Shown: positions 1 to 64,000 of the stretch, one piece after another
How the letters are laid out: every line of letters begins with the position of its first letter
Position numbering within the stretch: position 1 is the first letter of the stretch
The notes under the pieces: generated by a model
What the model was told of the DNA's origin: nothing
The model's input: the letters and a program-made list of their open reading frames with translations, nothing else
Database searches by the model: none
Program-made: the position numbers and the translations under genes
Source of the DNA: a virus
Taxonomy: Duplodnaviria; Caudoviricetes
Strand: one strand, 5' to 3'
IMG/VR virus record: IMGVR_UViG_3300019124_000001
Span: 32,001 to 96,000 of that record
Length of the DNA: 64,000 nt

Positions 1-85
1 AAATGAAGCAAGATACTTGATCTACAACAAGCGTCTCGAATTTCAGGATGAACTAAAAAATCTTTCTGATTCAAGATAGAAAACA

Positions 86-129
86 AAACAAGAGCGCTTC
101 ATGTGCAAATGTGAAGCGCTCTTGTTTTT
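86..129 (+). terminator. Intrinsic terminator
   Basis: AAACAAGAGCGCTTCA...TGAAGCGCTCTTGTTT stem followed by T tract. Confidence 0.8.
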
Positions 130-262
130 CGTAATATCAATTAAAAACGAACTGACAGAATTGCATAAAAATTATGTGTATTCAATATAACGTTGACTAT
201 GTTGCTTCTAATGTATAGAATATTAATCAAGAGATGGACTTACATTCAACGAGAAAAGAGGA

Positions 263-466
263 GTGCAAATGAGCTACCTTGCAAAGCGGATGGAAAGACA
301 TCGGCTGGTTCAAAACAGTCTGTATGATGAAATGCAAGCAAATTTCAAGTCTATCAAGCATCTTTTAAAACCTGAGCAAGTTGAAATGTGGGAGAACTGC
401 GCTTCCGAAAAAGAAGAGAAGCGCATGTATGCCGAATTTATTGAACCATTATTGCATCAAGATTGA
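263..466 (+). CDS. Hypothetical phage protein
   Basis: ORF with GAGGAG RBS after a TTGACT promoter. Confidence 0.65.
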   Translation: MQMSYLAKRMERHRLVQNSLYDEMQANFKSIKHLLKPEQVEMWENCASEKEEKRMYAEFIEPLLHQD

Positions 467-546
467 TTGCATAGTTCTTGCCTATTGACAGAGTTGCTTA
501 TCACTGTTATAATGACTAAAGATTCAATTACATAGGAGGTTTTGGC

Positions 547-858
547 ATGATCATTCTGCACTCGTACAATGCAAAAGAAAACGGTGAAATCGTTACAAAG
601 TGGGTTCTCTTCAAAACTAAGAACGCGAACTACACAAAGTCGATTATCGAGAAAGTCCGTGACTATCTGGCGAAACACGTTCATCCGAAATACAAAGAGA
701 TGTCCGATGTAGCCATTAAAAATGGCTACACGATCAAGTATGACGACGAATGTCTCAAATTGGATAAATATGGCGGTGAAGAGTGGTACGAACTGCGTGA
801 CAGAACATCCTTTTGTCTCAAAGAAACAAGGCATGTGACCATCGTAAATATTGACTAA
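547..858 (+). CDS. Hypothetical phage protein
   Basis: TTGACA-17-TATAAT promoter, AATTACATA, GGAGG RBS. Confidence 0.8.
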   Translation: MIILHSYNAKENGEIVTKWVLFKTKNANYTKSIIEKVRDYLAKHVHPKYKEMSDVAIKNGYTIKYDDECLKLDKYGGEEWYELRDRTSFCLKETRHVTIVNID

Positions 859-1264
859 CAAAACAACCACTCCACAGGAGGAGTCGCACATTGAACGTGA
901 TAAACAAGCGTAAAACGTGGTTTGATCGAGTTACGCGAAAGATCAGAAATACAGTCAAGAAAGCCATCCATTGAGATGGCTTTCTTTTGATCAAGTCAAT
1001 TTATTGCGGTGAAGCACTGAACTACAAATAGGCAGAATTATTTGCATAGTCAGTTTTTTTCACTGCAAGGGGATAGTGTGGGTGTTCGTCCAAATACTCA
1101 TATAAGGGCAAATAGAAGCCTTAGCGGGCAGGTTCGCAACAGGAGATCGAATGGAAATGTACGCAAGCAACTTAGAAATTTTCTGTTGACATATTATTCA
1201 TATTCATTTATTATGATAGCTAAGAGGAGGATTTTCCTCAACAATTACATAGGGAGAGATTAAA

Positions 1265-1627
1265 ATGAAAGATCGCAAGGTTTATCCTGCCGAACACTTC
1301 GCTAATTCGGTAGTAGTGGAATACCAAGATAATGATGTCCTTTTTTCTGTGGTCAAGCGGAACGATGGAACCGCAAGTGTGCTAAACCTGTTTGGTGGAA
1401 GCATCGACAGCAAATGTGCACTTGTACAGCGATTCTTCCAAGAGTTTCCAGAAGTTTGGAAGCTCACAAACCAAGTTCACAATGTTAGTGAACTAAAGGC
1501 ATGTTATAAAGCTGGATTGCGGTATCACTCACAAGAGTCGAATTGTCCGTTTAATCTTTCGGAAACGGTTGCTCTTGTCAAAGCACATGAAGTGCCTAGC
1601 GTAAAAATGATCTGGAAACGCTCCTAA
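1265..1627 (+). CDS. Hypothetical phage protein
   Basis: Promoter, AATTACATA leader, RBS and terminator. Confidence 0.8.
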   Translation: MKDRKVYPAEHFANSVVVEYQDNDVLFSVVKRNDGTASVLNLFGGSIDSKCALVQRFFQEFPEVWKLTNQVHNVSELKACYKAGLRYHSQESNCPFNLSETVALVKAHEVPSVKMIWKRS

Positions 1628-1878
1628 ATGGGGCGTTTTTCAATTTTCTGTTGACATATCTTCCGCAACGTGTTATATTCAAGATACGAGAGGTGTCCAA
1701 CGAATTCGGGGGAAGAAAGGCAGGGATGCGCTCTCGCTTTAGCGAAGTAAAGCGTAGAAGTTGCGTCGAGCTTTTTCAATTGCTTGTTGACACATGGAGT
1801 TTTTGATGGTATTCTTATATCAAGAGGTGAAACTACCTTACTCAATACGCGTCATAAGCGCATAGGAGGAATTACATA

Positions 1879-2307
1879 ATGAACCGCTTCAACCGCTATC
1901 AACTGAAACCGCTTGGAAAATCTGTTCACCATCGTCAAATCATCGGAAAGGTCAATTATCACGGATTTCACACGTTTGTTGATGTATACAGCACTTTGGC
2001 AGGCGAAGAAATGCATGAAGTTTCTGGCAAAGTGCTTGTAATTAAGTTCAAAGGTTCTGAAGAAACTAGGGAAACCATCGTGCATGGTGGTTACACTTCA
2101 GACGGAAGACGGGTAGCGTTCTGCCATCAAAAAACGGTTGCACCAGAAGACATGGAATATTGGCTGAACCTGACTTGCGAAACAGAAGAAGAAAGAGAGG
2201 GGGAGCGCAAGAGGATAGAGGAGTTCCGCAAAAACCCTGAAACGTATGCGACACTGATTGACGCGAATGGATATGAATATATCCGTATTGAAGATACTAC
2301 CCTTTAG
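1879..2307 (+). CDS. Hypothetical phage protein
   Basis: GGAGG-AATTACATA-ATG start, terminator after stop. Confidence 0.8.
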   Translation: MNRFNRYQLKPLGKSVHHRQIIGKVNYHGFHTFVDVYSTLAGEEMHEVSGKVLVIKFKGSEETRETIVHGGYTSDGRRVAFCHQKTVAPEDMEYWLNLTCETEEEREGERKRIEEFRKNPETYATLIDANGYEYIRIEDTTL

Positions 2308-2547
2308 GGTAGTATCTTTTTATATGGCTTAAATCCAACATTCGCGCTATGGCTTCTATCTGGTCATGTGCGGCGTTTTGGTGGCTCTAGGCTATATTCG
2401 TATTGGGTTGACTAGAAAAGCGCCTTACAAGCCAAAATAGAAGGTCAAAAATATTTTCAATTAACTGTTGACACTTATGGTTGCACATGGTATATTGTTT
2501 TCAGGGGCAGATAAGCCCGAAACAATTACATAATCGGAGGGGTTCAA

Positions 2548-2880
2548 ATGGCAACACTTATCGTAAATCCTGACAACACTCGTATGCGCCGTGTGGAGAG
2601 TCATCAGCCGTTTCTGGCTGATTTGGACGAAATGCGCAAGTATGGCGTAAAAGCGTTCGTCCTGTCGTGGCTGATCGCACACTTCGATCATAGTGGCGAA
2701 AATATGAGAGATTTTCATTGGACAAAGTTGGGCGAAGAAACGGAAGTTCTTAACTGTCAGGGCTTCTATGAATGGGACGAACGATTTACTTTGTCTTACG
2801 TGGCTCTGACCATCGACGGATTCTTGATCGCCGTCATGCAAGACGCAAACGACGATGAAGTTAAATACCAAATCAACTAA
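2548..2880 (+). CDS. Hypothetical phage protein
   Basis: Promoter, RBS and terminator cassette. Confidence 0.8.
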   Translation: MATLIVNPDNTRMRRVESHQPFLADLDEMRKYGVKAFVLSWLIAHFDHSGENMRDFHWTKLGEETEVLNCQGFYEWDERFTLSYVALTIDGFLIAVMQDANDDEVKYQIN

Positions 2881-3032
2881 AGTTAAGCGGTGGGGAAACT
2901 CACCGCTTAACTTTTTATGGATGCTACGAAAAACTTTTAACATAGTGTTGACAGTGTGTTCTATTGGTGTTATATTATAGATAAGACGACAGCACAAAAC
3001 ATGCGCAACGAGCGCAAAGGAGAGAATTACAT

Positions 3033-3296
3033 ATGACGGAACACGAAAAGAAATACAGCGAAATTGTCGAAGCGGTGGGTTTGAATAATCTGATTCCTCT
3101 TATCCCTGCAACGAAAGAAGAAGTGCAAGATGCGCTCTCATGTAACTGTTATTTAAACAACATTCCTCTTCAAAGTTGGGACATGCAACACTTCAATGTT
3201 CTCAGATTGACTAAACGAGCAGGATATCAGGATAATTCGTTATCGTTTACGGTATGCGTTCTGAAACAAGCGGCTAGAATGTGGGCAAAATCATAG
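3033..3296 (+). CDS. Hypothetical phage protein
   Basis: AAGGAG-AATTACAT-ATG start. Confidence 0.75.
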   Translation: MTEHEKKYSEIVEAVGLNNLIPLIPATKEEVQDALSCNCYLNNIPLQSWDMQHFNVLRLTKRAGYQDNSLSFTVCVLKQAARMWAKS

Positions 3297-3454
3297 TATT
3301 TTATAACCCTGTATCTCTACAGGGTTCTTTTTAACTGAGCAGTTATCTGAATATTCCGTGTATTCAATTGATTGTTGACTTTCTTTTCCGTATCCTGTAG
3401 TATTATGTTTGTAAGAGAACAACACGCGCATAGCGCAAAAGGAGACAATTACAT

Positions 3455-3883
3455 ATGGCAAACGCTTACTACGAACTGAAACAGAAACATCAGGCAGAAG
3501 TAAACAACTTCCCGATGGTGTTTGCATTTAGCAAACAACAGTTTGCGGAAGCAATGGAGAAACTTGGGTTGACGGAAGCCGACACTGACAAAATCTATTC
3601 TATCGGTGGCGGTGGATTCATTCGCAAATCTGATTCGGATGCATTTGGTGAAATGTTTAAACGCCACGCCAAGGAAATGCAGGAAGCCGTTGACGCTGAC
3701 AGCACAGGAGATGGATTCGTATTTGACATGTTCAACTACGAATTAGCTAATCATGAATATGTCTTGACATATGATGTTCAGCCCGCTCTCGACGCTTTAG
3801 ACCTCACCATAGAACAGGTCAACACAGACCCGAAACTCAAACATGCTCTCGAAAAAGCATGTAAAGCACAATTTGAAGTATAG
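3455..3883 (+). CDS. Conserved Firmicutes phage/MGE protein (AFSxxQF...GGGGF...FxYELxNHEY family)
   Basis: Recognisable conserved motifs; RBS and terminator. Confidence 0.75.
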   Translation: MANAYYELKQKHQAEVNNFPMVFAFSKQQFAEAMEKLGLTEADTDKIYSIGGGGFIRKSDSDAFGEMFKRHAKEMQEAVDADSTGDGFVFDMFNYELANHEYVLTYDVQPALDALDLTIEQVNTDPKLKHALEKACKAQFEV

Positions 3884-3987
3884 CAAGCACATAAACCCAT
3901 AGCAATATGGGGTTTGTGCTATATATTAATTATCAGAAAATTTTGTATATTCAATTGGGTGTTGACATTACCTTACATCTCATGTAA

Positions 3988-4459
3988 TATAAGACTTGTA
4001 AGGCAAATCAATTACATAGTGCGAAGCACACAGGAGGAGCCAAAATGAACAACACGAAAACCATCTTCAATACCGATGAAACCTTTGTCTATCAGATCGT
4101 TGTTGATGGTAAGGAAACGAAATACTACAAAGGTGTTCATGACCTGTTCGAAAACTGCGGTTTCCGTTTGACGGGTGTAAATCAGTCTCAAAGCACACGC
4201 GAAGAACTGCAACGGCAACCGAAATTCAGCGGGTTAATTGGTCCGATGTGGAACGGCTATCATGAACTTGAAGGTGTTAAGTATCCCTGCATTAGATACG
4301 AATGCCCGAAAGAATATGCTACCTATGCAAACTAAAGCAGGGCTTCCCCTGCTTTTTCTAATTTGTCAATTTACTGAAAATTCCGCGAATCCAATTTACT
4401 GTTGATATTATATCTATCTGCCTGTATTATAAGACTTGTAAGGCAAATCAATTACATAG
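3988..4459 (+). repeat. 32-bp direct repeat TATAAGACTTGTAAGGCAAATCAATTACATAG (3988-4019 and 4428-4459)
   Basis: Identical copies in adjacent cassette leaders. Confidence 0.9.
4045..4335 (+). CDS. Hypothetical phage protein
   Basis: AGGAGG RBS, terminator. Confidence 0.8.
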   Translation: MNNTKTIFNTDETFVYQIVVDGKETKYYKGVHDLFENCGFRLTGVNQSQSTREELQRQPKFSGLIGPMWNGYHELEGVKYPCIRYECPKEYATYAN

Positions 4460-4473
4460 GGAGATGGAAGAAC

Positions 4474-4803
4474 ATGGCACAAAACTTTGAGTACCTTTGC
4501 AGTACGCCTGTAGAAGAGGATTGCGCACAAGTAGGGGAGGAAAATTATGAGCAACGCGCAAAACGCGAATGTCGTGCCCTCATTGGTCAACTTATACGGA
4601 TGTACGGCGAACCGCCTGAAGGTGTGACGCTGGTCACTAAGGGGTTCCCGCACGATTTTGGGACGTATTACGAAGTTATCGTTAATTTCGACGATGCGAA
4701 CAGGAAACAAACTGCATACGCTTGTATGCTGGTTGACGGGCTTCCTGACCTTTGGGACGAGCAAGCAAGGGAAGAGTTAGGGCTGAACGAGAAAACGGCT
4801 TAG
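4474..4803 (+). CDS. Conserved phage protein (TPxEEDCAQVG...FPHDFGTYYEV family)
   Basis: Start moved to ATG 4474 after RBS; conserved motifs. Confidence 0.75.
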   Translation: MAQNFEYLCSTPVEEDCAQVGEENYEQRAKRECRALIGQLIRMYGEPPEGVTLVTKGFPHDFGTYYEVIVNFDDANRKQTAYACMLVDGLPDLWDEQAREELGLNEKTA

Positions 4804-4922
4804 AAGGGCAAATAGACGGGGTGAAAGCCCCGTTTTTGTTTTTCAATTGCATATTGACACGTTTAGAATAGTGGTGTAATATATTAGATGTAAGCGACAA
4901 TTACATAAGGAGATGGGGAAAC

Positions 4923-5429
4923 ATGAGAATTGAACCGTTCCAACAAACCGTAAACAACTCGCAAACGTTGAGTGTAGGAAGCAAATTCAACGTTAAGCTG
5001 TACGAGAAGGATACTGTAAACGTCTGGAAGGTAGAAACCATCGAAAGTGTTTCCGTGATGGGAGATAAAACCACTGTGACTGGCAAAGCGTCATTCGTTG
5101 AACAGGTCGAATTGCGTTCTTTGATGGACTTGTTACACGAAACTCAATCTGGCTTGTTCTTCCGAACAGTCGGAAAATGGAGGTTGCGCGAAACAATTAC
5201 GGGCTTTCTTGTAGTCGAACACGAAACGAAGGGCGAATACGGGTTTATGAGTCAAAAAGTAGAATGGAAGGGCAAGACTTTTGACAAGCTACCCAATGCT
5301 GTTCGTGCAGTGATTCAAGAGTGGTGGGAACTGAAAAACCCGCGCTACGAAACCCGCCCTCTTTTGGACGGGAAACAGATGGCAAGTATGCATTCAAACC
5401 TCAATGAATCTGGTCGTTACAAGATATAG
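4923..5429 (+). CDS. Hypothetical phage protein
   Basis: Promoter, AATTACATA, RBS. Confidence 0.75.
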   Translation: MRIEPFQQTVNNSQTLSVGSKFNVKLYEKDTVNVWKVETIESVSVMGDKTTVTGKASFVEQVELRSLMDLLHETQSGLFFRTVGKWRLRETITGFLVVEHETKGEYGFMSQKVEWKGKTFDKLPNAVRAVIQEWWELKNPRYETRPLLDGKQMASMHSNLNESGRYKI

Positions 5430-5777
5430 CGAAACATCTGATGGGTGAATATGGATTAATTGAAAACAAACAACAAAAACAGGGTATTGTCTGCCCTGTT
5501 TTTGTTGTTGACAATTCCACTTTAGTACGGTGAAGCGTCTAATCATTGAATAGTGCTATAGGACTAGTATTAAAGTCATGTTGTCGTCTACAGGCTCTAG
5601 GAGCCATTTTAAGCGATTTTACCCCTTATCTGGTATAATCCTATTCGGATGATGTGAAACGCCATTCTGGTGGCATTCTAAGGGCTGTGTTTTTGTTGGT
5701 GTTCCTGTTAGAATGGGGTTGCAAACGCAAGACACTAGATTATAATAAGGATATAGACTGATAAGGTGGTGTTTCGT

Positions 5778-5933
5778 ATGGAGATCACAACAAATTGCTT
5801 GGGGCAAGTGTGGGTAAAGTGTGTTCGTGACTATTATGTTGGTAAACTTCGTACAATGAAGAAAGATGAATTTTATTTAATCCATCTTTCAACTGCAAAA
5901 ATGCTACAAGCTCAAGGGTTTGTTGAAATCTAA
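5778..5933 (+). CDS. Small hypothetical protein (51 aa, MEITTNCLGQVWVK...GFVEI); not in ORF track
   Basis: TTGCAA/TATAAT promoter, AAGGTGG RBS, hairpin terminator; resembles 53534-53727. Confidence 0.6.
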   Translation: MEITTNCLGQVWVKCVRDYYVGKLRTMKKDEFYLIHLSTAKMLQAQGFVEI

Positions 5934-6808
5934 ATAATTACATATTAAGCAGACGTAAATAAATGCGTCTGCTTAATTCATGTTAATAATTATCAGATAA
6001 TTGCGAAGAATTAGAATAGTTTCTTTGCTACGGCGAAGCGGCGATACTGCGTACTTTAGAACGGTGAAGCGTTAGTCTTTCGAACAGTGAAGCGGCATAG
6101 CAGGGAAATCACGGAATATGCAGAATAGACTGACATATTTGACAATTCTAACTATAATTGAGATCGCCGCTTGCAAAATATGCATTTAACTTCAGATGAA
6201 ATCACTGTTTTATCCAACGTTGAACAGGTGGGGACATTGACATAAGACATCTTTAATAATAACTTAAATCAACAATAATTGAATAAATGTTAATCATATT
6301 GATAAGGAATCTCTAATCTTAGGATACAAACACTGAATATTCTGAATTTTATGAATAGAAGAACTTTTCAACAGGGTGTTGAAAAATGGCATTTTTCCAC
6401 TAGGAAACTTTTTGTCGAATCGCTTCTAAAGCCCCTAGAATGTCCGTAGAGACGTGCAATACGTTGCCCATATATTCCCCTTGGCACCCTCCAAAAAATC
6501 GTTTGTACGGGAAATTTCCCGAATATGCAATAACGTATTCATTCTGAGCAATTCTGATAATTCGAGAAGGCTTGATACGTCTAGGTTTTATACCCCCGCA
6601 GGGTATATGATGCGCATTGCATATTCTGCATAATATGCAACGTGTGGGAAATATTTGACTATATAGTACAAATGAGAGGGCTTGACATAAATATTTTTTT
6701 GTGCATTATTCAACATAGTGTTGACAAATGAATTTCTGCTGACCAATCATTGACCGAGCATCCCTTTTATGGTATGTTAATCTAGATAAAACAATCGGAG
6801 GGATTAAA

Positions 6809-7243
6809 ATGAAATCTTACTTCACTAAACTTAATAATCGACTGAAAGCGCGTGACAACAATTATCATCTATTGTTAATTATCGAATGTTTTGTAATACT
6901 TACATTTGTAATAAATGTGATTTTAGGTGATATGATGTTTATTTTATTTCAAGGAATCCTGCTGTTAATAATGAGAGAGTTAAGACAGAATTTAACTAGA
7001 TCGTGGCAGGAGTTACAACTTTATAGATTACATATTAATAGGAAAATAATTATTCACTTAGAAGAGTTAATAGAGATAGAAAAATGGACAGTAAGAGGAA
7101 TGCAGACAGTGATTCAAGTCAGAGTTTATAGAGCAATACAAAATGAAATAAGGAAGGAAACTGAAGAAATTAGGGAATCTCTTGAGGCGTATGAAGTGGA
7201 TTTATCTAAAGAAGCAATAGTCGGACAATTTAAAGATGCTTGA
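6809..7243 (+). CDS. Predicted membrane protein, very AT-rich
   Basis: Two hydrophobic segments; GGAGG RBS. Confidence 0.65.
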   Translation: MKSYFTKLNNRLKARDNNYHLLLIIECFVILTFVINVILGDMMFILFQGILLLIMRELRQNLTRSWQELQLYRLHINRKIIIHLEELIEIEKWTVRGMQTVIQVRVYRAIQNEIRKETEEIRESLEAYEVDLSKEAIVGQFKDA

Positions 7244-7470
7244 CATCCCTGTCAATATATGATAAGATTTTGTCAGTATCACCCGATTCCTAATTTGAAC
7301 GACACAAAATGTGTCGGGCTGTAGGCTATGCGCTTACAGCTTTCTTTTTGTGTAAAAATTTTAGAAAATTCTGTATATTCAACAGAGTGTTGACACTTGT
7401 ATTCAAATGTTGTATACTCGTTTTAGTGGCAGATATACCACGACAACAATTACATAATGGAGGGTTCATA

Positions 7471-7791
7471 ATGACTGTGTTTACGAATGACCTGACTGTT
7501 TTGCAAGGCGAAGACCTATTTAAGCAGTGCCTGAAAGAAGCATGGTACACCTCTCATCGTGGACAGGTTGGAGAGTTCGATAATCTCGATAAGCAGGATA
7601 TTGCAAGCGTCCTATTTAAAGCTCTGCACGAGCTTGACTTGATCAAAGAAGGCGAATTGGACAACATGCACCACATGAGCCGTAAAGCGTATAAACGCAA
7701 GCTGGAAGCCTTCTTGGTGCGTTGGGCAAAATACTGCGACAATCCAGACGATGCGGACATGTACAAAGAATTCCTCGAAACCACCGAATAG
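7471..7791 (+). CDS. Hypothetical phage protein
   Basis: Start moved to ATG 7471 after AATTACATA-GGAGG. Confidence 0.75.
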   Translation: MTVFTNDLTVLQGEDLFKQCLKEAWYTSHRGQVGEFDNLDKQDIASVLFKALHELDLIKEGELDNMHHMSRKAYKRKLEAFLVRWAKYCDNPDDADMYKEFLETTE

Positions 7792-7876
7792 GTGGTTTTT
7801 CTTTTTAATAAGGTATTGATATAATTTTAAAAATATGCTATAATTAAGAAAAGTCGTAATTACATAGGGGGAAAAG

Positions 7877-8278
7877 ATGAATTATCAGCGTCATATGTGC
7901 ACATGCGGAAAAAGACCTGTACGCTACAAAGGACTATGCAATCCTTGTTATCGCGCACAACAAATTAAGGCGAAGCGACAAAAGCAAAAAGAGGAGGAAA
8001 TTAAAAGTACTTTTGAGATCGCCCAACAGCTTTTAGATCAATGGGAAAAAGAAATGAGAGAGTCAGTTAGAGAGGGAGGAAGATATGTTCACTATCCGTC
8101 TCAAACGAAGTTGGTACAGATGATATGGGACGAGCTAAATGAAGAAGTAAAACGCCTAACGGTAGCGGTTTTGCAAAGCAGGAAGGTACATGTCGATGGG
8201 AGAGATATATTGAATCGCATAAAAGAAAGAATTGAAAATCCATCGAATCGCACAAGCATGGAAGAACAGCTAAAATAG
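7877..8278 (+). CDS. Hypothetical protein with N-terminal CxC...CxxC zinc motif
   Basis: CTCGK...GLCNPCY. Confidence 0.7.
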   Translation: MNYQRHMCTCGKRPVRYKGLCNPCYRAQQIKAKRQKQKEEEIKSTFEIAQQLLDQWEKEMRESVREGGRYVHYPSQTKLVQMIWDELNEEVKRLTVAVLQSRKVHVDGRDILNRIKERIENPSNRTSMEEQLK

Positions 8279-8358
8279 CTGTTCTTTTTCTATTGACACA
8301 CAACGCGTGACATGATATATTGAATATAGAGATTCAATTACATATCAGGAGGGTTATT

Positions 8359-8721
8359 ATGAGCCGCAATAAGCCAAGAATCAAACATTATGGTGATGGA
8401 ATCACCCGCAATGCCGTTAAATCGTTTGCCCGCATGTTGCCAAAAATGGGCAATATCACGGTTGTACGTGGAGAGTTTGACAACAGTCGCAAATGGTATC
8501 GAGTTCGTTTCATTAACGACATGGGTCATCAGTTCGTTTTTCACGGATTCGCATGGTGGTTTGGAGGAGAAGGCCCGAACGGACTTGTAAAATGCCTGAT
8601 CTCGTTAGGGTTCGAGTACGAACAAGTGAAGTGGTTAATGGGGCGCGAGTGGGCAGGAGATAATCACATGCCAAATTGCTGGAAGCTGGAAGTGCCACAC
8701 GCCCTAGGGGTGAAAGCATGA
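8359..8721 (+). CDS. Conserved phage protein (GFAWxxGGEGPxGL)
   Basis: Start moved to ATG 8359 after AGGAGG. Confidence 0.75.
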   Translation: MSRNKPRIKHYGDGITRNAVKSFARMLPKMGNITVVRGEFDNSRKWYRVRFINDMGHQFVFHGFAWWFGGEGPNGLVKCLISLGFEYEQVKWLMGREWAGDNHMPNCWKLEVPHALGVKA

Positions 8722-8912
8722 AAGAAGCAATCTTAGGAAAGTATACATTTACTTTCCGTGGCAAGAATGGTAATGTACAAACCATCGAAATACCCGCATT
8801 CGTTGAACATCAAGCATATATGTATGCACGTGATCTAGCAGAACAATTAATGTTCTACTGGGAATGCGAGGTAAGTTATGAACGAAACTTACTGATACAA
8901 AATCGCTCCTAA
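8718..8912 (+). CDS. Hypothetical protein
   Basis: ATGA overlap with upstream gene. Confidence 0.6.
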   Translation: MKEAILGKYTFTFRGKNGNVQTIEIPAFVEHQAYMYARDLAEQLMFYWECEVSYERNLLIQNRS

Positions 8913-9005
8913 TTGGGGCGATTTTCTTTTTGTTCTTATCTGTTGACAGTGTTACTTATGACTGCTATAATAATAATAGATTCAATTACATAGGGGGAAA
9001 TACTA

Positions 9006-9320
9006 ATGGAAGATACAGAAATTGTATTGATCAAGACGAATGCAGATATCAAGATACGAGAAAATCAACCGTTTATCTATGAAAATATTAAATACATCTG
9101 TAAACGGATCATCACATTGACCTTCGAAGAGTCAGCGCGTTTTCGTATCCAGTTGGAAGTGTCAGCGATTCGCTTAGAAGGCGAGGTTTGTCCGCACTGC
9201 CCAATGCCTATTTATGGAAGCCAACAGGCATTGAGACACAATGGACAAGTGATGCACCTGAAGTGCGCAATTGAATCAGGAGACTTTGAAAGAATACGAA
9301 AAGAAGCAAGCCCCCAATAA
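9006..9320 (+). CDS. Hypothetical protein with CxxC...HxxC motif
   Basis: Cassette with promoter, leader and terminator. Confidence 0.7.
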   Translation: MEDTEIVLIKTNADIKIRENQPFIYENIKYICKRIITLTFEESARFRIQLEVSAIRLEGEVCPHCPMPIYGSQQALRHNGQVMHLKCAIESGDFERIRKEASPQ

Positions 9321-9494
9321 GGGGGCTTTTGTTTGTTGACAATAGATGATTTTTCAATTGCTTGTTGCAAACAAAAAAGCAATGAGCGCTGAAAAAAGTT
9401 GTTGACTGTCACTTTCATCCATGTTATACTAAAAGTGTCGAAAGGGATAAACACTAATCGACAAAAAATTACATATGAAAAGGTGGAATTATTA

Positions 9495-9896
9495 ATGTGC
9501 CAAGTTTGTGTAAATACTGTCCGCGAAAACATGAAGGGCGCTATCGAAGTGATCGGGAATCGAAAGTTGCCACTGCTGGAAGTGCGGCGCAAGCCAGCCG
9601 CCGCTATAACTACTTTCGGTTTGGAAGTCGGCTTCGAAGTTGAGCACTCTGTCAAAGAAGCGGAAGTCGTCAGCTTCTATGTTGCGGGAAACATTTTTCA
9701 TGTCGCTGAAATGGAAGACGGAAACGTTCTGATTCAGGACGAGTTGGAAATTGTAGACCGCAAAAATACGGTTGAATGGTTCTTGAATCGCCCCGAAGAA
9801 TGTTTTTGCTACAAGTGCCTGCTCTGCTCCGTAATCGTCGAAATATACAAGGAAGTCAAGGAATCGGCAGATCAAACACCACAAGTTGTAAATTAA
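9495..9896 (+). CDS. Hypothetical Cys-rich protein
   Basis: Start moved to ATG 9495 after AAAGGTGG. Confidence 0.7.
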   Translation: MCQVCVNTVRENMKGAIEVIGNRKLPLLEVRRKPAAAITTFGLEVGFEVEHSVKEAEVVSFYVAGNIFHVAEMEDGNVLIQDELEIVDRKNTVEWFLNRPEECFCYKCLLCSVIVEIYKEVKESADQTPQVVN

Positions 9897-10020
9897 TCCG
9901 TAACGCCCTACTAAAGTAGGGCGTTTTTCATTTCCTCGGACAAACGAAAACTATGTCTTGACAAATTGTTCTGAATGATGTATATTATCAAATATCAAGA
10001 TATAGCTAGGAGGAAAAGCC

Positions 10021-10203
10021 TTGACATCTCAAAATATTGCCGTACTTTATAGAAAAGAGCGCAAAATCAAGCGTGACATTCGTCGTAAAAAACGCCGTGA
10101 AACAATAAGGCAACGATTGGAAGAATGCGGAAGAATGTTGCTGTGGGTAGGTGTATTCTATGTAATGATTGTTCTGTACAAAATGGCAACTGATTTTCAA
10201 TAA
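10021..10203 (+). CDS. Small basic membrane protein
   Basis: GGAGG RBS; basic N-terminus plus C-terminal TM segment. Confidence 0.55.
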   Translation: MTSQNIAVLYRKERKIKRDIRRKKRRETIRQRLEECGRMLLWVGVFYVMIVLYKMATDFQ

Positions 10204-10287
10204 CCTGTTGACTTTTGTACGCACTAGTAGTATTATATAGACAGAGGAAAACAACATTTTGCATCAATTACATAGGGGGTTTTGCAA

Positions 10288-10356
10288 ATGCAAACCATTA
10301 AGGCTCTATTCGTGGAGCCAGAAAAGTTCTCCAAGGTTGTAGAAATCGACATATGA
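10288..10356 (+). pseudogene. 22-aa ORF MQTIKALFVEPEKFSKVVEIDI, probable truncated gene remnant
   Basis: Full promoter/AATTACATA/RBS cassette but early stop; resembles the N-terminus of DUF3846-type proteins. Confidence 0.4.
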
Positions 10357-10477
10357 GGACGAAGATAGTCAACGGGGGAAGTGACACATATGTCATCTCC
10401 CCCGTTTGAATTTTTGTTGTTGACACAGAAGAGGAAGTCATGTTATACTATAAACAACGATTAGCAAACGACTAGAG

Positions 10478-10867
10478 GTGAACACGATGGAAGCAGTAGC
10501 CAGAACACATAACGTTGTACCAATGCCGCGCTACGACTATATGCGCGGGGATATTTATATGGTAGACCTTAACATTGACTCACACGGCAGGGAGCAACGG
10601 GGCTATCGTCCCTGTGTAATCGTCTCCAACAATATAGGAAACAAGTTCTCTCCAATTGTAACCGTTATTCCCATCACGTCCAGCAAAAAGGACTTTAAAT
10701 GTCATGTGCCAGTAGTATCTGAAGCTCTGGATAAAGATAGCGTTGTTACCTGTGAGCAGGTCAAGACCGTCGATAAAACACGACTTAAAAATAGAATTGG
10801 TCGATTGACTTCTAGTGAAATGGAAGCAGTTGACATGACGCTGAAAATGAGCTTAGGATTGAGTTAA
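10478..10867 (+). CDS. mazF: MazF/PemK (EndoA/NdoA-like) endoribonuclease; no adjacent antitoxin
   Basis: RGDIYMVDL...EQRGYRPCVIVSNN.GN..SP...IPITS...EQVKTVDK.RL...G.L...M..VD..L..SLGL. Confidence 0.92.
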   Translation: MNTMEAVARTHNVVPMPRYDYMRGDIYMVDLNIDSHGREQRGYRPCVIVSNNIGNKFSPIVTVIPITSSKKDFKCHVPVVSEALDKDSVVTCEQVKTVDKTRLKNRIGRLTSSEMEAVDMTLKMSLGLS

Positions 10868-11004
10868 TAGAAACGATCTAACCACCCCTTGGGTGGTTTT
10901 TTTGTGCACACTTCATTCAATTGCCTGTTGACAATATGAGTGTTGACGTGATATTCTTATATCAAGAGATGAGTAGTTCGTTACAAAGAGGAGGAATTAC
11001 ATAA

Positions 11005-12252
11005 ATGGAAATGACAGCGGTTGTAACCCGTAAAAATTTGGAATCTCTGGAAGAAAAGATCAACAAATGGAATAAGCGCTCCAAGAAGACGGGTGTATCT
11101 CCAATTGTGCTGAAGGTTCTGGAATCGTGGGTAGAACCTAAAGAGCGCAAGGTGGAAGGCGAAACAGTGACTTATTTAATTCACTGGCGAAAAATCGTAT
11201 TGAATGGCGAACGACCGCAAATCAAAGGGTACCGATTCGTAAGCGCGATTGAACATCTGACCGAAGGTGCAAACATCCTCCGTACTATCGAAGGCGAGGA
11301 GGTTCCAGCGCATTACCGCACGGCACGTGGAAACTGCGATCATTGCAAAATCAATCGTTATCGAAAGCATACGGTAATTATTCAGAAAGCGGAAACAGGC
11401 GAATACATCCAGATCGGAAAGTCTTGTCTGTCAGACTTTCTTCCAAATCAGAATGTCGAAGAGGTAGCCAAATACTTCGAATACCTGTCCACCCTCTCTG
11501 ATGAGCTAAGACGGGTGGATGGCGGCGAACCTGACGAAGACGATGGTTATGAAAGCGGAATGGGTGGAGGTGGAAAACGTGAGTTCTATTTACCAGATTT
11601 CCTAACGGTGTGCGCCGAATTGGTTTTGCGAGGTGGCTACACAAAAGCATCAAAAGAAGGATACGATTTTCGATTGTCAACAGGCGATAGGGCATGGAAC
11701 TTTTTGGTAGATAAGAGCGACTACAACAAGCCTTCTAAAGACCCGTTGGAAATTACAAAGTTTAATCCTCTTAACAAAGAAATGAGTCAAGAGTTCGGTG
11801 AAAGGGTTCTTAAATGGGTGTTAACGCTTGACGGTAATAATGACTTGAGCGAATATGAACACAACATTTTGACAATCGCTAAATACCAAGCTGTAGAATG
11901 GAAGAACCGAAACATAGCGGCTTCCATGTTTGCCGCATATCAACGGGCGCAAGATCGACTGCAAGATATGAAAGAGGAGGATAGAAAGGCGAACACAAGC
12001 GAACACATCGGACAACCGAAAGAACGAATTGCAATCAAAAATGCTAAAGTAGTTAAGATCGTTAAAAACGAAGGAACCTATGGAGTAAGTCACATTCACA
12101 CAATTGAGGACGAGAAGGGTAATGTGTTCGTATGGTTCTGCACAGGGATTCCATTGGAGGAGGGTGCTATATACGATGAACTAAGGGGCACAGTCAAAAA
12201 GCATGTCGAGTTTAGGGGTATAAAACAAACCGTGCTATCAAGAGTCTCTTAG
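11005..12252 (+). CDS. Conserved large-phage protein with CDHC/GxSC zinc site and C-terminal OB-fold-like domain
   Basis: CDHCKINR.R, QIGKSCL.DF, GTVKKH.EFRG.KQTVLSR. Confidence 0.7.
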   Translation: MEMTAVVTRKNLESLEEKINKWNKRSKKTGVSPIVLKVLESWVEPKERKVEGETVTYLIHWRKIVLNGERPQIKGYRFVSAIEHLTEGANILRTIEGEEVPAHYRTARGNCDHCKINRYRKHTVIIQKAETGEYIQIGKSCLSDFLPNQNVEEVAKYFEYLSTLSDELRRVDGGEPDEDDGYESGMGGGGKREFYLPDFLTVCAELVLRGGYTKASKEGYDFRLSTGDRAWNFLVDKSDYNKPSKDPLEITKFNPLNKEMSQEFGERVLKWVLTLDGNNDLSEYEHNILTIAKYQAVEWKNRNIAASMFAAYQRAQDRLQDMKEEDRKANTSEHIGQPKERIAIKNAKVVKIVKNEGTYGVSHIHTIEDEKGNVFVWFCTGIPLEEGAIYDELRGTVKKHVEFRGIKQTVLSRVS

Positions 12253-12408
12253 AACTACCTTAACAGGTAGTTCTTTTTGTCTTATTTTGTCGATAAGTAT
12301 ATTCGCGAAATTGCTTGAAAACCGTTGACTAATGTTTGCATATGGTATATACTAGCATTGTAAGGAGTTTACGGATAACAAAAGACTAATAAATGGAGGG
12401 TTTACAAA

Positions 12409-12861
12409 ATGAAAAAATTCGTGGCTGGTCTGATCGTTGGTGTGCTGATGATGTGCGGCAACTCTGCATTTGCAAGCTCCATCGTCAAAGAGCTTCAGAT
12501 TGTTGTTGATGGTTCCGATAAGACGATTCATTCGATGGAGTACGATGATCGAAACTTCGTGGCTATTCGCGATATTGTTTCGGCAACTGGCGGCAATGTT
12601 AGAGTAGAAAACGGCAAGATCAATGTACTGACTGGCAAGTTCATCAATGACATGGTAGGGAAACAAGTTAGAGTCAAGGTCAAGCAAGATGTAAACGGCT
12701 TTGATGTGGATACAAGCCAAGTATACACCGTAACCAATATCAACAACTTTAACGCAATTTATGGGAACTTCCCCACAAACTATTGGAAGGGCGCAACAGC
12801 GTTCATCACTGTTGGAAACAAACACTTGCTAAACCCTTTCGATGTTGAAATGGTGAAGTAA
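12409..12861 (+). CDS. Secreted protein with copper amine oxidase N-terminal (stalk)-like domain
   Basis: Signal peptide ending AFA; Y.DRNFVAIRDIVSA.GG.V motif. Confidence 0.65.
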   Translation: MKKFVAGLIVGVLMMCGNSAFASSIVKELQIVVDGSDKTIHSMEYDDRNFVAIRDIVSATGGNVRVENGKINVLTGKFINDMVGKQVRVKVKQDVNGFDVDTSQVYTVTNINNFNAIYGNFPTNYWKGATAFITVGNKHLLNPFDVEMVK

Positions 12862-13500
12862 AATACATCTAAACAAAAACCACCTTCGTCGGGTGGTTTT
12901 TTTGTTTGGATGTAAGTGATAGGAGTAGCTTGCAGGACATCCTCTGTGGCGCTCTCGTTGATATGTGTGATCGTTTCTACGGCTGTTTGATAGCCTAGCG
13001 CATACTCACGAGTTTTGGGCGATATGCTGAACCTAAAACGCTATAAGATGTTATTGACTGCTGTTTTATTATGTGTTAGCATTGATATGCGGTAAGGGTT
13101 TCATCATATAGCCCCATATGTGGCGCATAATGGGGCAACAATTATTTGGATGGTGTTAATGTTGTTTAACACTAAAACACCAAGAATACGAAGGGCATAA
13201 AATACTTGAACATCTAAATAATACCTTAGAATACATTAATTCTATGTAAATCAACGGTAGCCTTGTCTCATTTTGTAGTTGACAACCATACCGAATTTTG
13301 GTAAGATGAAAGTAGAAACGCATTACATAGTGGAGGGAGAATCATTTGCACATGCAAGCCAAAATCATTAACGAAAATCTCTTTCGTCTGCCCATCGGTA
13401 TGGTACTAGAAGTTGAGTCCTATGATTCCGTAGCTGTTTACTGTGAACACGAAGGCAAAACCCTTCTCTTCATCAGAGACGAAGAAGTCGAATTAAAGGG

Positions 13501-13905
13501 GTGAAGTTAATGAGCATTGAAGAACGCTACTTTAGGTGCTATGACCGAGAGGGCAATCTTGTGGGTATCGTTGGGGGCTTTACAATTTACGATGCTATCC
13601 ATCAACTTCAACCGCAACCTTGGGGAACGTTTGCTTCTGTTGTTGAAATTGATATTTCAAAACTAGAATCTTTAAGCCCCATGACCATCTTCAATTCAAC
13701 ACAAGACCAAATGATAAATGCACTTAACACGACTGGCATGATTGTGCTGAAAGGCGACGACAATCGTGTTATGGTTTATCGTGGTGTAAAAAAGTTTCAA
13801 GTAGTTGGGAGAGACTTTCGAATTACTCACCAAACGACCGAACAAGCAGTAGAATGTGCTGTTGCTAAGATGCAGGGCAATTTGGAGTGGAAAGCCGTCC
13901 AATAG
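13501..13905 (+). CDS. Hypothetical protein
   Basis: ORF followed by terminator. Confidence 0.65.
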   Translation: MKLMSIEERYFRCYDREGNLVGIVGGFTIYDAIHQLQPQPWGTFASVVEIDISKLESLSPMTIFNSTQDQMINALNTTGMIVLKGDDNRVMVYRGVKKFQVVGRDFRITHQTTEQAVECAVAKMQGNLEWKAVQ

Positions 13906-14021
13906 TGTAACAGTAGCCACCCACAAAAAGGGTGGTTATATTTTTGTATCAGGGTGTTGACATGTGTCGATAATTGTCCTATAATTTTGGGTAGTAGGAC
14001 AAATTACATAAGACAAGGAGA

Positions 14022-14558
14022 ATGAATGTGTTCAAAGGTATCATCAATGCAATTGACGGATTGACCAACCAATTAGCCGAGTTTAACAAACTCGAAAGAG
14101 AAAGGAGAGCCGCCGACCAAAGGAATTTTGAAGTTTTGAAAGAAACTATAGAATCTCAACAGCGCCAAATCGACCTCCTTAACTTCCAGTTGAAAGAGAT
14201 TAAAGCTGGAATTAACAATCCGCAAGTTTTGGAGGTTTTTAGTAACCAAAAAATACAAGATCAACAAGATCAGAAAGAGCATCAAAAAAGCAAGTACGAA
14301 TGGGTTCACGTCCCCACGAATCGCAGAGGGGACATTATGTGGTCTTCTAGCGATATGACGAGAGAACAAGTCGAAAATCAGGTCTTATACGAACTAGAAG
14401 CGATTCATGGAGTAGATATTTCTTTGGGGAGAAACTTGGATACCAGTCTCTATACTCAGATCAAGTCTCACAACAAGGGGATATCTTGGGGCGAGATCGT
14501 TGAACGTGCACGTCAAAATGCTATCAAAGTCGAAACAGTGTCGGTGATTCAAGAATGA
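14022..14558 (+). CDS. Coiled-coil hypothetical protein
   Basis: Promoter, AATTACATA, AAGGAG RBS. Confidence 0.7.
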   Translation: MNVFKGIINAIDGLTNQLAEFNKLERERRAADQRNFEVLKETIESQQRQIDLLNFQLKEIKAGINNPQVLEVFSNQKIQDQQDQKEHQKSKYEWVHVPTNRRGDIMWSSSDMTREQVENQVLYELEAIHGVDISLGRNLDTSLYTQIKSHNKGISWGEIVERARQNAIKVETVSVIQE

Positions 14559-14815
14559 ACAACTTGAAAGGAAAAAAGTTTGGAAGATTAACCGTTCTTT
14601 CGAAAGGAGAAGGGAAGTCATTCTGGAAGTGTGAATGCAAATGTGGCAACATTGTTACCGTGAGAAGCGACAATCTGCGAAGCGGCAGAAGTCAAAGTTG
14701 TGGATGCTTACGTAAACGATCAAGAACTGGCAATGTCTTAATTGTTGAGCGAGATGAAGATGAAATACCCACAGTGTTACAAATGGATGGACGCAAATAT
14801 CGGTTAGTGAATTGA
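14555..14815 (+). CDS. Zinc-binding module typical of phage HNH/AP2 endonuclease N-termini, no nuclease domain
   Basis: GKKFGRLTV...WKCECKCGN...L.SG.S.SCGC. Confidence 0.7.
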   Translation: MNNLKGKKFGRLTVLSKGEGKSFWKCECKCGNIVTVRSDNLRSGRSQSCGCLRKRSRTGNVLIVERDEDEIPTVLQMDGRKYRLVN

Positions 14816-14867
14816 GCGAAATTACTTAGCATGACTCATGACATCATGTTAATGGAGGGTTCATTCC

Positions 14868-15173
14868 TTGAATGTTGAAGCAGACAACTCTAAAAGCGTA
14901 GCACAGCTTAAAGAGGAATTGCAACAGCTAGTGCTATTGCTTGCTTCAAAAGATGTAACCAGAAAGGAAATTGTTGACCTTGCAAGAGGTGCATACAACA
15001 AAGGGAACTGTTCAGTCGATGGTTGCGAAAGACCTGCCCGAACAGGTGGTTTATGTAGCGCTTGCTATCAATATTTTAGAAGGCACGGAACACTAGTTCG
15101 TATTCGCAGACGAGCTTCGAATCGTTCTGTAGGAACGTGCCCACATAAAACAAATAAGGGGATGAAAATATGA
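14868..15173 (+). CDS. Hypothetical protein with CSVDGC...GLC..CY zinc finger
   Basis: Motif; GGAGG RBS. Confidence 0.6.
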   Translation: MNVEADNSKSVAQLKEELQQLVLLLASKDVTRKEIVDLARGAYNKGNCSVDGCERPARTGGLCSACYQYFRRHGTLVRIRRRASNRSVGTCPHKTNKGMKI

Positions 15174-15357
15174 CCAAGAAGCAGGACTGGATACTTACAG
15201 CTATAACACTGCTGGCACTACTCGTTGTCGTTGGCTTGGAAGTTCGCCATCAAATCATAACCTTTTACAGCTAAAGAAAATCCTCCAATTGCGAATTGAC
15301 AATTGGAGGATTTTCTTGTATACTAAAAATAGATCAATTACATAAAGGTGTGATGAC

Positions 15358-15585
15358 GTGACACGAGAAGAGTTTTTGGAGTCTAGAGGATGGAAACTAA
15401 CCTTCGATGCACCAACAATGAAAAAGTGGGACTTATTTACTGAATTCACGCATTATGAACTCTATGCTCACTTTCCAGACGATGGCGATAAGCCTTATTG
15501 CAACCTGTATTACACGTCTGGCGACGATTGCTTCGTGTTCTCGTGGCGAAATATGAAATCAATGATCGAGAAGTTGACAACATAA
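15358..15585 (+). CDS. Hypothetical protein
   Basis: Hairpin-embedded promoter, AATTACATA leader. Confidence 0.65.
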   Translation: MTREEFLESRGWKLTFDAPTMKKWDLFTEFTHYELYAHFPDDGDKPYCNLYYTSGDDCFVFSWRNMKSMIEKLTT

Positions 15586-15592
15586 GGAGGAA

Positions 15593-15805
15593 ATGCTTTT
15601 GCATAAACACACTCGAAAGCATATCATGCGCGTAGCAAAATGGATTTCCATGATTTCGTTTTTCGCATTTCTATTGACTACTGGCATTATAATCTATTTC
15701 GACAACACGACAAATAAATTCTTGGAACTCGTATTCATGTTATCAATAGGAATATGTTGGTGGAGTGCGTCAATTTACGATACAAATGCAATGCAAAAAG
15801 ATTGA
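15593..15805 (+). CDS. Small two-TM membrane protein
   Basis: AAGGAGG RBS; hydrophobic segments. Confidence 0.6.
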   Translation: MLLHKHTRKHIMRVAKWISMISFFAFLLTTGIIIYFDNTTNKFLELVFMLSIGICWWSASIYDTNAMQKD

Positions 15806-15888
15806 TGCAAATGCGGTTATATAGAAGGAAGTGTAGTCAATATGTTGTTGACATATTGTTAGCTCTATGCTAAAATTAATGCAAGGAG

Positions 15889-16131
15889 GTGAGTTCGACA
15901 ATGTACATCACTGTAGTTAAAGGAATATTGACAGGTCGAATCGGAAGCGATTCGACGAACAGAGCCACGGATAAGGTTCATGTAGTTGCTAGAAGTGGTA
16001 ATGAGACTGTGTGCGGAATTAAACTCAAAAACAGCAAATCTCTAGGATTTCCAGAGATAGCAGAATCGAAAGAGGTAAATTGCAAGCGCTGTAAATCGTC
16101 TTACTATGGAGACTTGGCAATAGAGATTTAA
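15889..16131 (+). CDS. Hypothetical protein (H...CG...CKRC zinc motif)
   Basis: Promoter and RBS. Confidence 0.6.
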   Translation: MSSTMYITVVKGILTGRIGSDSTNRATDKVHVVARSGNETVCGIKLKNSKSLGFPEIAESKEVNCKRCKSSYYGDLAIEI

Positions 16132-16172
16132 TGCTAAGTTATCTACGAATTACATAATCGGGAGGTTATTAT

Positions 16173-16430
16173 ATGGGCAGTATGAAGTTTAATGAGGAAT
16201 GTTGCTGTCAAGAAGAACCGAAGTCAATCGGAAGATACGAGGGCATCAATCGCACATTTTTCATCTATGCAAAATCGAATGAAGGCACATTTGGAGCCAT
16301 TCTCGTAGGCGCAAGTTACGAAGAAGCGGAATGGCTCCAATGGAGCCTGTCTGAAGCTGGTAAGAGCGTATGCGCTGACAATGGTAGAGACGATGAAATG
16401 ATTTACGAAGACGAAATCGTTTGGACTTAA
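16173..16430 (+). CDS. Hypothetical protein
   Basis: AATTACATA-GGGAGG leader. Confidence 0.65.
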   Translation: MGSMKFNEECCCQEEPKSIGRYEGINRTFFIYAKSNEGTFGAILVGASYEEAEWLQWSLSEAGKSVCADNGRDDEMIYEDEIVWT

Positions 16431-16518
16431 AACAAAATGTGGCATTGTCTATTGACAATTGCCACATTTTGTTTTATAATAATGGTAGATCGAATTACAT
16501 AATGAGAGGGCAGATATT

Positions 16519-16719
16519 ATGTCTTGGAAAAATGAGAAGCAAAATTATATTAATCTTGGAGGAGGTAACGGTTGGAAAGAAATTAAACTCTGTCCTTTAA
16601 TTTTCGAAAAAGCTCTCTCTGAAGAGGAAGTTGAATTGTTTTGGTCTTTCGTAAAAAGGGTTCAACAGAAGGAAGCAGAAATCTATGGCGATGATTCAGA
16701 AGGCTATGGATATCTGTAA
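16519..16719 (+). CDS. Hypothetical protein
   Basis: First gene of a small-ORF array. Confidence 0.6.
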   Translation: MSWKNEKQNYINLGGGNGWKEIKLCPLIFEKALSEEEVELFWSFVKRVQQKEAEIYGDDSEGYGYL

Positions 16720-16937
16720 ATGAAATGTTGGTTTTATTTAGAAAGGGAGTTGATGTTATGTGGTACTGGAAAGCAAAAACAAAGGATGGTCAAGAGTTGT
16801 GTGGTCATTGTGAAGATTATAACGGCGCTTTAGATACTTGTTTGGCAGAAAATCCACAATACAAAGATGAGGACATTATTCAAATTGAAGTTTTGGAAGA
16901 CTAAATGAAACGTTGATTTCATAATAAAGGAGGGATA

Positions 16938-17123
16938 TTGATGTTTACGCTATTCGAGGTGGATGGAGCAAGCAAGTGGTATAGAACTGACGATGATATT
17001 TACAATGTCCTCGAACGACAAGATGGAGTATTCTTAATTTACAAATTGCGAGAAAATGAATACATCTATACAGGAATTAAATATCACTCGTTGCAAGAAT
17101 GCGAAAATGCAATAAAAGGTTAG
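16938..17123 (+). CDS. Hypothetical protein
   Basis: AAGGAGG RBS. Confidence 0.55.
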   Translation: MMFTLFEVDGASKWYRTDDDIYNVLERQDGVFLIYKLRENEYIYTGIKYHSLQECENAIKG

Positions 17124-17374
17124 ATTCGCAGAAAGGAGGTGGGTGCAAAATGATCGCATTATCTTTCATTGTGTATTTGGCATCGCTGTACTTTGGTTAC
17201 AAACTAATGAAAACGGATAGCAATAAAATACTTAACCAAAAGGATAAAATACTTATTTCTATATGGTTTACTATATTCATCGTATCTCAGGTTATTTGGA
17301 TCGGAGGAGTCATGAATGCAATTATGTCGTAAATAAAATTTTACTTCTATAAATACGAAAGGAGTTGAAGTGCA

Positions 17375-17581
17375 ATGTTAAATAGTTTTACTGATAGTAA
17401 AAATCAAAAAGGCACCATTGGATCAAAAGTTTGTCATTGGATGACATTTGGCAAACCCAATGCAGAAGTGAAGGGTGTTATTAGAATTTATAAACGTGGC
17501 AAGGCTGGAACTATGCTTCTGCTGGAAGGAGATCGGACAACGGTTCCAGCAAAGAGTTACACGATTATTAATAAATTTTAG
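17375..17581 (+). CDS. Hypothetical protein
   Basis: AAAGGAG RBS. Confidence 0.55.
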   Translation: MLNSFTDSKNQKGTIGSKVCHWMTFGKPNAEVKGVIRIYKRGKAGTMLLLEGDRTTVPAKSYTIINKF

Positions 17582-17808
17582 TTTCGCAAGGAGTTTTTAA
17601 AGTGGAGAAAAGAAAACGAACATTATGGTGGAAGGCAATTGACAGCAAAGGGGTTACTATCGACCTCTGTATAGCCGAAAACAAAAAAATTGCTGAATAC
17701 GCATTCAAAAGAGCATCAAAGAAGTTTGTAGACAAATACGTTGACTGGAAGGATACCGTGATTCTTTATGAAGATTAATTTAATTCAATAAAAGGGAGTG
17801 TTTGGAAT

Positions 17809-18051
17809 ATGAACAAGTGGACTTTGCGTGATGAACTTATGTGGGCAGGATACAGCTTCGGAGAAGCTACTAGGCTCATCTTGAACGGCAATGTATCAAT
17901 CAACGAAGTGAAATGCAAAAAACCTAAGCAGGAAGTGATCGACGGTAACTTAATTTGGGTAGACAAAAGAAACAAGGTCATTCGACTGACAAATGGAAGA
18001 AAGGTTAAACCCAAGTCCCAACATGAGTCTTGGGTTTCAAGATACATCTAA
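17809..18051 (+). CDS. S4-like RNA-binding domain protein
   Basis: S..EA.RLI.NG.V.IN......P...V..G..I.V.KR pattern as in S4/TyrRS C-terminal domains. Confidence 0.6.
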   Translation: MNKWTLRDELMWAGYSFGEATRLILNGNVSINEVKCKKPKQEVIDGNLIWVDKRNKVIRLTNGRKVKPKSQHESWVSRYI

Positions 18052-18053
18052 GG

Positions 18054-18416
18054 ATGAAACGGAAAATTAATTTATATCTGGACGATCTTCGAGATTGTCC
18101 GCAAGGGTTTGTGGTTGCTAGGAATATCGAAGATGCAATTCGAATATTAAAAGAGTACGAAGTTGACATTCTGACACTTGACCATGACTTAGGAGAGGAC
18201 GAAAACGGAAACCTTCTACCCTCTGGCTATGATCTCGTGAAATACATGTGCGAAAACGGGCTTCGTGCCAACAAAATCTACATGCATACCGATAATAGTG
18301 TAGGTCGTGAAAATATGTATCAAACGTTGCTTGGGGCGCAAAGAAGAGGTTTTATTGATGAAGATATTGAAATTTATTATTATCCCATCACTAAAAACGT
18401 TTACACTGGCTACTGA
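18054..18416 (+). CDS. Cyclic-phosphate-processing receiver-like domain protein
   Basis: LYLDDLR.CP.GF..AR, LDHDLG, GYDLV, HTDN.VGR.NM. Confidence 0.8.
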   Translation: MKRKINLYLDDLRDCPQGFVVARNIEDAIRILKEYEVDILTLDHDLGEDENGNLLPSGYDLVKYMCENGLRANKIYMHTDNSVGRENMYQTLLGAQRRGFIDEDIEIYYYPITKNVYTGY

Positions 18417-18728
18417 TTCGGAAGAAATGAAGGTAATAAAGTTTTAACAAATAACGGATATTGTCAATTGACAATATCCGTTATTTGTTATATACTAGAA
18501 CTATCAACTTAAAAAGGGGGTGAGTTAAATGAAATTTTACAAATCTGATAGAGACGGCAAAATATATGTTAAGTATGATGGCGAATGGTATGTCAGAGGT
18601 GACAACAACATCTGGCATCAAACACTTCTGCCATCTAGCATTGTCGCATTAGAAGATGACGAAGATTTTAAAGCTGATTTTGAAAAATTCATTTATTCTA
18701 ATTAATCATGCATTTGGAGGTGAATTAA

Positions 18729-18935
18729 ATGTGGGACAAATTCTTCGATGAAGAAACGAGCGAAAAAATAGAAGGTCTGAAACGCGCAATTGGCGACTGC
18801 TATTTCCGCATAGCTACTCATCCTGACAACGAAGAGTATCGTCAGCAACAACTAGAGATGGCGAATAAGTACGGCAAGCAGTTGCAGGATGTTATCGAAA
18901 GTTTTCTTAGGAACATAAAAACAGCAAACGACTAA
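18729..18935 (+). CDS. Hypothetical protein
   Basis: GGAGGTG RBS. Confidence 0.6.
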   Translation: MWDKFFDEETSEKIEGLKRAIGDCYFRIATHPDNEEYRQQQLEMANKYGKQLQDVIESFLRNIKTAND

Positions 18936-19010
18936 CAATAAATCCTCTCAATTGTTTGTTGACAATTGAGAGGATTTATTGTATAATTGAATTAGAAAGG
19001 AGGTGCAAAA

Positions 19011-19571
19011 ATGCAGAAAGTTGTATCCGAAATCTCAATTCGCGAAGTATCATTGTTCCTTGGCGATAGAATCAAAGAGATTCGTTCTGAACAGGAAAAG
19101 AGATACGCAAACAACTTTATGGCAAAAGCGATTGGCATGAACAGGGAGACATTGCGCCTAAAGCTGATCGGAGACAGAGAGTTGTATACATACGAATTGG
19201 AAAAGATCGCAAAGTTGTTTAACGTTTCCGTTGATCGAATCTTAGGTACTGACTTACAACAGAAGTACAGATTTCTTTACAACTTCATGAAAAACAACCC
19301 TCTTATTACTGTGTCTCTTGCGCAAGAGTTGGTCAGAGATGCAGTAGGAAGAACAGAACGATTGTTCGCAATGTTTAATTTGACAACATGCTACTACTTA
19401 AATAGCAACTACAATGAAGTGTCTACATGCTTCTTTGATATTCAGAAAATCGTAGGTAATGACGAACATGCTGAATACTTAGGACACTACTACAAGGAGT
19501 TCGTCTCCTCTTTGTTTGCTGGAAACCTGAATTTCTATCAGGTTGCATTAGACATCAGTACACTTAAATAG
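19011..19571 (+). CDS. XRE-type HTH regulator with short TPR-like tail; truncated paralogue of 33679-34704
   Basis: LGDRIKEIR...MAKAIGMNRETL...ELEKIAKLFNVSVDRI; AVGRTE vs AIGITE. Confidence 0.75.
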   Translation: MQKVVSEISIREVSLFLGDRIKEIRSEQEKRYANNFMAKAIGMNRETLRLKLIGDRELYTYELEKIAKLFNVSVDRILGTDLQQKYRFLYNFMKNNPLITVSLAQELVRDAVGRTERLFAMFNLTTCYYLNSNYNEVSTCFFDIQKIVGNDEHAEYLGHYYKEFVSSLFAGNLNFYQVALDISTLK

Positions 19572-19608
19572 TAATTCATGTTCAATTACATAGAAACGGA
19601 GCGAAGAC

Positions 19609-19932
19609 ATGCCAAAAAGAACAACTCCACAATGGCACTACCCAACACCTGAAGGTTGGCACTACAATCCTACGTTCGGGGTGTTTCAAAAGTGCCACGA
19701 TAAACGATTCGTCTACATTACCCGCATGATCGGATTTTACATGCTTCAAATCTACGACAGAGGACGCACCATTGGTCACTGTGGTTTGGAAGCCAGAAGT
19801 CGAAAACGTGATTTTGACGCACTTGTAAAACTAGGAGAAGAGTGGTTGGAGAAGTATGGAGACGGAAAGCCCTATGATGTCAAGGAGGGCGAACTGTTTT
19901 CTCTGTGGAGTGGTAATTGGTATATCGACTAA
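19609..19932 (+). CDS. Hypothetical protein
   Basis: AATTACATA leader. Confidence 0.6.
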   Translation: MPKRTTPQWHYPTPEGWHYNPTFGVFQKCHDKRFVYITRMIGFYMLQIYDRGRTIGHCGLEARSRKRDFDALVKLGEEWLEKYGDGKPYDVKEGELFSLWSGNWYID

Positions 19933-19964
19933 GGGGGCGATATTATGAAAGGAGGTGAATAGCT

Positions 19965-20480
19965 TTGATCTTTTGGACTGTCCAACGCAAGCAAGCATGG
20001 GAACAGTTTCAGCTAAATGGTACGATGAGCGGCAACAGGTCTTTTATGGACGATTGGTGGGCAACTAAGTATCAATGGATGATGGAGCAAATGCGTAAGC
20101 GTATTAAAGGTTATGGTGGGAAATACCCTGTTTGGGTATGGACTGAAAGACCAGACCTAAGACAAAGTGCGCTCTTGTCGCGTGGCACGGAAGGAGTTCT
20201 TTTAAAATTGGAACTTCCTCCCGAAAAAGTTTTATTGTCAGATTTTGACGCATGGCATATCGTTCTCAATGAAGGATATGTGGGCTTGTCTGAACAAGAA
20301 TTAGACTTATACTATAATGACAAAGAAACTCCAATTACAGCACAAGAATCTTGGGAGAGAATCTTTGACCTTCAGGCTGTAAGATGGGATTCCGAATGTG
20401 GTGAATATCAGACACAAGGAGTTGTTGAAGAAATTAAATTGTCTCAAGTATTACATGTGAAACCTTTTATAGCTCGATAA
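19965..20480 (+). CDS. DUF3841-family protein
   Basis: WTVQ, Y.WM..QM, YPVWVW..RPDLR, VLLSDFDAWH.VLN, SWERIFD. Confidence 0.75.
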   Translation: MIFWTVQRKQAWEQFQLNGTMSGNRSFMDDWWATKYQWMMEQMRKRIKGYGGKYPVWVWTERPDLRQSALLSRGTEGVLLKLELPPEKVLLSDFDAWHIVLNEGYVGLSEQELDLYYNDKETPITAQESWERIFDLQAVRWDSECGEYQTQGVVEEIKLSQVLHVKPFIAR

Positions 20481-20562
20481 TAGCAAAAACCGTGCAATTC
20501 TTGTTGACAAGTTGCACGGTTTTTGCTATTATTTAAATGCAAGATAATTACATATTGGAGGT

Positions 20563-20976
20563 ATGAGAATGCTTCAAATTGGTACAAAAGAAGATCAGAT
20601 GGGTGACATTTTGTTTGGCTTCAGTCACTACAATCGCTCTTGGTTCAGAATGGACAATCACAATTGGAAAGACGAGGTGATGCTTAGGCTCTATAAATCT
20701 GACGGAAGTGTCGTTGGAGAAATGGCTATGCGTTGGTATGTTGTGGAGGGCAAGTTGTCGGCTCGATTGGAAGTCTACCATGATGCATGGCATGTATTAC
20801 CACGAATCGGCAAGCTGATAGAAAAACTTGCAACGCTTCACAAAAAAGGAATTGATCCCGAAGAGTTTTGCGAATTACTGAAAGAATGCGGCTTCGAAGA
20901 TTTAACATTGACCAAAAAGCCTGATTTAAGGAGGATTGAAAATGCTTTATCGAATAACCCTTACAACCAAGGATGA
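20563..20976 (+). CDS. Hypothetical phage protein
   Basis: Promoter, leader and RBS. Confidence 0.7.
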   Translation: MRMLQIGTKEDQMGDILFGFSHYNRSWFRMDNHNWKDEVMLRLYKSDGSVVGEMAMRWYVVEGKLSARLEVYHDAWHVLPRIGKLIEKLATLHKKGIDPEEFCELLKECGFEDLTLTKKPDLRRIENALSNNPYNQG

Positions 20977-21202
20977 TGAACGGTTGGTAGTCATCAAGAA
21001 ACAATTAGGGAGATATGCAACCGATGTAGCTGTATATCACGGATTCTTGGCTACGCCTGTAGCGATTTACGATAACCACAGAGACGATCTCGACATGGGG
21101 AAATACGAAGTAACCAAACAACAGTTCGTCAGGATTTTAAAAAACGCAAGCGAACAAGGGATATTGAACAAGGTTCCAAAGAAACAAGAAACCACCCAAT
21201 AA
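20936..21202 (+). CDS. Hypothetical protein
   Basis: AAGGAGG RBS, terminator. Confidence 0.6.
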   Translation: MKMLYRITLTTKDDERLVVIKKQLGRYATDVAVYHGFLATPVAIYDNHRDDLDMGKYEVTKQQFVRILKNASEQGILNKVPKKQETTQ

Positions 21203-21284
21203 TTTTGGGTGGTTTTTCAATTACCTGTTGACAAATTAGATGTCAGGTGCTATGATATATACAAGAGGTTAATCGAAAACAGGA

Positions 21285-21974
21285 GTGATGATGATGGGTA
21301 AAGTTAATTTCAGCAGAATTATCAACAAATACGGATTCGCTGGTATGATCGCAAACATGCGCAAAGGCGTACAAGTCGCTTACAATGAAGCGGTCAAGAC
21401 TGGCGATTACGATGCATTCGCAAGATTTCAAGGCATGACGGAATACACTCTAGAAGAAATGAATGCAACCGTGAACGAGATGCGAAGAAAAGAACGGGAA
21501 GCTGGCGAAGCATATAGCATTTCCGATGAAGAACTGAAGTTGATGGACGATCTTCGGAGGGATATTCAAACGATGGCATCTGAACTGTACAACAAAAATG
21601 AAAAATCCGTACAGATTGTACCACTTCGCAATCCTCCGAAAGAGAAGAAAAAACTGCAAGAAGGTGCTGATCGTTGGGATGTTTCTGACGATAAAGATAG
21701 ACTCAATATCATCATCAAGAAAAATGATATTGAAGTACACAAAATCAGCTACAACTTCACCAGTCAAAAGTTCATTGGTTCTGGCATTGACCCGATGAAT
21801 ATGCCACTACAAGTTCGCACACGTATAGAAGCGTTGGTCAAAGGGCTGATGCCCTACGCAGAGAAGTATCAGGATAAAATGGACGCAATGAACTATGGTC
21901 GTCCGATGGGTGGCATTGGTCACGATTATCCTGATGATGATGACGATTGCCCGATTGGTGGCTTCCATCACTAA
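21285..21974 (+). CDS. Hypothetical protein
   Basis: Promoter, RBS and terminator. Confidence 0.7.
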   Translation: MMMMGKVNFSRIINKYGFAGMIANMRKGVQVAYNEAVKTGDYDAFARFQGMTEYTLEEMNATVNEMRRKEREAGEAYSISDEELKLMDDLRRDIQTMASELYNKNEKSVQIVPLRNPPKEKKKLQEGADRWDVSDDKDRLNIIIKKNDIEVHKISYNFTSQKFIGSGIDPMNMPLQVRTRIEALVKGLMPYAEKYQDKMDAMNYGRPMGGIGHDYPDDDDDCPIGGFHH

Positions 21975-22145
21975 CAATGTAGACGATGGGTTTAACCCCA
22001 TCGTTTTTTACTAATATAATGCTTTAGTGCGGTGAAGCGTTAGTCCGATAAATTAATTTAGAATGTTTCCGATATTCATTTGCCTGTTGACATATTGGCT
22101 ACTTATTGATATACTTGAAATAGAAGGCAAGTCAATATTACATAG

Positions 22146-22331
22146 GTGGTGGATAAGTTGGGAAGAGAGGTTGTGTTTTTAGGTGGTATAAGGGGAATTG
22201 TTAACCGCAACATGCGAACCGTTTGTGTTTATTGGGACAAGGGTTTGGGAATCCCATCCTCCGTGTACACGACCGAACGGTTTGAGCAAATGCTGGAAGA
22301 AGGCAAAATCACGAAGGGCGGGATTAAGTAA
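22146..22331 (+). CDS. Hypothetical protein
   Basis: First of three coupled ORFs. Confidence 0.5.
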   Translation: MVDKLGREVVFLGGIRGIVNRNMRTVCVYWDKGLGIPSSVYTTERFEQMLEEGKITKGGIK

Positions 22332-22639
22332 TGGAATGGATTCGTGTAAACGCAAGTAAGCTATTTGTTGAGTACGATGGTTATCCCTCATGGGATCTTT
22401 TGAGTCTTGATACTCAAAAAGGCGAAGCTGTTATTCGACGAATGGACGATGTGCTAACGGTTTCAATTGCTGACACGAAATTTAGTTTAGCAATAAATGC
22501 TGATCATCTGGAAACACCAAAAATGCACGGATGTCCGTTGTGCGGTCAAATCATCACAAAACAATGGCGCGAACACTACCTGATCCCACGTGAAGAAAAA
22601 CGTATGTCAAAGCACCAAGAGGAGTCTAATAAATGTTAG
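22331..22639 (+). CDS. Hypothetical protein
   Basis: Translationally coupled ORF. Confidence 0.6.
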   Translation: MEWIRVNASKLFVEYDGYPSWDLLSLDTQKGEAVIRRMDDVLTVSIADTKFSLAINADHLETPKMHGCPLCGQIITKQWREHYLIPREEKRMSKHQEESNKC

Positions 22640-22896
22640 GTAGACTCATTCGTCCTGCTGGATTATCTGAGCTTGAATGGAAGGTGCGTCAGGCAAGACA
22701 AAGGTACGCTGGAAAGACGATAGCCGTAATCACTAAAGCTGATGGTCTTTCACAGTTAAAATTCATTGCCAAGTTGAAGGTAAATGAAATTGAAGCAGAT
22801 CAACACCTTAAAGAAGTATTGGTTCGCGTGTCACCCGTGGTTGGCATTGGTGAACAGGCGATCAAGCTATCTGACTTCGAACGAATGATGCTATAA
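22633..22896 (+). CDS. Hypothetical protein
   Basis: GAGGAG RBS, terminator. Confidence 0.6.
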   Translation: MLGRLIRPAGLSELEWKVRQARQRYAGKTIAVITKADGLSQLKFIAKLKVNEIEADQHLKEVLVRVSPVVGIGEQAIKLSDFERMML

Positions 22897-23363
22897 ACTA
22901 AAGCCCTAGCAAATATTTGCTAGGGCTTTAGTTTATAGTGTGTATTTAAATAAGACAAATAGCAAACATCCCAACTTTAGAGATGTTTGCTATTTGTCAA
23001 ATAATTATGAACTTGACAGAGAGCCTATCTATTTAGTTCGATACCTCTCCACAGAAGCCCCCGCGCTCTGTTCCGTACTGGTCGCTGTCCAAGCGGCTCT
23101 CTGTCAAAGAGTAGGTGAGAAGTGGATAAAGCAAAGGGACACAACCCACCCGCTCAGTATCAGGTCGCACAGGGGAATACTGTCTGCTTTTTTATCGCAA
23201 CAGCATTGTACGTCCCTGACAACTATTATAATACTATAAAAATTAATGTATGTCAATAGGTTTGCCAATGTTTTAATTTTCTGACTATTCAATTGCATGT
23301 TGCTTATTAGTGTGTATTGAGGTATAATGAAAACAAGGCGAACAAAGGGGAGCGAACAATAAA

Positions 23364-23720
23364 ATGAATAGATGGCATTCAATTAAATTCTCATGTGGTC
23401 ATGAAAGCACATTTATAAATCTCGATGTTGTCAACAAGTGGGAACACAGATTTGTAAATGGACAAACGCTTTGCTATAATTGTCGAATCGAAAACAATAG
23501 AATCCAAGTGTTAGAACAAGACATCTATCTAGTTGTCGAACAATACGCAACACAACGCATTCACTTGAGTTGTAGTTTGAAAGACAATGAAGAAATTAGA
23601 AAGAAAGGGGATTTCGCTTACTATCTCAATCATGATAAAGGTACGAGCATAGTCCCTTATCATTGGTTAGTAAATGAAGCATTAAGATTTAAGAAATTAT
23701 TACATAGGAGGAATGATTAA
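23364..23720 (+). CDS. Hypothetical protein (CGH...CYNC)
   Basis: Promoter and RBS. Confidence 0.6.
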   Translation: MNRWHSIKFSCGHESTFINLDVVNKWEHRFVNGQTLCYNCRIENNRIQVLEQDIYLVVEQYATQRIHLSCSLKDNEEIRKKGDFAYYLNHDKGTSIVPYHWLVNEALRFKKLLHRRND

Positions 23721-24046
23721 AGATGAAATTTGGAGAAGATTTCGTAATGGAAGATGGAAATATTTTGTTGGTGGAAAAAAGAAGTGAATTTTGGGAAAAC
23801 TGGATTCCGAAAAGATAAAGCAGAAACAATACAAACAAAATCAGGATTAAGAAGATAGGTATTATAAGTACCTATCTTTTTTATTTCATTTCCTATTAAA
23901 TAGATTGTTATTTCGATTTATCCATTTTTATATTAGATGAAATAACAGTTTTATCTATACGAATGTTCAACACAGTGTTGACACTAGTTAGAGTTGGTGT
24001 TATACTGTATATAGAAGGTAAGAATTATGAAAAGGAGGATAAATGG

Positions 24047-24634
24047 ATGTATAGCAACAAACAACTTGAACAGGCGACACATAAGATGGGACAGACTGGA
24101 ATTTCCATCTTGAACAGCATCTTTTGGTCTACGGCGTTGAATGGTGTTGCAACTCGCAGTCCGAATCGAAAGCTGGAACTGATGCTGAAGACTGCAATGT
24201 TCGTCGAAACTGGCGAAAGCTCTATTGAAGTTCAACGTTTTGAAAAATGGTTTTATAATGGGGTAGCTCCGCAACGCGTTTGCGATGCCATGCTGAAAAT
24301 TACCGACTACCTATCCCAAGTGTTTCCGACTCCATGCAAAATACGTGCGCTCGACATCGTGCCGCTTTATATGACGGCAAGCAAAGCGATCTATCACGGC
24401 ATTTCTGCTGATGCTTTTCGTAGCATCGTAACGGAATTTTTGTCGTTCAAACGTAGTGTTTCGGCTAAGGTTTCAAAAATGCCAAACAAAGATATCTTGC
24501 AATCGTACTGGATTAATTACACTGAAGCCAGCAAGCAAGGTACGAACCGACAAGAGAAAGTTGACGCTCGAATCATTGCCATGTGGCAATTCCTCTTCAA
24601 TGTGTATAAACATATGGAAGATTGGCGAAAATAG
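24047..24634 (+). CDS. Protein resembling the C-terminal half of the DUF262 protein at 26354
   Basis: Start ATG 24047 after AAGGAGG; collinear motif similarity. Confidence 0.65.
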   Translation: MYSNKQLEQATHKMGQTGISILNSIFWSTALNGVATRSPNRKLELMLKTAMFVETGESSIEVQRFEKWFYNGVAPQRVCDAMLKITDYLSQVFPTPCKIRALDIVPLYMTASKAIYHGISADAFRSIVTEFLSFKRSVSAKVSKMPNKDILQSYWINYTEASKQGTNRQEKVDARIIAMWQFLFNVYKHMEDWRK

Positions 24635-24722
24635 TTTCAACAGGGTGTTGACGAATGCGTCTCGCCATGATATACTGTAAACAGAAAGCAGGAATTACAT
24701 AAGAAAAGGAGAGTGGACAAAA

Positions 24723-25730
24723 GTGGGTGAAATGTCTCCCCGAAAGCAAGAGTTGCTAATCGTAACCGATAATTCGCGGTTGACACAAGTCGAAAACGAT
24801 GGTAATATGGAATCAACCAATAAATCCCAACAAGGAGGTATTCAAATGGATACTGCAAAAGGAACGGAAATTGTAAACGAAGAAACCGAAACGAAAGAAG
24901 GTGCTGAACCGCTAGTTGATGCAATCAACGAACCTCATATCGAAAACAACGAACCGAATGACGATGATGCACCTGTTATGATGGAGAAGTTCGGAATCGA
25001 GGAGGAGGAGTTGGAACAGGTAAAAGTGAAACTACCGGAAATCCCCGATTGCGGTATCTGTCTTATCCCGAAAGAAGATGCTGTTGTTCGCTCCGCAGTC
25101 GATATTAAACATTTCCCCCATTGGGAAGGAAAGCTGGTTTGCGACGAGTGTCGCCAGAAGGCACATCTCGAACAGGCGCGAGAAGCCAACAAGCAGAAAG
25201 CAGAAGATATGGCGGCATCCGATGCGGAACAGTACGCCAAAGGTATGCGTTGGCGCTACGAATACCGTCTCGTTTCGGAAGACGGCACAGAAGACCAAAC
25301 CGTCATTCAGTACAACAAGGTAAAGCTCCAAAAAAAGCAAGTCAAACAGCACTGCGACCGCTTGGTGAAAATTCACAAAGAATCTGGATTCGTTGCGGCT
25401 GAAATGAAACAGGAAGTTAAACTTTCTGCACCGCCGAAAAAGGATGTCTCCAAACCAACTGACGAAAACAACAAGCTACCCGTTTCTTCATCTCGTCAAG
25501 CGAAACCATACGTGCCGAACAAAGAGGAAGACGAGCGCAAGCGCTCTATGGGTTATCCGCACAAGTATGTCTTCAAAATCGACAACATCTACAAAGATCA
25601 ATATGCGGCAACTGTTCTGAAAGAAACGACTATCCAGACGCTGAAGAAATCCTATGCGCGTATCTATAAAGCGCAAAACGAAATCACTGTGGAATACTTC
25701 GACCTGAATAAAGAGGAAGTTACGGCGTAA
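24723..25730 (+). CDS. Acidic hypothetical protein with CxxC...CxxC; alternative start 24846
   Basis: Long ORF; internal AAGGAGG before 24846. Confidence 0.7.
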   Translation: MGEMSPRKQELLIVTDNSRLTQVENDGNMESTNKSQQGGIQMDTAKGTEIVNEETETKEGAEPLVDAINEPHIENNEPNDDDAPVMMEKFGIEEEELEQVKVKLPEIPDCGICLIPKEDAVVRSAVDIKHFPHWEGKLVCDECRQKAHLEQAREANKQKAEDMAASDAEQYAKGMRWRYEYRLVSEDGTEDQTVIQYNKVKLQKKQVKQHCDRLVKIHKESGFVAAEMKQEVKLSAPPKKDVSKPTDENNKLPVSSSRQAKPYVPNKEEDERKRSMGYPHKYVFKIDNIYKDQYAATVLKETTIQTLKKSYARIYKAQNEITVEYFDLNKEEVTA

Positions 25731-25918
25731 GCAGATTGCGGGGATCATCCCCGTTTTTTGCTTATGGTTTACTTTAGCGCAGTGAAGCGTCTATGTAATA
25801 AATACATTTCTTTGCAAAAACATTCAACTACCTGTTGACATTTTGCCCTCATTTTGGTAAGATGTAGTCATAGGGCAGTTACATAGTCCAAAACAAAAGC
25901 GATAGGTGGTGACAAAGC

Positions 25919-26179
25919 ATGAATATTCCGACAATCGAAGAACCGACTTTCGGAGATGACGTGTTTTTCGGACTTGCAAAAGCATTCACGTTTTTGCACA
26001 ACGAAAAGAAAGTGGTCATCTCTGAAACAGAATACGGTGAACACTGGATGAAAATCGCTAACACCGTATTACATGCCCTCAATAATCAGTTGTTCGAATA
26101 CATGTTCAATGGGTACAGCGTCCAAGTGCGCAACTGCGAATGGGCAACATCTGTACAATTAGAACCAAAATTCGATTAG
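25919..26179 (+). CDS. Hypothetical protein
   Basis: Promoter and RBS. Confidence 0.6.
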   Translation: MNIPTIEEPTFGDDVFFGLAKAFTFLHNEKKVVISETEYGEHWMKIANTVLHALNNQLFEYMFNGYSVQVRNCEWATSVQLEPKFD

Positions 26180-26353
26180 AGGAGCGTATAGAATCCCCTA
26201 AAATGGTCAACAATGATACTACCAAAGAAAAACACGAATCAATCGTAAAAAGTTATTGACTGTTACATCTGAACATGCTACAATAAAGACAACAGCAAGA
26301 GAGACACAACAAACGGCTACATAGCCAAATAAACCCATAGGAGGTTCCACAAA

Positions 26354-27811
26354 ATGTCTATGAAAAATCGTGTACCGAAAACCTTCACCATCAAACAACT
26401 GTATTCCCTCTATCAGAAGGGGTATCTGATCATCCCTGAAGACTACCAACGTCGCTACGTGTGGGGTGACTTGAAATCCCATAAGGCTGGCAACGAACTG
26501 CAATCCAACCTGATTCACACCACTCTGATGGATGAACTGGTTCCGCAAATCATCCTGAAAGAAGAGGAAGTTCCACACCCGAAAGCAGAAACTGACGAAC
26601 GTTACAAAGGGAAGACCGTCATTATCTTCTACGTCATGGACGGTCAACAACGTTGCAAAACGTGGTTCGACTTCATTGAAAACGGCTACTACCTCCGTCA
26701 GCAAACCGCTCCCGTCGATGCCGACATGTTCCCCGATATCGAGGACGAACGTATCGAATACAGCCTGTGGTTGGCTGAAAACCTCAATATCATCGACGAA
26801 GAAGCTATTGAGGACGCAGAAGGCGATTACGTCATTTCTATCGCTGGCAAATACTTCGAAACTCTGCACAACGAAATGAAGGAAGCAATCATGGCTTATG
26901 ACGTTTCGGCACAAGTACTTCGCAACCTGACAAAGAAAGCCGAACGCCGTATCTTCTCTCGACTGAATACTGGCGTAAAGCTGACCGAAATCGAACGTCT
27001 CCGCTCCAACGGTGGGCACGTTACCGAATTGGCTGGCAGAATCGCTGACCTTCCCTTCTTCGCAATGGACGAAGCTGGTAAGGGAAAGGTTGCGGCTCTC
27101 TCCGCAAAACAAAACAATCGCTTCATCAACTTTGAATTGATCATTCAAATGCTGATGATTCTGCAAGAGGGCGGAAATCCAGATGCAGATGGCGGCGTGA
27201 CGGGTGTAGCAATTGGCGCGAAGGATTACAACTCGTGGGTGGAAATCTACGCTGAACGCGAACTTCCGCAAGCGCTGAAGGAACGTGCGTTCAATGTGGT
27301 TGAATACCTTGGCAAAGCGTTTACAGAACGCGAATCTTACCTCAACAAAACGGCTATCTCATCCATGACGCTTGTGGCAGAACGCGCCATGAATGATGGT
27401 ATGGAGCCAGAACATTTCGCTTATATCATGCATCACTTCTTCCACAATATGCCTGCGGGCTACGTATCGGGCAAGAGCAACAAAACTGCCGACAAAGGTT
27501 CCGTTAAGAAGCGTTTAGACGCTATGAACGCCTTCTATGAGGAACACAAGGGCAACAAAAAGCCGTATGTTGCACCGTCTGAGCGCAAGCGTCTGTCGAA
27601 GATGACAACCGTCCACAACCCGTCCATATCCATGCTTTCCGATCTGCTCATGAAAGAACGCGAAGCAAAGGCAGAAGAGGAGCGCCGCAAGCAGGAAGAG
27701 TATGAAAAGAACCGCTTGCGCTCTAGTGGCGAAGCTGAAGACCAAGTGCAAGACGAAACCGAACAAGCGCAAGGCGAAGTTGAAGATAAAGCCGAAACTG
27801 TCCAATCCTGA
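26354..27811 (+). CDS. DUF262 (ParB/Srx-like, GmrS-type) domain protein
   Basis: P.DYQR.YVW, VMDGQQR, IFSRLNTGVKLT..E. Confidence 0.88.
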   Translation: MSMKNRVPKTFTIKQLYSLYQKGYLIIPEDYQRRYVWGDLKSHKAGNELQSNLIHTTLMDELVPQIILKEEEVPHPKAETDERYKGKTVIIFYVMDGQQRCKTWFDFIENGYYLRQQTAPVDADMFPDIEDERIEYSLWLAENLNIIDEEAIEDAEGDYVISIAGKYFETLHNEMKEAIMAYDVSAQVLRNLTKKAERRIFSRLNTGVKLTEIERLRSNGGHVTELAGRIADLPFFAMDEAGKGKVAALSAKQNNRFINFELIIQMLMILQEGGNPDADGGVTGVAIGAKDYNSWVEIYAERELPQALKERAFNVVEYLGKAFTERESYLNKTAISSMTLVAERAMNDGMEPEHFAYIMHHFFHNMPAGYVSGKSNKTADKGSVKKRLDAMNAFYEEHKGNKKPYVAPSERKRLSKMTTVHNPSISMLSDLLMKEREAKAEEERRKQEEYEKNRLRSSGEAEDQVQDETEQAQGEVEDKAETVQS

Positions 27812-27812
27812 C

Positions 27813-27844
27813 AAAAAAGAGGAGACAATCGTCTCCTCTTTTTT
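27813..27844 (+). terminator. Intrinsic terminator
   Basis: AAAAAAGAGGAGAC-AATC-GTCTCCTCTTTTTT. Confidence 0.85.
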
Positions 27845-27987
27845 GTTTGCCTTTGGTGGTTCGCGACAAACAACAACTTTTTCATTTGCATGTTGACATC
27901 AATGTCGAATATTGGTATGATGATAGTAGATCGAGGGAAACCTAAGATCAAGTAACACATTACCTAAAGATAGGAGAATGCGGCAAT

Positions 27988-28755
27988 ATGAAATGGGCAA
28001 CGGCAACACCGAACACCGAAAGAAAGGGGAATGGATTGAAAACATCAGTCCACCCTGACCAACTGCACAACAAGTCCAAAGCAATGACAGAGAAGTACCG
28101 CAACGGAATGGAGGTACAAGCAAAACCGACAGTTACGGTAGACCTTCTTGGCACTTTCTGGAAGACTGAAGATGGTCTGTCTGGTTTGGTGTACGAAAAT
28201 CTGATCATGCAAAACAAGGAGCTTAGTCTGGCTATTCCTACCATGATTGAAAAAGGACTTTATATCACTTTAAAAATTGTTCGTTATAATAAGTTAGGTG
28301 ATGGTAAAGTTGGGTTTGAAGTGGTCTATAACGAAGCGACCAAGAAGACCATTCATGATGCAAGTGGTGATATGACACCGTATGAATTCAAAGTTCACGC
28401 AGACCCTGTGAACACTGCAATCACCCCCGCAACTCTTTCTAAAACGTCACAGGAGGAGGTTCAAGCAGAAGCGCAGGAAGTAGCCGCAGTCCGCACTTTA
28501 GAAGCCATACAGGAGCCTACAGAGGGAATTCAGGCAAAGCGGCAAGTCGAATATCTCGATATGAAGCAGTTTATCGAGACAAAACTTGGCGAACCGCTTT
28601 CTTCAACTGCACAACAGTTGTTAGCAAAGGTGGTAGATGAATCTAACATGTTCAAACTCTTCCTTGCTACCCAAGAGGGAATTGAGCAAAAGGACGATAA
28701 GGGATTGCAATTGATCGCAATGATCAAGGTTTTATATGACGCTAAACTATCCTAA
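27988..28755 (+). CDS. Hypothetical protein
   Basis: Long ORF; start uncertain. Confidence 0.65.
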   Translation: MKWATATPNTERKGNGLKTSVHPDQLHNKSKAMTEKYRNGMEVQAKPTVTVDLLGTFWKTEDGLSGLVYENLIMQNKELSLAIPTMIEKGLYITLKIVRYNKLGDGKVGFEVVYNEATKKTIHDASGDMTPYEFKVHADPVNTAITPATLSKTSQEEVQAEAQEVAAVRTLEAIQEPTEGIQAKRQVEYLDMKQFIETKLGEPLSSTAQQLLAKVVDESNMFKLFLATQEGIEQKDDKGLQLIAMIKVLYDAKLS

Positions 28756-28922
28756 ATAGAAGGAGAGAGACGGTGATTATTGCTGTCTTTTTCTTTTTAT
28801 TTAGGATAGGAGAAACGCGCACATCCGAATAGGTCACAATTAATTTCTAAAAATATCTTGACCCCGGCCTAGTATTATGTTAGTATAAAAATAGAATCTG
28901 GAACAAGGAGGAAGCGAATGGA

Positions 28923-29537
28923 ATGGAGCAACACGAAATGACAGATAATCCGCAGGATAGACAGAAGCCTAGACGTGGCACACCTCCTCTAGACATTACT
29001 GGACAAAAATTTGGGATGTTGAAGGCTGTCAGGCGAACAAACGAGAGATTACATAATGTCTACCTCTGGATTTGCGTCTGTGATTGCGGAAGAGAGAATG
29101 TTATAGCTAAGGTTAGTGACCTGACCAAAGGAAAGAAGACGCATTGTGGATGCATGGCAATTAGTAAAAACGAACGCCTTCCAGAGATTGGCAATATGGT
29201 TTCCGCAGAACGTCCACTTTTTTCAGGTAAAAACTTCACTAGCATCTTAGAACAAGACCCGAATCGAAATCAAACAGTTGCAGAATTGTTGTGGCACCTA
29301 ATGGGTGTTGATAAGAAGACTGTCGCCAAAGAGATGGGTTGTTCGGTATCCACTCTTGAATCACTGTTGCGAAACGAAATCGAATCTATGAAGAAGGAGG
29401 AAAAGTTACGGTCTGAACTATCGCGCATTATGGGAGGGCTATCCGACACATTCTTAATGTCGAGCATTCGTGGTTCCAGAACAGTAGCTATTCTTGACGC
29501 AATTATGCCTAAAGGGACTAGTTTCAAAATCGAATAA
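28923..29537 (+). CDS. Zinc-binding module fused to HTH; putative DNA-binding regulator
   Basis: GQKFGML...WICVCDCG...HCGC, then KKTVAKEMGCSVSTLESLL. Confidence 0.7.
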   Translation: MEQHEMTDNPQDRQKPRRGTPPLDITGQKFGMLKAVRRTNERLHNVYLWICVCDCGRENVIAKVSDLTKGKKTHCGCMAISKNERLPEIGNMVSAERPLFSGKNFTSILEQDPNRNQTVAELLWHLMGVDKKTVAKEMGCSVSTLESLLRNEIESMKKEEKLRSELSRIMGGLSDTFLMSSIRGSRTVAILDAIMPKGTSFKIE

Positions 29538-29552
29538 CGGGGGGTAGAGGGT

Positions 29553-29945
29553 ATGGACTTTATAAAAAAGCGGTTGCCTGATGTAGCCACTTTTGACTTT
29601 ACGACGAATGAAGTTGAACTTCTGGCGAGATCGTATGTTATCGAGAAGGTAGGAGTAGAACTTGTGTTCGATGTCTACAGTCAACTGATCAACGAACAGA
29701 ATCAGGTTTATGCATTCGGGTTGAACATCGTAAACTTCGATTCGCTGACAGAGGAGCAGATTGCCAAGATTTTGTCTATCGGATTGGATAGCACTACCCC
29801 TGTCAAGAATTTTGACGAAATATTCGATGCATTGTATCCGAATCACCTTGGCTTTGATATCATTGAAGACGAGATGGAGTCCAAGGGGTTTAATATCCTG
29901 CTTCGAATGATGTACAGTGATTGGCAGAACCTTATCAAAAGCTAG
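29553..29945 (+). CDS. Hypothetical protein
   Basis: ORF with terminator. Confidence 0.65.
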   Translation: MDFIKKRLPDVATFDFTTNEVELLARSYVIEKVGVELVFDVYSQLINEQNQVYAFGLNIVNFDSLTEEQIAKILSIGLDSTTPVKNFDEIFDALYPNHLGFDIIEDEMESKGFNILLRMMYSDWQNLIKS

Positions 29946-30081
29946 GGGAAACCCTAGCTTTTTTTGTTGACAACAGTTCAAAATCGTGTTATTAAGAATA
30001 CTATTCTTATTCAATTGCCTGTTGACTTTTGTGATTGTAGATGATATGATGTTTATAGATCAAACGAAAGGAGAATTGCAT

Positions 30082-30414
30082 ATGAGCGAACGTCAGAAAA
30101 AACGCCGTGTCAAGATCAAACCATATAATCAAGGTACGGCATATCAATCGCAATGCCAATGTTGTGGAGGTGTGCGCAAGTTCTACGGTGGACTTTACAA
30201 GACCAACGATGACAAGCGCCGTTGTTGTGACGAATCAAGCATGGCAGAGGATGATTATTGGGATAGCGTGGCACATGACGCTGATGCAAGCTATCACTAC
30301 TACATGGAGCGGGATGCCGCAAAGTGGGGAATTACCTACAAGAACCCATACAACGAATGCTCTAGGTGCCGTGGAGGTGGTTGTCCACAGTGTGAACCAC
30401 GCCGCTTTTTATAG
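30082..30414 (+). CDS. Cys-rich hypothetical protein
   Basis: Start ATG 30082 after AAAGGAG; CxxCxGxGCxxC. Confidence 0.65.
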   Translation: MSERQKKRRVKIKPYNQGTAYQSQCQCCGGVRKFYGGLYKTNDDKRRCCDESSMAEDDYWDSVAHDADASYHYYMERDAAKWGITYKNPYNECSRCRGGGCPQCEPRRFL

Positions 30415-30566
30415 GCAACTGCAAACTCCGCTAAATACGGGGTTTGCAGTTTTTCGATAATTGTCTGAAAATTCTGAACAAGTAATTTATGGTATACTTT
30501 GATTGACTTTTGTCTATAATGATGATATATTAGATGTAGAAACACAATCACAAAAGGAGGTTGCAT

Positions 30567-31670
30567 ATGAACCTGACCGAACAGACAAATATGAATGGCA
30601 ACTTGTTCGAAACCATTATTACTGGCAATATGGTGAAACTCATTCACAATGTCAGTAAGCACATGAATGAACCGTTTCTAAACAGCGCAAAACTCTATAA
30701 TCAAGGCAAAACGCTGTTCGCTGTAATCGCTGACAAAACAAATGCTGTATACTTGAACCTTGGAGATACTATGGTTCATGGAGAAGACTTCGAGTTTCTT
30801 CTTCCTCTGTCATTATTCAAGCGATTGGGAAAGAGGGCTGATGCTACATTCCGCTTCGGCAACAGCGTCAACAAAGGGCATATCGCCATGTTTGCAGAGG
30901 GCAATTGGGAACATCTGCTTACGCATGACGTGACGGATTTCCCTGAAATCAAGGATGTCGTTTCAGAAAAATACGAAGTCGTCACTGCTGGATACACGGA
31001 AGCCCTTGTCAGCGCCGTGAAATTCGCTGGACGCGAACGCATCGTGACGGCAATTAATGGCATCCATCATAATGCTGGCATGATCGAAGCGACTGACGGA
31101 AATCGGATTTATCGCCACACGGATGTGTTCAATGCTGACGTGTTCGAAATGCCGTTTTTGGTTGATGCAAGTACGGCTCTTTTGTTAGACACGTTGACAA
31201 AGGGCGAAGCTGTGGCAACTACAGTTGACTATGAAAATTGCATTCTGAAATACGAAGGGAATCGGCATACGCTGGTGGCAAAATTTCGACAAGTAGCGTA
31301 TCCAGATTTCGACAGCATTATTCCGAAAAACGGGTTTACTGGCAATCTGACGGTGAATCGCCGCAACCTTCTCGATGCACTAAACGGCGTTGAGGGGGCG
31401 GTAGAATTAAGGATGTCGCAAGCGGCGCAAACACTTGAAATCTACTACGACAAAAATGGTGAAGTCAAGAGGGACATTATTGATTGTGTGTACATCTCTC
31501 TTAAATCGTCATTTAACAATCAAGTAGTTGTGGACGCAAATCACATCGTTGACATGTTAAAAACATCTCACTTAAACGACATTGAAATCCAACTGTCTGG
31601 CAATCACGGGGCAATGATCGTTGACGTGGAAACGAGCTTTTTCCTGATTTTCCCTGTCATGAGAGGATAG
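30567..31670 (+). CDS. dnaN: DNA polymerase III beta sliding clamp homologue (divergent)
   Basis: DFPEI, ATDGNRI, YPDFDSIIP, C-terminal LIFPV; about 368 aa. Confidence 0.8.
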   Translation: MNLTEQTNMNGNLFETIITGNMVKLIHNVSKHMNEPFLNSAKLYNQGKTLFAVIADKTNAVYLNLGDTMVHGEDFEFLLPLSLFKRLGKRADATFRFGNSVNKGHIAMFAEGNWEHLLTHDVTDFPEIKDVVSEKYEVVTAGYTEALVSAVKFAGRERIVTAINGIHHNAGMIEATDGNRIYRHTDVFNADVFEMPFLVDASTALLLDTLTKGEAVATTVDYENCILKYEGNRHTLVAKFRQVAYPDFDSIIPKNGFTGNLTVNRRNLLDALNGVEGAVELRMSQAAQTLEIYYDKNGEVKRDIIDCVYISLKSSFNNQVVVDANHIVDMLKTSHLNDIEIQLSGNHGAMIVDVETSFFLIFPVMRG

Positions 31671-31799
31671 CAGGTTCTATCCTCTCCCCTAAACAGGGGT
31701 TTTCTCTAGTGTAATGGAAAAGAATGCACAAATCAAGACTTGACTACAAACGACAACTATGTATATTTGTCAGGTCGAGGAATTAGATCAAATTCATAC

Positions 31800-31911
31800 A
31801 AATCGAAAAAGGGTAACTCTTTGCCAATAATAGAATATATGTTTAAATATATTTATTTAATATATATAACGTATTTTCTATTAGTAGCAAAGAGTTACCC
31901 TTTTTCGATTT
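31800..31911. repeat. Long inverted repeat: 25-bp perfect arms with AT-rich centre
   Basis: AAATCGAAAAAGGGTAACTCTTTGC (31800-31824) and its reverse complement (31887-31911). Confidence 0.9.
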
Positions 31912-31931
31912 AGAACTATAGGAGTGATTAA

Positions 31932-32048
31932 GTGAAACACTCACAGAATAAAAGGGGGATTTCTTTAGAAGGTGCTATAGCATTAACAATTATCGCATTT
32001 GGGGCGGCGTTCATCATTGCCTTTGTAAGAGTATTACTTGGAGCTTAA
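31932..32048 (+). CDS. 38-aa single-TM peptide; not in ORF track
   Basis: GGAGTG RBS, GTG start; MKHSQNKRGISLEGAIALTIIAFGAAFIIAFVRVLLGA. Confidence 0.55.
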   Translation: MKHSQNKRGISLEGAIALTIIAFGAAFIIAFVRVLLGA

Positions 32049-32219
32049 TTCCGTCCTGCTACATAATGACAACTGCATTAACGTCTGTAAGTCAATATTT
32101 AGAGTGAATTGCTTGTAAAATTTTTTCATTCAACAGGCAATTGACTAGAGACAAATAATGTCGGGTATGTTATAATATAAGTAGGCAAGACACTACAAGG
32201 GGGAAGTGAGTGATGGAGC

Positions 32220-33197
32220 ATGGTAAACTTGGTTATTCCGTTTAACAATAAAATGAAAGAGCGTTTCTTGGGTGATATGAATTTGAGCGAAGAGACAAAG
32301 TACTACTACAATCGACTCTTCCTCAAATCTAAATTCGCTGAAGAAACGCTGAACAAAGACCTTGCATACTTCAATGTAATCGAATTGGAAACGGTTTTAT
32401 ACAGCTTGAAATCCGCAACACTGAATGCTTGCATCAAAGAAGCAGGAATCATTAAAACATACATCAATTGGGCACTCGAAAAAGGATTGCGACAAGATGG
32501 AGTCAATCCCGTACTTATGCTAAAAGAAGATGACTACAGGAAGTTCATACCTGACAAGAACATCAACTTCACCTACAACGATGTGTTTGACGTAATGATC
32601 CCTCCCGTATATAATGCTAGTGACGCCATCTGCATCCTCCTTCCGTTCGAGGGCTTGTCACTGGCAGAGATGGTCAATCTGACTAAATACGATGTGGATT
32701 GGAACAATAGAGTCTTGATAGTTCAAAAAGATCGTAATGACGAAAGAACCAAACGAGTGGTACAGGTAGAGCAGAAAACTATAGACTTGATCGCCAAGAG
32801 CATCGAAGAGAGCGAGTATTACAAGAAAAACGGATATTATCGCTTCAATCCAACCCCACGAGTGAAACCTACTCTTGAGCTTGCAAGTAATGACTTCATC
32901 GTTAGAGCGGCACAAACCTACGGCGATAACGAAAATGCTCCTGCTGACACTCAAACTGTAACAAGAAGGCTCAAAATGCTAAAAGAAGAATTAGATCAAC
33001 CAGAATTGAAGTTTCAAAATCTTTCCCGTTCCGGTTTGTTATGGTACGCAAAGAAACTGATGGATGAACGTGAAGGGAGACTGGACACGGAAGCGTACAA
33101 GATGATTGGCAAAAAGTTTGATGTTGAACCGACATATGCGCAACTCAGGCGTACAGTGAATGAAGAAGAAGTGAACAAGCTCTACAATAGGAGGTAA
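32220..33197 (+). CDS. mrpR: MrpR/YopR-like phage master repressor (tyrosine recombinase fold)
   Basis: 325 aa; FN...KE.FL, E..LNKD...F, YI.WA, L.FEG, Y.KKNG, RSG.L..A, NEEEVNK.Y as in SPbeta YopR. Confidence 0.85.
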   Translation: MVNLVIPFNNKMKERFLGDMNLSEETKYYYNRLFLKSKFAEETLNKDLAYFNVIELETVLYSLKSATLNACIKEAGIIKTYINWALEKGLRQDGVNPVLMLKEDDYRKFIPDKNINFTYNDVFDVMIPPVYNASDAICILLPFEGLSLAEMVNLTKYDVDWNNRVLIVQKDRNDERTKRVVQVEQKTIDLIAKSIEESEYYKKNGYYRFNPTPRVKPTLELASNDFIVRAAQTYGDNENAPADTQTVTRRLKMLKEELDQPELKFQNLSRSGLLWYAKKLMDEREGRLDTEAYKMIGKKFDVEPTYAQLRRTVNEEEVNKLYNRR

Positions 33198-33201
33198 CAA
33201 C

Positions 33202-33549
33202 ATGGCACGTACTGTCATTCATGATCAAGACGTAAGGATCAAAAGGGATGTATTTGAAATGGAGTTTGACAAGCAAGGGTTTCGCACAGCGAAATCCTTT
33301 CTTGAATATTTTATTGAGGATGTTGGTTTGAAAATAGGTTGGAAGACTCTTTACCAAATGATTTACGAAAAGCCTAACAAGGTAGCATGGAAACTCCATT
33401 ACGCTATGTTGTTAGCAGATTATTTGAATCTAAAGGTGGAGGCGCTATTCGAGTTTTATGATGTAGATATCGAAGCGGAAGCGCAAGCGAGAGAAGACAA
33501 AAACGCTAAGATACGAGAGTCGAAAGAACGCAATAGTAATAAAAACTAA
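33202..33549 (+). CDS. Small XRE/HTH-like protein coupled to mrpR
   Basis: IGWKTLYQM...AMLLADYLNLKVEALFE. Confidence 0.6.
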   Translation: MARTVIHDQDVRIKRDVFEMEFDKQGFRTAKSFLEYFIEDVGLKIGWKTLYQMIYEKPNKVAWKLHYAMLLADYLNLKVEALFEFYDVDIEAEAQAREDKNAKIRESKERNSNKN

Positions 33550-33592
33550 AACAAGTACCCTAAAATAAGGGTACTTGTTTTAGTTTAGCTGG

Positions 33593-33622
33593 TTGACATA
33601 CATAGTTGTTATATGTTATAAT
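33593..33622 (+). promoter_or_regulatory. Promoter of the HTH-TPR gene with inverted AACAACTATGTAT box in the spacer
   Basis: TTGACA-TACATAGTTGTTATATGT-TATAAT. Confidence 0.75.
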
Positions 33623-33678
33623 ATTGACCGAGGACATTATTACAGTAAAGGGGTGTATAATATGAAGGGGTGTAAAAG

Positions 33679-34704
33679 ATGATCGACAAGGAAAGTTACA
33701 TAGAACGCATTAAGGAGATTATGGACGAACAGGGCTTTACGTCCGTTGAAGCGTTTTCTGAGGTCTGTGGGGTAAACAAAGAATACATTAGGCAAATCCT
33801 GAAAGGCTCTCGTGACATCGGAGAGCTTGAAGCGAAAATAGCCTATGGATTAGGGGTGACTGTTCGTAGATTGCGAATGGAAGACACTCGCGAACAAATA
33901 ATAAAGGCTGAAAATGATTTACTGTTGCCTGAAGTCAACATTCAAGAACTTATTAAATCTGTAAATGTCCTCTACAAAAAAGCAATTGGCATTACAGAGA
34001 AAGCAGACATGCTCTATCTTTTATCCAGTGTGTACAAACATGGTAGACTTTGGAACGAGTGTGTCCAAACGTGCGAAGATGCTCTGCAACTACTGATAAG
34101 ACAGAAGAAGGCAAAGAGTATGAGCAAGATAGGGAAAAGACCTGATGGAGATCGTATCCGTAAGGTAATTTCTCGTTATCTATTCGCACTCAAATCTTCG
34201 CAACGTCTACATGAATATGTTGCCCTAATCGAAAAGTATGAGCAATATTTTGATGTAGATGCTAGAGCGAAGTCTGAGCTTTTGTATAGGAAAGGTAACG
34301 CAAAGTTTCGCCTGAACTACTGGAAGGAAGCGGAGGATTCGTATAACAGCGCACTCGAAGGATTTCGTGTTTTAAATGACAAAGAGTATGAATTTCGTAT
34401 CCTAGTCAATATCGCAATGATCTATGCGGAACGTGAGTTTTATGTAACAGCGATTGATATTTTAAACGAAGCGGAAAAGTTGTTGCAATATGAAACAGCA
34501 TTTGATTCTTTAATGAATTATCAATACGTTGTTGCAAAAATTCTATTTGTAAATGGATCAGATTTAGAAACAATCGAAAAAAGACTTGACAACGCTATGG
34601 GCAGATATGGTAAACTTGAAGGGAAGCCTATGTTGATTTACCATATATTAAAACAAGGCGTTGATCTGGCACTCAAAAGGCAGTTGATCCAAGCCGTCTT
34701 TTGA
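33679..34704 (+). CDS. HTH-TPR transcription regulator (RRNPP-type peptide receptor)
   Basis: N-terminal XRE HTH; TPR helices (LLYRKGNAKFRLNYWKEAEDSYNSALE, ILVNIAMIYAEREFYVTAIDILNEA); followed by a small secreted peptide gene. Confidence 0.85.
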   Translation: MIDKESYIERIKEIMDEQGFTSVEAFSEVCGVNKEYIRQILKGSRDIGELEAKIAYGLGVTVRRLRMEDTREQIIKAENDLLLPEVNIQELIKSVNVLYKKAIGITEKADMLYLLSSVYKHGRLWNECVQTCEDALQLLIRQKKAKSMSKIGKRPDGDRIRKVISRYLFALKSSQRLHEYVALIEKYEQYFDVDARAKSELLYRKGNAKFRLNYWKEAEDSYNSALEGFRVLNDKEYEFRILVNIAMIYAEREFYVTAIDILNEAEKLLQYETAFDSLMNYQYVVAKILFVNGSDLETIEKRLDNAMGRYGKLEGKPMLIYHILKQGVDLALKRQLIQAVF

Positions 34705-34739
34705 TGTAACAGCCAACAGAAAGGAGAACAGTGAACATT

Positions 34740-34907
34740 ATGAAAAACATCAAGAACAAAATCTTTCTTGCAGGAATCATTCTTGCGATTGGAGCTACCG
34801 TAGGTTGCTCTAAAAATGCAATGCCGTTTGACCCCTACGAGCCTGACGGCAAAGAGGTGTCGGTGTTTGATCCCTACGAGCCAGACCCCATTGTGTTTAA
34901 CGGTTAA
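34740..34907 (+). CDS. Putative signalling propeptide, 55 aa (alternative GTG start 34731); not in ORF track
   Basis: MKNIKNKIFLAGIILAIGATVGCSKNAMPFDPYEPDGKEVSVFDPYEPDPIVFNG; AAAGGAG RBS; signal peptide; FDPYEPD twice. Confidence 0.85.
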   Translation: MKNIKNKIFLAGIILAIGATVGCSKNAMPFDPYEPDGKEVSVFDPYEPDPIVFNG

Positions 34908-34916
34908 ATATCGTTA

Positions 34917-34959
34917 AAAAAATGCCGAGGAATGTGTCGAAACATTCCTCGGCATTTTT
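34917..34959 (+). terminator. Strong terminator after the peptide gene
   Basis: AAAATGCCGAGGAATGT-GTCGAA-ACATTCCTCGGCATTTT. Confidence 0.85.
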
Positions 34960-35079
34960 CTTCACAATCTATCAAAATTTTTGCGATTTTTGACTTGACG
35001 ATCAATTTTCGCAATTTCCTCTCCGAAACTATAGAAAAAAGTCATAATAGATGGTATTATGAAATTACCACATGAAAGA

Positions 35080-35093
35080 CGAACGCTAGTTCG
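35080..35093. promoter_or_regulatory. LexA (DinR/Cheo) SOS box
   Basis: CGAAC-GCTA-GTTCG, intergenic, about 20 bp downstream of TGG-TATTAT. Confidence 0.65.
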
Positions 35094-35179
35094 GTAACAG
35101 AGATAGACAATAGTTGCCAACATTCTACAGAACAGTTTTCGTCAAACACACAACTTCATAGTACAAACTTCCAAGGAGA

Positions 35180-35572
35180 GTGCTTTTCATGTTAATGGGT
35201 GATCTGAAATTGTCTCAAACGAACCGTCGAATCCTTTCCTATCTTGTACAGAACGAACATGAGGAAGCCGAGTTTAGGGAATGGCATCTTGGTTTTAACC
35301 GATCTATTCTCTTTGATATTATGGCTTTCCGCGCTGTAAAGGTCGAGAGGGCGTTGGCGAAGTTGTCACTCTCTGATTTTGTACAAGCCTTTGAAAAAGG
35401 CAACAGAGAAGAAAAAAGGGAAGTTTTGCAACAGGTCTTTCAACAATGGGTAACAGATACTGACTTGGACGATCTGACAGAGCGAATTACGAACGGTCTG
35501 ACGCTCGAAGCGCTCTATGAAGAACGCCGCCTGAAGCCAAGTGACTTCCTCCACTCCCTACTTAGGGGGTAG
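35180..35572 (+). CDS. Hypothetical protein, possibly SOS-controlled
   Basis: AAGGAG RBS; downstream of LexA box. Confidence 0.7.
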   Translation: MLFMLMGDLKLSQTNRRILSYLVQNEHEEAEFREWHLGFNRSILFDIMAFRAVKVERALAKLSLSDFVQAFEKGNREEKREVLQQVFQQWVTDTDLDDLTERITNGLTLEALYEERRLKPSDFLHSLLRG

Positions 35573-35681
35573 ACACTTGGTAAAATTATTCTTGACAAAC
35601 AATAACTATGTTTGTTAGAATGCTATCAAGGGGCAAAACTCATGTAACAGCAGAGTCATATAATAGCAGGAGGAATCTATT

Positions 35682-36320
35682 ATGGGCTTATGGAGAAAAA
35701 TGCTTAAATTCAAAACAAAGGTGTTGGAATGGGCGCTTAGGTCTAGTATTCCAAACACACAAAGCAAGATAAAGGGGCGAGAGGTGGAGTTTCTTGGTGG
35801 CAATCAATGGCTCCACGTCTATCGCTTCAAAACGGGAAAATATGCTGGTTATACTTTCTCGTATGAACCAAAGTGGGCTGATATCGGAGTTGGAATTCTG
35901 CCATATCGCAAAAAACACGATGGACAGATTGAATATTTGGCGGTCAATGAAATTCGACCAGTTCACGGGAACAATTTTAACCTCTACGCAATTACTGGCG
36001 GGTGGGATGATCGCAGTATTTCTACTAAAGGATGTGCTGTCAAGGAAGTCAAGGAAGAAACTGGGTACTCTGTAACAGAGAGTGAACTATTTTTCCTTGG
36101 TACTATCAATAATAACAAAATGTCAACTGGAACTATGTACCTGTATGCTGTTGATTTGACAGGCGCGGAAAAGGGTTCTAAAGTCACTGACGGAAGCAGA
36201 GTGGAGCTTGATGCTTATGCAAGTTGGATTGATTTAGATACCCTAATTACAGATGGTGACAATTTGCTGGCGAAGATGTACCTACTTCTAAGACATCGTA
36301 TGGAAAATGGGAAATACTAA
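35682..36320 (+). CDS. Nudix hydrolase (ADP-ribose pyrophosphatase-like)
   Basis: GGWD......CAVKEVKEETG Nudix box. Confidence 0.85.
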   Translation: MGLWRKMLKFKTKVLEWALRSSIPNTQSKIKGREVEFLGGNQWLHVYRFKTGKYAGYTFSYEPKWADIGVGILPYRKKHDGQIEYLAVNEIRPVHGNNFNLYAITGGWDDRSISTKGCAVKEVKEETGYSVTESELFFLGTINNNKMSTGTMYLYAVDLTGAEKGSKVTDGSRVELDAYASWIDLDTLITDGDNLLAKMYLLLRHRMENGKY

Positions 36321-36390
36321 TACGCACAATAATTTGTGCGTGTTTTAACTTCTGACAAACAACAACTATGTATAATAGGAGAGAGAAAAC

Positions 36391-36621
36391 ATGCAGAAAC
36401 CTACGCTTGACCAATTGCAACGTATCGCATACTGCGAAGAAGTTTTGTTGCGTCAATTCAATGGAGAATCCAGAGAGGATGCTGAAATTTGGCTACGGTT
36501 GAATTGGGGCGAAGCTAGGAGATTGGATTATTTGCAACGGGTAAAACGTAACAGGAAAGGCAAGGCGTATTGGAAAGGTGTACCGCAACAACAGCGCTTG
36601 ATGGGATATCAAGTTTTTTAG
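36391..36621 (+). CDS. Hypothetical protein
   Basis: RBS. Confidence 0.55.
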   Translation: MQKPTLDQLQRIAYCEEVLLRQFNGESREDAEIWLRLNWGEARRLDYLQRVKRNRKGKAYWKGVPQQQRLMGYQVF

Positions 36622-36735
36622 ATTGAATATAACAGCAGGAGCACAGAAGGACTACGGATGCCTGAAAGTTGTAACAGCTTTCGATATGAGTAGATGTTGG
36701 AAAAATGACCCCCCTATAGGAAAGGAGATAACAAG

Positions 36736-37296
36736 ATGTATTGGATAGCACCTGTACTCTGTGTCGTCGTCGTTTATTTAAGTTTCGTTTGTCATAACTA
36801 TTTTGAATATAAAATAGAGCTTAAGGAATATCTAGAAAGAAAGAGATATTCAAAGCCAAAACATTGGACGAAAGATTTAGATTCTTCCTTTTTCGCTAGT
36901 GTATTGATTGGCGCACTCCTATTTGTTCTATTGACAGGAATGATAAACCTAGTCGCAGATAAAGAGTGGCAGAACGATGGATATCAACCTATCTACGCGA
37001 TGCAGGATAACAGCACATACTATCTCAGACATGTCCACGTAGGAGATTCAAATATGCGTTACTATTATATGGTGGAAACTAGTAATGGGTTGGCTGTATC
37101 ATGGGCATCTACTGATATTTCTTACATCAAAGAAACCTCTGAAACTCCTCACGCTAAACATTTTAAGCGCAAATTTACCAATAAAACGATTGCCAAGTAT
37201 TTTGGGGTGGTCAATTCCAGTGGAAATGATGTTAGAGTCGAATTTCACATTCCAAAAGGTTCCGTTAAGCAAGAATTTAACGTTGACTTAAAATAG
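36736..37296 (+). CDS. Membrane protein (phage ...FHIPKGS family)
   Basis: Two TM segments; YYY.VE..NG and FHIPKGSV. Confidence 0.65.
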   Translation: MYWIAPVLCVVVVYLSFVCHNYFEYKIELKEYLERKRYSKPKHWTKDLDSSFFASVLIGALLFVLLTGMINLVADKEWQNDGYQPIYAMQDNSTYYLRHVHVGDSNMRYYYMVETSNGLAVSWASTDISYIKETSETPHAKHFKRKFTNKTIAKYFGVVNSSGNDVRVEFHIPKGSVKQEFNVDLK

Positions 37297-37311
37297 AGGG
37301 AGGAAAAGAAC

Positions 37312-37494
37312 ATGGGATTATGGTTATGGATATTAATCGCATTCATGCTTTCGTTTACGGGTGCAAAGGTAACGATTCAGAAGCGGCGTATTGAAAATTG
37401 GTTTATCAAGTGGCTGTTTTGGGCGATTGTATTGCCTACATTACTATTTTTGATGTCGATTCCGTTCATGGTATTTAAATTCTTGTTCTTGTAG
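37312..37494 (+). CDS. Small membrane protein
   Basis: Hydrophobic; GGAGG RBS. Confidence 0.55.
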   Translation: MGLWLWILIAFMLSFTGAKVTIQKRRIENWFIKWLFWAIVLPTLLFLMSIPFMVFKFLFL

Positions 37495-37508
37495 GAGGAT
37501 GGACAAAA

Positions 37509-37715
37509 ATGTCAATTACGGCTTTCACAATTGCGAGTTTAATCGTAGTGTACATTATGGTTTATATCCTAATTGGATTCCATGAAGAAGAATGGGGATT
37601 CGAAACCGTTGTTCACGCGTTGGCGGCAGAAATCCTCATGGTCTTATTCGTTTTGTTTCTCTATGGAGCCATTTACGGAATTGGTTGGGTACTGACAAAT
37701 GCATTTGGCGTGTAA
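37509..37715 (+). CDS. Small membrane protein
   Basis: Hydrophobic; AGGAGG RBS. Confidence 0.55.
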   Translation: MSITAFTIASLIVVYIMVYILIGFHEEEWGFETVVHALAAEILMVLFVLFLYGAIYGIGWVLTNAFGV

Positions 37716-37757
37716 ATATAGAAATTGATCTTTCGTTCAAAGGAGAGTTACAAAACA

Positions 37758-38036
37758 ATGGAATTTGATAATGCAACGTTTGAAAAGCTAAAACTCGAAA
37801 CGTCTTTGAAAGTAGGGACAGATGAATTTTTCCAGCACTACAAGGGGATGACTGAAAAAAGTGCGCAACGAATTTTCGATTTGGCAAAGCGCGAAGCAAA
37901 TATTTTGATTCGCGTTATCAATGGTAATTACATCGTTTACAAGAATCGCTACGATAAATCTGGGATCGCTTGCTCTGCCCAAGATGTGCTTGACATGTTG
38001 CAGAATTACCCAAACACAGTAGTTATTAATTACTAA
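37758..38036 (+). CDS. Hypothetical protein
   Basis: ATG after AAGGAG. Confidence 0.55.
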   Translation: MEFDNATFEKLKLETSLKVGTDEFFQHYKGMTEKSAQRIFDLAKREANILIRVINGNYIVYKNRYDKSGIACSAQDVLDMLQNYPNTVVINY

Positions 38037-38081
38037 TTTACAAGTTTAATCTACGGCTTGCATCCAAAAGGAGGAACTATA

Positions 38082-38495
38082 ATGGGGAAAATTGTGATCT
38101 TCAGTGCGATAGCAGGAGAAGGTGCAACTACGCAACTGATCAATGAAATGATGAGCTATGTAAATCCTAGCACTTCTGTAAAAATGATACTTCTGTCTAG
38201 TTATTTGAACTTCGATACATTTGCGGCTATTGCTAAGTCGCATAGCAATATTAAACATCTAAGAGCGTCTGATGAAATACGTTTCCAATACGTGGAGACA
38301 ATCTTGGATTCTGAACACTACTTTTTCGAACACGAAGGGGCGAGTGTGATCGCTTTAGATCGTCTTATCAACAACATAGATGATTATAAGCAAATCGAGG
38401 AGTGGGCACATAAATATGGAAAGACTGTACTAGTTTCTCGTGTCTTGCCGAATCGAGTAGCAAAGTGCGATAAATCAGTTCGTGTGCTTCGATAA
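38082..38495 (+). CDS. Degenerate P-loop-like protein (thymidine-kinase-like N-terminus)
   Basis: MGKIVIFSAIAGEGATTQLI lacks the Walker A lysine. Confidence 0.45.
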   Translation: MGKIVIFSAIAGEGATTQLINEMMSYVNPSTSVKMILLSSYLNFDTFAAIAKSHSNIKHLRASDEIRFQYVETILDSEHYFFEHEGASVIALDRLINNIDDYKQIEEWAHKYGKTVLVSRVLPNRVAKCDKSVRVLR

Positions 38496-38522
38496 AAGAT
38501 TGGTTTCATATTAGGAGGAGAA

Positions 38523-38870
38523 TTGGTCTTGAATAAGCTACGATTTTTAGACGCTAAGATTGCAGAAATGGCGCATGGCTTTAAGTGGAGTACTACAAAG
38601 GGTGATAGAAAATTTCTGTTGTTGCCAAAAGACTATCTCTTGCGTACATGGTCAACTGTCTGGGATGACGATGGAATTCCCACTTGGTTGCCTGAATTTC
38701 ACCTCACTCTAGTAGGTGCGAACGTGATCGTTAACCAAGAATTGGTAGGCAGAGTGATCGAAGTGACGGAAGACAAGAAATTCCGTATCAAATGGCTGAA
38801 TATGAATTATGGTGGCAGAATCGGCAAGTATAATGCTGATTTTATCTTGGATAACGAACTTCAACTATAG
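38523..38870 (+). CDS. Hypothetical protein
   Basis: AGGAGG RBS. Confidence 0.55.
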   Translation: MVLNKLRFLDAKIAEMAHGFKWSTTKGDRKFLLLPKDYLLRTWSTVWDDDGIPTWLPEFHLTLVGANVIVNQELVGRVIEVTEDKKFRIKWLNMNYGGRIGKYNADFILDNELQL

Positions 38871-38903
38871 ATAAAACATGCCTTTCATCTAACCTAAAAG
38901 GAT

Positions 38904-39092
38904 GTGACACTCGTGTCCAAACGTTTTAACAAAATTGAAGAATTTAGAAATGCAGTCAAGAAATTCAAGAATTCAAATCAAACTCCACAAGAAATTATGA
39001 ATTTCTTACTTGCATTTAGACGGGCGACCATGTTAGGAGACGGGCTTTCTTATGTCAATGTAATGAAGGTCTTGGAGGATGAGATGGCATGA
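38904..39092 (+). CDS. Hypothetical protein
   Basis: Overlaps next start. Confidence 0.5.
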   Translation: MTLVSKRFNKIEEFRNAVKKFKNSNQTPQEIMNFLLAFRRATMLGDGLSYVNVMKVLEDEMA

Positions 39093-39901
39093 AATTTGAC
39101 CTGATTTCCGATATTCATATTGACTTTTATGTTAATATCTGCAAACCCGAATACAAAATGCGAAGGCGTATATCGGAGTTTGTAACATCAATTCTTCCAG
39201 ATGTACCATCTGACACTTTGGCTATCTGTGGCGATATTGGTCACTATAACAGTCAGAACGTAATGTTGCTGGAAGAATTGAGAAAACATTATCAAAATAT
39301 TGTGCTTGTGTTCGGAAACCACGACTTGTATTTGGTGTCCAACAACGCAAGAGGGAAGTATAGAAGAAATTCTCTCTTACGATTGGAAGAAATGAAAGTA
39401 TTAGCTTCCGCAATCGAAGGGGTTTATATCCTCGATGGGAATGTTGTTGAATTGGACGGAATCAAATTTGGCGGTTGTATCATGTGGTACGACTTCTCTT
39501 ATGTCGTACAAGAACTTGGATTGAAAATTGAAAATGCCAAGTATTGTTGGCGTACAGAGTCGAACGATAGTAGGCTTATCGCTGGATTCCCACTCAATGT
39601 GACGGAAATGTTCGAGAAAGAAAAGTCGAAGTTTGACAATATTCTATGTAACAGTGATGTAATTTTGACACATGTTGGAGGAGAGTGGAGTCATTGTGAT
39701 CCACGATTCAAAACTGAGCTTTCTACGAGTTTGTACTACTTTGATGGGAAGCCTTGGATGAACAAGCTAAAAGGTAAAATCTGGTGTTTTGGTCATGATC
39801 ATTATAGACGAGATTACACATTAAACGATTGTCGTTATGTGAATGGTGCATTGGGTTATCCTGACGAAAATAATGGATGCAAAATCGTTACCGTGACTTA
39901 A
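39089..39901 (+). CDS. Calcineurin-like metallophosphoesterase
   Basis: SDIH, GDI, GNHD, TH, GHDH. Confidence 0.88.
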   Translation: MKFDLISDIHIDFYVNICKPEYKMRRRISEFVTSILPDVPSDTLAICGDIGHYNSQNVMLLEELRKHYQNIVLVFGNHDLYLVSNNARGKYRRNSLLRLEEMKVLASAIEGVYILDGNVVELDGIKFGGCIMWYDFSYVVQELGLKIENAKYCWRTESNDSRLIAGFPLNVTEMFEKEKSKFDNILCNSDVILTHVGGEWSHCDPRFKTELSTSLYYFDGKPWMNKLKGKIWCFGHDHYRRDYTLNDCRYVNGALGYPDENNGCKIVTVT

Positions 39902-39923
39902 AACATAACAGGAGAGTGCGACC

Positions 39924-40208
39924 ATGACAAAAATGTGGGAAGAACTGAAAGTAAGAATAACAGATACTTCTAAAGATTTTGAGACTAGTCTTGCCGATAA
40001 GCAGACTTATGACTATGTGTTGTATCTAATGGAAGAGATCGAAAAGAAGCATGGTCAATCTGAATCTTATCTTGTAAGTATCCCGCAAGAAGAGTATGAC
40101 AAACTCAAAGAAGAAGTGGCGTTCTTGGAATGCTTACGAGCTTGCGGGGTAGACAATTGGGAAGCCTACAGCGAAGCGCGAACTATGATGAGAGAAAGCA
40201 TTTCTTAA
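39924..40208 (+). CDS. Phage protein with FL.CL.A.GVDNW.GY-type motif
   Basis: Common phage C-terminal motif. Confidence 0.65.
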   Translation: MTKMWEELKVRITDTSKDFETSLADKQTYDYVLYLMEEIEKKHGQSESYLVSIPQEEYDKLKEEVAFLECLRACGVDNWEAYSEARTMMRESIS

Positions 40209-40239
40209 ATCACTATAACAGCGGAGGGAGCTAGTTACC

Positions 40240-40866
40240 ATGAAACTTGGGACGACTGAATCGACAATGATTCTGAATCTTCTGAATCAACTGGATGTTC
40301 AGAAGTGTATTGATAATTCGTATAAAAACCATCATGCAAAAGGTCTGAATTACATCAATCTTTTTCGCGACCCTAACCTGACGATCAAGCTGTACTTTCT
40401 GGACGAAAATGTTCATAAGAATCTTAATAGCGAAGGTTTGCTTGTTATGCCCCACACTCACGCCTATCACTTTCAAACAGTTGTGATTTATGGCGCTATT
40501 CGACATGTTGTGTATAAAGAAGATAAGAAATTGTCAGGTCAACATCCTTGGCTATCTTATAAATATGATAGCCGCAAAGAGCCACAAGAGCGCTTTTCTG
40601 CACCGATGGTAACAGGCTTGACAATTGATAGCATAAACACATACAACCGTGGAGAAAGTTATTATGTAGACCCGTACATGATTCACAGCTTGATCCCAAC
40701 GCAAAAGTCAACTTGCTTAATTCTTTTTCAGTATGCAAATCAAAGAACAATTACAGAGTTCTATCAGCCTGTCAATTCAGAACTTCCGAAATTCGACGGA
40801 ATCTATGAGCGGTTCACGCCGCAAGAGATCGTATTTTTTGCAAAGGAAGTATTGAAGCATATTTGA
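40240..40866 (+). CDS. Cupin-fold (cysteine dioxygenase-like) protein
   Basis: PHTHAYHF...G.I.H; GESYY....IHSL. Confidence 0.6.
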   Translation: MKLGTTESTMILNLLNQLDVQKCIDNSYKNHHAKGLNYINLFRDPNLTIKLYFLDENVHKNLNSEGLLVMPHTHAYHFQTVVIYGAIRHVVYKEDKKLSGQHPWLSYKYDSRKEPQERFSAPMVTGLTIDSINTYNRGESYYVDPYMIHSLIPTQKSTCLILFQYANQRTITEFYQPVNSELPKFDGIYERFTPQEIVFFAKEVLKHI

Positions 40867-41056
40867 ATAACAATAAAGGAATTGTCAGACAATTCGGTAA
40901 AATCTTGTATGTCTGCATTCCTCGGCGGCTTGGTATTTAGCACAATAACAATTTTGTTTCTATTATATGTTTTTGCAAAATAGTTGTTGACATCTGATAA
41001 TTATGTATGGTAAGATATAACCATCAAGAGGAAAAACAAACCAAGTTTTCGACAAA

Positions 41057-43126
41057 TTGCCAAATGAGGTGTGCAAATTGAAAAACGACAAAAACATGAT
41101 CGTCAACAATGTTAACGGAAACTTCCCGCATTTCAGCGAAACTATCCAAGCGAGATTCGCAACATTTAGGGACAAGCCCCTCTTCACCACCAGCGCAGAT
41201 GGTCTTTTCGATGTTTTTCTTGACAATCTGCCGCAAGAAGCTCGCCAAGAATACACTTGCAACTGCTGTAAGCATTTCGTCAATCGCTTCGGTGGGCTTG
41301 TATCAATCTCTGAAACAGGTGAGATTAGCTCTGTCCTGTGGGATGATGAGGAAACCCCAGAATTCTTCGCACAGGCAGTAAAAGCCATGAAACGCATTGT
41401 TCTGAATGCACGTGTGAACGGAGTGTTTTTGTCGAAAGAAAAGACACTTGGCTATCCGACTTCTGGCGGTTGGGAGCATATGAATGTAGCCATCCCCGCT
41501 TCTGCGCCTAGCATCAATCGTTCTCGCGTTTACTCCGCAGAACAAGAAATGGCGAAAAAGCGCGAAGAGTTTGGAATGTTGACTCGTGGACTATTGGAGT
41601 ATCCGCTAAATGTAGTCGATCAAGCGGTAACACTGCTTGAATCAGAAGCCCTCCACAGGGGTGATCGCTATCTTGGCGTTGCGAAGTTCTTGCAAGAACT
41701 GCATAACAAGCGCAACAATGCCAAAAACAGCCGAATCCGTGATAATGTCACTTGGTTGGCTGTCGCCACTGCTCCGTCTGGATTTGCTCATGTTAAAAGC
41801 AGTATGATCGGAACACTTCTCGATGACATTGCTAGCGGCATGTCTTTCGAAGATGTGAGTCAAAGATTCAAGGAAAAAATGAATCCATCTCGCTATAATC
41901 GGGCACAAGTCGCTCCGTCTGCTGGAAATATTAAGCAAGCTGAAAAAATCGTCGCAGAATATGGAATCGCAGAATCGCTGAGTCGTCGTTATGCACGATA
42001 CGAAGAAATTCCGCAATTCCTCTGGCAAGGGAAGGATATTTCAGCGAAAGCTGACGCAAAAACTGGCGGTGTTTTTGGCAACATCAAACCGAAAGAGAAG
42101 CAAAACAATGTTGCAAACGATGTTCTGAATATGCCGCAAAAATTGATGACTTGGGAGAAGTTTCAACGAGAAGTTCTTCCGACAGCGAAAAGCATTGAAG
42201 TTATGTTGGACAACCCGAACCGATTTATGGCTCTGGTTACAGCTTCAAAGGCAGATGCTCCGAATATCCTGCAATGGAGCAATTCGTTCTCTTGGTACTA
42301 TCACGGTGGCATCGACGGGGATATTGCTGAACGTGTGAAAAACGCTGGCGGTCAATACCTCAACAACGATATTCGCGCATCTCTCGCTTGGGATAATTGC
42401 ACAGACCTTGACCTTCATTGCATTACTCCGAACGGAGTTGAAATCAGCTATAGGAATAAAAGAGTAGGTAATGGTTGGTTGGACGTAGATGCAAATGCTG
42501 GCGGTTGTCATACCATGAAACCTGTCGAAAACATCCGTTGGAGTCGTGGGCTTGCGCCGAACGGCAGATATCAATTCTTTGTCAATAATTTCCAAGAGCG
42601 CGGTGAAGGGAAGACTTCGTTCCGACTTGAACTGGAAATTGACGGAAAAATTTATACCACAAGTGGCTCTTTGCGGAACAATGAGAAGGTTACTGTGTTT
42701 ACTTTTGAATACATCAAGGGGCAAGAACCGCGCTTTATCGGTTCCGTCAACCAAAACTATGTGTCTGACGATGCTTGGAATGTTCCCCTTAATCGTTTCG
42801 TTAAGGTAAAAGGCATCACCGAATCACCGAATCTTTGGGGAGAAAACAACGTCCGACATGCAGGACACCACATCTTCTTCTTGCTCGAAGGTTGTAAAGA
42901 CCTGTCTGAAGGCAAGGGAAGAGGATTCTTCACGGAATCCCTCAAACCTGAGTTTCGTGAAATTCGTAAAACTCTGGAAGCATATACCGCAAGTACTCCG
43001 ATTGAAGGCGCTGACACTGCATCAGCATGTGGTGTAGGCTATTCCAAGGACAGCGAATGGAATGTTGTTGTAAGAGTCACTTCTGGCAACGTTACGCGAC
43101 TGATCAAGATCGACCGTTGGGACTAG
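41057..43126 (+). CDS. Large conserved phage protein with YfaP/DUF2135-like domain (start probably 41078-41096)
   Basis: CNCCK.F; L.W....DLDLH...P.G..I.Y.NK...G.LDVDAN....PVENI.W. Confidence 0.75.
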   Translation: MPNEVCKLKNDKNMIVNNVNGNFPHFSETIQARFATFRDKPLFTTSADGLFDVFLDNLPQEARQEYTCNCCKHFVNRFGGLVSISETGEISSVLWDDEETPEFFAQAVKAMKRIVLNARVNGVFLSKEKTLGYPTSGGWEHMNVAIPASAPSINRSRVYSAEQEMAKKREEFGMLTRGLLEYPLNVVDQAVTLLESEALHRGDRYLGVAKFLQELHNKRNNAKNSRIRDNVTWLAVATAPSGFAHVKSSMIGTLLDDIASGMSFEDVSQRFKEKMNPSRYNRAQVAPSAGNIKQAEKIVAEYGIAESLSRRYARYEEIPQFLWQGKDISAKADAKTGGVFGNIKPKEKQNNVANDVLNMPQKLMTWEKFQREVLPTAKSIEVMLDNPNRFMALVTASKADAPNILQWSNSFSWYYHGGIDGDIAERVKNAGGQYLNNDIRASLAWDNCTDLDLHCITPNGVEISYRNKRVGNGWLDVDANAGGCHTMKPVENIRWSRGLAPNGRYQFFVNNFQERGEGKTSFRLELEIDGKIYTTSGSLRNNEKVTVFTFEYIKGQEPRFIGSVNQNYVSDDAWNVPLNRFVKVKGITESPNLWGENNVRHAGHHIFFLLEGCKDLSEGKGRGFFTESLKPEFREIRKTLEAYTASTPIEGADTASACGVGYSKDSEWNVVVRVTSGNVTRLIKIDRWD

Positions 43127-43164
43127 TGTGTCGTTGACAAACAAAAACTATGTATGATATTATA

Positions 43165-43233
43165 ATTTCAGAAGGTCGGCGCACGATAAAACGCTCAAAG
43201 GCTGATAACCTTTGAAAAACGACCTTCTGAAAT
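43165..43233 (+). ncRNA. Candidate small structured RNA (three-way junction)
   Basis: Own promoter (43134-43163), 14-bp closing stem, two GATAA-loop hairpins, no ORF. Confidence 0.5.
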
Positions 43234-43479
43234 ATTTCCAAATTGTCGTTGACAAACAACAACTATGTTTGGTAAGATAGGAATATGAGAGAGGTGGACT
43301 AAGTGTTTTGGTATGGAGTAGCAACCACGATTCTATGTGTTGCGCGTGTGGCAGTAGCAGTAACACGAAACAAGCCGCCAGCCGAACGTCTTGGAAATTT
43401 TCTTGGCGAAGCAACGATAGCAGGATTCGTTGCAACAGCTACGGTTTTGTTGAAGTAACAACAAAGGGGAGGAAACAAG

Positions 43480-43707
43480 GTGACTAGGACGCAATCTTAT
43501 CTGAATGGGTTACACACGAAACAACTTCTACAACTCAGAGATCGCATTCAAGCAAGCGGAGACACGTTGTATCATGTTGAAGAAGCTGGCTTGGATGTAA
43601 CGAAAGAAGAAGTCAAACATGTTCTTGCGACTCGCGAACATGTACCGAACAAGCAGGAAGCTCGTCTGATTCGCCAAGAAAAGGCGAAGGGAGGACGTGC
43701 AAAATGA
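43480..43707 (+). CDS. Phage protein (K.VLATREHVPNK.E family)
   Basis: GGAGG RBS; conserved motif. Confidence 0.65.
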   Translation: MTRTQSYLNGLHTKQLLQLRDRIQASGDTLYHVEEAGLDVTKEEVKHVLATREHVPNKQEARLIRQEKAKGGRAK

Positions 43708-44348
43708 ACAAAATCACAGTAACAAACATGATTGTTGTTGCTGTACTCGCGCTGGTAGCTTGGTACACTTCAGCATCAACAATCGAAATTTTGGGCGCAC
43801 TCACTGGTCTTATCTGTGTGTGGGCTTACGGCAGACAATACATTTGGACGGCAACAATCGCGGGTGTGGCGAACGTTCTAGCTTGGACGTACATGTTCTA
43901 TGAGGTAAGGCTGTACGCAGAAATGACCCTGCAAATTGCATTCTTCTTGCCGCTCACGATTTACGGATTGTACTTTTGGTTATCTAATCGAAAAAATGGT
44001 GATAAGGTAGCGCGTACACGATATGCGACCAAAAAAGAAAAATATGATGCTTTGATTTACTTTCTGATCGGTTCTGCTGTATGGGCGATTGTCCTGTCAA
44101 CCGCGACAGATTCTTCTCTACCTTGGGTAGACGCACCGTTGGCGGTAGCACAAATTATTGCTCAGTTGTTCCTGTCTCGTAAAATTCTTGGAAACTGGCT
44201 TTGGTGGATTGCAGTTGATCTGATCATGATTGGAATTCTGGCCTATAAGGACTTGTATCTGACGGCTGGCTTGTATGGCGTGTTCCTAATCAATGCAATC
44301 GTAAGCTATATTTCTTGGAAGCGACAAGGTGTAGAGCGCACCTTGTAA
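43704..44348 (+). CDS. pnuC: Nicotinamide riboside transporter PnuC
   Basis: Multi-TM; LYAEM.LQ, YG.Y.W, PWVDA, AQ...SRK...NW.WWI.VD, Y..W. Confidence 0.9.
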   Translation: MNKITVTNMIVVAVLALVAWYTSASTIEILGALTGLICVWAYGRQYIWTATIAGVANVLAWTYMFYEVRLYAEMTLQIAFFLPLTIYGLYFWLSNRKNGDKVARTRYATKKEKYDALIYFLIGSAVWAIVLSTATDSSLPWVDAPLAVAQIIAQLFLSRKILGNWLWWIAVDLIMIGILAYKDLYLTAGLYGVFLINAIVSYISWKRQGVERTL

Positions 44349-44391
44349 AAATATACCGACAAACAACAACTATGTATGGTTCGCCAATATA

Positions 44392-44733
44392 TTGGTGCTA
44401 CCGATAACTGAGGAGGAAATTAAAGTGGATGAACGAAAATATGAAGCCGCAATACGTATTGAATACGAAAAAGCACAACACGCAGTAGAGGTTTGTCGAA
44501 AACACTTGCAAAAGAATGACGGGAAAGAATCCGCTTATTACTTGATCGCTCTAAGGTTATTGGTAAAGTTTGAATCTGTTGCAAAAATCAAAGCATATGA
44601 AGCGATTTTGAGCGACAAACACGTTCCTTTGATTGATGTAATGATTGGAGGGATTATACAGATGAAAACTGACCTCCAAAAAGAATCGGGGATCGACTGG
44701 CGAGACATCTACCACCATGTTCGACTTTATTGA
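44392..44733 (+). CDS. Hypothetical protein (start probably GTG near 44425)
   Basis: AGGAGG RBS. Confidence 0.55.
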   Translation: MVLPITEEEIKVDERKYEAAIRIEYEKAQHAVEVCRKHLQKNDGKESAYYLIALRLLVKFESVAKIKAYEAILSDKHVPLIDVMIGGIIQMKTDLQKESGIDWRDIYHHVRLY

Positions 44734-44855
44734 TTCAAATTCATATATTACTACCAATTCCCGATAAGGGATTAACATAGATTGCATTTTCACATAAATC
44801 ATCGTAAAACACCAAAATTCATAGTGCTAGAGGGCACAACAGGAGGAAACTACCA

Positions 44856-45926
44856 ATGTCTAACAATCAACAACTCGTTTCTGAAATCGAAGCAGTAAAA
44901 TCCAACACTGCAAAAACAATCATGTTAGAACTGCTGAATCGTTCGAAAGAAGCTCTGGAAGCAAAGGCTGTAACGGTTGACCTGACAGCGGAGGTTGATG
45001 CGGCTTTACTGAAGAAATCTATCGAAAAAGCTGACGATCTAACTAGCTCCGAACTTGGCGTACTTCTTGCGCAAGGACAGCAAAAAGTAGTATCTGGATT
45101 CGAAGCAATCGGAAAGTTGTTGTTGGAAGCTGGCGAAGACTATAAGAAATTGGTGTTCGCTCGTGATGCTGTCAAGTCTGAAATCGAAAATCTGACCAAG
45201 ACGAAAGCAGAATTGCTGACTCTGCAACAGGTAGTAAACGCTCGTATTATTGCTGAAGCGGAGAAAAAAGAAGTTCTGGCGAAACTTGATGGCGATATTG
45301 AAGCTACCAAAAAACTGATTGACGATATGAAGGATATCGCGAACTCTGAAATCGAACAACTGAAGGCTGATGCAAAGAAAGAACGTGATCGTGTAGAAGC
45401 AGAATTTAAGGCACAACACGAATTCGACAAAAAGCAAGCAAAACTGTCTCTAAAAGACGAACTGGATGATATGCGCCGTGCAGAGCAGGTGAAAATCGAC
45501 AACGAAAAAGCAAAACTGAAAGCTGAGTCTGAAGCTCTTGACAAGCGGGAAAAGGAAATGGGTGACACCGTTAAGCGGATTCAAGATTTGGAACAAAAAA
45601 TTATTGATCTGCAAGAGTATCAGACTAAAGCAATCATCAATGCGGTTGAAGCAAAAGAAGAAGAACTGAAGAAGGAGTTCAAGTACGAAAAAGACCTTCT
45701 GATCCAACAAAAGGCGAACGAGATCGTCGTTCTGACTCGCGAAAACGAGATGCAAGCAGAAATCATCGAAGACCTGAAACTTCAAATCAAGAAGCTGGAA
45801 CAATCCCAAGCTAACGCGTATTCCAACGTCCAAGCGATGGCTACAAAAGTGGCTGAAGCGGCTGGTTCCCAAAAAGTTAACGTCAACGTTCCGTCCGCTG
45901 GTTCTTCTGAAGCCAACAAACGATAA
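44856..45926 (+). CDS. Long coiled-coil protein
   Basis: Heptad-rich E/K/L/A sequence; strong RBS. Confidence 0.75.
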   Translation: MSNNQQLVSEIEAVKSNTAKTIMLELLNRSKEALEAKAVTVDLTAEVDAALLKKSIEKADDLTSSELGVLLAQGQQKVVSGFEAIGKLLLEAGEDYKKLVFARDAVKSEIENLTKTKAELLTLQQVVNARIIAEAEKKEVLAKLDGDIEATKKLIDDMKDIANSEIEQLKADAKKERDRVEAEFKAQHEFDKKQAKLSLKDELDDMRRAEQVKIDNEKAKLKAESEALDKREKEMGDTVKRIQDLEQKIIDLQEYQTKAIINAVEAKEEELKKEFKYEKDLLIQQKANEIVVLTRENEMQAEIIEDLKLQIKKLEQSQANAYSNVQAMATKVAEAAGSQKVNVNVPSAGSSEANKR

Positions 45927-45988
45927 CTATGTATGGTAAAGGAGGGGCTTTTGCCCCTCTAATACATTACATAAGGGAGGTAGCAATA

Positions 45989-46303
45989 GTGGAAGGTGTA
46001 AAATTGCCAACGCTTGAAGACTTTTTAAACGCATTTGAAGCTACTGGATTAAAACCCGTGCAGGGCATTACGTACAAAAGTGGCTGTGCATGTGCTCTTG
46101 GCGCACTATATGCACAAAAAGGTTTTGCATTTACGCTAGATATATTTCGTCAGGCTGAAAGAGATTTTGGTGGAGATTTTGTTGATGGATTCGTTCATGG
46201 TTTTGATGATCTAATTCTTGATCCACGAATTTTCATTAATGAAAATTTTAGAAAAGGTTACGATCTTGGAAAATCCGTATGGAAGAAGGTTAGCACAAAA
46301 TGA
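45989..46303 (+). CDS. Hypothetical protein; paralogue of 51254-51614
   Basis: GTG after GGGAGG; CAC.LG...GF.HGFD. Confidence 0.65.
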   Translation: MEGVKLPTLEDFLNAFEATGLKPVQGITYKSGCACALGALYAQKGFAFTLDIFRQAERDFGGDFVDGFVHGFDDLILDPRIFINENFRKGYDLGKSVWKKVSTK

Positions 46304-47337
46304 AGCGTGGACTCGTATTTGGGAAATTCATGCCTTTGCATAAAGGACATCAATTATTGATTGAAACTGGTATCTCCAACTGCGACGAATTGACTGTCGT
46401 TGTTTGCTCTCTGCCCACTGAACCAATTGACGGAAATCTCCGTTATGAATGGACTAAGAAGTTGTACGGTGACAAGGCGAAGGTCTTTCATTTAAATAAG
46501 GCGAATCTGCCGCAAGTGCCAGAAGAATGTGCAAGCGAAGAAGAATTTTACGGGATATGGAGAGATGAGATGCTACAATTTGTCGAGGGCGGAAAAGTCG
46601 ATATTCTGTTCACTTCGGAGGACTATGGCGATATAACAGCCAAGTATTTTGAATGCGAACACATGGAAGTTAACAAAGCTCGCGACATTGTGCCCGTGTC
46701 TGGAACTGCTTGTAGAACTAATCCATACGCCAATTGGCAATACATGCACCCGATGGTACGTACCTATTTCACCAAGTCCGTATTAGTAATTGGTGGAGAA
46801 TCTACAGGTAAGTCCACTCTTACTAAAAATCTCGAAGAGTACTACTTAAACAATGGGATCAGGGCATACGGTATTCAAGAATATGCCCGCCATTGGATTG
46901 ATACTCGTCTCGATGGTGACATGGACAAGCTCCAATTTAAACATATAACCCTGTTTGGTACAACTCAAATGAGCAGAGTTCGATACTATCAACAGAATGG
47001 GGTTAATCAGCTAGTCATTTCAGATACCGATGCAATCGTGTCTTCTGTTTTTCAACAATTGTATTTTGGGAAAATTGATCAAGCTCTGATAGACGAAGCA
47101 GACTTGGAGAAATTTGATCTGGCTCTATTGCTTTATCCTGATGTTCCGTGGGTAAATGACGGGCAACGCAATCTTGGAGAATGGGCTATGCGTATGAACG
47201 TGTTTGAGATGCTTCGATTCGAATTAAGTAAACGGAATATCCCGTATGTTATAGTTAAGGGTGAATGGGGTGCCAGATTCAAAACTGCCACACGTGCTAT
47301 CAATGATCTCATTGGAATAAAGGTGGACGATATCTGA
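46300..47337 (+). CDS. nadR: NadR-type bifunctional NMN adenylyltransferase / ribosylnicotinamide kinase
   Basis: GKFMPLHKGH, VSGT..R.NP...W, GGESTGKSTL, EYAR, DTD, PDVPWV.DG.R. Confidence 0.92.
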   Translation: MKRGLVFGKFMPLHKGHQLLIETGISNCDELTVVVCSLPTEPIDGNLRYEWTKKLYGDKAKVFHLNKANLPQVPEECASEEEFYGIWRDEMLQFVEGGKVDILFTSEDYGDITAKYFECEHMEVNKARDIVPVSGTACRTNPYANWQYMHPMVRTYFTKSVLVIGGESTGKSTLTKNLEEYYLNNGIRAYGIQEYARHWIDTRLDGDMDKLQFKHITLFGTTQMSRVRYYQQNGVNQLVISDTDAIVSSVFQQLYFGKIDQALIDEADLEKFDLALLLYPDVPWVNDGQRNLGEWAMRMNVFEMLRFELSKRNIPYVIVKGEWGARFKTATRAINDLIGIKVDDI

Positions 47338-47576
47338 TGAATAATTTAAAGCGTTTGATATTTATACCGTTAGCAATAGCTTTTTGCTTTTTGGCTATAT
47401 TGATGTGGAAAGTTATGCTGTTTCTTGCTACAGTTGTTGTTTTAGGGATAATGGGATTCGCGTTCCTTGTTTGGTTGAGCTTACATGTTGATTCGATATA
47501 TCAATGGTTACACAAAGACAAAGAAAGTCTTATTCATCTAATAGCTGAAGAAATAGAAGATTTCTTAACGACTTAA
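47337..47576 (+). CDS. Small membrane protein
   Basis: Hydrophobic. Confidence 0.5.
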   Translation: MNNLKRLIFIPLAIAFCFLAILMWKVMLFLATVVVLGIMGFAFLVWLSLHVDSIYQWLHKDKESLIHLIAEEIEDFLTT

Positions 47577-47591
47577 CAGGAGGGAACTACA

Positions 47592-48089
47592 ATGAGTACA
47601 ATTTTTTTGGAAAACATCAATAAACGAATTGAACACGAAATGAAGACTGGCGACTCTATTGCACTAAATACTTTTCGTGGATTGAAAGCCGCAATTGAAA
47701 AAGCTCGAACCGATAAGCGGAATATCGGAAAGGAGCTGGATTATGAAGCCATTGTGCGTAGTGAACTGAAGACGTACACAGAATTTATCGACATTGTAAC
47801 AAAACAAGGCAAACAAGAGGAACATGTTAACGCGATTCAAGATAAACGCTATAGCATTTCATTGCTACAAGCTCTCCTTCCGAAACAAATGGATAAGATG
47901 AAGATTCAGAAGATTGTTCGCCAAGTTATGAAAGAACAGAGTATCAATGATAAAAAACAGAAGGGCATCCTTATGAAACATCTGATGCCTCACGTAAAAG
48001 GCAAGGCAGATGGCAAGCTCGTGAATTCTGTCGTTGACGAGTTCTTTGATCTACTCGACAAAAAACTGGAAACGCTGATGGTGGACTAG
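47592..48089 (+). CDS. GatB/YqeY domain protein
   Basis: MK.GD......R.LK, LPKQM, G.LMK.LMP.VKGKADGKLVN. Confidence 0.85.
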   Translation: MSTIFLENINKRIEHEMKTGDSIALNTFRGLKAAIEKARTDKRNIGKELDYEAIVRSELKTYTEFIDIVTKQGKQEEHVNAIQDKRYSISLLQALLPKQMDKMKIQKIVRQVMKEQSINDKKQKGILMKHLMPHVKGKADGKLVNSVVDEFFDLLDKKLETLMVD

Positions 48090-48090
48090 T

Positions 48091-48336
48091 ATGAAACAAT
48101 GGTTTGGCAAGTGGTTTTATAAAATTCTTGGGTGGATTGGCATGGCAGAGGGTGTTATTCACATTGTGGTCGGTCTTTTCTCTTTGTGGGGTGCTTCCTC
48201 TGTGGATACAACTACCATGTCAACCATTCAAGTTGCCGCATTATTCACAGCACCATACGAAAATTTGTTCTTCGGCGTTGTTGCTCTGACGCAAGGACTT
48301 GTAATTCACAAAAAATTAGGACAACATCACCACTAG
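48091..48336 (+). CDS. Small membrane protein
   Basis: Hydrophobic; HHH tail. Confidence 0.5.
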   Translation: MKQWFGKWFYKILGWIGMAEGVIHIVVGLFSLWGASSVDTTTMSTIQVAALFTAPYENLFFGVVALTQGLVIHKKLGQHHH

Positions 48337-48436
48337 TCCGACCAAATCAAAAAACAGTTGACAAACGATAGGTATGTCTGCTATACTAAAAATAGTAGAT
48401 AACCTATCGTTTTTAGTTGAGAGGAGAATTGCCGTC

Positions 48437-48742
48437 ATGAATCGCGAATGGATGTTACATCCATCAGTAGTAGAAATTGTAAATGATTTTTACAAAGAAA
48501 ACATCAAAACATTCGCAGATGTTTTTAATGTGTTCTATCCCTATATGTCAGGCATTGAGAAAACCAAGAAAGCCGTTCTCTTACCTTTGCCAACAAGCAA
48601 TAGCAAGACCACACTTTGGTTTGATTTTTATGTAAAACAACGTCAAAAATATGGGGATAAGGGATATTCTCACTTCGCAGTTATCTTTGATTTTGAAGGA
48701 GGCTTCAATCGTGCAAATCGACTTGAACAACTCAATTCCTGA
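48437..48742 (+). CDS. Hypothetical protein
   Basis: ATG after GAGGAG. Confidence 0.55.
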   Translation: MNREWMLHPSVVEIVNDFYKENIKTFADVFNVFYPYMSGIEKTKKAVLLPLPTSNSKTTLWFDFYVKQRQKYGDKGYSHFAVIFDFEGGFNRANRLEQLNS

Positions 48743-50153
48743 ATATGTAAAGTCCGTAATCTACGCATTGGAGAGTAACGGATATGAAGCACACTTGGTT
48801 GGCGGTTCCGTCCGCGATCTTCTGGCTAAAAAGTTGGGAGTATATGACAAAGAAGCTAAGGATTATGATGTAGCCACCAACGCAACACCAGAACAAGTGA
48901 AATCTGTGTTTTCAGTGGTTATTCCGACTGGCGAAAAGCATGGCACCGTAACAGTCGTGGTAAGGAACGAAGGTGGACTGTTGAGCCATCCTACGGAAGA
49001 TTACGTAGAAGTCACTACATATCGCGCTGATGGCGAGTATTCGGATGGACGAAGACCTGACGAAATTCGTTTCGTGTCTAGTCTGCAAGAAGACTTGTCG
49101 CGCCGTGATTTCACGATTAATGCAATGGCTTACCGTCTCGACGGCACGTTGGTAGACCCATTCGATGGGCTAATAGACCTCCAAAGGCGTGTAATTAGCG
49201 CTGTAGGATACGCAAGACTGCGATTTTCTGAGGATGCACTGCGAATGTTACGCGCTATTAGATTTACGTCTCAACTTGAATTCAATTTGAGCAGTGAAGT
49301 TTTCTCGCACCTGCATTTACTCGCTTATAAGTTAGAACAAATTTCGATGGAGCGTATTCGTGATGAATTTGTTAAAATCATCAATAGCAAAAATCCACTT
49401 GGAGGTATTAATGCTTTGATGGATACTGGTCTTATGGAGTATATTATTCCAGAATTGTACGAAACTGTGGATTTCGATCAGCATAACCCACATCACAATA
49501 GAACCGTCTACGAGCATCTTATTGACGTTTTAAATGGTGTTTTGCATGTTCGAAACTTCTCCGACAAAGAAATCATGCAATTGCGCCTTGCGGCTCTATT
49601 GCATGACATTGCAAAACCACGCACTTTCTCCATTGGTGAAGATAAGGTGGGACACTTCTATAACCATCATATGGTTGGTATGGTCATGGCAGAAGTGATT
49701 TTGCGCCGTTTGAAATTCGATGGAGAAACCATTGAAGTAGTCCCTTTGCTCGTCAAAGAACACATGACCTTTTTCAAAGATGGAAAAGCAACGCGAAAGT
49801 CTGTATTGAAGAAATTTATTAATCGTGTAGGAGAAAAGAACCTTCCATTGTTGTATTTCTTGCAAAAATCCGATTCTATGTCTCACGTTGGAGGTGGTCA
49901 GGAGCGTGTAAAAACTCTTAGCGAAACCTACAGCGAAATTGAGCGCATTTTGACAGAGAAAGAGCCGTTGAGTGTGCGAGACTTGCATGTTAACGGTCAT
50001 GACCTGACAGAAATTGGTATTCCTGCTGGTAAAAACATGGGAACTATCTTAAAAATGCTGTTAGATCATATTTTGGATAATCCGCAGGACAACAATCAAG
50101 ATAAATTGATTGAATTGTCGAAAAAATTCTATTTTGCTATCACCGAGAAATAA
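48711..50153 (+). CDS. cca: tRNA nucleotidyltransferase (CCA-adding) with HD domain
   Basis: VGGSVRD, DYDVAT, EVTTYR, EDLSRRDFTINAMA, EDALRMLRA.RF, LLHDIAKP; GTG start after AAGGAGG. Confidence 0.93.
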   Translation: MQIDLNNSIPEYVKSVIYALESNGYEAHLVGGSVRDLLAKKLGVYDKEAKDYDVATNATPEQVKSVFSVVIPTGEKHGTVTVVVRNEGGLLSHPTEDYVEVTTYRADGEYSDGRRPDEIRFVSSLQEDLSRRDFTINAMAYRLDGTLVDPFDGLIDLQRRVISAVGYARLRFSEDALRMLRAIRFTSQLEFNLSSEVFSHLHLLAYKLEQISMERIRDEFVKIINSKNPLGGINALMDTGLMEYIIPELYETVDFDQHNPHHNRTVYEHLIDVLNGVLHVRNFSDKEIMQLRLAALLHDIAKPRTFSIGEDKVGHFYNHHMVGMVMAEVILRRLKFDGETIEVVPLLVKEHMTFFKDGKATRKSVLKKFINRVGEKNLPLLYFLQKSDSMSHVGGGQERVKTLSETYSEIERILTEKEPLSVRDLHVNGHDLTEIGIPAGKNMGTILKMLLDHILDNPQDNNQDKLIELSKKFYFAITEK

Positions 50154-50240
50154 GTTGTTATTTCTCGGTTGACAAACAACAACTATGTATGGTAAGCTAA
50201 GTCTGCTGGTGCTATCTATCGTTTTCAAAAGGAGAGTGCA

Positions 50241-50423
50241 ATGATGCTAAACATTGTAATGCTTGTCATTTCTATTTTAATGATTTGTTTTTCTGGTCTA
50301 TGTGTATTTGTTTATGCAGATTCAAGGAAATACCGCTGGTATATGAACTTTCATCTAATCATGATGGCATTCTTCGTATTGGATGCAATCATTTGGAGCT
50401 ATATGATTGCAAGGGGAGCCTAA
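50241..50423 (+). CDS. Small membrane protein
   Basis: Hydrophobic; RBS. Confidence 0.5.
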   Translation: MMLNIVMLVISILMICFSGLCVFVYADSRKYRWYMNFHLIMMAFFVLDAIIWSYMIARGA

Positions 50424-50514
50424 ATAGCAAGACTTTTGCTTTGTTTCGAGCATTTTGAAGTGAATTTGAAATCAACTGATTTACAAAATCTTACAGAAGA
50501 AAGGTGTGTAACTT

Positions 50515-50808
50515 ATGTTTTCTTGGCTTTGGACAACATTGATGGCGATTCCTTGGTGGGGATTTATCCTTCTGTTGGTCTACGCAATTTCGGTCTGCAT
50601 CTACACATATAATGTTTACGAAGATGTCAGATCATATGGTATGCTCAAAGGATTTCGCTATGCTGTTTGCGGATACAGCGCGAAGCATTTCCGTCTGCAT
50701 CACCTGTTGCAAGTAATTATTTTCTCCCCTGCAATGGTGTTGGCATACGTTTTGCCGATTTTGAAAGCAATCTTTACGTTTAAACTCTATACATTCAAAG
50801 ACGAATAG
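50515..50808 (+). CDS. Membrane protein
   Basis: Hydrophobic; RBS. Confidence 0.55.
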   Translation: MFSWLWTTLMAIPWWGFILLLVYAISVCIYTYNVYEDVRSYGMLKGFRYAVCGYSAKHFRLHHLLQVIIFSPAMVLAYVLPILKAIFTFKLYTFKDE

Positions 50809-50857
50809 GGGACGGTGGTGGATAATTGTGGGGCGAAAAGCCCCAATTACATAGGAG

Positions 50858-51106
50858 GTGTGCAAGATGAAGTTGGAAGAACCAGTGTGGATTTATACGG
50901 CAACGAATCACAACGGAGAGCTACTTGGCGAATTTAAATCGAGCATTTTCGGTCGAAAGGGCTGGATGTTTAATAGCGGACAGCAGGTACATTATTTGAG
51001 TCTGTTAAAATGGCGAGACGCGATTCATAATGAGTACGGAGAGCGCAATATTAAATTCGATGTACGCAGGGAGGAAGAAAATGACTTTAACGAAAGAACA
51101 GGTTGA
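50858..51106 (+). CDS. Hypothetical protein
   Basis: AATTACATA-GGAGG leader. Confidence 0.55.
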   Translation: MCKMKLEEPVWIYTATNHNGELLGEFKSSIFGRKGWMFNSGQQVHYLSLLKWRDAIHNEYGERNIKFDVRREEENDFNERTG

Positions 51107-51614
51107 TCAAGTGAAAATGTTGTCTTCTAAGGGTTTTGGAATATTGGATTCGAAACGAGCGTTGATTCAAAACAATTGGGATATCGAAAAGGCAATCGCT
51201 TATCTTCAGTCATCCCCTAATCTATTCGCTTTGGTAACAAGGAGGAAGCAGAAAATGACAAAAGGACGCATTACGCCTGAAATGGTAGTGGAAGCATATA
51301 AGATTACTGGAATGTTGCCAATGATCGAGACTTTTGCAAGTCGCGATAAGAGTGGGAACCTGTGCGGATGTGGAATCGGAACGGTGTTAGCGAGTCGTGG
51401 CTATGAAGTCGAAAATGGTGGTATTAACGATTTAGCCGAACAGCTATTTGGAGAATACTATACAGATGGCTTTTATCATGGGTTCGATGGATATTCAAAA
51501 GAAGATATGGAAGCGTATTTTGACAACGAAGATTTTAAAAGTGGCTTTCTGGATGGACATGCCGCTCGTCAAGCAGTTATTGAAGCTGGTTACGACATTC
51601 TTACTGTCGATTGA
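51081..51614 (+). CDS. EF-Ts N-terminal (UBA-like) domain in frame with a second domain that has its own RBS/ATG at 51254
   Basis: VK.L...G.GI.D.KRAL..NNWDIEKAI.YL. Confidence 0.65.
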   Translation: MTLTKEQVDQVKMLSSKGFGILDSKRALIQNNWDIEKAIAYLQSSPNLFALVTRRKQKMTKGRITPEMVVEAYKITGMLPMIETFASRDKSGNLCGCGIGTVLASRGYEVENGGINDLAEQLFGEYYTDGFYHGFDGYSKEDMEAYFDNEDFKSGFLDGHAARQAVIEAGYDILTVD

Positions 51615-51666
51615 AAATGAAGATCAGGCTATTTATTGAAACAATTCGAAGGATGGAGTTGATATT

Positions 51667-51909
51667 ATGTGTAGTTGCGGAGAGCAATTTTGCCCATATC
51701 CTGTTGATGGAGCGCAATTCGGAAAAGACTTAAAAGAATTGAGGCTACAAAAAGGGTATGGCTCTGTAAAATTGTCAAAAGACATTGGAAAAGCTGTGAC
51801 ATATGTGTCGCAAATGGAAAAAGGAAAAATAAAACACCCACCTGTTGAGACTTGTCGGCAGTTACTAAACGTGTTGCTTGCGAAGGAGGATAGAGCAAAT
51901 GCAGACTGA
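51667..51909 (+). CDS. XRE-family HTH protein
   Basis: FGKDLKELRLQKG....LSKDIG....YVSQMEKG...P. Confidence 0.8.
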   Translation: MCSCGEQFCPYPVDGAQFGKDLKELRLQKGYGSVKLSKDIGKAVTYVSQMEKGKIKHPPVETCRQLLNVLLAKEDRANAD

Positions 51910-52231
51910 AGTATTTGTTTTGATGTATCATTGTTTCGAAAACACCGACTGTATTTGGGCAGGAGCAGATTTCGGAGATGCAAAGATGAAATTTGCAGAA
52001 ATGCTTGGTAGACAAATGGAAGTCGAAGAAATTGAAGGATCGTATGTAATGGTTGTCTGGCGCGGTGGTCGCGGATTAAAATATCAAGATTTAAGAGATT
52101 TTGAGAATCGCATTTTAGAGTGTGGAACGTGCGGTGGAGAAGGTGGAGTGGATAGTGGTGGCGTAACACCGTGGGGATGGGGGATTGACATTCCTTGTCC
52201 TGAATGTAGTGAAAAAAGCGGTGGAGAGTAA
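51899..52231 (+). CDS. Hypothetical protein with DnaJ-like zinc finger tail
   Basis: CGTCGGEG...PCPEC. Confidence 0.55.
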   Translation: MQTEVFVLMYHCFENTDCIWAGADFGDAKMKFAEMLGRQMEVEEIEGSYVMVVWRGGRGLKYQDLRDFENRILECGTCGGEGGVDSGGVTPWGWGIDIPCPECSEKSGGE

Positions 52232-52298
52232 TAAATTTGGAGTAGGTTGGTTAGAGAATAACATAGATGAAAGAAACATTTTATTAGGAGATGGCAAA

Positions 52299-52754
52299 AT
52301 GGCTTACAACATTGGTTTTCGTTCAGACAATGCGATTGAAAGACAATTAAGCAACCTTGCGTTTGCCCATTTCTTTATTGAAGGAAGGGAATGTAATTCA
52401 TTTGAAGGTTTCTACATGGGAATAAAGCGTTCAGGAGATGAAATTCAAAACGAAATCTTCAAAATGTTTGGATTCAATGCAAAGAACAGAACAAAGAAGA
52501 CAAAACATATCTACTTCAACGGACGTACCATGCAAGCAGGAAGCAAAGAGCATCACGAACTTCTGTTTCAGGCACAAGTGGCAAAGTACACGCAACACAA
52601 AGAATCACACGATGCGTTGATGGCTACTGGTAACACTCTGCTATATCACAAAGTTGGCAGAGATAGCATTTTATACCCTGCACGAGTGTTTTGTAGACAC
52701 CTTACGACAATTCGTTCAATGTTGCGTAAAGGTGAGTTGAAGTTTGTCGAATAA
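52299..52754 (+). CDS. NADAR-family protein (T4 gp30.3-like)
   Basis: LSNLA...F.IEG....SFEGF..G.K....Q..IF...G..A; AL.ATG...L.H. Confidence 0.75.
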   Translation: MAYNIGFRSDNAIERQLSNLAFAHFFIEGRECNSFEGFYMGIKRSGDEIQNEIFKMFGFNAKNRTKKTKHIYFNGRTMQAGSKEHHELLFQAQVAKYTQHKESHDALMATGNTLLYHKVGRDSILYPARVFCRHLTTIRSMLRKGELKFVE

Positions 52755-52815
52755 AATGAAAGTTTCATAGGAGACGTTTGACAATGAAAAATACCGCAAG
52801 GAGGGCTTAGGACAA

Positions 52816-53121
52816 ATGGACAACATCGAATTTAATCCGTTTCGCATATCTATAGCAGATGCAATGAAAGTTTCTATGAAAGAACGCAAATCTTTGCTTG
52901 TAGGTATAGACCCTAAATACACTGACGAGTCGGTTGCGAAGGGATTGGCAAAGCAATATTCGATATCTATTGAGTCTGCACAAGCCATTGTTCAGGCTAC
53001 TCTTATAAAGTTTAACAGCGAATCTGAGTATACGCAATTTGGCATTGTATTTGATAGTCTAGATGAAATACCTTTTGGCAAAGGTCTTTATCATGCTAGA
53101 AAATTGGCGCAGGTATGTTAG
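52816..53121 (+). CDS. Hypothetical protein
   Basis: RBS. Confidence 0.5.
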   Translation: MDNIEFNPFRISIADAMKVSMKERKSLLVGIDPKYTDESVAKGLAKQYSISIESAQAIVQATLIKFNSESEYTQFGIVFDSLDEIPFGKGLYHARKLAQVC

Positions 53122-53324
53122 ATCGGAGGAACAACATGAAACTATGGCATCTTGTTTGGTACAATTACCACGCATTTTGGATGAATCATGCATTTACCAT
53201 GAAGCAACTTATTCATCACACTATGAGAAAGAATTATCACGAAAACTACTTGGACAAGGAGTAACACATATGAAACAACAAATTTTCCCTCCGTAGATTT
53301 TTAACTGGCAAGGAGTATGCTAGC

Positions 53325-53540
53325 ATGTCTACATGGAGTTATCTTCTAGGTGGGCTTGGAGTCATATGTCTATGGATGATTGGCTCCAAAAGCTCAAAAG
53401 GCTTTTTGCTAGGCATACTTGTACAACTGCTTTGGGTAGTTTATGCATTCCAAACGGAGCAATATGGGTTTCTAGCATCTGCCGTTGTGTATATTTCTGT
53501 GTACATCAGGAACTATTGGAGGTGGAAGCAAAATGAATGA
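53325..53540 (+). CDS. Small three-TM PnuC-like half transporter
   Basis: W..G.K...GF.LG...Q.LW..Y....QYG.......Y....RNYW.W. Confidence 0.6.
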   Translation: MSTWSYLLGGLGVICLWMIGSKSSKGFLLGILVQLLWVVYAFQTEQYGFLASAVVYISVYIRNYWRWKQNE

Positions 53541-53727
53541 ACTTTGGGTAAAGGTGAATCGACCAATCGGCTATCATGATCATCATAATGTTGGTGAAAT
53601 TATCAAAATATTTATGCGAGATGCAAATGATTTAATAAGAAACGGATTTGTTGAAATCTTAGTTAATAACAACGGAAATAACTTACCTTACGACGAAAAA
53701 GAATTTCGTACTACGGAGAACTTCTGA
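53534..53727 (+). CDS. Small hypothetical protein (MNELWVK...GFVEIL)
   Basis: Coupled start; similar to 5778-5933. Confidence 0.5.
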
Positions 53728-53969
53728 TGGCTATTAAACGTGAAGTAGAAATGAATATCGACTATGCGATAGAATGCGCTTTGTTACATGTTCAAGAAAT
53801 TCAGCGATATATCGAAGAGTATAATGCTCACTTCAAAGATGGACTAGACATCCATCCAGCACGCGATTTTGATACAATACAATCCACTGTGCTTAAATTA
53901 AGAGGTTTAAAATACAGAATTCAGAAACGAAGGGAGAAGGCACTAAATGAAAGTACAGCACTATCGTAA
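53727..53969 (+). CDS. Hypothetical protein
   Basis: Coupled ORF. Confidence 0.55.
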   Translation: MAIKREVEMNIDYAIECALLHVQEIQRYIEEYNAHFKDGLDIHPARDFDTIQSTVLKLRGLKYRIQKRREKALNESTALS

Positions 53970-54297
53970 CAGGAAGTTTTATACAGCACTTGGCGAAGCG
54001 AACTACCTACCAAAAGGTGGATCAACAGGTAAACTTGATGGTAACACTTTTGCCAGAATGCGATCCAAGTTTATCTGCATAGCTACTCACACCGAAGAAG
54101 ATGATTCTTTGTGTGTTTATCGTCATCCTAGTGGTTCATTGTTCTATACTGCTGACCGCGATTATGGAGAACTGATGATCTATCGTGCAGAATATGAAGA
54201 TAATAAATATTGGGCACGTCCTCTTGAAATGTTTAGAGAATATGTGACTAATGACGATGGTATTGAAGTTCCACGATTCACCATTGTTGAATTTTAG
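53947..54297 (+). CDS. DUF1653-like protein
   Basis: HY....Y, ATHTE, IYRA.Y....WARPLEMF, PRF. Confidence 0.7.
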   Translation: MKVQHYRNRKFYTALGEANYLPKGGSTGKLDGNTFARMRSKFICIATHTEEDDSLCVYRHPSGSLFYTADRDYGELMIYRAEYEDNKYWARPLEMFREYVTNDDGIEVPRFTIVEF

Positions 54298-54307
54298 GAG
54301 GTACAAC

Positions 54308-54616
54308 ATGAGCTTTCGTTTAACACCAGAACTGATCAAAGACAAGACCTATTGGGCAAATAGAAGGTATCTTACGCACAAAAGAGCGGTAGAGAGTTTT
54401 GAAAACGATTCAAGCAAAAGGATGAGACTGCTACACAAAGAGTGCAGGGCTTGTTTCTATCTTCGTAATGTTATGTCTGGTTCGGCATTTACGAATTTCA
54501 CTTGCCAAAATTGCGATACGGTGAGTTCGTATCCAAATACAGATGTTCCTCGTTACTGTACAAAGTGTTCAGATGAACATAATGCATGTGTGCGGTGTGG
54601 AGGAGGATTGGAGTGA
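54308..54616 (+). CDS. Cys-rich zinc-binding phage protein
   Basis: Four CxxC pairs; AGGAGG RBS. Confidence 0.65.
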   Translation: MSFRLTPELIKDKTYWANRRYLTHKRAVESFENDSSKRMRLLHKECRACFYLRNVMSGSAFTNFTCQNCDTVSSYPNTDVPRYCTKCSDEHNACVRCGGGLE

Positions 54617-54800
54617 TTATCTTGGCAGAGCATTGGGAAGAACAAAAGGAATTCCTTCGTCGAAACATTTCGTATTTGAAAAGAGTGGCAGAATTAACAA
54701 CATCCAAAGCGGAGAGAAGTCGTCTCCGAGCGAAAGCTGATGGTATGAGCGTTGCATTGCAACACATGAACGAAACCGAACGAATTTATGGAGGATAAAA

Positions 54801-55316
54801 ATGAGTAGACGATTTGTTACATCTGACCATCATTTTGGTGACAAGAAAATTATTGGATACGAGAATCGCCCATTTCAAAGTGTTGAACATATGAATCTTG
54901 ATCTAATCGGAAGGTGGAATAGCGTGGTTGGAAAACATGACACCGTTATTCATCTTGGGGATTTCTCATTCTTACCAAAGAAAGAAACCAAAGATATTCT
55001 CGCACGTCTTAATGGTCGAAAAGTTCTAATTTTAGGCAATCATGATCGTGGGCGTTCCGTAAACTGGTGGAGAGAAGTGGGTTTTGATCAGGCTTACGAA
55101 TATCCCATCATTCTTGACGGGTTCTATATTCTGTCACACGAACCTGTTTACGTAAGCGAAAACATGCCTTACGTCAATGTGCATGGACATACACACAACA
55201 AACGTATAGATCATCAGCAAATTATCAACGTTTCTGTTGAATGTACGGACTACAAGCCAGTTCTTTGGGATTCAATCAAGACACGTTTCGCAAGCGAAGG
55301 AGAACAAGCAGAATGA
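54801..55316 (+). CDS. Calcineurin-like phosphoesterase (short phage type)
   Basis: SDHHFG, HLGDFS, GNHD, SHEP, HGHTH, NVSVE. Confidence 0.88.
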   Translation: MSRRFVTSDHHFGDKKIIGYENRPFQSVEHMNLDLIGRWNSVVGKHDTVIHLGDFSFLPKKETKDILARLNGRKVLILGNHDRGRSVNWWREVGFDQAYEYPIILDGFYILSHEPVYVSENMPYVNVHGHTHNKRIDHQQIINVSVECTDYKPVLWDSIKTRFASEGEQAE

Positions 55317-55534
55317 AAAAGTTTTATCAGTATCATGTATACAATGATCATTGTGACACAATTGTAACAGTTGACATTGAAGGAGAAGAGGTAGCAAGAG
55401 GTTTTGCGAAGGGCTGTTTAAGAGACTTTTATGGTAAGACAGAAGAACATGTTCGCGATCTAAATGTAGTTTTTCTGAGTTCATTCTACAATAACGCGAT
55501 AGCTGTATTGGATTTATTGCAAAAGAGAAAATAG
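55313..55534 (+). CDS. Hypothetical protein
   Basis: ATGA-coupled start. Confidence 0.5.
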   Translation: MKKFYQYHVYNDHCDTIVTVDIEGEEVARGFAKGCLRDFYGKTEEHVRDLNVVFLSSFYNNAIAVLDLLQKRK

Positions 55535-55735
55535 AAGTAGCGGACAAGTTTTAGCCGAGAAAATCTCCAAACTTTCAAAACAGTGTTGACAAACAACAAC
55601 TATGTATGGTAAGATAATCTTGTAACAAAGTAATAGAGAAGGATCAAGGTGTACGACAAAACGTTTGTTTCGAACCATGATTTTATTTTTGCCTAACAAA
55701 CAACAACTATGTATAATAACAAAGGAGCGAAATAA

Positions 55736-58240
55736 ATGCGCCAACTGATCTTGATGCGTGGAGCAATGGGTGCTGGTAAGTCTACATTTATTGAGAATAA
55801 TGGTCTGAAGCCGTATGCCCTGAGTCCTGACGAGCTTCGCTTGATGCACCAAACACCTGTATTACAAGAAAACGGAAAAACTGCAATCACCATGAGTAAC
55901 GACAAGTATGTCTGGGAGACGCTTTTTCATCTGCTCGAAAAACGCATGGAACGCGGTGAATTGACTGTTGTAGACGCAACTCACTCTAAAACAGAAGACA
56001 TGCGTCAATATAAGAAATTGGCTGATACTTATTGCTATCGAGTGTGGGTTGTAGATTTTACAGACGTACCGATTGAAGTAGCCAAAAAGCAGAATGCAAT
56101 GCGAAGTGAACATAAGCGTGTGCCTGAATCGTCTATTGACAAGGTGTATGCGCGTTTTGCTGGCGAGAAAGTTCCGTCTGGATTCACAGTCATAAAGCCA
56201 AACCAGATTAACGAAGTATTACAACTGAATCCATTTGACTATTCTGAATGGAAAAAGATTCACTTTTTCGGTGATCTTCATGGTTGCAATACAGTTCTGC
56301 AACGATATCTCTCCGAAAATGGTGGAATCAAAGATGATGAGTTTTATGTCTTTGTTGGGGACTACATTGATCGTGGCATTGAAAACAAAGAGCTTCTAGA
56401 TTTTCTGTTCTCCATCGTTGACAGAAATAATGTAATTTTTCTAGAAGGGAATCATGAAATACACTTGTGGAAGTGGGCTAACAATGAAGTTCCGTTTAGT
56501 AAGCACTTTATCAATCATACACAAAAACAATTAGAAAGTGATATTGGTTTGTTGGAAGTGCCAGAACGGCAGAAATACGAACGAGATGTTGACTACTTGG
56601 TGCGCATTGCAAAGTTGATCCCTCGTGAAGAAGGGGAAACAATGGAGTTCTATTTGGAACGTCTGGCAGACCAACACTATCGTAGTGCACCTTTGATTGG
56701 CGAAACAATGGAACAATGGAAAAAGCGTACCAAGGAAGTGCGCATGGAAAACTTAAAACGTCAAAAATCATTAGATGAATTCAAAAAGAAAGCACGAATG
56801 TTCTATCGCAAGCTCCGTCAGATGCTATATATCAAGTATGGAAACAAAATCATTCTAGTTAACCACGCTGGTATCTCTACGATTCCTATGGAGATGAATA
56901 AAATTGCAAGCGATCAATTTATTCGTGGCGTTGGTGGATATGAAGTAGATATTGACCTGATATTCTCCGAGAACGTACAAGCGGCAAACATTTTGCCCAA
57001 CCTTTCTTTGTCATACATTGCCGATTATATCGGAGATTTGGAAACATTTGACGGATTTTTCCAAATTCATGGACACCGCAATTTGGGTAATTTGCCAATC
57101 TTTGCATCATCAAATTCCTTCAATTTAGAAGGTGAAATTGAGTTCGGTGGACATCTGCGAGTCCTACAACTCAGTCACGAACATGGCTTCGTACCAATTG
57201 AAGTAGAAAATACTGTGTTCGACGTAGAAGACCCACGTGCAGAACCCCATCTGGTCTTCGATAATATTCTTGAAGAATTGCGTTCGAAGCAAGACTTGAT
57301 TAACGAAAAAAAGTTTGGCAACATTTCTTCTTTTAATTTTAATCAAGATGTATTTCGTTATGGCAAGTGGAATGCACAGACCATTAAAGCGCGTGGTATC
57401 TTCATCAACACGGAAACAACTGAAATTGTTGCTCGAAGCTACAATAAGTTTTTTAATGTTGGAGAAAAATCCTTCACGAGACTTAATGCTTTGAAACGAA
57501 ATCTTGTTTTCCCGTTAGATGTTTATGTCAAAGAAAATGGATTTTTGGGAATCAATGGCTACGATAGTCAAAGTGATACGCTGGTTGTGGCATCCAAGTC
57601 GATGTTATCTGGTGAGTTTCAAGGCTATTTCAAAACCTTGTTGGATGCCACTATTTCTCAGGAAGGTCAGGAAGAATTGAAGCGTATTCTGAAAGAGGAA
57701 AATCTATCTGCCGTGTATGAGGTTGTTGACATGAACAATGATCCTCACATTATTGATTATCCTCAATCTGGAATCTATTTGCTCGATATGGTTCGACGTA
57801 CCCCCGCATATGAGAAGTTGCCGTATAACGAACTACTTGAATATGGTAGCTATTTGGGGGTACAGACCAAGCAGTATGTGACAACCTTTTATGATTGGCA
57901 GTCATTTTATGAATGGTATCTTCGAATCATGGATGACATGTCCATTCAAAGCGTTGAGGGATTCGTTTTGGAAGATGCGACTGGTTTCATGACAAAGATA
58001 AAGCTCCCGTTCTACAACTTCTGGAAACAGATGCGAGGAATCAAGGAAATACTCTCTTCCAAAGCTCAAAACCCGACCATCAACACTGCCCGCCTTATTA
58101 CAGCAGAGAGTATCGACGTGTACAACTTTATGAAGCGTCAAAGCAAAGAATATTTGTCTTCTACTCCTATTCACATTGTACGCGCTGACTATTACCGCGA
58201 AAAGAATGGCACCATTATTCAGGCTCGCGCTACAATCTGA
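55736..58240 (+). CDS. Trifunctional RNA repair enzyme: polynucleotide kinase + metallophosphoesterase + RNA ligase
   Basis: GAMGAGKST/DATH; GDLHG, GDYIDRG, GNHE, HGH; KFFN, KENG, EGFV, KIK. Confidence 0.9.
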   Translation: MRQLILMRGAMGAGKSTFIENNGLKPYALSPDELRLMHQTPVLQENGKTAITMSNDKYVWETLFHLLEKRMERGELTVVDATHSKTEDMRQYKKLADTYCYRVWVVDFTDVPIEVAKKQNAMRSEHKRVPESSIDKVYARFAGEKVPSGFTVIKPNQINEVLQLNPFDYSEWKKIHFFGDLHGCNTVLQRYLSENGGIKDDEFYVFVGDYIDRGIENKELLDFLFSIVDRNNVIFLEGNHEIHLWKWANNEVPFSKHFINHTQKQLESDIGLLEVPERQKYERDVDYLVRIAKLIPREEGETMEFYLERLADQHYRSAPLIGETMEQWKKRTKEVRMENLKRQKSLDEFKKKARMFYRKLRQMLYIKYGNKIILVNHAGISTIPMEMNKIASDQFIRGVGGYEVDIDLIFSENVQAANILPNLSLSYIADYIGDLETFDGFFQIHGHRNLGNLPIFASSNSFNLEGEIEFGGHLRVLQLSHEHGFVPIEVENTVFDVEDPRAEPHLVFDNILEELRSKQDLINEKKFGNISSFNFNQDVFRYGKWNAQTIKARGIFINTETTEIVARSYNKFFNVGEKSFTRLNALKRNLVFPLDVYVKENGFLGINGYDSQSDTLVVASKSMLSGEFQGYFKTLLDATISQEGQEELKRILKEENLSAVYEVVDMNNDPHIIDYPQSGIYLLDMVRRTPAYEKLPYNELLEYGSYLGVQTKQYVTTFYDWQSFYEWYLRIMDDMSIQSVEGFVLEDATGFMTKIKLPFYNFWKQMRGIKEILSSKAQNPTINTARLITAESIDVYNFMKRQSKEYLSSTPIHIVRADYYREKNGTIIQARATI

Positions 58241-58379
58241 CAAATTTGATGTTGCGCGGCGAAGGAATCCTATGGTAAGATAGATATTGTCGTCACCCGT
58301 ACAAACAACAACTATGTATGGGTGATGTTTTTCATCTCAAAATTAATAACCGAATCTCGAAAGGGGAACATGAACAACA

Positions 58380-59465
58380 ATGGCAACGCAAGAAACGACT
58401 CTGCATCCGACAAAAGGCTCGATTAAGGTGAAAGGACAGATTTCTGGACTTTCGGCAGAAAAATCATTCCGCTCTGGCAGAAACAAAAATGGCGCCGAAT
58501 ACCAATCTATCTCTTTCTTCGTCACTACCAATAAGTACACTGATGCAGAAGGCAACGAAGTTGAAAACAAAGTGAAAGTTGAATTGTACGGTCAAGTGAA
58601 CGAGTTCGTTTATCCGTACAAGCCTGCTCCGAAGGGTTCTCCGAAAGGAACTAAGGGAACTTCCATCAAACATCCGTTCGCACAGCGCTACTCTTTGCCA
58701 CAAGGGTTCCATTTGATTGGTGTTAAGACAAAATTCAACGTTGGTGGAGAAATGAAGTCTGGCGAATACGTAGACTTCGATGCGGTTGGCGTTATTAAGT
58801 CTCATCTGAAAGACGGAGATTTCGTAGAAATTTATGCTGAATCTCGTTATAGCGAATATACGAACGAAAACTCTGGCGAAACGAAACTCCAAACACAGTA
58901 TTCTATCAAAAGCATTGAACACATTGGCGAAATTGACTTCTCCGATGCAAACTTCGAAGAACTGTCCTCTTTTAAACAAGAGATTGTTTTCATTGCGGCT
59001 GACCACGACAAACAAATCGGCAAAACCGTTGTTACTGGTCGTGTAATCGCATATGGAGAGAAGTTTTATGATGTACAATTTATGATTGACCCCAACATTG
59101 ATCCTGCTGTAAAAGCGCTTGCGGCAACGTTCTTGAATAAGAACAAGCAGATTCCGATGAAGTTTGGAACTAAGATTGAAGTCAAAGGTCGTCTAATTAA
59201 CTACGCTATTAAAGAACAAGTCGAAGCTCCTGCGCTCGAAGTAGGTTGGGGTATTGATGTTCCTGGTTTTAGCGGTTATGTTCAAACTAATTACTTCTCT
59301 GAACTTCAAATCCTTGGCGCGGAACCGAGTTCTTATGAGCCTGACAAGTACACGGAAGATGATTTTGTAAATAAAGGTTTGAATACGAAAGCTGATCAAG
59401 AAACAGAGGAAGACAATCCGTTCGCAAATCCGATTGACATTTCGGACGATGATCTGCCTTTTTAA
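58380..59465 (+). CDS. Single-stranded DNA-binding protein (SPbeta YorF-like)
   Basis: Acidic tail DISDDDLPF; OB-fold-like; adjacent to AAA_24 ATPase. Confidence 0.75.
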   Translation: MATQETTLHPTKGSIKVKGQISGLSAEKSFRSGRNKNGAEYQSISFFVTTNKYTDAEGNEVENKVKVELYGQVNEFVYPYKPAPKGSPKGTKGTSIKHPFAQRYSLPQGFHLIGVKTKFNVGGEMKSGEYVDFDAVGVIKSHLKDGDFVEIYAESRYSEYTNENSGETKLQTQYSIKSIEHIGEIDFSDANFEELSSFKQEIVFIAADHDKQIGKTVVTGRVIAYGEKFYDVQFMIDPNIDPAVKALAATFLNKNKQIPMKFGTKIEVKGRLINYAIKEQVEAPALEVGWGIDVPGFSGYVQTNYFSELQILGAEPSSYEPDKYTEDDFVNKGLNTKADQETEEDNPFANPIDISDDDLPF

Positions 59466-59562
59466 TACACTGACAAACAACAACTATGTATGGTCGCTGT
59501 CGTGAGATAGCGACCATATAATACACAGACTTATATGAAAATACAGGAGGACATTGAAAACC

Positions 59563-60603
59563 ATGAGTTTTGACCTTTCCATTCTTGGTGTAACGCAAAA
59601 TATTCCGAAAGTTAACTATCTTGAATACACTGGTGTCTTCCAAGCACCTCCGAAGTTCGGCAAAACCACTTGGGCATCTTACTACCCGAAGTCGATCCTT
59701 TTAGCTGTAGAAGAAGGCTATAAGGCGCAAGTTGTCAACAAGCGTTCTATCACTACTTGGGATGATTTGGTGGACTTCATCGACAAATTGGAAGAAAATC
59801 GCGAAGCAATTGGCGATAATGTTCAATCCATCATTGTAGATACGGTTGACAAGCTGTACCCGCTTGCCACTCCGTATGTGTTGCGAAAGCAAGGCATTCT
59901 AGACAAAAAGCGATACACTAAAGTTAGTGACATTCCGTATGGTGCTGGCTATGGTTTGATTGACCAAGAATTCGAATCCCAATTGAATCGCATTCTCGCT
60001 ATGGGATTCACAATTTTGTACCTGACTCACAGCAAGGTAAAACCGATTCGTCCGAAAGATGCTGAACCATATGACGTATACGAATCTACAATGCCTGACC
60101 GTTGTGCTCGAATCATTTATCCTGCTTGTGACTTTATTTTGCACGGAGAACGCCGTGTTGTCGATGGTGTGCCAAAACGCGTGTTGCTGATTCGTGGTAA
60201 TGAACAAGCGGTCGCTGGTAGCCGCGTTGCTTTTGAGGAAGATATTGTTTTTGACAGCGAAGAAGAAGCAATGGATATGTTCAAGGTGTACTTCCGTAAG
60301 GGTATCGAGAAAAATCTGCGGAAAGCTGGCGTAACTCGTGACATCGACGAGATTGCGGCAGAACAAGAACAGGAACGCAGGGAAAAGGTTGCGGAGTATA
60401 TCGAATCCCGCAATGTTGACGCAATTCGTTCTCAGTTGGCAGAGCTTGTAAAAAATCCAGTTGTATCTCAGAATAAGGCAGAAGTCATTGCTCAGTTCAA
60501 AGCAATCATGGGTGACGCTGACTTTAATAAAGTTACCGTAGCAAGTAAGCTCGAAGAAGCTGTCAAGTGGCTGACCGATTTCCTCGATTCTAAAGGTTCT
60601 TAA
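59563..60603 (+). CDS. AAA_24 / Sak4-like recombination ATPase (SPbeta YorG-like)
   Basis: PPKFGKTT, LLAVEEGY, IIVDTVD, IPYGAGY, LTHS. Confidence 0.85.
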   Translation: MSFDLSILGVTQNIPKVNYLEYTGVFQAPPKFGKTTWASYYPKSILLAVEEGYKAQVVNKRSITTWDDLVDFIDKLEENREAIGDNVQSIIVDTVDKLYPLATPYVLRKQGILDKKRYTKVSDIPYGAGYGLIDQEFESQLNRILAMGFTILYLTHSKVKPIRPKDAEPYDVYESTMPDRCARIIYPACDFILHGERRVVDGVPKRVLLIRGNEQAVAGSRVAFEEDIVFDSEEEAMDMFKVYFRKGIEKNLRKAGVTRDIDEIAAEQEQERREKVAEYIESRNVDAIRSQLAELVKNPVVSQNKAEVIAQFKAIMGDADFNKVTVASKLEEAVKWLTDFLDSKGS

Positions 60604-61313
60604 TGCGTTTTCTAGTAAGTCTGCATCTTTTTGGATTCCTGTTGGTTGGATACAGTTTGTATTCTAGCCAACAGGAATCACATAAGTTGCCAGATGTAGA
60701 CAACAGTGTTCAGTTCAAAGAAGAAAAGTCTTTGATCTATACTGTCGAATTGCCGAAACAGGAACAGAAACTTCCTGTTGTAGCATCGAGAGGCGACTTA
60801 GATGAACGTGCAATGATTCAACAGCAACGACAAATTCGAAAACAACAAGAGGAAATCAGGTATTATGACATACCGTTAAATCGGGATTTGCAAAAATACA
60901 TTTGGGAACTTTGCAAAGCATATGGATTCCCATATGAAACTACTATTTCTGTTATTCGTACAGAAAGCACGTTTAACGCTAAAGCCGATAACGGCATTGC
61001 CAGAGGGCTAATGCAGATTAACTATTCCGATAACACACTCCGATGGTTGGCTAAGGAGACTGGAATACCCAATCCTGACGCGTTTGACCCATATCAGAAT
61101 GTTAAAATGGGTATTTGGTATTTGGGATATTTGAAAAAATATTGGATTAGCAAGGGTTATACAGAACATGTTGATAGTTTTGCTCTCGTAAGCTACAATC
61201 GTGGCTTGGGTGGTGGAATAAAATTCGTTCAAAGTGGTCAATTGTCCGATACTTACACTACAAAGGTGTATAGGTATCAAAATGAATTGCAAAGTCTGAA
61301 GTCAAAAATGTAA
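60603..61313 (+). CDS. Membrane-anchored/secreted lytic transglycosylase (SLT)
   Basis: N-terminal TM; TESTFN, GLMQIN, DPYQNV, SYNRG. Confidence 0.85.
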   Translation: MRFLVSLHLFGFLLVGYSLYSSQQESHKLPDVDNSVQFKEEKSLIYTVELPKQEQKLPVVASRGDLDERAMIQQQRQIRKQQEEIRYYDIPLNRDLQKYIWELCKAYGFPYETTISVIRTESTFNAKADNGIARGLMQINYSDNTLRWLAKETGIPNPDAFDPYQNVKMGIWYLGYLKKYWISKGYTEHVDSFALVSYNRGLGGGIKFVQSGQLSDTYTTKVYRYQNELQSLKSKM

Positions 61314-61369
61314 CCTTCGCATATTTGGCTTTTGATGTAACTAAAATTGCGGAACGGAGATCATTTACC

Positions 61370-62041
61370 ATGAAAGCGAAAGTAATTTGTCTTGTGGGAG
61401 CGTCTGGCTCTGGAAAGGATACGATCAAGAATCTACTCCCACTTCCACATGTTGTTTCTTATAGGACGAGAGAAATGCGACAAGGAGAACGAAATGAAAT
61501 TGACGGCTTATTTGTAGATGAAGCTACTTACGAGCAACATAGGCAGTCTGGCATTATTGCGGCATCCACATTTTACAACGATAACCACTATTGGACGACG
61601 ATATCGCAGTTCAAATGTGTTGTAGAGAACGAGAGTCCGATAGTTTATGTTGTAGACTGGAATGGAGTCGAAACGTTGAGGCAAGCACTTGGAGAGGATA
61701 AGGTGGTTTCAATTTTTATTGATGTGCCACTTTATATTCTTGTCTCTCGCATGGTTCAACGCGGAGACTCCAAGGAAGCAATTGCACAACGTAAAGCGAT
61801 CTTCGAAGTTGTAGATATGCCAGCGAAAGAGAAATGTGACTATGTTGTTTCGAATGTACTTTCTCCTACTTACGCCGCAAAAGAAATCTCCCTGATTATT
61901 TTGCAGGAGATGTTTGGAGTGGTGAAACGTGGCAAGAAAGAATACATCGAAGATTACATCTTCGGAATCGACTATGCGAAAGACCCAAAACTCAAATTCG
62001 AAAAAGAATACGAGTGTAAATGGACAGGAGATCAAGATTGA
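61370..62041 (+). CDS. gmk: Guanylate kinase-like protein
   Basis: GASGSGKDT, VSY.TR.MR.GE....DG.FV, YVVDW.G. Confidence 0.85.
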   Translation: MKAKVICLVGASGSGKDTIKNLLPLPHVVSYRTREMRQGERNEIDGLFVDEATYEQHRQSGIIAASTFYNDNHYWTTISQFKCVVENESPIVYVVDWNGVETLRQALGEDKVVSIFIDVPLYILVSRMVQRGDSKEAIAQRKAIFEVVDMPAKEKCDYVVSNVLSPTYAAKEISLIILQEMFGVVKRGKKEYIEDYIFGIDYAKDPKLKFEKEYECKWTGDQD

Positions 62042-62346
62042 AAGTTACTGGTGGCTTCATCATGACGATGAGGGATACGAGTCAGATTGCGTTGTCTACA
62101 CAACAGATACGAAGACAAAAGTAAAACTGAAAGATGTTCAGTCTTTTGGAGAGTATTATCGCGAAGGCAAAGCGAAAGCGTTTGCGGTTCAATATATTGT
62201 TTCAGTGTATAGTCCAAGTTATCAAAAGTTGCTTGACCTGTTTGGTCTAACCGAAAAACACCGCAAGAAAGAGTATGAAACCAGACAGAGAGCAAAGCGA
62301 AAATAGAATCGAAAAACAAAATGCCCGTAAGGAAAGGAAAACTAAC

Positions 62347-62916
62347 ATGACCGAAATCGCAACCAAACATGTCGATGGAATCGACAAAGACAACGAATTG
62401 GTACAATACTTCGTTGTAAACAAAGACTTGGGTATGAGTGCTGGCAAGGTTGGCGCACAAGTTGCACATGTAGCGACAGCTACCGCTGTAGCTCGCTTCA
62501 GGGATGAAAACATGTCGTTGTATGACAAAACGAATTTTGACATCTGGTGCGATATCGCAATGGTCAAAGTAGTTCTTGAAGCATCTGAAGAAGAGATGCT
62601 TCGATTGCTTGGCGAACACGAAGAGTTCTACACGATGGTTGACGAAGGTCGAACGGAAGTTGCAAATAACTCTCTGACTGTCATTGGAATGATGCCGATG
62701 AAGAGAAAAGATGCACAGAAGATCATCGGTCACTTGCCTATCCTTGGAGCACAACGCACAAAAAATCATGTGGAACTTCAACGCGAAAAGCAATTTGACG
62801 CAATGCTTGAAGCACTAAAGGAGCTTCGTACCGAATTACAGGATGTATACCGATTGATTCCTTGTTTTTTGAAACACGAAGAGGCTTTAAAAAACGTAGG
62901 TGTTATTCTTGAATAG
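62347..62916 (+). CDS. Peptidyl-tRNA hydrolase, Pth2 family
   Basis: DL.MS.GKV.AQVAH, KVVL, DEGRTEV...S.TV.G. Confidence 0.88.
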   Translation: MTEIATKHVDGIDKDNELVQYFVVNKDLGMSAGKVGAQVAHVATATAVARFRDENMSLYDKTNFDIWCDIAMVKVVLEASEEEMLRLLGEHEEFYTMVDEGRTEVANNSLTVIGMMPMKRKDAQKIIGHLPILGAQRTKNHVELQREKQFDAMLEALKELRTELQDVYRLIPCFLKHEEALKNVGVILE

Positions 62917-63256
62917 AAAACTTCAACAGACCCTGCATCTTATTGTTGATAATGCGGTTGATGATCTTGTCAATCGCATTATCAACAATTCAAAAGACTT
63001 ATCGGAAAGTATCAACCTTCTTGAAGAAGCAAGAGTTGAGTTCAGCATAAAATATGTTGAACTGATGCAAGGCATTCGCAAAAGAGCGCAAGGATTCTTT
63101 TCAGGACAAAAATGGCAAGCAAAGTGGGATTATAAAACTTGGAAAGAAGGACAGGTGGCAATTGTGACACGAGTTACGGGTGACAATACGGTTGTACTGG
63201 ATGATATGTTCGAATTGCCGTTTGACTCTGTTCTTAACAACTTTAAGAAGGGGTAG
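62900..63256 (+). CDS. Hypothetical protein
   Basis: ORF within operon. Confidence 0.5.
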   Translation: MLFLNRKLQQTLHLIVDNAVDDLVNRIINNSKDLSESINLLEEARVEFSIKYVELMQGIRKRAQGFFSGQKWQAKWDYKTWKEGQVAIVTRVTGDNTVVLDDMFELPFDSVLNNFKKG

Positions 63257-63262
63257 TGACAG

Positions 63263-63616
63263 TTGGCAGAATACAGCACATATGGAAGGCATGAAATGGC
63301 TGACTTCTATGGTGTTTCCAGTAATACCTTTGGAATATTGAATCTATTGCACGAAGCAGTCGAGAGAACGGGTGCGCACGTTGAAAAGGTGGATTTAAAC
63401 ATTACGCCAGAAAAAATCAGCATCATGTTCTTGTTAACAGAGAGCCACTTGTCTCTTCACGCTTTCATTAAACAGAAGCGTTGGTTTGTAGATTGTTACA
63501 CTTGTGGCGAAACAGTGTATCCGAGTAGAGCTATTGATATGTTAATCAACACGTTAGATTTCCAATATGTTTATCGCCACGAACTTATTCGCGGTGTACA
63601 AGAAGATGCTCACTAG
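63263..63616 (+). CDS. speD: S-adenosylmethionine decarboxylase proenzyme-like protein
   Basis: G.H..ADFYG, LL.ESHLSLH (pyruvoyl site), DCYTCG, RG. Confidence 0.82.
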   Translation: MAEYSTYGRHEMADFYGVSSNTFGILNLLHEAVERTGAHVEKVDLNITPEKISIMFLLTESHLSLHAFIKQKRWFVDCYTCGETVYPSRAIDMLINTLDFQYVYRHELIRGVQEDAH

Positions 63617-63725
63617 TATTCCTAGTGGGCAATTTTTATCAGAAAACCAGTTGCCAACCAACCCATATACATAGTATAATAGTGACAAACAACAACTATG
63701 TATGGTAGCCGAGGAGGTTGTACAA

Positions 63726-64000
63726 ATGACTGTTTGGAAGTACGTTCTTCCAATTGGTGATGATGTAAATAAAAGGGCTGTCGGTATCAACATTATGATG
63801 CCGTTAGAGTCAGAAATGCTTTACGTAAAGCCGCAATACATCAAGGGCAAGGGATGGAGAATCGTAGCGTATGCGCGGATAAACGACACAAGTGCCCCAT
63901 TAACATTGCGCACGTTTTTCGTTCTTGGCACAGGTCACGATGGCAGTAATATGAATTCTACTAAAGTGTTTAAATCATTAGGGGCGGCAGACATTAAAAA
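63726..64000 (+). CDS. Partial hypothetical phage protein (MTVWKYVLP...GTGH)
   Basis: GAGGAGG RBS; runs off window end. Confidence 0.6.
   Translation, partial: MTVWKYVLPIGDDVNKRAVGINIMMPLESEMLYVKPQYIKGKGWRIVAYARINDTSAPLTLRTFFVLGTGHDGSNMNSTKVFKSLGAADIK

Follow-up and report, generated by a model that had tools for sequence, protein, structure and literature searches.

A recurrent motif in the early leaders of an uncultured phage: a possible signal for a MazF-operated mRNA regulon

Why should about 35 early genes carry one and the same nine-letter word beside their ribosome-binding sites, in a phage that encodes its own MazF? The phage, an uncultured phage of Gram-positive bacteria, is represented by a record of 163,787 bp (164 kb), and the four sequencing runs that contain it are all listed as DNA (a guessed label) and kept as contigs. 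The window analysed here is a stretch of 64,000 nucleotides, bases 32001-96000 of that record; unless stated otherwise, coordinates are those of the window, and all motif copies and the mazF gene lie on its forward strand. By DNA polymerase III alpha, the named phage closest to it is Brevibacillus phage Sundance (50.7% identity), and, as a correction to a first-pass annotation of this DNA, the phage is not close to SPβ.

The word in question, AATTACATA, is the most frequent 9-mer of the phage genome. The window contains 25 exact copies on the forward strand and 0 on the reverse, compared with a mean of 1.18 and a maximum of 5 in shuffled windows (0 of 100 shuffles reached 25). The whole record has 36 forward copies and 0 reverse, every one on the sense strand; the same word read backwards, used as a control, occurs 2 + 2 times on the two strands. 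All 24 coordinates listed for it in the first-pass annotation are correct, although an exact copy at 5936 had been overlooked, and the five variants reported there do exist but begin one base further left than given. A start codon is found within 27 nt 3′ of the motif, or overlapping its last A, in 34 of 36 copies (-1 to +27 nt), which bears out the claim that the motif lies mostly in the leaders of early genes; both its overrepresentation and its leader placement are confirmed. Each of the nine positions carries 1.5-2.2 bits of information, with no more than 0.8 bits in the flanks; the motif is therefore a discrete block rather than part of a duplicated cassette. Apart from one fixed C, its nine letters are all A or U.

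The position of the motif follows the Shine-Dalgarno sequence (SD), on either side of it, and not the promoter. Of 33 scored sites, 26 have no more than 6 nt between motif and SD, or 28 when counted by eye, the latter count adding genome sites 32526 and 82845, where GGAGG adjoins the motif and was missed by the script. The distance from the -10 box, measured wherever a good sigma-A-type promoter precedes the motif (30 of 36 sites), is variable (11-54 nt, sd 14.4); since the motif begins at least 11 nt past the -10 box, it is always transcribed. Two layouts occur among 35 leaders: SD-motif-AUG in 11, where the motif itself forms the spacer, and motif-SD-AUG in the other 24. In six copies the motif ends exactly on the A of ATG. 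When 30 leaders were folded, the motif was mostly unpaired (0.69, versus 0.59 for the remaining leader).

The first layout is seen, as had been noted before, at 1870..1878 (between GGAGG and ATG 1879, 142 aa, in the order hairpin-SD-motif-ATG), 3025..3033 and 3447..3455 (last A shared with ATG 3033, 87 aa, and ATG 3455, 142 aa, respectively) and 10995..11003 (between GGAGG and ATG 11005, 415 aa). Elsewhere the motif precedes the SD and often adjoins it: the copy at 526..534, whose promoter is a perfect TTGACA-17-TATAAT with its -10 box 12 nt upstream, runs directly into GGAGG on its 3′ side (ATG 547, 103 aa), and the same contact is found at 4450..4458 (ATG 4474, 109 aa), 4899..4907 (ATG 4923, 168 aa), 7858..7866 (SD GGGGG; ATG 7877, 133 aa), 8984..8992 (ATG 9006, 104 aa, with a perfect sigma-A-type promoter upstream) and 10266..10274, where the SD belongs to a 22-aa ORF (10288-10356) followed by a terminator and then by the mazF promoter. 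Short gaps to the SD separate the copies at 2524..2532 (3 nt; ATG 2548, 110 aa), 7448..7456 (2 nt; ATG 7471, 106 aa), 8336..8344 (2-3 nt; ATG 8359, 120 aa), 9467..9475 (6 nt; ATG 9495, 133 aa), 14002..14010 (6 nt; ATG 14022, 178 aa), 15336..15344 (1-2 nt; GTG 15358, 75 aa), 20546..20554 (2 nt; ATG 20563 or 20569, 137 or 135 aa) and 24693..24701 (5-6 nt; GTG 24723, 335 aa), as well as those at 16148..16156 (4 nt; ATG 16173, 85 aa) and 19584..19592 (5 nt; ATG 19609, 107 aa), upstream of which no good promoter was found. The copies at 1243..1251 (ATG 1265, 120 aa) and 16493..16501 (ATG 16519, 66 aa, the first gene of a small-gene operon) also lie upstream of the SD, and that at 4010..4018 is followed by a small GC hairpin and then the SD (ATG 4045, 96 aa). 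The overlooked copy, 5936..5944, is not in a leader; it stands 3 nt past the stop of a 51-aa ORF, directly 5′ of a terminator-like hairpin. The early arm holds 35 of the 36 copies, and the sole exact copy outside it, 50845..50853, comes after a hairpin and adjoins GGAGG (ATG 50867, 79 aa).

The variants reveal which part of the motif is constrained. All six leader variants differ from it in letters 1-2 only, so that the fixed core is U followed by UACAUA. The five reported before are CATTACATA at 13321..13329 (leader, promoter before and SD after) and at 45965..45973 (in the middle region, with a hairpin before it and the SD 1 nt further on), TATTACATA in the leaders at 22136..22144 (adjoining an SD-like GGTGG) and 23698..23706 (adjoining GGAGG), and AGTTACATA in the leader at 25877..25885 (promoter before). 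AATTACATC, in comparison, has four copies, none of them in leaders. The invariant UACAUA, including its 3′ A, is the in vivo hexamer of Bacillus subtilis EndoA/MazF, which is described as cutting U/ACAU in vivo only when A follows (PMC11780869). MazF of S. thermophilum is reported to prefer UACAUA in vitro (PMC10893535), and a preprint (10.64898/2026.08.06.743204) reports that UACAUA placed in a reporter 5′ UTR confers sensitivity to the MazFs of B. subtilis, L. monocytogenes and S. aureus, which have this specificity in common; taken together, these sources show it to be shared by MazF across Bacillota. MazFs of the same clade with other 3′ specificities, UACAAA and UUACUCA, are also on record (PMC10893535). 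The three further conserved letters (AAU) exceed any known requirement of EndoA and count against a MazF reading.

The phage indeed encodes a MazF of its own, as the first-pass annotation stated: a solitary PemK/MazF-family endoribonuclease gene of 126 aa at 10487..10867, with its own promoter (10420-10449) and terminator, whose product matches Pfam PemK_toxin at 3.4e-31. Among proteins of solved structure it comes closest to S. aureus MazF and Bacillus EndoA (E 3e-22 to 7e-19); its identity to characterised enzymes, counted by eye, is ~43-46%, and a homolog search returned no match above 52%. In an alignment read by eye it retains the equivalents of G6, G18, E20, R25, P26, N36 and T48, residues whose roles we took from the literature (PMC10893535 among the sources); the catalytic and UA-contacting residues are thus intact in this divergent protein. 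We found no recognisable antitoxin in the neighbourhood of mazF and no copy of AATTACATA on its transcript. TACAT is likewise absent from the mazF promoter, leader and coding sequence (genome 42431-42900), as claimed, which is weak evidence given the ~0.5 occurrences expected.

We put the probability at roughly 0.5 that AAUUACAUA is the RNA signal of an early-mRNA regulon run by MazF. Here, the invariant U^ACAUA in the 5′ leaders would be the recognition and cleavage site of an EndoA-class MazF, and a MazF-family enzyme, either the phage MazF (perhaps with an extended 7-9-nt specificity), a conserved host MazF or both, would cut every early leader at one and the same place. In the 11 SD-motif-AUG leaders the cut would put SD and start codon on separate fragments, which should silence the gene, whereas in the 24 motif-SD-AUG leaders it would leave a short 5′-OH leader that still carries the SD, for which decay, stabilisation or unchanged translation are all conceivable. 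Overall, the early genes would be switched in concert after transcription, with the timing set by accumulation of the phage MazF or the switch gated by the state of the host MazF; if so, a single enzyme may switch the whole set together. An RNase-operated early regulon had been proposed before. The UACAUA core, the reporter results, the intact MazF residues and the leaders of another phage, Perkons (see below), favour that proposal, which is thus partly supported. Two points weaken it: the pentamer shows no bias, and a general switch-off is doubtful, because only 11 of 35 leaders would lose the SD to the cut and the other 24 would keep it.

Coding sequences give a mixed answer. The pentamer UACAU, on which the first-pass annotation had centred, shows no strand bias genome-wide (231 vs 225), and it is the hexamer UACAUA that matches the leader core. 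UACAU occurs at the expected frequency in early coding sequences (18 observed vs 19.1 expected) and is not avoided in middle and late ones (109 vs 102.2), which speaks against MazF; being at chance outside leaders, it could not make a pentamer-specific enzyme selective. Sense TACATA is ~2.6-fold depleted in middle and late coding sequences (5 observed vs 13.0 expected, z -2.55; 3 of 300 synonymous shuffles gave as few or fewer), with 0 copies in the late structural arm against 5.7-6.0 under Markov models, and TACATC, TACATG and TACATT are no rarer than expected. This depletion, although in favour of MazF, is no more than suggestive: it is modest (rank 190 among 3626 hexamers, in the 5% tail), and the 7-mer TTACATA shows no such shortage (3 vs 3.8), both of which weigh against MazF.

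A possible, although clearly less probable, alternative is that the 9-mer serves a sequence-specific RNA-binding protein of phage or host as its RNA operator, either a RegA-like translational repressor that blocks 30S binding or a factor that recruits the ribosome, and that the match to UACAUA is coincidental. Nine conserved letters are more than any known MazF needs, and occlusion, unlike cleavage, would give one and the same outcome in both layouts, whether the site precedes or follows the SD. A candidate could be among the early proteins, most of which have no family assignment (6 Pfam families matched in 62 scanned); one of 80 aa has a sub-threshold match to the S4 RNA-binding domain (19.9 bits vs a cut-off of 22.8). 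However, searches of the phage for RegA and RegB homologs found neither, the chance of UACAUA arising within a random 9-mer is an estimated ~0.001, and the letters that vary among leader copies are exactly those outside the hexamer.

We regard it as unlikely that the motif acts as double-stranded DNA, at which an MrpR-family (tyrosine-recombinase-fold) or other protein would block or modulate transcription past the early promoters. The phage does have an MrpR-family gene, encoding an MrpR_N_CB protein (32220-33194, 3.2e-20), and a weaker second match. Its 24-bp repeat ttgACAAACAAcAACTATGTATGgta resembles the SPβ element A(C/T)AAAAAATATGTAT, which we found upstream of 7 of 7 MrpR target genes of SPβ as named in PMC10516654. 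The first-pass annotation had noted that the motif shares TACATA(G) with the right-hand box; the SPBRE-like boxes of the phage and of SPβ contain its reverse complement, TATGTA. Yet this overlap is just 6 bp, the 36 copies share one orientation, the reverse of that of TATGTA in the box, and the motif is non-palindromic and without a partner half-site. A position-weight matrix of the box scored the 36 sites at a median best of -14.9, close to random sequence (-15.9), with true boxes scoring at least 32; and the location of the motif tracks the SD, its spacing from the -10 box varying between 11 and 54 nt.

Slightly more doubtful still is a leader element that acts in cis without any factor, as an A/U-rich unstructured spacer, a standby site or a stretch pairing with host rRNA for strong early translation. 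The composition of the motif, its mostly unpaired state and its use as SD-AUG spacer in 11 genes would suit such a role, as would the natural leader CAATTACATAAATAGGAGG of Bacillus methanolicus mdh-promoter vectors, taken from the primer sequences given in PMC10128131. A/U-richness alone, however, gives no reason for 36 exact copies of one 9-mer, its C included, and pairing with a complementary phage RNA finds 0 exact reverse copies and only 5 G-U-tolerant matches on plus-strand RNA. Finally, it is very improbable that an unrecognised phage RNA polymerase uses the motif as a short promoter, giving leaderless or very short-leader transcripts: the motif resembles by eye the 3′ part of another repeated box, CAAnTAnnTAnGG, and six copies end on the A of ATG, but the strong SD upstream of the motif in 11 genes would be pointless if transcripts started there, a search of the phage found no sigma-70 region-2 match, and one for T7-type RNA polymerases gave no match, a result that carries no weight, since the control for that family was silent everywhere.

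How, then, does a MazF-operated regulon compare with known phages? SPβ is the model phage for interplay with MazF. Its leaders show no TACATA enrichment (2 of 57 vs 0.85 expected), and Sundance shows no bias for the 7-mer, both of which count against the MazF reading. Psychrobacillus phage Perkons, a distant phage with 13 proteins in common with this one (24-46% identity), also has its own MazF within a similar early-gene array. TACATA is present in 9 of its 69 annotated early leaders against 1.43 expected (0 of 2000 shuffles reached 9; antisense TATGTA is in 1 leader) and in 10 of 90 middle leaders against 1.5, and, as here, UACAUA adjoins the SD. Its flanks, AAUACAUA, are unlike those of our phage, so that the hexamer alone is common to both, as would be expected of a conserved host-type enzyme more than of a phage-specific RNA-binding protein. 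In Perkons coding sequences TACATA is enriched (55 vs 33.9, third of 1609 hexamers), opposite to the trend seen here, and some of its TACATA sites look like its -10 box; Perkons therefore supports selection on the hexamer rather than one shared mechanism.

We found that the nine-letter motif AATTACATA, which holds TACATA (UACAUA in RNA), is the most frequent 9-mer of the phage genome. The window holds 25 copies, every one on the + strand, against a mean of 1.18 in 100 dinucleotide-preserving shuffles, none of which reached 25. The whole 163,787-bp record, of which the window is bases 32001-96000 and whose ends overlap by 127 bp, contains 36 forward and no reverse copies; 35 of them lie within genome positions 25066-56701, and the single further copy is at 82845. 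The record consists of a long + strand arm (~25-133 kb) plus two - strand arms, and the motif is spread over the initial 32 kb of the + arm, a series of small genes most of which have their own TTGACA-17-TATAAT promoter and terminator. Indeed, window 1-20000 holds 82 promoter-like sites (53.4 expected) and 38 terminator-like sites (13.8 expected). By a crude in-house caller of ORFs and Shine-Dalgarno (SD) sequences, 34 of the 36 copies have, -1 to +27 nt from the motif end, the start codon of an ORF that is 25 aa or longer, as anticipated by the first-pass annotation, which had placed the motif on the sense strand at the ribosome-binding sites of early genes. One additional copy lies upstream of a 22-aa ORF, and one stands in a 3′ untranslated stretch ahead of a terminator.

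The genome contains other non-coding features. An element of ~250 bp is present three times, at L011:3975-4345 and L011:4425-4700 (L011 is a stretch of the record in which position n is genome 20000+n) and at window 6340-6720; the copies have in common the palindrome TTCAACAnnnTGTTGAAAA and TTGCATATTCTGCATA, and one copy is inside an 850-bp gene-free stretch (window 5950-6800). Between the divergent arms, at L011:3400-3980 (genome 23400-23980), is a G-poor, AT-rich, strand-asymmetric tract of ~600 bp, which could be an origin or lie near the physical genome ends.

A sigma-A-type promoter rated good lies no more than 110 nt away from 30 of the 36 copies, and the distance from the end of its -10 box to the motif is 11-54 nt (median 27.5, sd 14.4). 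Since the -10 box is at least 11 nt upstream, the motif is always transcribed, and the variability of the distance means that the promoter does not set its position. The motif position is instead tied to the SD: the two are no more than 6 nt apart in 26 of the 33 sites scored (28 by eye, the script having mis-scored two; start codons for promoter and SD distances were picked by hand from the ORF listing), and in the rest a small GC hairpin separates them. Two layouts are found. In 24 leaders the motif precedes the SD, with or without the intervening hairpin, and in 11 leaders the order is hairpin, SD, motif, AUG; in six of these 11 the last A of the motif is the A of the AUG. In the motif-aligned leaders, each of the nine positions carries 1.5-2.2 bits of information, and the flanks never exceed 0.8 bits; the motif is a discrete word under selection. 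The next base 3′ of it is A (13 copies), G (12) or T (11), and never C. Folding of 30 of the 36 sites (the six without a good promoter were omitted) predicted no common structure. The predicted unpaired probability was 0.69 for the motif (0.65 for its core) and 0.59 for the remaining leader, exceeding 0.7 in 16 of the 30 sites, with a few sites predicted to be paired. Rfam, searched at gathering score over the window and genome 1-32000, placed no family at the motif sites. In many early promoters ATCAAGA stands directly 3′ of the -10 box, at the transcript 5′ end (e.g. window 10961-10967). The four runs that contain the phage come from one study, are all listed as 'DNA?' and are stored as contigs.

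Six leader copies carry one mismatch, and the change is always in letter 1 or 2; of the last-letter variants, AATTACATC, there are four copies, none in leaders. TACATA is thus kept in 36 of 36 exact copies and in six of six leader variants and, as these variants alter letters 1-2 only, the invariant part is U followed by UACAUA. We estimate that a random 9-mer would include UACAUA with a chance of about one in a thousand. UACAUA is a known site of MazF, a sequence-specific endoribonuclease of the PemK/MazF family (EndoA in B. subtilis). B. subtilis EndoA, formerly called UACAU-specific, is reported to need the following A for cutting in vivo, U/ACAUA (PMC11780869; the slash marks the cut), and UACAUA is the in vitro preference given for S. 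thermophilum MazF (PMC10893535). According to a 2026 preprint (10.64898/2026.08.06.743204), MazF is found in 80% of ~3300 Bacillota reference species, and the enzymes of B. subtilis, L. monocytogenes and S. aureus all act on UACAUA sited in the 5′UTR of a reporter. Recent work views MazF of Gram-positive bacteria as a regulator that acts on mRNA with six-letter precision.

The pentamer UACAU, originally proposed as the target, is rejected as the selective unit by its lack of bias. TACAT occurs 231 times forward and 225 times reverse genome-wide and, compared with synonymous-codon shuffles, 18 times in early coding sequences (19.1 expected) and 109 times in middle and late ones (102.2 expected). 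The sets take in ORFs of 50 aa or more, read from the coding strand of their arm; 63 are early and 165 middle or late. Sense-strand TACATA is found five times in the middle and late set (13.0 expected, z -2.55; 3 of 300 shuffles gave as few or fewer) and is absent from the late structural arm, where Markov models expect 5.7-6.0. The sister hexamers in the middle and late set are TACATC (28, 23.5 expected), TACATG (34, 26.9 expected) and TACATT (42, 39.0 expected). The depletion may reflect avoidance of the hexamer and is suggestive, not proof; it ranks only 190 of 3626 hexamers, and the 7-mer TTACATA is not depleted (3 versus 3.8). As a separate observation on these coding sequences, ATCGAT, AAGCTT and AGATCT are absent (41.0, 40.9 and 26.1 expected) and CTTAAG, CGATCG and CGTACG nearly so; such missing palindromic hexamers are a mark of strong restriction-site avoidance.

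The claim of the first-pass annotation that the phage has a MazF of its own is well founded. The PemK/MazF gene at window 10487-10867 (126 aa) matches Pfam PF02452 at 3.4e-31 (108.1 bits, cut-off 23.1); NCBIfam MazF equivalogs match the protein only below their cut-offs. The gene lies between a promoter and a terminator of its own, and its leader is free of the motif. The closest solved structures are those of S. aureus MazF (~46% identity) and Bacillus EndoA (~43%), the identities to PDB chains being counted by eye. Of the residues described as catalytic or in contact with the substrate, G18, E20, R25, P26, N36 and T48 (MazF-bs numbering) are conserved. In the alignment with the Bacillus-type chain, read by eye, catalytic Arg25 and Thr48 and substrate-contacting Gly18, Glu20 and Pro26 are identical, while Pro15 is not kept and is replaced by Ile. 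The residue roles are from the literature, the MazF-RNA structure of Simanshu et al. 2013 being cited via PMC8634880. Members of the MazF clade with different 3′ specificities are reported (PMC10893535), and at ~43-46% identity to characterised enzymes the cutting of UACAUA by the phage MazF is putative. Among 52 scored candidates of a homolog search none, apart from the protein itself, exceeded 52% identity, which argues that the phage MazF is no recent copy of a host gene. PF04014, the AbrB-type MazE antitoxin family, had no match across the whole genome, and neither this search nor inspection of the upstream ORFs revealed an antitoxin gene adjoining mazF; these ORFs encode a 22-aa peptide, with the motif in its leader, and a 60-aa basic membrane-type protein. 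Further along the window, Pfam recognizes in 26354-47334 GmrSD_N (26354-27808), a T7 gp5.9-like RecBCD inhibitor, an NMN transporter, NUDIX and AAA_28 and, outside that region, Tubulin/FtsZ-family, HU-like and YonK-family proteins.

MazF homologs are encoded in 97 phage records, all at less than 60% identity, the best being that of Psychrobacillus phage Perkons, which we located solely through a named phage collection. Its first 80.6 kb, to which the comparison was confined (80.6-136.8 kb lies outside it), has only 13 proteins in common with our phage, at 24-46% identity. The plan is nevertheless alike: a + strand array of small early genes, MazF in mid-array, and an MrpR-like 'integrase' after MazF. 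Of 69 annotated early starts, nine have TACATA in the preceding 40 nt, in most cases immediately 5′ of the SD. After shuffling, the leaders gave a mean of 1.43 and never reached 9 in 2000 trials; the antisense hexamer is in one leader. With in-house gene calls, TACATA is in 8 of 63 early leaders (1.2 expected) and in 10 of 90 middle leaders (1.5 expected). The flanks differ in Perkons (AAUACAUA), so the hexamer alone is common to both phages. Some Perkons sites resemble the Perkons -10 box. Perkons coding sequences contain 55 copies of TACATA where 33.9 are expected, making it the second or third most enriched of 1609 hexamers; this is opposite to the depletion in our phage and counts against a simple picture. 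Over Perkons 30.6-80.6 kb there are 81 forward and 21 reverse copies.

In SPβ, TACATA is in 2 of 57 leaders (+ strand annotated genes of 50-100 kb) versus 0.85 expected, i.e. without enrichment. These two, not above chance, are the toxin gene yonT (L057:16489, L057 being the SPβ stretch), with the hexamer between SD and start codon, and yopO (L057:28489), with the hexamer 5 nt upstream of the SD. Phage Sundance has no bias for the 7-mer. A megablast of window 1-12000 against phages gave no match. The 17-mer GGAGGAATTACATAATG found 32 stretches in viral contigs, all single or chance-like and in AT-rich genomes, and at the five loci checked most extra AATTACATA copies were inside coding sequence. 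Protein scans with MazF, DNA polymerase III alpha and a 415-aa early protein returned distant hits only, and the loci examined were without the motif. No close relative of the phage emerged from these searches.

The motif observation itself is solid. For its meaning, we consider it most likely, with a probability of roughly one half, that a MazF-family RNase, be it the phage's, the host's or both, cuts the early leaders at U^ACAUA (^, cut position). Such a cut would leave the SD in place in the 24 leaders whose motif precedes it. The main rival is an unknown RNA-binding protein that recognizes the leader motif. By a single effect such a protein would cover all nine letters and both layouts, and it stays the main rival because most early proteins have no family assignment; homologs of RegB and RegA were sought with PF10715 and PF01818, neither of which matched at E ≤ 1.

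A DNA operator bound by an MrpR-like protein (MrpR is an SPβ regulator family) is less likely. The genome has a separate 24-bp repeat, ttgACAAACAAcAACTATGTATGgta, in which 20 positions are invariant in 22 copies (the 22 of 27 matches to the 9-mer core AACTATGTA that were aligned; five without the left arm were omitted). The box is located at middle-region promoters and leaders, often directly 5′ of the SD (window 31755, 36364, 43146, 44368, 45925, 50181, 55598, 55705, 58310, 59482 and 63694, with more outside the window), and its 20-mer had 0 matches in viral contigs and 0 in genome contigs. An MrpR-family protein is encoded at window 32220-33194; its PF22822 match (70.1 bits) covers window 32241-32480. 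From the SPβ sequence we derived an element, A(C/T)AAAAAATATGTAT, that lies upstream of 7 of 7 MrpR target genes in the 50-100 kb stretch (target-gene list from PMC10516654). Because this element resembles ttgACAAACAAcAACTATGTATGgta, the 24-bp box is likely the analogue of SPBRE, the MrpR operator, and bound by the phage MrpR-family protein. As the suggestion that AATTACATA is an operator half-site supposed, TATGTA/TACATA is common to box and motif, but it is their sole overlap and in opposite orientation, and the box matrix scores the 36 motif sites at background level. Together with the tie of the motif to the SD, 11-54 nt downstream of the -10 box and not in the promoter region, this makes a DNA operator less likely.

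Weaker candidates can be dealt with briefly: duplication of a cassette as the source of the copies is ruled out by flanks almost without information, the 9-mer complementary to the motif is absent from every transcript-sense strand (there are five G-U-tolerant matches, one in a non-coding tract at genome 23745), no sigma region-2 homolog was found in the phage, and a search for a T7-type RNA polymerase gave no match but, its control being silent everywhere, is uninformative.

Several further features of the phage concern RNA. A Pistol self-cleaving ribozyme (60 bits, gathering score 34.5) is at L011:5935-6002 (genome 25935-26002). It belongs to the intergenic leader that precedes the gene at genome 26059 and lies ~45 nt upstream of a copy of AATTACATA; it stands in the promoter's place, and its cut, like that of MazF, would give a 5′-OH end. 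An array of 29 tRNAs on the - strand (L010:5072-10648, L010 being another stretch of the same record) includes the anticodons CUA and UCA (suppressor-like) and UAU (Ile), and within it is a skipping-rope RNA (L010:8261-8339, 71.4 bits). Window 55736-58240 encodes an 834-aa Pnkp-like fusion of polynucleotide kinase, metallophosphatase and T4 Rnl1-type RNA ligase, and elsewhere in the phage there are a CCA-adding/poly(A) polymerase family protein and PTH2, PhoH and PIN_4 domains. This RNA-repair chemistry fits the 5′-OH/cyclic-phosphate ends that MazF, ribozymes or anticodon nucleases produce.

Cutting by a MazF-family RNase can be extended to a fuller scheme, which in all its parts together we regard as improbable. 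In this scheme a solitary, divergent phage MazF would have evolved a 7-9 nt specificity matching its own early leaders and would act as a RegB-like timer. The host-type hexamer would at the same time subject the early lytic programme to the state of host MazF, an enzyme active when cells are stationary or dormant, and the leaders would thereby also sense host physiology. In B. subtilis, trimming by 2 nt and 4 nt after the MazF cut is reported (PMC11780869), and in the six U^ACAUAUG leaders a cut followed by such trimming would yield an mRNA beginning exactly at the AUG. SD-led messages might then become leaderless rather than simply destroyed. If MazF cutting is correct, ~35 early genes plus a phage-borne MazF would offer a concrete, testable target architecture and supply natural leaders with which to define what the phage enzyme recognizes. 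Through it, phages whose soil hosts are often dormant might also sense the growth state of the host. Were the motif a protein-binding or DNA site instead, it would still be the dominant regulatory word of the early region.

Among titles and abstracts we found no description of an RBS-linked regulon of MazF sites in a phage, or of a phage MazF so used, and the motif strings led to no title or abstract start on phage leaders. A primer table gives the leader of the Bacillus methanolicus mdh promoter as CAATTACATAAATAGGAGG, the same 10-mer standing 4 nt upstream of the SD in the context of a highly expressed bacterial gene (PMC10128131).

By analogy, the finding appears akin to host MazF regulons, to MazF sensing by arbitrium phages and to early shut-off of the T4 RegB type. 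With the EndoA regulon it would share the hexamer on sense RNA, mostly unpaired in the predicted phage leaders, a 5′UTR site being reported as sufficient for MazF sensitivity, and the enzyme family, here also encoded by the phage. However, host EndoA sites are described as scattered over a narrow set of mRNAs, whereas the phage has one site against the SD in ~35 genes, embedded in a longer 9-nt consensus; its nuclease is phage-borne, solitary and ~43-46% identical to characterised MazF, and its cut sites are predicted. The arbitrium phages phi3T and SPβ are reported to inhibit, activate or sense MazF (AimX, YosL, SroA/SroB), and their transcripts to be enriched in UACAU. SPβ has MrpR-family and YonK-family genes in common with our phage; phi3T and SPβ, however, act on host MazF via protein binders, whereas our phage has its own mazF, and the accounts at hand of these two phages describe no RBS-linked site regulon. 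SPBRE is likewise an intergenic repeat with the hexamer TATGTA/TACATA in a large Bacillota phage with an MrpR-family protein, but its counterpart here is the 24-bp box at middle promoters and not AATTACATA. The six U^ACAUAUG leaders recall the leaderless mRNAs of E. coli MazF, cut just 5′ of the AUG, a model that the 2026 preprint counts among contested effects (10.64898/2026.08.06.743204); unlike in that model, the sites here are exact and phage-borne, and predicted from sequence.

Phage T4 provides the remaining parallels. Its RegA protein alone represses many early mRNAs, by way of a short operator that overlaps the region of initiation. These operators are loose; the motif of our phage is exact. 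T4 RegB cuts GGAG within the SD of early mRNAs in an S1-dependent manner. Encoded by the phage and specific in the sequence it cuts, this RNase puts many early mRNAs out of action at their ribosome-binding sites (PMC1702504). The target in our phage lies beside the SD, whereas that of RegB is the SD itself, and MazF/PemK is a different family; if early leaders are indeed cut at U^ACAUA, the phage would possess a Gram-positive counterpart to T4 RegB, made from a toxin-antitoxin nuclease.

Follow-up and report, generated by a model that had tools for sequence, protein, structure and literature searches.

MazF is among the most studied bacterial toxins and its roles are argued over. For Escherichia coli MazF, a 'leaderless mRNA' proposal exists: the enzyme reportedly cuts just upstream of the AUG, and later work is said to dispute this. 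Stand-alone MazF proteins of virulent phages have, to our knowledge, been annotated and then ignored, and we know of no equivalent of the phage T4 RNase RegB in phages of Gram-positive bacteria.

RegB is described as an early phage RNase without antitoxin whose fold is RelE/YoeB-like; it cleaves GGAG within early Shine-Dalgarno (SD) sites, aided by ribosomal protein S1 (as presented in PMC3014915). The MazF proteins of Bacillus subtilis (EndoA/YdcE, MazF-bs) and Staphylococcus aureus are reported to cut UACAU (U^ACAU) and that of S. thermophilum to cut UACAUA (according to PMC8634880 and PMC10893535). An interplay between phage and MazF is described for the arbitrium phage Phi3T of Bacillus, whose proteins AimX and YosL bind and inactivate the MazF of the host (as given in PMC10769878). 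Such interplay is shared by the phage described here; whereas Phi3T encodes inhibitors, this phage encodes a homologue of the toxin itself.

The phage and its genome

The locus lies within a window of 64,000 nucleotides (the whole stretch of DNA that was analysed) that corresponds to bases 32001-96000 of a virus record of 163,787 bp. Direct terminal repeats and a CheckV completeness of 100% indicate that the record is a complete phage genome (163.8 kb). The stretch is present in 4 sequencing runs, all of DNA and all from one biocrust metagenome study; near-identical DNA was not found in the phage collection searched. Based on one conserved protein of 689 aa, the nearest phage is Brevibacillus phage Sundance (66% identity), followed by Bacillus phage SP-15 and Lysinibacillus phage LC76P1; the host probably belongs to the Bacillales. 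MazF is absent from both Sundance and LC76P1, the nearest relatives available.

The early region is assembled from similar promoter-led units, and mazF is surrounded by small early genes without assigned function. Elsewhere, the phage encodes a kinase-phosphatase-RNA ligase fusion (window positions 55736-58240), an MrpR-type recombinase (32220-33197) and a small early protein with a weak match to S4 RNA-binding domains (17809-18048).

A divergent MazF with conserved catalytic residues

The protein matches PF02452 (PemK/MazF) almost over the entire profile (positions 2-108 of 109; E 3.4e-31, 108.1 bits compared to a cut-off of 23.1) and PHROG 1936 (phrog_1936, 'MazF-like growth inhibitor', PHROGs category host takeover) with an E-value of 1.8e-33. 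Sequence comparison with the PDB gives S. aureus MazF (2.9e-22), followed by B. subtilis EndoA/YdcE (7e-19), as the best matches; the identity to these characterised MazF proteins is 39-45%. Among 1.8 billion protein representatives, none is more than 53% identical, with the one exception of a near-identical fragment on a 601-nt contig, and the identity to bacterial MazF is at most 53%. When a tree is constructed from phage and bacterial MazF sequences, the phage branches are very long and only the MazF of Psychrobacillus phage Perkons falls inside the bacterial EndoA-type group; the tree contains at least two changes between phage and bacterial labels. The gene itself is a divergent member of an already annotated kind.

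The first-pass annotation had read the Arg of GYRP and the Thr of PITS as retained catalytic-type residues, and the alignment bears this out: Arg41 (GYRP) aligns with Arg25 (GVRP) and Thr64 (IPIT) with Thr48 (AAIT) of Bacillus MazF chains. Both Arg25 and Thr48 are described as needed for the activity of B. subtilis and B. cereus MazF (in PMC7354611 and PMC8634880). Arg41 is invariant and Thr64 nearly so among 20 relatives, and both are nearly invariant in a larger set of 69 sequences. Positions listed as conserved in UACA-type MazFs include G6, G18, E20, R25, P26, N36 and P15 (as listed in PMC8634880); phage residues G21, G34, E36, R41, P42 and N52 align with G6, G18, E20, R25, P26 and N36, whereas P15 has not been kept in the phage protein, whose beta1-beta2 loop has one additional residue.

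The AlphaFold model, made from the alignment of 69 sequences, has a mean pLDDT of 91.3 and the predicted fold matches the SH3-like barrel of solved MazF/Kid toxins. The top Foldseek matches are 9g7k, 4mzm, 1ne8 and 4mdx (S. aureus MazF and B. subtilis YdcE) with an rmsd of 1.4-1.8, and the TM-scores to MazF structures are 0.88-0.95 when normalised to the target and 0.81-0.84 when normalised to the query. Thus, family, fold, catalytic Arg/Thr and most RNA-contact residues are common to the phage protein and to EndoA and S. aureus MazF; the phage protein differs in its sequence identity, in two shorter loops and in an N-terminal extension, the first 18 residues, for which no secondary structure is predicted. 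The protein is likely an active endoribonuclease.

The mazF transcription unit and its neighbours

The first-pass annotation had described an orphan MazF with its own promoter and terminator. This is confirmed by the intact reading frame, the SD site, the TTGACA/TATACT promoter and the hairpin followed by a T run (Table 1). The early neighbours have promoters of this kind as well. Single promoter-like sites are only modestly above chance in this region: there are 11 between positions 9000 and 12500, compared to 6.9 +/- 2.6 in shuffled sequences. In contrast to the genes of EndoA and S. aureus MazF, the gene has no adjacent MazE, has its own terminator and is carried by a large phage rather than by a chromosome; it is predicted to be a monocistronic unit that is insulated on both sides by terminators or hairpins. 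The evidence for early expression of mazF, taken from sequence only, is the host-type promoter and the place of the gene within the early array. The mazF transcript (456 nt) contains 0 TACAT and 0 TACA, which on its own is only weakly improbable.

Table 1. Features around mazF and exact copies of the leader word, in positions of the window
Feature	Position	Strand	Details
Promoter and 60-aa ORF	9958-10203 (ORF 10021-10203)	+	own promoter; basic, membrane-type ORF without family match
Upstream mini-unit	10208-10415	+	promoter 10208-10236, leader word 10266-10274, GGGGG SD, 22/24-codon ORF, hairpin and U run
Mini-ORF	start 10282 or 10289, end 10356	+	22 or 24 codons
Mini-unit hairpin	10371-10406	+	-26.3 kcal/mol, followed by U run
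mazF promoter	10420-10449	+	TTGACA 10420-10425, 18-nt spacer, TATACT 10444-10449, extended -10 TG; 11/12 matches
mazF SD	10474-10480	+	AGAGGTG, 6 nt 5' of the ATG; read from sequence
In-frame GTG	10478	+	upstream of the mazF ATG
mazF CDS	10487-10867	+	intact, 126 aa; ATG 10487, stop 10865-10867
mazF intrinsic terminator	10880-10905	+	hairpin 10880-10898 of 8 pairs, then T run; predicted fold -15.2 kcal/mol
Downstream unit	10928-12252	+	promoter, GGAGG-AATTACATA-A-ATG leader (word 10995-11003), 415-aa phrog_2319 gene
Array of 24 exact AATTACATA copies	526-24701	+	exact-match count
AATTACATA starts, first part	526, 1243, 1870, 2524, 3025, 3447, 4010, 4450, 4899, 5936, 7448, 7858	+	
AATTACATA starts, second part	8336, 8984, 9467, 10266, 10995, 14002, 15336, 16148, 16493, 19584, 20546, 24693	+	
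Isolated 25th AATTACATA copy	50845-50853	+	directly 5' of GGAGG

The mini-unit directly upstream is predicted to insulate mazF against transcription from upstream. Its small ORF had been described as a 22-aa remnant and as the only ORF upstream of mazF. The ORF is indeed present; its status as a remnant finds no support: it is equipped with its own promoter, leader word, SD site and hairpin, and no relative was found that would show it to be one. Neither is it the only upstream ORF: further upstream there is a 60-aa ORF with its own promoter, which lacks the leader word and does not resemble MazE. A search for the mini-ORF as a fragment of a known family gave no Pfam match and, with phmmer against the six frames of the phage itself, no paralogue; a likeness to the start of DUF3846 proteins found no support.

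No MazE-type antitoxin found in the genome

Six-frame translations of the whole genome contain no match to PF04014 (MazE/AbrB) at E <= 10. For a more specific search, the 80 best bacterial genome loci were fetched (MazF identity 43-51%); 51 of these have an ORF of 45-130 aa whose end is no more than 45 nt from mazF, and the EndoAI-type toxin-binding motif is present in 47 of the 51 ORFs. An EndoAI profile built from 46 distinct antitoxins that adjoin bacterial mazF relatives recovers 48 of the 80 bacterial loci. Run against the 6,424 peptides from all six frames of the phage, the same profile identified nothing (best E 0.31); it also had no match in the Perkons locus or in two provirus loci. 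Pfam searches found no antitoxin family among the 49 called early ORFs of the window and the 24-aa mini-ORF, and the flanking ORFs (60-aa, 22/24-aa and the 415-aa phrog_2319 protein) have no match of the MazE, AbrB or RHH type. Likewise, five records of MazF-positive phages that were checked with PF04014 have no match.

The claim of the first-pass annotation that there is no MazE thus holds both in the flanks and in the six-frame genome, and the genome-wide search for MazE-like partners that it had proposed found none, and none that is co-transcribed. A type II mazEF module has an adjacent, co-transcribed antitoxin; the phage mazF has no such neighbour among the recognisable families and is not a module of this type as judged by these profiles, and a partner of a novel type is possible.

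A nine-base word in the leaders of early genes

TACAT was tested as the pre-specified word of the nearest characterised MazF proteins; it was counted because avoidance of its toxin's word would be one way for a lytic phage to protect itself. TACAT is not avoided genome-wide on the sense strand (197 observed, 166 expected), and there are no 5-7-mers that are avoided genome-wide in a strand-specific manner; only palindromes are avoided.

Instead of avoidance, there is a strand asymmetry between early and late regions. TACATA is found 42 times sense and 8 times antisense in the early 30 kb, and 2 and 20 times, respectively, in a late 30 kb; by this early-versus-late asymmetry it ranks first of 2,090 hexamers, and TACAT ranks second of 944 pentamers. 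The skew of TACATA is caused by a nine-base word, AATTACATA, which contains UACAUA and with it the cleavage word of EndoA and S. aureus MazF. Within the window, the nine-base word is present in 25 copies on the plus strand and in 0 copies on the minus strand (1.18 in shuffled sequences, with a maximum of 5); the entire genome has 36 and 0 copies, and the reversed word is found 2 times on each strand. In addition to the copies in Table 1, 11 further copies lie shortly before the start of the window (genome positions 25066-31815).

The word is associated with translation initiation regions: 40 of 44 copies of ATTACATA are positioned 4-36 nt 5' of a start codon that is preceded by an SD site, and the leader, written as RNA, is …AAUUACAUAGGAGG…AUG. 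TACAT is found in 36/67 early leaders, in 3/67 middle leaders and in 2/41 and 2/30 late leaders. The conserved block around the word is exactly 9 nt long and reaches 3 nt beyond UACAUA. There are three layouts: the word followed by SD and AUG, the word followed by a small GC hairpin, SD and AUG, and the SD followed by the word and, after only 0-1 nt, by the AUG (11 cases). Of the 52 promoter-like sites that precede a start, 34 are followed by the word; at least one of the 18 'word-less' sites is a scoring artefact, and mazF is a true case.

The spacing between the -10 box and the word is variable (11-44 nt). The word is therefore more consistent with an RNA element of the initiation region than with a promoter or start-site element, and the latter was rejected for this phage. 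Antisense RNA to the word was also rejected as an explanation, with 0 nine-base copies and 4 eight-base copies on the other strand. The word is not more single-stranded than it is with shuffled flanks (0.59 in both cases). The concentration of a candidate target word in early and not in late initiation regions resembles the situation of RegB; MazF would be the reader of this word.

Late coding sequences were compared with versions that had synonymous codons shuffled: TACAT is not significantly depleted (26 and 24 copies compared to 32.4 and 27.3 expected), and TACATA is weakly depleted (2 and 0 copies compared to 3.4 and 3.6 expected). Since TACAT is not depleted, late messages would also be exposed to a free UACAU-specific RNase, with about one cut per kb.

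Scans of IMG/VR with two leader strings returned single matches only; IMG/VR loci with several copies of ATTACATA were AT-rich coding sequences rather than leaders, and a close relative with the word was not found in these scans.

Stand-alone MazF and UACAU leaders in other phages

In the phage collection, 99 records have a stand-alone MazF match, all below 60% identity. The phage MazFs of PHROG 1936 include Perkons ORF37, Bacchae gp166 and the proteins of 3-521, ATCC 8014-B2 and Enterocloster and Thomasclavelia phages, which are stand-alone like the one described here; several of these phages also have UACAU(A) leaders, none has the nine-base word, and their MazF is at most 44.5% identical to ours. 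Neither the leader word nor the commonness of stand-alone phage MazF had been mentioned in the first-pass annotation. The mazF gene adjoins a helicase gene in two genera of virulent Lactobacillus Herelleviridae. The gene of 8014-B2 is annotated as two overlapping CDS, although the tblastn match covers it as a single piece.

Leaders (-40..+1) were compared in 18 large Bacillota phage genomes, of which 8 have a PF02452 match and 10 do not, with all anagrams of the word serving as composition control and with crude gene calls of our own. Normalised to the mean of the anagrams, the number of TACAT leaders is 1.28-2.96 in the 8 MazF-positive genomes and 0.28-1.50 in the 10 MazF-negative genomes (one-sided Mann-Whitney p 0.0004; TACATA p 0.0029), in a set that was hand-picked before the counts were seen and is not random, and with a test that ignores kinship, 8014-B2/ATCCB, Bacchae/3-521 and K/Twort being related to each other. 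Among its 60 anagrams, TACATA comes first in 5 of the 8 MazF-positive phages (the phage of this study, Perkons, 3-521, 8014-B2 and CB457P2) and in one of the 10 MazF-negative ones (LC76P1; Fisher p 0.032). This exception is a distant relative of our phage that has no PF02452 match even at E <= 10, yet carries TACATA in 11 leaders. Among the MazF-positive phages the signal is weak in TR-TP1 and, for the hexamer, in Bacchae.

The arrangement of SD, UACAU and AUG is also seen in 3-521 (AGGAGGT-TACATA-TT-ATG, 7 leaders) and in Bacchae (GAGGTAT-TACATT-ATG, 14 leaders). In 8014-B2, ATCCB and CB457P2, the word is often found directly behind the -10 box, so that the transcription start may fall within it and the RNA may contain only part of it; in these three phages it is possibly a promoter or start-site element. 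Two of the phages, 3-521 and CB457P2, have the word in the leader of mazF itself; a 'self-immunity' of the mazF message is therefore not general.

UACAU leaders are few in some MazF-negative phages: SPO1 has 3 (8.0 expected from the anagram control), LP65 has 2 (7.1) and K has 5 (11.0). The hosts of SPO1 and K, B. subtilis and S. aureus, carry an EndoA-type MazF, and we assume the same for L. plantarum, the host of LP65.

Discussion

We propose that MazF would be made early in infection from its host-type promoter; an antitoxin would not be needed, as the infected cell is lysed and not meant to survive. For the recognition word, we lean slightly towards UACAU(A) or the longer AAUUACAUA, extrapolated from relatives that are 39-45% identical. 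This word would be built into the initiation regions of about 36-40 early phage genes, and the enzyme would cut early phage messages as well as any host RNA with the word. In the layout in which the word is found between SD and AUG, a cut would part the start codon from the SD and inactivate the message; in the other layouts, the 5' triphosphate end would be replaced by a 5'-OH end a few bases 5' of the SD. The net effect would be a switch-off or a remodelling of early expression, as with T4 RegB at GGAG, and the message of mazF, which has no UACA, would escape the cleavage. Four links of this chain are inferences, namely that the enzyme is active, which word it recognises, that it is made early, and whether it shuts off or processes the messages; for the whole chain, an active, antitoxin-free early MazF RNase that cuts the early leaders of its own phage, we see about an even chance.

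In the proposed function, the phage MazF would resemble RegB as a phage-encoded RNase without antitoxin and with a candidate word in early translation initiation regions. The likeness is functional only: a MazF/PemK barrel has no homology to RegB, and the word is found beside the SD site, whereas the target of RegB is inside. Near-leaderless products, as in the model for E. coli MazF, would also be expected from the SD-UACAUA-AUG layout. The E. coli model differs in that it concerns host stress and ACA specificity and has no phage-encoded enzyme.

Of the alternatives, the one that survives best is a generic host-takeover RNase that has no link to the leader word: the enzyme would degrade host RNA and incidentally phage RNA, serving host shut-off and nucleotide recycling, while AAUUACAUA would have another reader, for example a translational repressor of the RegA type, an enhancer of translation or a host factor. 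The location of mazF among small early genes without assigned function and the PHROGs category are consistent with this, and so is the fact that late genes do not avoid the word. That the word has a reader other than MazF is suggested by LC76P1, which has the word and no MazF, and by the conserved block reaching past UACAUA; the small early protein with the weak S4 match is a candidate for such a reader. Against this stands the finding of a pre-specified pentamer among the five positions of a 9-nt word, which has a chance of about 5 in 1,024 (somewhat higher in AT-rich leaders), and the contrast between MazF-positive and MazF-negative phages across the 18 genomes would not be expected. We consider this explanation rather unlikely.

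It is also conceivable that mazF is accessory cargo outside the lytic programme: it could be the captured toxin half of a TA module that serves superinfection exclusion or inter-phage competition, be expressed in a carrier state, or be decaying. The absence of MazF from Sundance and LC76P1, the moron-like insulated cassette and the presence of the MrpR-type recombinase gene would fit, as would Perkons, the phage with the closest MazF, which is described as temperate (in PMC13245101). However, the ORF is undamaged and retains every key residue, the promoter matches those of the early neighbours in type, and the place beside the helicase gene, conserved in two genera of virulent Herelleviridae, points to a role in the lytic cycle; we hold cargo to be very unlikely.

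The first-pass annotation had offered three readings, an active developmental RNase, a titrator of host MazE and a subunit that poisons or reprogrammes host MazF dimers. The first is favoured by the intact catalytic and RNA-contact residues, the insulated early unit and the leader word; for the other two nothing that was computed gives support, and neither explains the leader word. A modulator of host MazEF, be it by titration of MazE, by mixed dimers with host MazF or by binding and shielding UACAU leaders without cutting, is still less probable than cargo: phages do manipulate host MazF, as Phi3T does (PMC10769878), EndoA-type pairs are described to cross-neutralise between non-cognate MazE and MazF (in PMC10893535) and the few UACAU leaders of MazF-negative SPO1, LP65 and K suggest that host MazF threatens leaders, but the catalytic Arg and Thr are kept together with the conserved residues of RNA contact, for which a pure binder or decoy would have no use, and at most 53% identity to bacterial MazF and very long phage branches make precise mimicry of a host partner unlikely.

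Returning to the MazF that cuts the leaders of its own phage, full-text literature searches turned up no publication that deals with what phage-encoded MazF does or with UACAU in the leaders of phages, and the 2026 Perkons paper (PMC13245101) has 0 mentions of MazF. The link between a phage-borne MazF and a UACAU leader word is new, as far as the literature search reached. A wider version is more tentative, and we hold it to be somewhat less probable than its contrary: several unrelated large Bacillota phages may each have captured an antitoxin-free MazF and written UACAU(A) into early ribosome-binding regions to obtain a MazF-based temporal switch, MazF-less phages whose hosts have a MazF, such as SPO1, LP65 and K, may purge the word from their leaders, and the kinase-phosphatase-RNA ligase fusion could reseal MazF-type ends. 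The enrichment of the word in MazF-positive phages, together with its depletion in some MazF-negative ones, would then be direct genomic evidence that MazF-type cleavage shapes phage leaders. Perkons and the Lactobacillus phages 3-521, Bacchae and ATCC 8014-B2 are MazF-positive and culturable, which makes the idea directly testable.

If true, the proposal would give the antitoxin-free MazF a clear, selectable function and would explain why a nine-base leader word is conserved in about 40 genes. For phages that infect Gram-positive bacteria, early-gene shut-off would gain a simple and testable model, and the phage MazF would be an undescribed Gram-positive counterpart of T4 RegB.

Structure and use of the leader word

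Many early leaders (window 3000-4050 and genome 25000-31100) carry, in addition to the leader word (a nine-base word that contains UACAUA and mostly lies just 5' of early start codons), a GC hairpin of 4-5 bp with a loop of 3-5 nucleotides, for example GCGCGTAGCGC and GCCGCAAGGC. The hairpin is placed either between the leader word and the Shine-Dalgarno (SD) sequence or immediately 5' of the latter, and one instance of the same word-hairpin-SD layout is found in the comparison phage LC76P1. One copy of the word is not 5' of a gene: it follows a stop codon and precedes a terminator hairpin, and a cut at this position would strip the message of its 3' hairpin. The word might instead be read by a small early protein whose match to an S4 RNA-binding domain is close to the threshold (E 1e-4; 22.4 bits, below the cut-off of 22.8).

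In the Herelleviridae phages SPO1, LP65 and K, all without MazF, leaders containing UACAU stay below the anagram controls (3 versus 8.0, 2 versus 7.1 and 5 versus 11.0, respectively). Such low numbers would fit an escape from host MazF cleavage in initiation regions.

Relatives of the phage MazF

Two tandem MazF domains are present in many metagenomic proteins of 230-290 amino acids (P0030-P0054 and others), and two proteins of 471 amino acids have four matched stretches; all of these are single-chain 'pseudo-dimer' MazFs. Among the best 80 bacterial loci, 32 have no match to the EndoAI antitoxin profile, although a few of the 32 are truncated by a contig edge. No upstream antitoxin ORF is recognisable at the chromosomal EndoA-type mazF genes of L034, L036, L037, L047, L062, L073 and L088, which belong to several genomes of Oscillospiraceae/Ruminococcaceae type. 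At locus L065, from a Bacillota MAG, a mazF without upstream antitoxin ORF is surrounded by small phage-like genes. Its product shares the EQRGYRP motif with the MazF of the window and has an N-terminal extension; the gene may be a further stand-alone phage copy.

Other genes of the window

The window also encodes an RNA-repair gene set. MazF-type cuts produce 2',3'-cyclic phosphate and 5'-OH ends, and because enzymes of this kind heal and seal such ends, a link between the set and the phage's own MazF is conceivable. Genes for a PnuC-like nicotinamide riboside transporter and for a NadR-like nicotinamide-nucleotide adenylyltransferase are present too; Lactobacillus phage Bacchae has its own PnuC gene two genes 5' of its own MazF. 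The recombinase, which matches the MrpR N-terminal core-binding domain (Pfam), may have a role in concatemer resolution and need not imply lysogeny.

Positions of the features discussed (window coordinates unless a locus is named)
Feature	Position	Remark
Leader-word copy	5936-5944	
Early protein, 80 aa	17809-18051	Near-threshold match to S4 RNA-binding domain
Recombinase, 325 aa	32220-33197	PHROGs label integrase, E 1.2e-66
T7 Gp5.9 RecBCD inhibitor homologue	39924-40208	PF25708, E 9.7e-17
PnuC-like transporter and NadR-like adenylyltransferase	43704-44348 and 46300-47337	
RNA-repair set	55736-58240, 48651-50153, 47592-48089	P-loop kinase + metallophosphatase + T4 Rnl1-type RNA ligase fusion (834 aa); CCA-adding enzyme with HD domain; YqeY-like protein
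MazF, 128 aa	L065, 2438-2824	

Avoidance of restriction-type words

Short palindromes and restriction-type words are extremely avoided (sense-strand sample, whole genome; window 1-64000). The sample holds 12 copies of GGCC (164 expected), 7 of CCGG (132) and 2 of CCTGG (59), while GCAGC (77 expected), GCTGC (65), GGACC (40), AAGCTT (46) and ATCGAT (50) are absent, as are AGATCT, GTCGAC, GCATGC, CCATGG and CTGCAG. This avoidance points to strong selection from numerous host restriction systems and to phage DNA that is unmodified.

Follow-up and report, generated by a model that had tools for sequence, protein, structure and literature searches.

A candidate RRNPP-type communication module in a Tsamsa-like phage, with a two-copy and possibly lipid-anchored propeptide

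The window, a stretch of 64,000 nucleotides from an IMG/VR virus record, belongs to a 163.8-kb Tsamsa-like phage, a giant siphovirus from soil with direct terminal repeats. On its plus strand a short ORF (P0001; 34740..34907, 55 aa and a stop codon by translation) lies directly behind a gene for an HTH + TPR protein, which raises the question of whether the ORF encodes the signal precursor of a phage communication system and how that precursor would be matured. The translation is MKNIKNKIFLAGIILAIGATVGCSKNAMPFDPYEPDGKEVSVFDPYEPDPIVFNG, followed by the stop. It consists of a Lys-rich start, a 15-residue hydrophobic stretch that ends with TVG-C23-SKN, and then two exact copies of FDPYEPD. Translation from an alternative start codon, GTG at 34731, would lengthen the product by three residues (MNI) to 58 aa and leaves the picture unchanged. 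The original prediction proposed a lipid-anchored, multi-copy RRNPP propeptide. For the whole explanation, in which the ORF is the two-copy, possibly lipid-anchored propeptide of a phage-borne RRNPP-type receptor/peptide module, we put the chances at about even.

The receptor and propeptide genes are neighbours on the plus strand, separated by 36 nt (34704 to 34740), and they form a self-contained unit with its own consensus promoter and one hairpin on each side. The left border is a perfect 19-bp hairpin (33543..33586, unstranded; 100% complementary with a 6-nt loop in the repeat search), which closes the upstream unit and was scored terminator-like on the minus strand. It is followed by a sigma-A-type promoter (33593..33622, +; TTGACA, 18-nt spacer, TATAAT) with 12/12 consensus matches and a TG extension, the top of 18 sites within 32000-36500. 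A tandem 17-nt duplication carrying ribosome-binding site and ATG (33648..33682, +; direct repeat, 88% identical, spacing 17) leads into the receptor gene (33679..34704, +); the first copy starts a mini-ORF of six codons (MKGCKR), and the receptor ATG overlaps its stop codon. As read from the sequence, the propeptide gene has the ribosome-binding site AAAGGAG (34720..34726, +), at 13 nt from the ATG at 34740 and 4 nt from the alternative GTG at 34731. A terminator hairpin followed by a T-run (34918..34959, +; 21-nt arms, 95% complementary, terminator-like site) forms the right border.

The neighbours of this unit are backbone genes. To the left, a 325-aa MrpR/YopR-like protein of tyrosine-recombinase fold (32220..33197, +) matches Pfam MrpR_N_CB (1.9e-18; 67.3 bits, cut-off 27) and phrog_5830 (1.2e-66), and tblastn found it in 73 phage records, the best being Bacillus phage vB_BanS_Nate at 33.4% identity. 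The next gene (33202..33549, +; 115 aa) is a homologue of Nate gp101 (BLASTP E 8e-13 to NATE_101), which also lies 3' of the recombinase-like gene in Nate and vB_BcoS-136. To the right of the unit, a 127-aa gene (35189..35572, +) equals NATE_102 in length and position, at a similarity that is not significant (E 0.095). Nate and vB_BcoS-136 share the order recombinase-like gene, gp101, gp102, with the receptor absent. Judged by this gene order, the cassette is apparently an insertion between two backbone genes that are adjacent in related Tsamsa-like phages without the unit. No receptor relatives were found by tblastn in 50,697 phage records. The stretch is contained in four DNA sequencing runs of one study, three of which may be its source, and no RNA runs were listed. 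The contigs assembled from these runs were reported with no other letters or indels across 33550-35000, and one contig piece (run X4) covers 34624-34938 with zero differences; this agreement speaks for presence only, because contigs lose rare variants.

The receptor-like protein (P0002, 341 aa) was assigned from Pfam, an AF2 model and structure comparison. Its Pfam matches, TPR_12 at 2.6e-6 (28 bits, cut-off 30.1) and HTH_3 at 0.0032, are both below cut-off, and the AF2 model (pLDDT 88.2, pTM 0.83) is an all-helical TPR superhelix. Structure comparison (VIA) gave Z 18.4 for RapI, 17.9 and 17.7 for NprR and 16.6 for PlcR, with RapH within 16.6-18.4; these RRNPP matches lie within the generic TPR cloud, in which LGN reaches Z 20. 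A single-sequence PDB search returned nothing significant. A profile built from alignment A1 matched RapJ (4.8e-9) and, over only about 85 residues, the NprR chains 5dbk (1.1e-8) and 4gpk (3e-8). NprR is therefore among the nearest solved RRNPP proteins, and the NprR-NprX pair of the Bacillus cereus group likewise pairs an HTH + TPR receptor with a small downstream propeptide that is exported by Sec; its active peptide, SKPDIVG, is internal to the C-terminal part and has a Pro-Asp core (PMC3763537). Membership in NprR would call for similarity over the full length (HTH plus about nine TPRs) and a KPD-type NprX. The two systems differ in that P0002 matches part of the NprR TPR region only, no better than generic TPR proteins do, and in that the system here is phage-borne with an acidic, proline-rich core (P-Y-E-P-D in FDPYEPD) in place of KPD. 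A complex prediction with the receptor (A1) and propeptide residues 24-55 scored 0.02 against a mark of 0.32, which is uninformative either way.

The AimR-AimP system of SPbeta-like phages is similar in layout, with a phage HTH + TPR receptor, a secreted propeptide downstream and an MrpR-type neighbour. AimP typically ends in a short C-terminal hexapeptide, an ending that the propeptide here lacks, and the phage here differs in being Tsamsa-like with direct terminal repeats. Membership in AimR is set at more than 70 bits to the NCBIfam model NF038310; P0002 had no match at E <= 0.01 and the whole 163.8-kb genome had none, so an AimR identity was rejected. In the available text on SPbeta, its lysis-lysogeny region also holds MrpR/YopR (PMC10516654). 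By the models used, P0002 falls in none of the subfamilies named in the accessible text of the survey by Felipe-Ruiz et al. (2022, mBio, PMC9765709), namely AimR, NprR, PlcR, Rap, Rgg, ComR and PrgX.

No close relatives of either gene turned up in the collections searched. Searches for receptor homologues among 1,521 candidate proteins retrieved P0002 itself only, and there were no receptor-related loci in IMG/VR (queries P0002, P0003 and A2) and no relatives in JGI metagenomes (A2 scan). Most of the 137 matches (E <= 1e-3) from an exhaustive HMMER search with the receptor are generic TPR proteins; apart from the query itself, the top match was P0003 (28% identity, E 4.9e-22), a singleton encoded on a single Logan contig of 3,977 bp. 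A protein search with the propeptide found only itself. The back-translated FDPYEPD pattern occurs at 14 loci in IMG/VR, with no signal-peptide ORF among them, and at at least 120 loci in metagenomes, where 27 of the matches listed are in frames of 110 residues or fewer. One of the listed metagenome matches has a lipobox-like N-terminus and was judged coincidental: its frame is truncated by the end of the contig, and its neighbour is an apparently unrelated ORF of 905 aa. The best ESM Atlas scores, 0.86-0.88, stay under the 0.9 below which a match counts as a lead only; one cluster carries the automatic name 'Lipoprotein'.

Distant receptor relatives, at 25-38% identity, come from one bacterial family of soil Bacilli, the Tumebacillus family, with several paralogues per genome (seven matches in one of them). 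It was found that 17 of the 19 distant receptor genes are directly followed by an ORF of 40-51 aa with a signal peptide. At a distance of 6-10 residues from the C-terminus, a core of the form Px[DEGN]P or P[DE]P is present in 13/18 of these peptides as compared with 8/284 other small ORFs from the same loci, and the narrower [FW]xPx[DE]P, which fits FDPYEP, in 3/18 as compared with 1/284; both motifs were defined after inspecting the data, so that the comparison is post hoc. These pairs thus share the gene order and the core motif with the phage pair, and they differ from it in having chromosomal receptors that are about 50-75 aa longer and peptides that have SPI-type signal peptides and are single-copy in all but one case. 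Because FDPYEP fits the Pro/acid core of the relatives, this core is probably the signal, and we consider it fairly likely that FDPYEPD is the signal or part of it; that the FDPYEPD copies correspond to the mature peptide is likewise inferred from the family core. The Alo system of Paenibacillaceae has the same architecture, with AloP of 32-50 aa; the likeness, drawn from the available description (PMC7425212), is one of architecture alone.

These data suggest that the original prediction was sound in reading the ORF as a propeptide, since it adjoins an HTH + TPR protein and its core matches the peptides of distant receptor relatives, making it very probably an RRNPP-type propeptide. At 55 or 58 aa it is within the 10-100 aa of the published RRNPP signature (PMC10075063), and the 341-aa receptor, with its sub-cut-off TPR_12 match and AF2 TPR superhelix, is within the 250-500 aa asked of a TPR receptor. 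The genes are direct neighbours in one promoter/terminator unit, and the Lys-rich n-region with 15 uncharged residues satisfies the n- and h-parts of the G+LPPv2 pattern, which makes it a candidate for the SignalP-type Sec signal that the signature asks for. The ORF might instead encode a secreted peptide or small lipoprotein of the phage, with a function in exclusion or at the surface for instance, whose position beside a TPR regulator is fortuitous, and the sub-threshold receptor family matches and the orphan status of both proteins in the databases are compatible with such a role. This would leave unexplained the receptor-then-small-secreted-ORF order in 17/19 distant relatives with a core motif in common, the same-strand arrangement with a 36-nt gap under a single promoter and terminator, and the agreement with all five signature features at the level testable here, the Sec signal being a candidate one, and we regard it as improbable. 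That receptor and propeptide form a signalling module is accordingly the best-founded part of the explanation, and we hold it to be likely.

Within the pro-region, copy 1 of the core spans residues 30-36 (34827..34847, +; TTT GAC CCC TAC GAG CCT GAC) and copy 2 residues 43-49 (34866..34886, +; TTT GAT CCC TAC GAG CCA GAC). The two are equal at 19/21 nt with both differences synonymous, exactly as originally described, and the repeat search returned them as a 22-nt direct repeat, 91% identical, with a spacing of 39 nt. An exact 7-residue repeat arose in 0/20,000 composition-preserving shuffles of the 32-residue pro-region, the longest being six residues, once. Of the 63 single-base changes open to the core, only 11 are synonymous, so that two changes drawn at random would both be silent with P ~0.03, and the flanks of the copies are at chance identity (6/18 nt after, 4/12 nt before). 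The core amino-acid sequence thus appears to be conserved by selection, as had been proposed from the codon differences. A multi-copy propeptide is one with at least two copies of the predicted mature peptide, and here two exact 7-residue copies are present.

A degenerate third unit, VFNG, had also been proposed at the end of the ORF. This found no support, as what VFNG has in common with the beginning of copy 2 is V-F alone (GTGTTT, 6 nt), a match no better than chance. The sequence PIVFNG (34887..34904, +) is better described as a hydrophobic C-terminal tail after the core, comparable to WRPPEP-LSIVFYQ in a relative. Such a tail follows the core in the relatives and is found here on copy 2 only, which also lies at the relatives' canonical core distance from the C-terminus. 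The cognate signal could therefore be the C-terminal unit alone (copy 2 with its tail, for example within YEPDPIVFNG), with copy 1, whose tail is GKEVSV, acting as a spacer, processing handle or second message. In the relatives the core is single, apart from one case, and its distance from the C-terminus is always 6-10 residues, the NprX heptapeptide also has residues past its P-D core (PMC3763537), and propeptides with dissimilar peptides are on record in the accessible survey text (PMC9765709). However, all seven residues of the copy 1 core are intact while its flanks have diverged to chance, which argues for selection on copy 1 itself, and the exceptional relative (L025) also carries two exact copies of its own, ETIPIGG. 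A signal confined to copy 2 is in our view a minority possibility, and that both copies are productive is evenly poised. The choice between one and two productive copies is independent of which signal peptidase is used.

The signal peptide itself, as read directly, comprises the n-region MKNIKNK (+3) and the uncharged h-region I8-G22 (34740..34805, +), and ends in the lipobox-like T-V-G-C23 (34797..34808, +; Cys23 codon 34806-34808). With a positive n-region, an uncharged core and Cys23 within about residues 15-35, it has the basic features of a lipoprotein precursor. The canonical lipobox is [LVI][ASTVI][GAS]C, from which T-V-G-C departs at position -3. Four lipobox patterns were applied. The likeness of GATVG-C-SKN to a lipoprotein cleavage site, as first noticed, was borne out, at the level of patterns, by the two permissive ones (PROSITE-PS51257-like and G+LPPv2), but not by the two strict ones (G+LPPv1 and the DOLOP core), which failed because of the Thr at -3. 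Among the 1,682 ORFs in a six-frame translation of the genome, just 9 pass both permissive patterns, the other eight being short, mostly Cys-rich frames. In addition, Cys23 directly follows the 15-residue uncharged stretch and is flanked by Gly (-1) and Ser (+2), and no Ala-x-Ala comes after it. On these features of the sequence, SPII processing with a lipid anchor is slightly favoured.

The same module could also operate with signal peptidase I, which would cut near G22/C23/S24, the Cys being incidental, and release the pro-peptide in soluble form like typical Phr, NprX and AimP precursors. Signal peptidase I follows a -3/-1 small-residue rule, and TVG|C, VGC|S and GCS|K each satisfy it. The Thr at -3 that fails G+LPPv1 and DOLOP also fits this reading. 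Cys was expected to be conserved in homologues if it is lipidated, and this was not the case: G+LPPv2 is passed by 0/18 distant propeptides and the PROSITE-like pattern by one, whose hydrophobic run goes on past the Cys. This test is weak, because the relatives are very distant. As 9/18 of them carry a Cys somewhere within the hydrophobic stretch, a boundary Cys could be incidental, and the 2022 survey, in its accessible text, gives Sec/SPI for 92.3% (2,523/2,734) of the RRNPPA propeptides that received a prediction (PMC9765709). Against cleavage by signal peptidase I, there is no Ala-x-Ala, and for the sole later Ala (A27) the residue at -3 is Lys. The signal peptide, at 22 residues, is as short as those of lipoproteins, and the Gly -1, Cys +1 and Ser +2 found directly where the h-region ends fit two patterns that are passed by none and one of the 18 relatives. 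Soluble release is a credible but secondary possibility. Neither Lsp (PF01252) nor SPase I (PF10502) is encoded in the phage genome, and propeptide maturation would therefore depend on the host either way.

A lipobox-like Cys also brings to mind the enterococcal sex pheromones cCF10 and cAD1, sensed by PrgX, in which the precursor of an RRNPP ligand is a genuine lipoprotein that matures through Lgt and Lsp (PMC7117660). Their signal is the signal-peptide tail, their precursor is large, unlinked and chromosomal, and Eep and PptAB are needed. By analogy, the signal here would be the last 7-8 hydrophobic residues before Cys23, with the C-terminal part forming a small lipopeptide of another role. 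However, the conserved, duplicated and family-common feature of the propeptide sits in its C-terminal part, after the Cys, the relatives are without lipoboxes, and the receptor TPRs are of the canonical Rap/NprR type and not PrgX-like in the fold ranking. A signal derived from the signal peptide is thus very improbable, and we return to a signal located in the FDPYEPD part of the propeptide.

A lipid-anchored, multi-copy propeptide had been called unusual for RRNPP systems. This is not supported, since in its accessible text the survey of Felipe-Ruiz et al. covers exactly these two traits, and neither alone is unusual. SignalP assigned Sec/SPII to 211/2,734 RRNPPA propeptides, with enrichment on mobile elements, which account for 59 of them (19 in prophages); SPII is thus a SignalP prediction there. 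The same text reports up to six mature-peptide copies per propeptide in the AimR, NprR, PlcR and Rap subfamilies, one deviating copy included, and repeats in 17/17 examined NprR-linked propeptides of unusually great length (PMC9765709). Rap-Phr systems also show intragenic duplication of the signal-coding part, for which a gain in dose or divergence was proposed (Even-Tov et al. 2016, as cited in the accessible text of PMC9765709 and PMC10075063); they differ in the absence of an HTH from Rap proteins and in their signals, Phr peptides of 5-6 residues placed at the C-terminus or close to it. No experimentally lipidated C-terminal RRNPP propeptide was found in the literature searched. The mention of 'lipobox' in PMC7430634 refers to NlpI.

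In the mechanism we propose, the precursor would be exported by Sec and its signal peptide removed at G22/C23, with Lgt/Lsp acting at the permissive lipobox being somewhat likelier than signal peptidase I. By the Lgt/Lsp route, the remaining 33-residue pro-peptide would be held to the outside of the cell membrane by a diacylglycerol anchor. Host exoproteases would then release the signal as one or two short FDPYEP(D)-containing peptides; copy 2 and its tail would be the ancestral canonical unit and copy 1 an extra dose. The peptides would re-enter via Opp, bind the TPR groove and alter DNA binding by the HTH, and this change could bias a lysis-lysogeny circuit that includes the MrpR-like repressor. 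The ligand may lie in one of the candidate segments FDPYEPD, PFDPYEPD, FDPYEPDG, YEPDPIVF and FDPYEPDPIVFNG. The fullest version, in which a giant temperate siphovirus decides between lysis and lysogeny by a non-AimR receptor beside an MrpR-type repressor with a lipid-tethered, two-dose pro-signal, is speculative and rather doubtful.

The module is a new example of known traits, not a new principle, and is well-formed but ordinary. If confirmed, it would extend peptide communication to Tsamsa-like giant Bacillus-type siphoviruses. The phage peptide has its Pro/acid core in common with an as yet uncharacterised family of receptor-peptide pairs from soil Bacilli, which provides candidate ligands for both. 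With 55 aa, one Cys and two copies, the propeptide is also a compact test case for questions left by the 2022 survey, namely whether SPII-predicted propeptides are truly lipidated, how tethering affects the range and timing of signalling, and how internal copies are excised from a multi-copy precursor. If the tethering is true, release of the signal would be gated by surface host exoproteases and not by secretion alone, which would give the phage a built-in delay or a signal that is private first and public later.

The propeptide gene is an ORF of 55 aa at 34740-34907 (+), as read from its translation. The product begins with a Lys-rich N-terminus, MKNIKNK, followed by 15 uncharged residues (I8-G22), directly by Cys23, and then by SKNAMP. 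After this come FDPYEPD (residues 30-36), GKEVSV, a second FDPYEPD (residues 43-49), PIVFNG and the stop codon; the two core copies lie at 34827-34847 (+) and 34866-34886 (+). The original prediction read these letters correctly overall, including the different codons of the two copies, which differ at 2 of 21 nt (GAC/GAT and CCT/CCA), both synonymously. Its third repeat unit, VFNG, was not counted as a repeat, because V-F (6 nt) alone is in common with the start of the unit.

The core pair was recovered in a repeat search as a 22-nt repeat with 91% identity and a spacing of 39 nt, and when the pro-region was shuffled 20,000 times with its composition preserved, an exact repeat of 7 residues never arose. 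Of the 63 single-base changes possible in the core, only 11 are synonymous, which gives a P of about 0.03 that two changes at random both leave the peptide unaltered. Between the copies, 2 of about 3.7 synonymous sites and 0 of about 17 non-synonymous sites have changed, and the flanks match at chance level (6/18 nt after the copies, 4/12 nt before them). These numbers, although small, suggest that a 39-nt segment was duplicated in tandem long ago and has since been kept constant at the seven core residues alone.

The putative receptor is a 341-aa ORF (33679-34704, +) ending 36 nt upstream of the propeptide ORF on the same strand. It matches Pfam TPR_12 (E 2.6e-6, 28 bits, below the curated cut-off of 30.1) and HTH_3 (E 0.0032, also below the curated cut-off). 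AlphaFold2, run with a 20-row alignment, gave a confident model (pLDDT 88.2, pTM 0.83) in which a helical bundle at the N-terminus precedes a helical repeat. Its structural neighbours by Foldseek and VIA-align are TPR superhelices (LGN, Z about 20). The VIA-align Z values for quorum-sensing receptors (RapI 18.4, NprR 17.9 and 17.7, RapH 17.2, PlcR 16.6) are not above those of generic TPR matches and therefore establish the fold, not the family. Likewise, RapJ (4.8e-9) and NprR (1.1e-8 and 3e-8) rank after many generic TPR proteins when the receptor-alignment profile is searched against solved structures. The NCBIfam AimR model has no match in the receptor or elsewhere in the 163,787-bp genome.

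Both proteins are nearly orphans. Among 5.8 billion proteins, word-based searches retrieved nothing beyond the receptor and propeptide themselves, and exhaustive HMMER searching across 1.84 billion representatives found one real full-length receptor relative, P0003, a 335-aa singleton encoded on a 3,977-bp contig (28% identity, E 4.9e-22). Further matches were HTH+TPR proteins of 300-420 aa with E of 1e-9 to 1e-3; IMG/VR, JGI metagenomes and 50,697 phage records held no further receptor relatives. A coding-pattern scan for FDPYEPD in IMG/VR and metagenomes showed no related peptide gene among the matches listed. One metagenome ORF, open at its contig end (L047, 2-241, -), has a good lipobox, ASGLGC, with FDPYEPD about 11 residues on; this ORF is unrelated, lies beside a 905-aa ORF and was judged a coincidence.

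Distant relatives of the receptor were sought in 401 genomes from the class of Tumebacillus lacus (E <= 1e-8) and found in 8, all in one family with 9 genomes sampled, and in 0 of the 392 other genomes of the class. The family is multi-copy, with 7 matches in one genome (G001), and in 17 of 19 cases the receptor gene has directly after it an ORF of 40-51 aa that encodes a signal peptide; of the two exceptions, one is truncated at the end of its contig and the other has a paralogue as its next gene. These proteins look like an uncharacterised, lineage-restricted peptide-signalling family. At one G001 locus (L024, G001:C22:39104-42319) a single receptor lies between two propeptide-like ORFs, an upstream one of 57 aa (...FSPPDPSITRYS) and a downstream one of 44 aa (...TIPPNPIIADKK). 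Another chromosomal locus (L025, G001:C12:361459-364761) has a propeptide ORF at 2630-2785 (-) with two exact copies of an ETIPIGG core, 7 residues apart, so duplication recurs in the receptor-peptide family.

The ORFs after the 17 receptor genes, with the second, upstream one at one locus, gave a set of 18 peptides, in which a Pro/acid core is evident at the family level. Px[DEGN]P or P[DE]P occurs 6-10 residues before the C-terminus in 13/18 peptides versus 8/284 other small ORFs of the same loci, and [FW]xPx[DE]P in 3/18 versus 1/284; the motifs were defined after the data had been seen, so these counts are a resemblance and not a blind test. Examples are WRPPEP-LSIVFYQ, FIPPDP-SIVLNDKN and FSPPDP-SITRYS. 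FDPYEP of the phage propeptide fits [FW]xPx[DE]P, and copy 2, together with the tail DPIVFNG that follows its P-Y-E-P, stands at a distance from the end that is usual for the Tumebacillus-family peptides. This likeness speaks for a genuine cognate propeptide, in which the core would be the selected part and copy 1 the added one.

Whether Cys23 marks a lipobox was assessed with four patterns known from the literature (PROSITE-PS51257-like, G+LPPv1, G+LPPv2 and DOLOP core). In favour of a lipobox, Cys23 abuts the hydrophobic stretch, positions -2, -1 and +2 are occupied by Val, Gly and Ser, the signal peptide, of 22 residues, is short, and an Ala-x-Ala site is absent downstream, A27 having Lys at -3. 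The propeptide passes the PROSITE-like pattern and G+LPPv2; of the genome's 1,682 six-frame ORFs only 9 pass both, the other 8 being short and mostly Cys-rich. Against it, the Thr at -3 does not fit G+LPPv1 or the DOLOP core. The lipobox-like Cys is also not conserved among the receptor's relatives, whose great distance makes this a weak test: G+LPPv2 is passed by 0/18 of their propeptides and the PROSITE-like pattern by 1/18, unconvincingly. A Cys stands at some point within the hydrophobic stretch in 9/18, so that one at its boundary may be there without any function. When the roughly 8-15% of such propeptides that are SPII in the literature are set against these pattern results, SPII-type processing is marginally favoured over SPI.

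The original prediction regarded a lipid-anchored, multi-copy propeptide as unusual for RRNPP systems; the multi-copy reading stands, the lipid anchor is about as probable as not, and the claim of rarity is not supported. Among 2,734 RRNPPA propeptides with a SignalP call, Felipe-Ruiz et al. report 2,523 as Sec/SPI and 211 as Sec/SPII, 59 of the latter being carried by mobile elements (39 plasmids, 19 prophages, 1 phage-plasmid), roughly double the share expected (Felipe-Ruiz et al., 2022, PMC9765709). The same survey describes up to six mature-peptide copies per propeptide in the AimR, NprR, PlcR and Rap subfamilies, with one deviating copy in some, and calls the excision of internal copies unknown. 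Neither trait is therefore unusual for the RRNPPA class. RRNPP_detector, as described, assigns Sec/SPII propeptides to a 'relaxed' class and permits propeptides of <=100 aa because of intragenic duplications (PMC10075063). For the enterococcal pheromones sensed by PrgX, the precursors are reported to be true lipoproteins, but it is the signal peptide that yields the pheromone (PMC7117660). The literature search returned no report of experimental lipidation for a propeptide with a C-terminal signal.

The pair forms a self-contained unit, with a perfect 19-bp hairpin (33543-33586), a sigma-A-type promoter (33593-33622, +; 12/12, TG extension), the two genes, and a terminator-like hairpin with a T-run (34918-34959, +). 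A tandem 17-nt duplication at 33648-33682 (AAGGGGTGTATAATATG / AAGGGGTGTAAAAGATG) doubles the ribosome-binding site and ATG before the receptor gene; a mini-ORF of 6 codons (MKGCKR) starts in the first copy and ends in a TGA that overlaps the receptor ATG, and it could be a leader peptide or provide translational coupling. Between the unit and the next gene, at 34975-35030, inverted hexamers (TTGCGA ... TCGCAA) surround TTGAC-type -35-like boxes and are a candidate operator for the receptor. In the biocrust-metagenome run X4, mean word depth over 33550-35000 is several thousand versus 50-465 in three other runs, and the assembly over the receptor gene is in many short pieces, while the propeptide gene is covered in full by one piece. 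A phage bloom with microdiversity could explain this pattern, as could overlapping unitigs.

The virus record (163,787 bp, direct terminal repeats, 40.4% G+C) has, upstream of the unit, an MrpR/YopR-like recombinase-fold gene (32220-33197, +; MrpR_N_CB 1.9e-18, phrog_5830 1.2e-66). Its relatives in 73 phage records share about 30% (at most 33%) identity, belong mostly to 140-170-kb Bacillus-group siphoviruses (vB_BanS_Nate, pW2, PBC2, vB_BcoS-136, Geobacillus virus E3) and are annotated there as integrase or site-specific recombinase. MrpR/YopR is described as the master repressor of prophage SPbeta (PMC10516654), and Tsamsa, the reference phage of the group, as temperate (PMC3903500); the gene may be the repressor of this phage group, not an integrase. 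Nate and vB_BcoS-136 have, after the recombinase-like gene, a gene of ~105 aa and then one of ~125 aa, with no receptor in between. Here, a 115-aa gene (33202-33549, +) homologous to Nate gp101 (E 8e-13) and a 127-aa gene (35189-35572, +) with the length and position of gp102, whose similarity is not significant (E 0.095), lie on either side of the unit. Because of this matching order, the 1.6-kb cassette appears to have been inserted into a conserved backbone, next to the likely lysogeny repressor.

In the proposed mechanism, the propeptide precursor would be exported by Sec and its signal peptide cut at G22/C23, by Lgt/Lsp slightly more probably than by SPase I. A genome search found no signal peptidase II or I gene in the phage, so maturation depends on the host. 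Host exoproteases would then free one or two peptides around FDPYEP(D), which would be re-imported and sensed by the TPR domain of the receptor. The pair is most likely a phage RRNPP-type peptide-communication module, with a receptor lineage outside the named subfamilies, beside an MrpR-like repressor gene, and the module may be linked to lysogeny.
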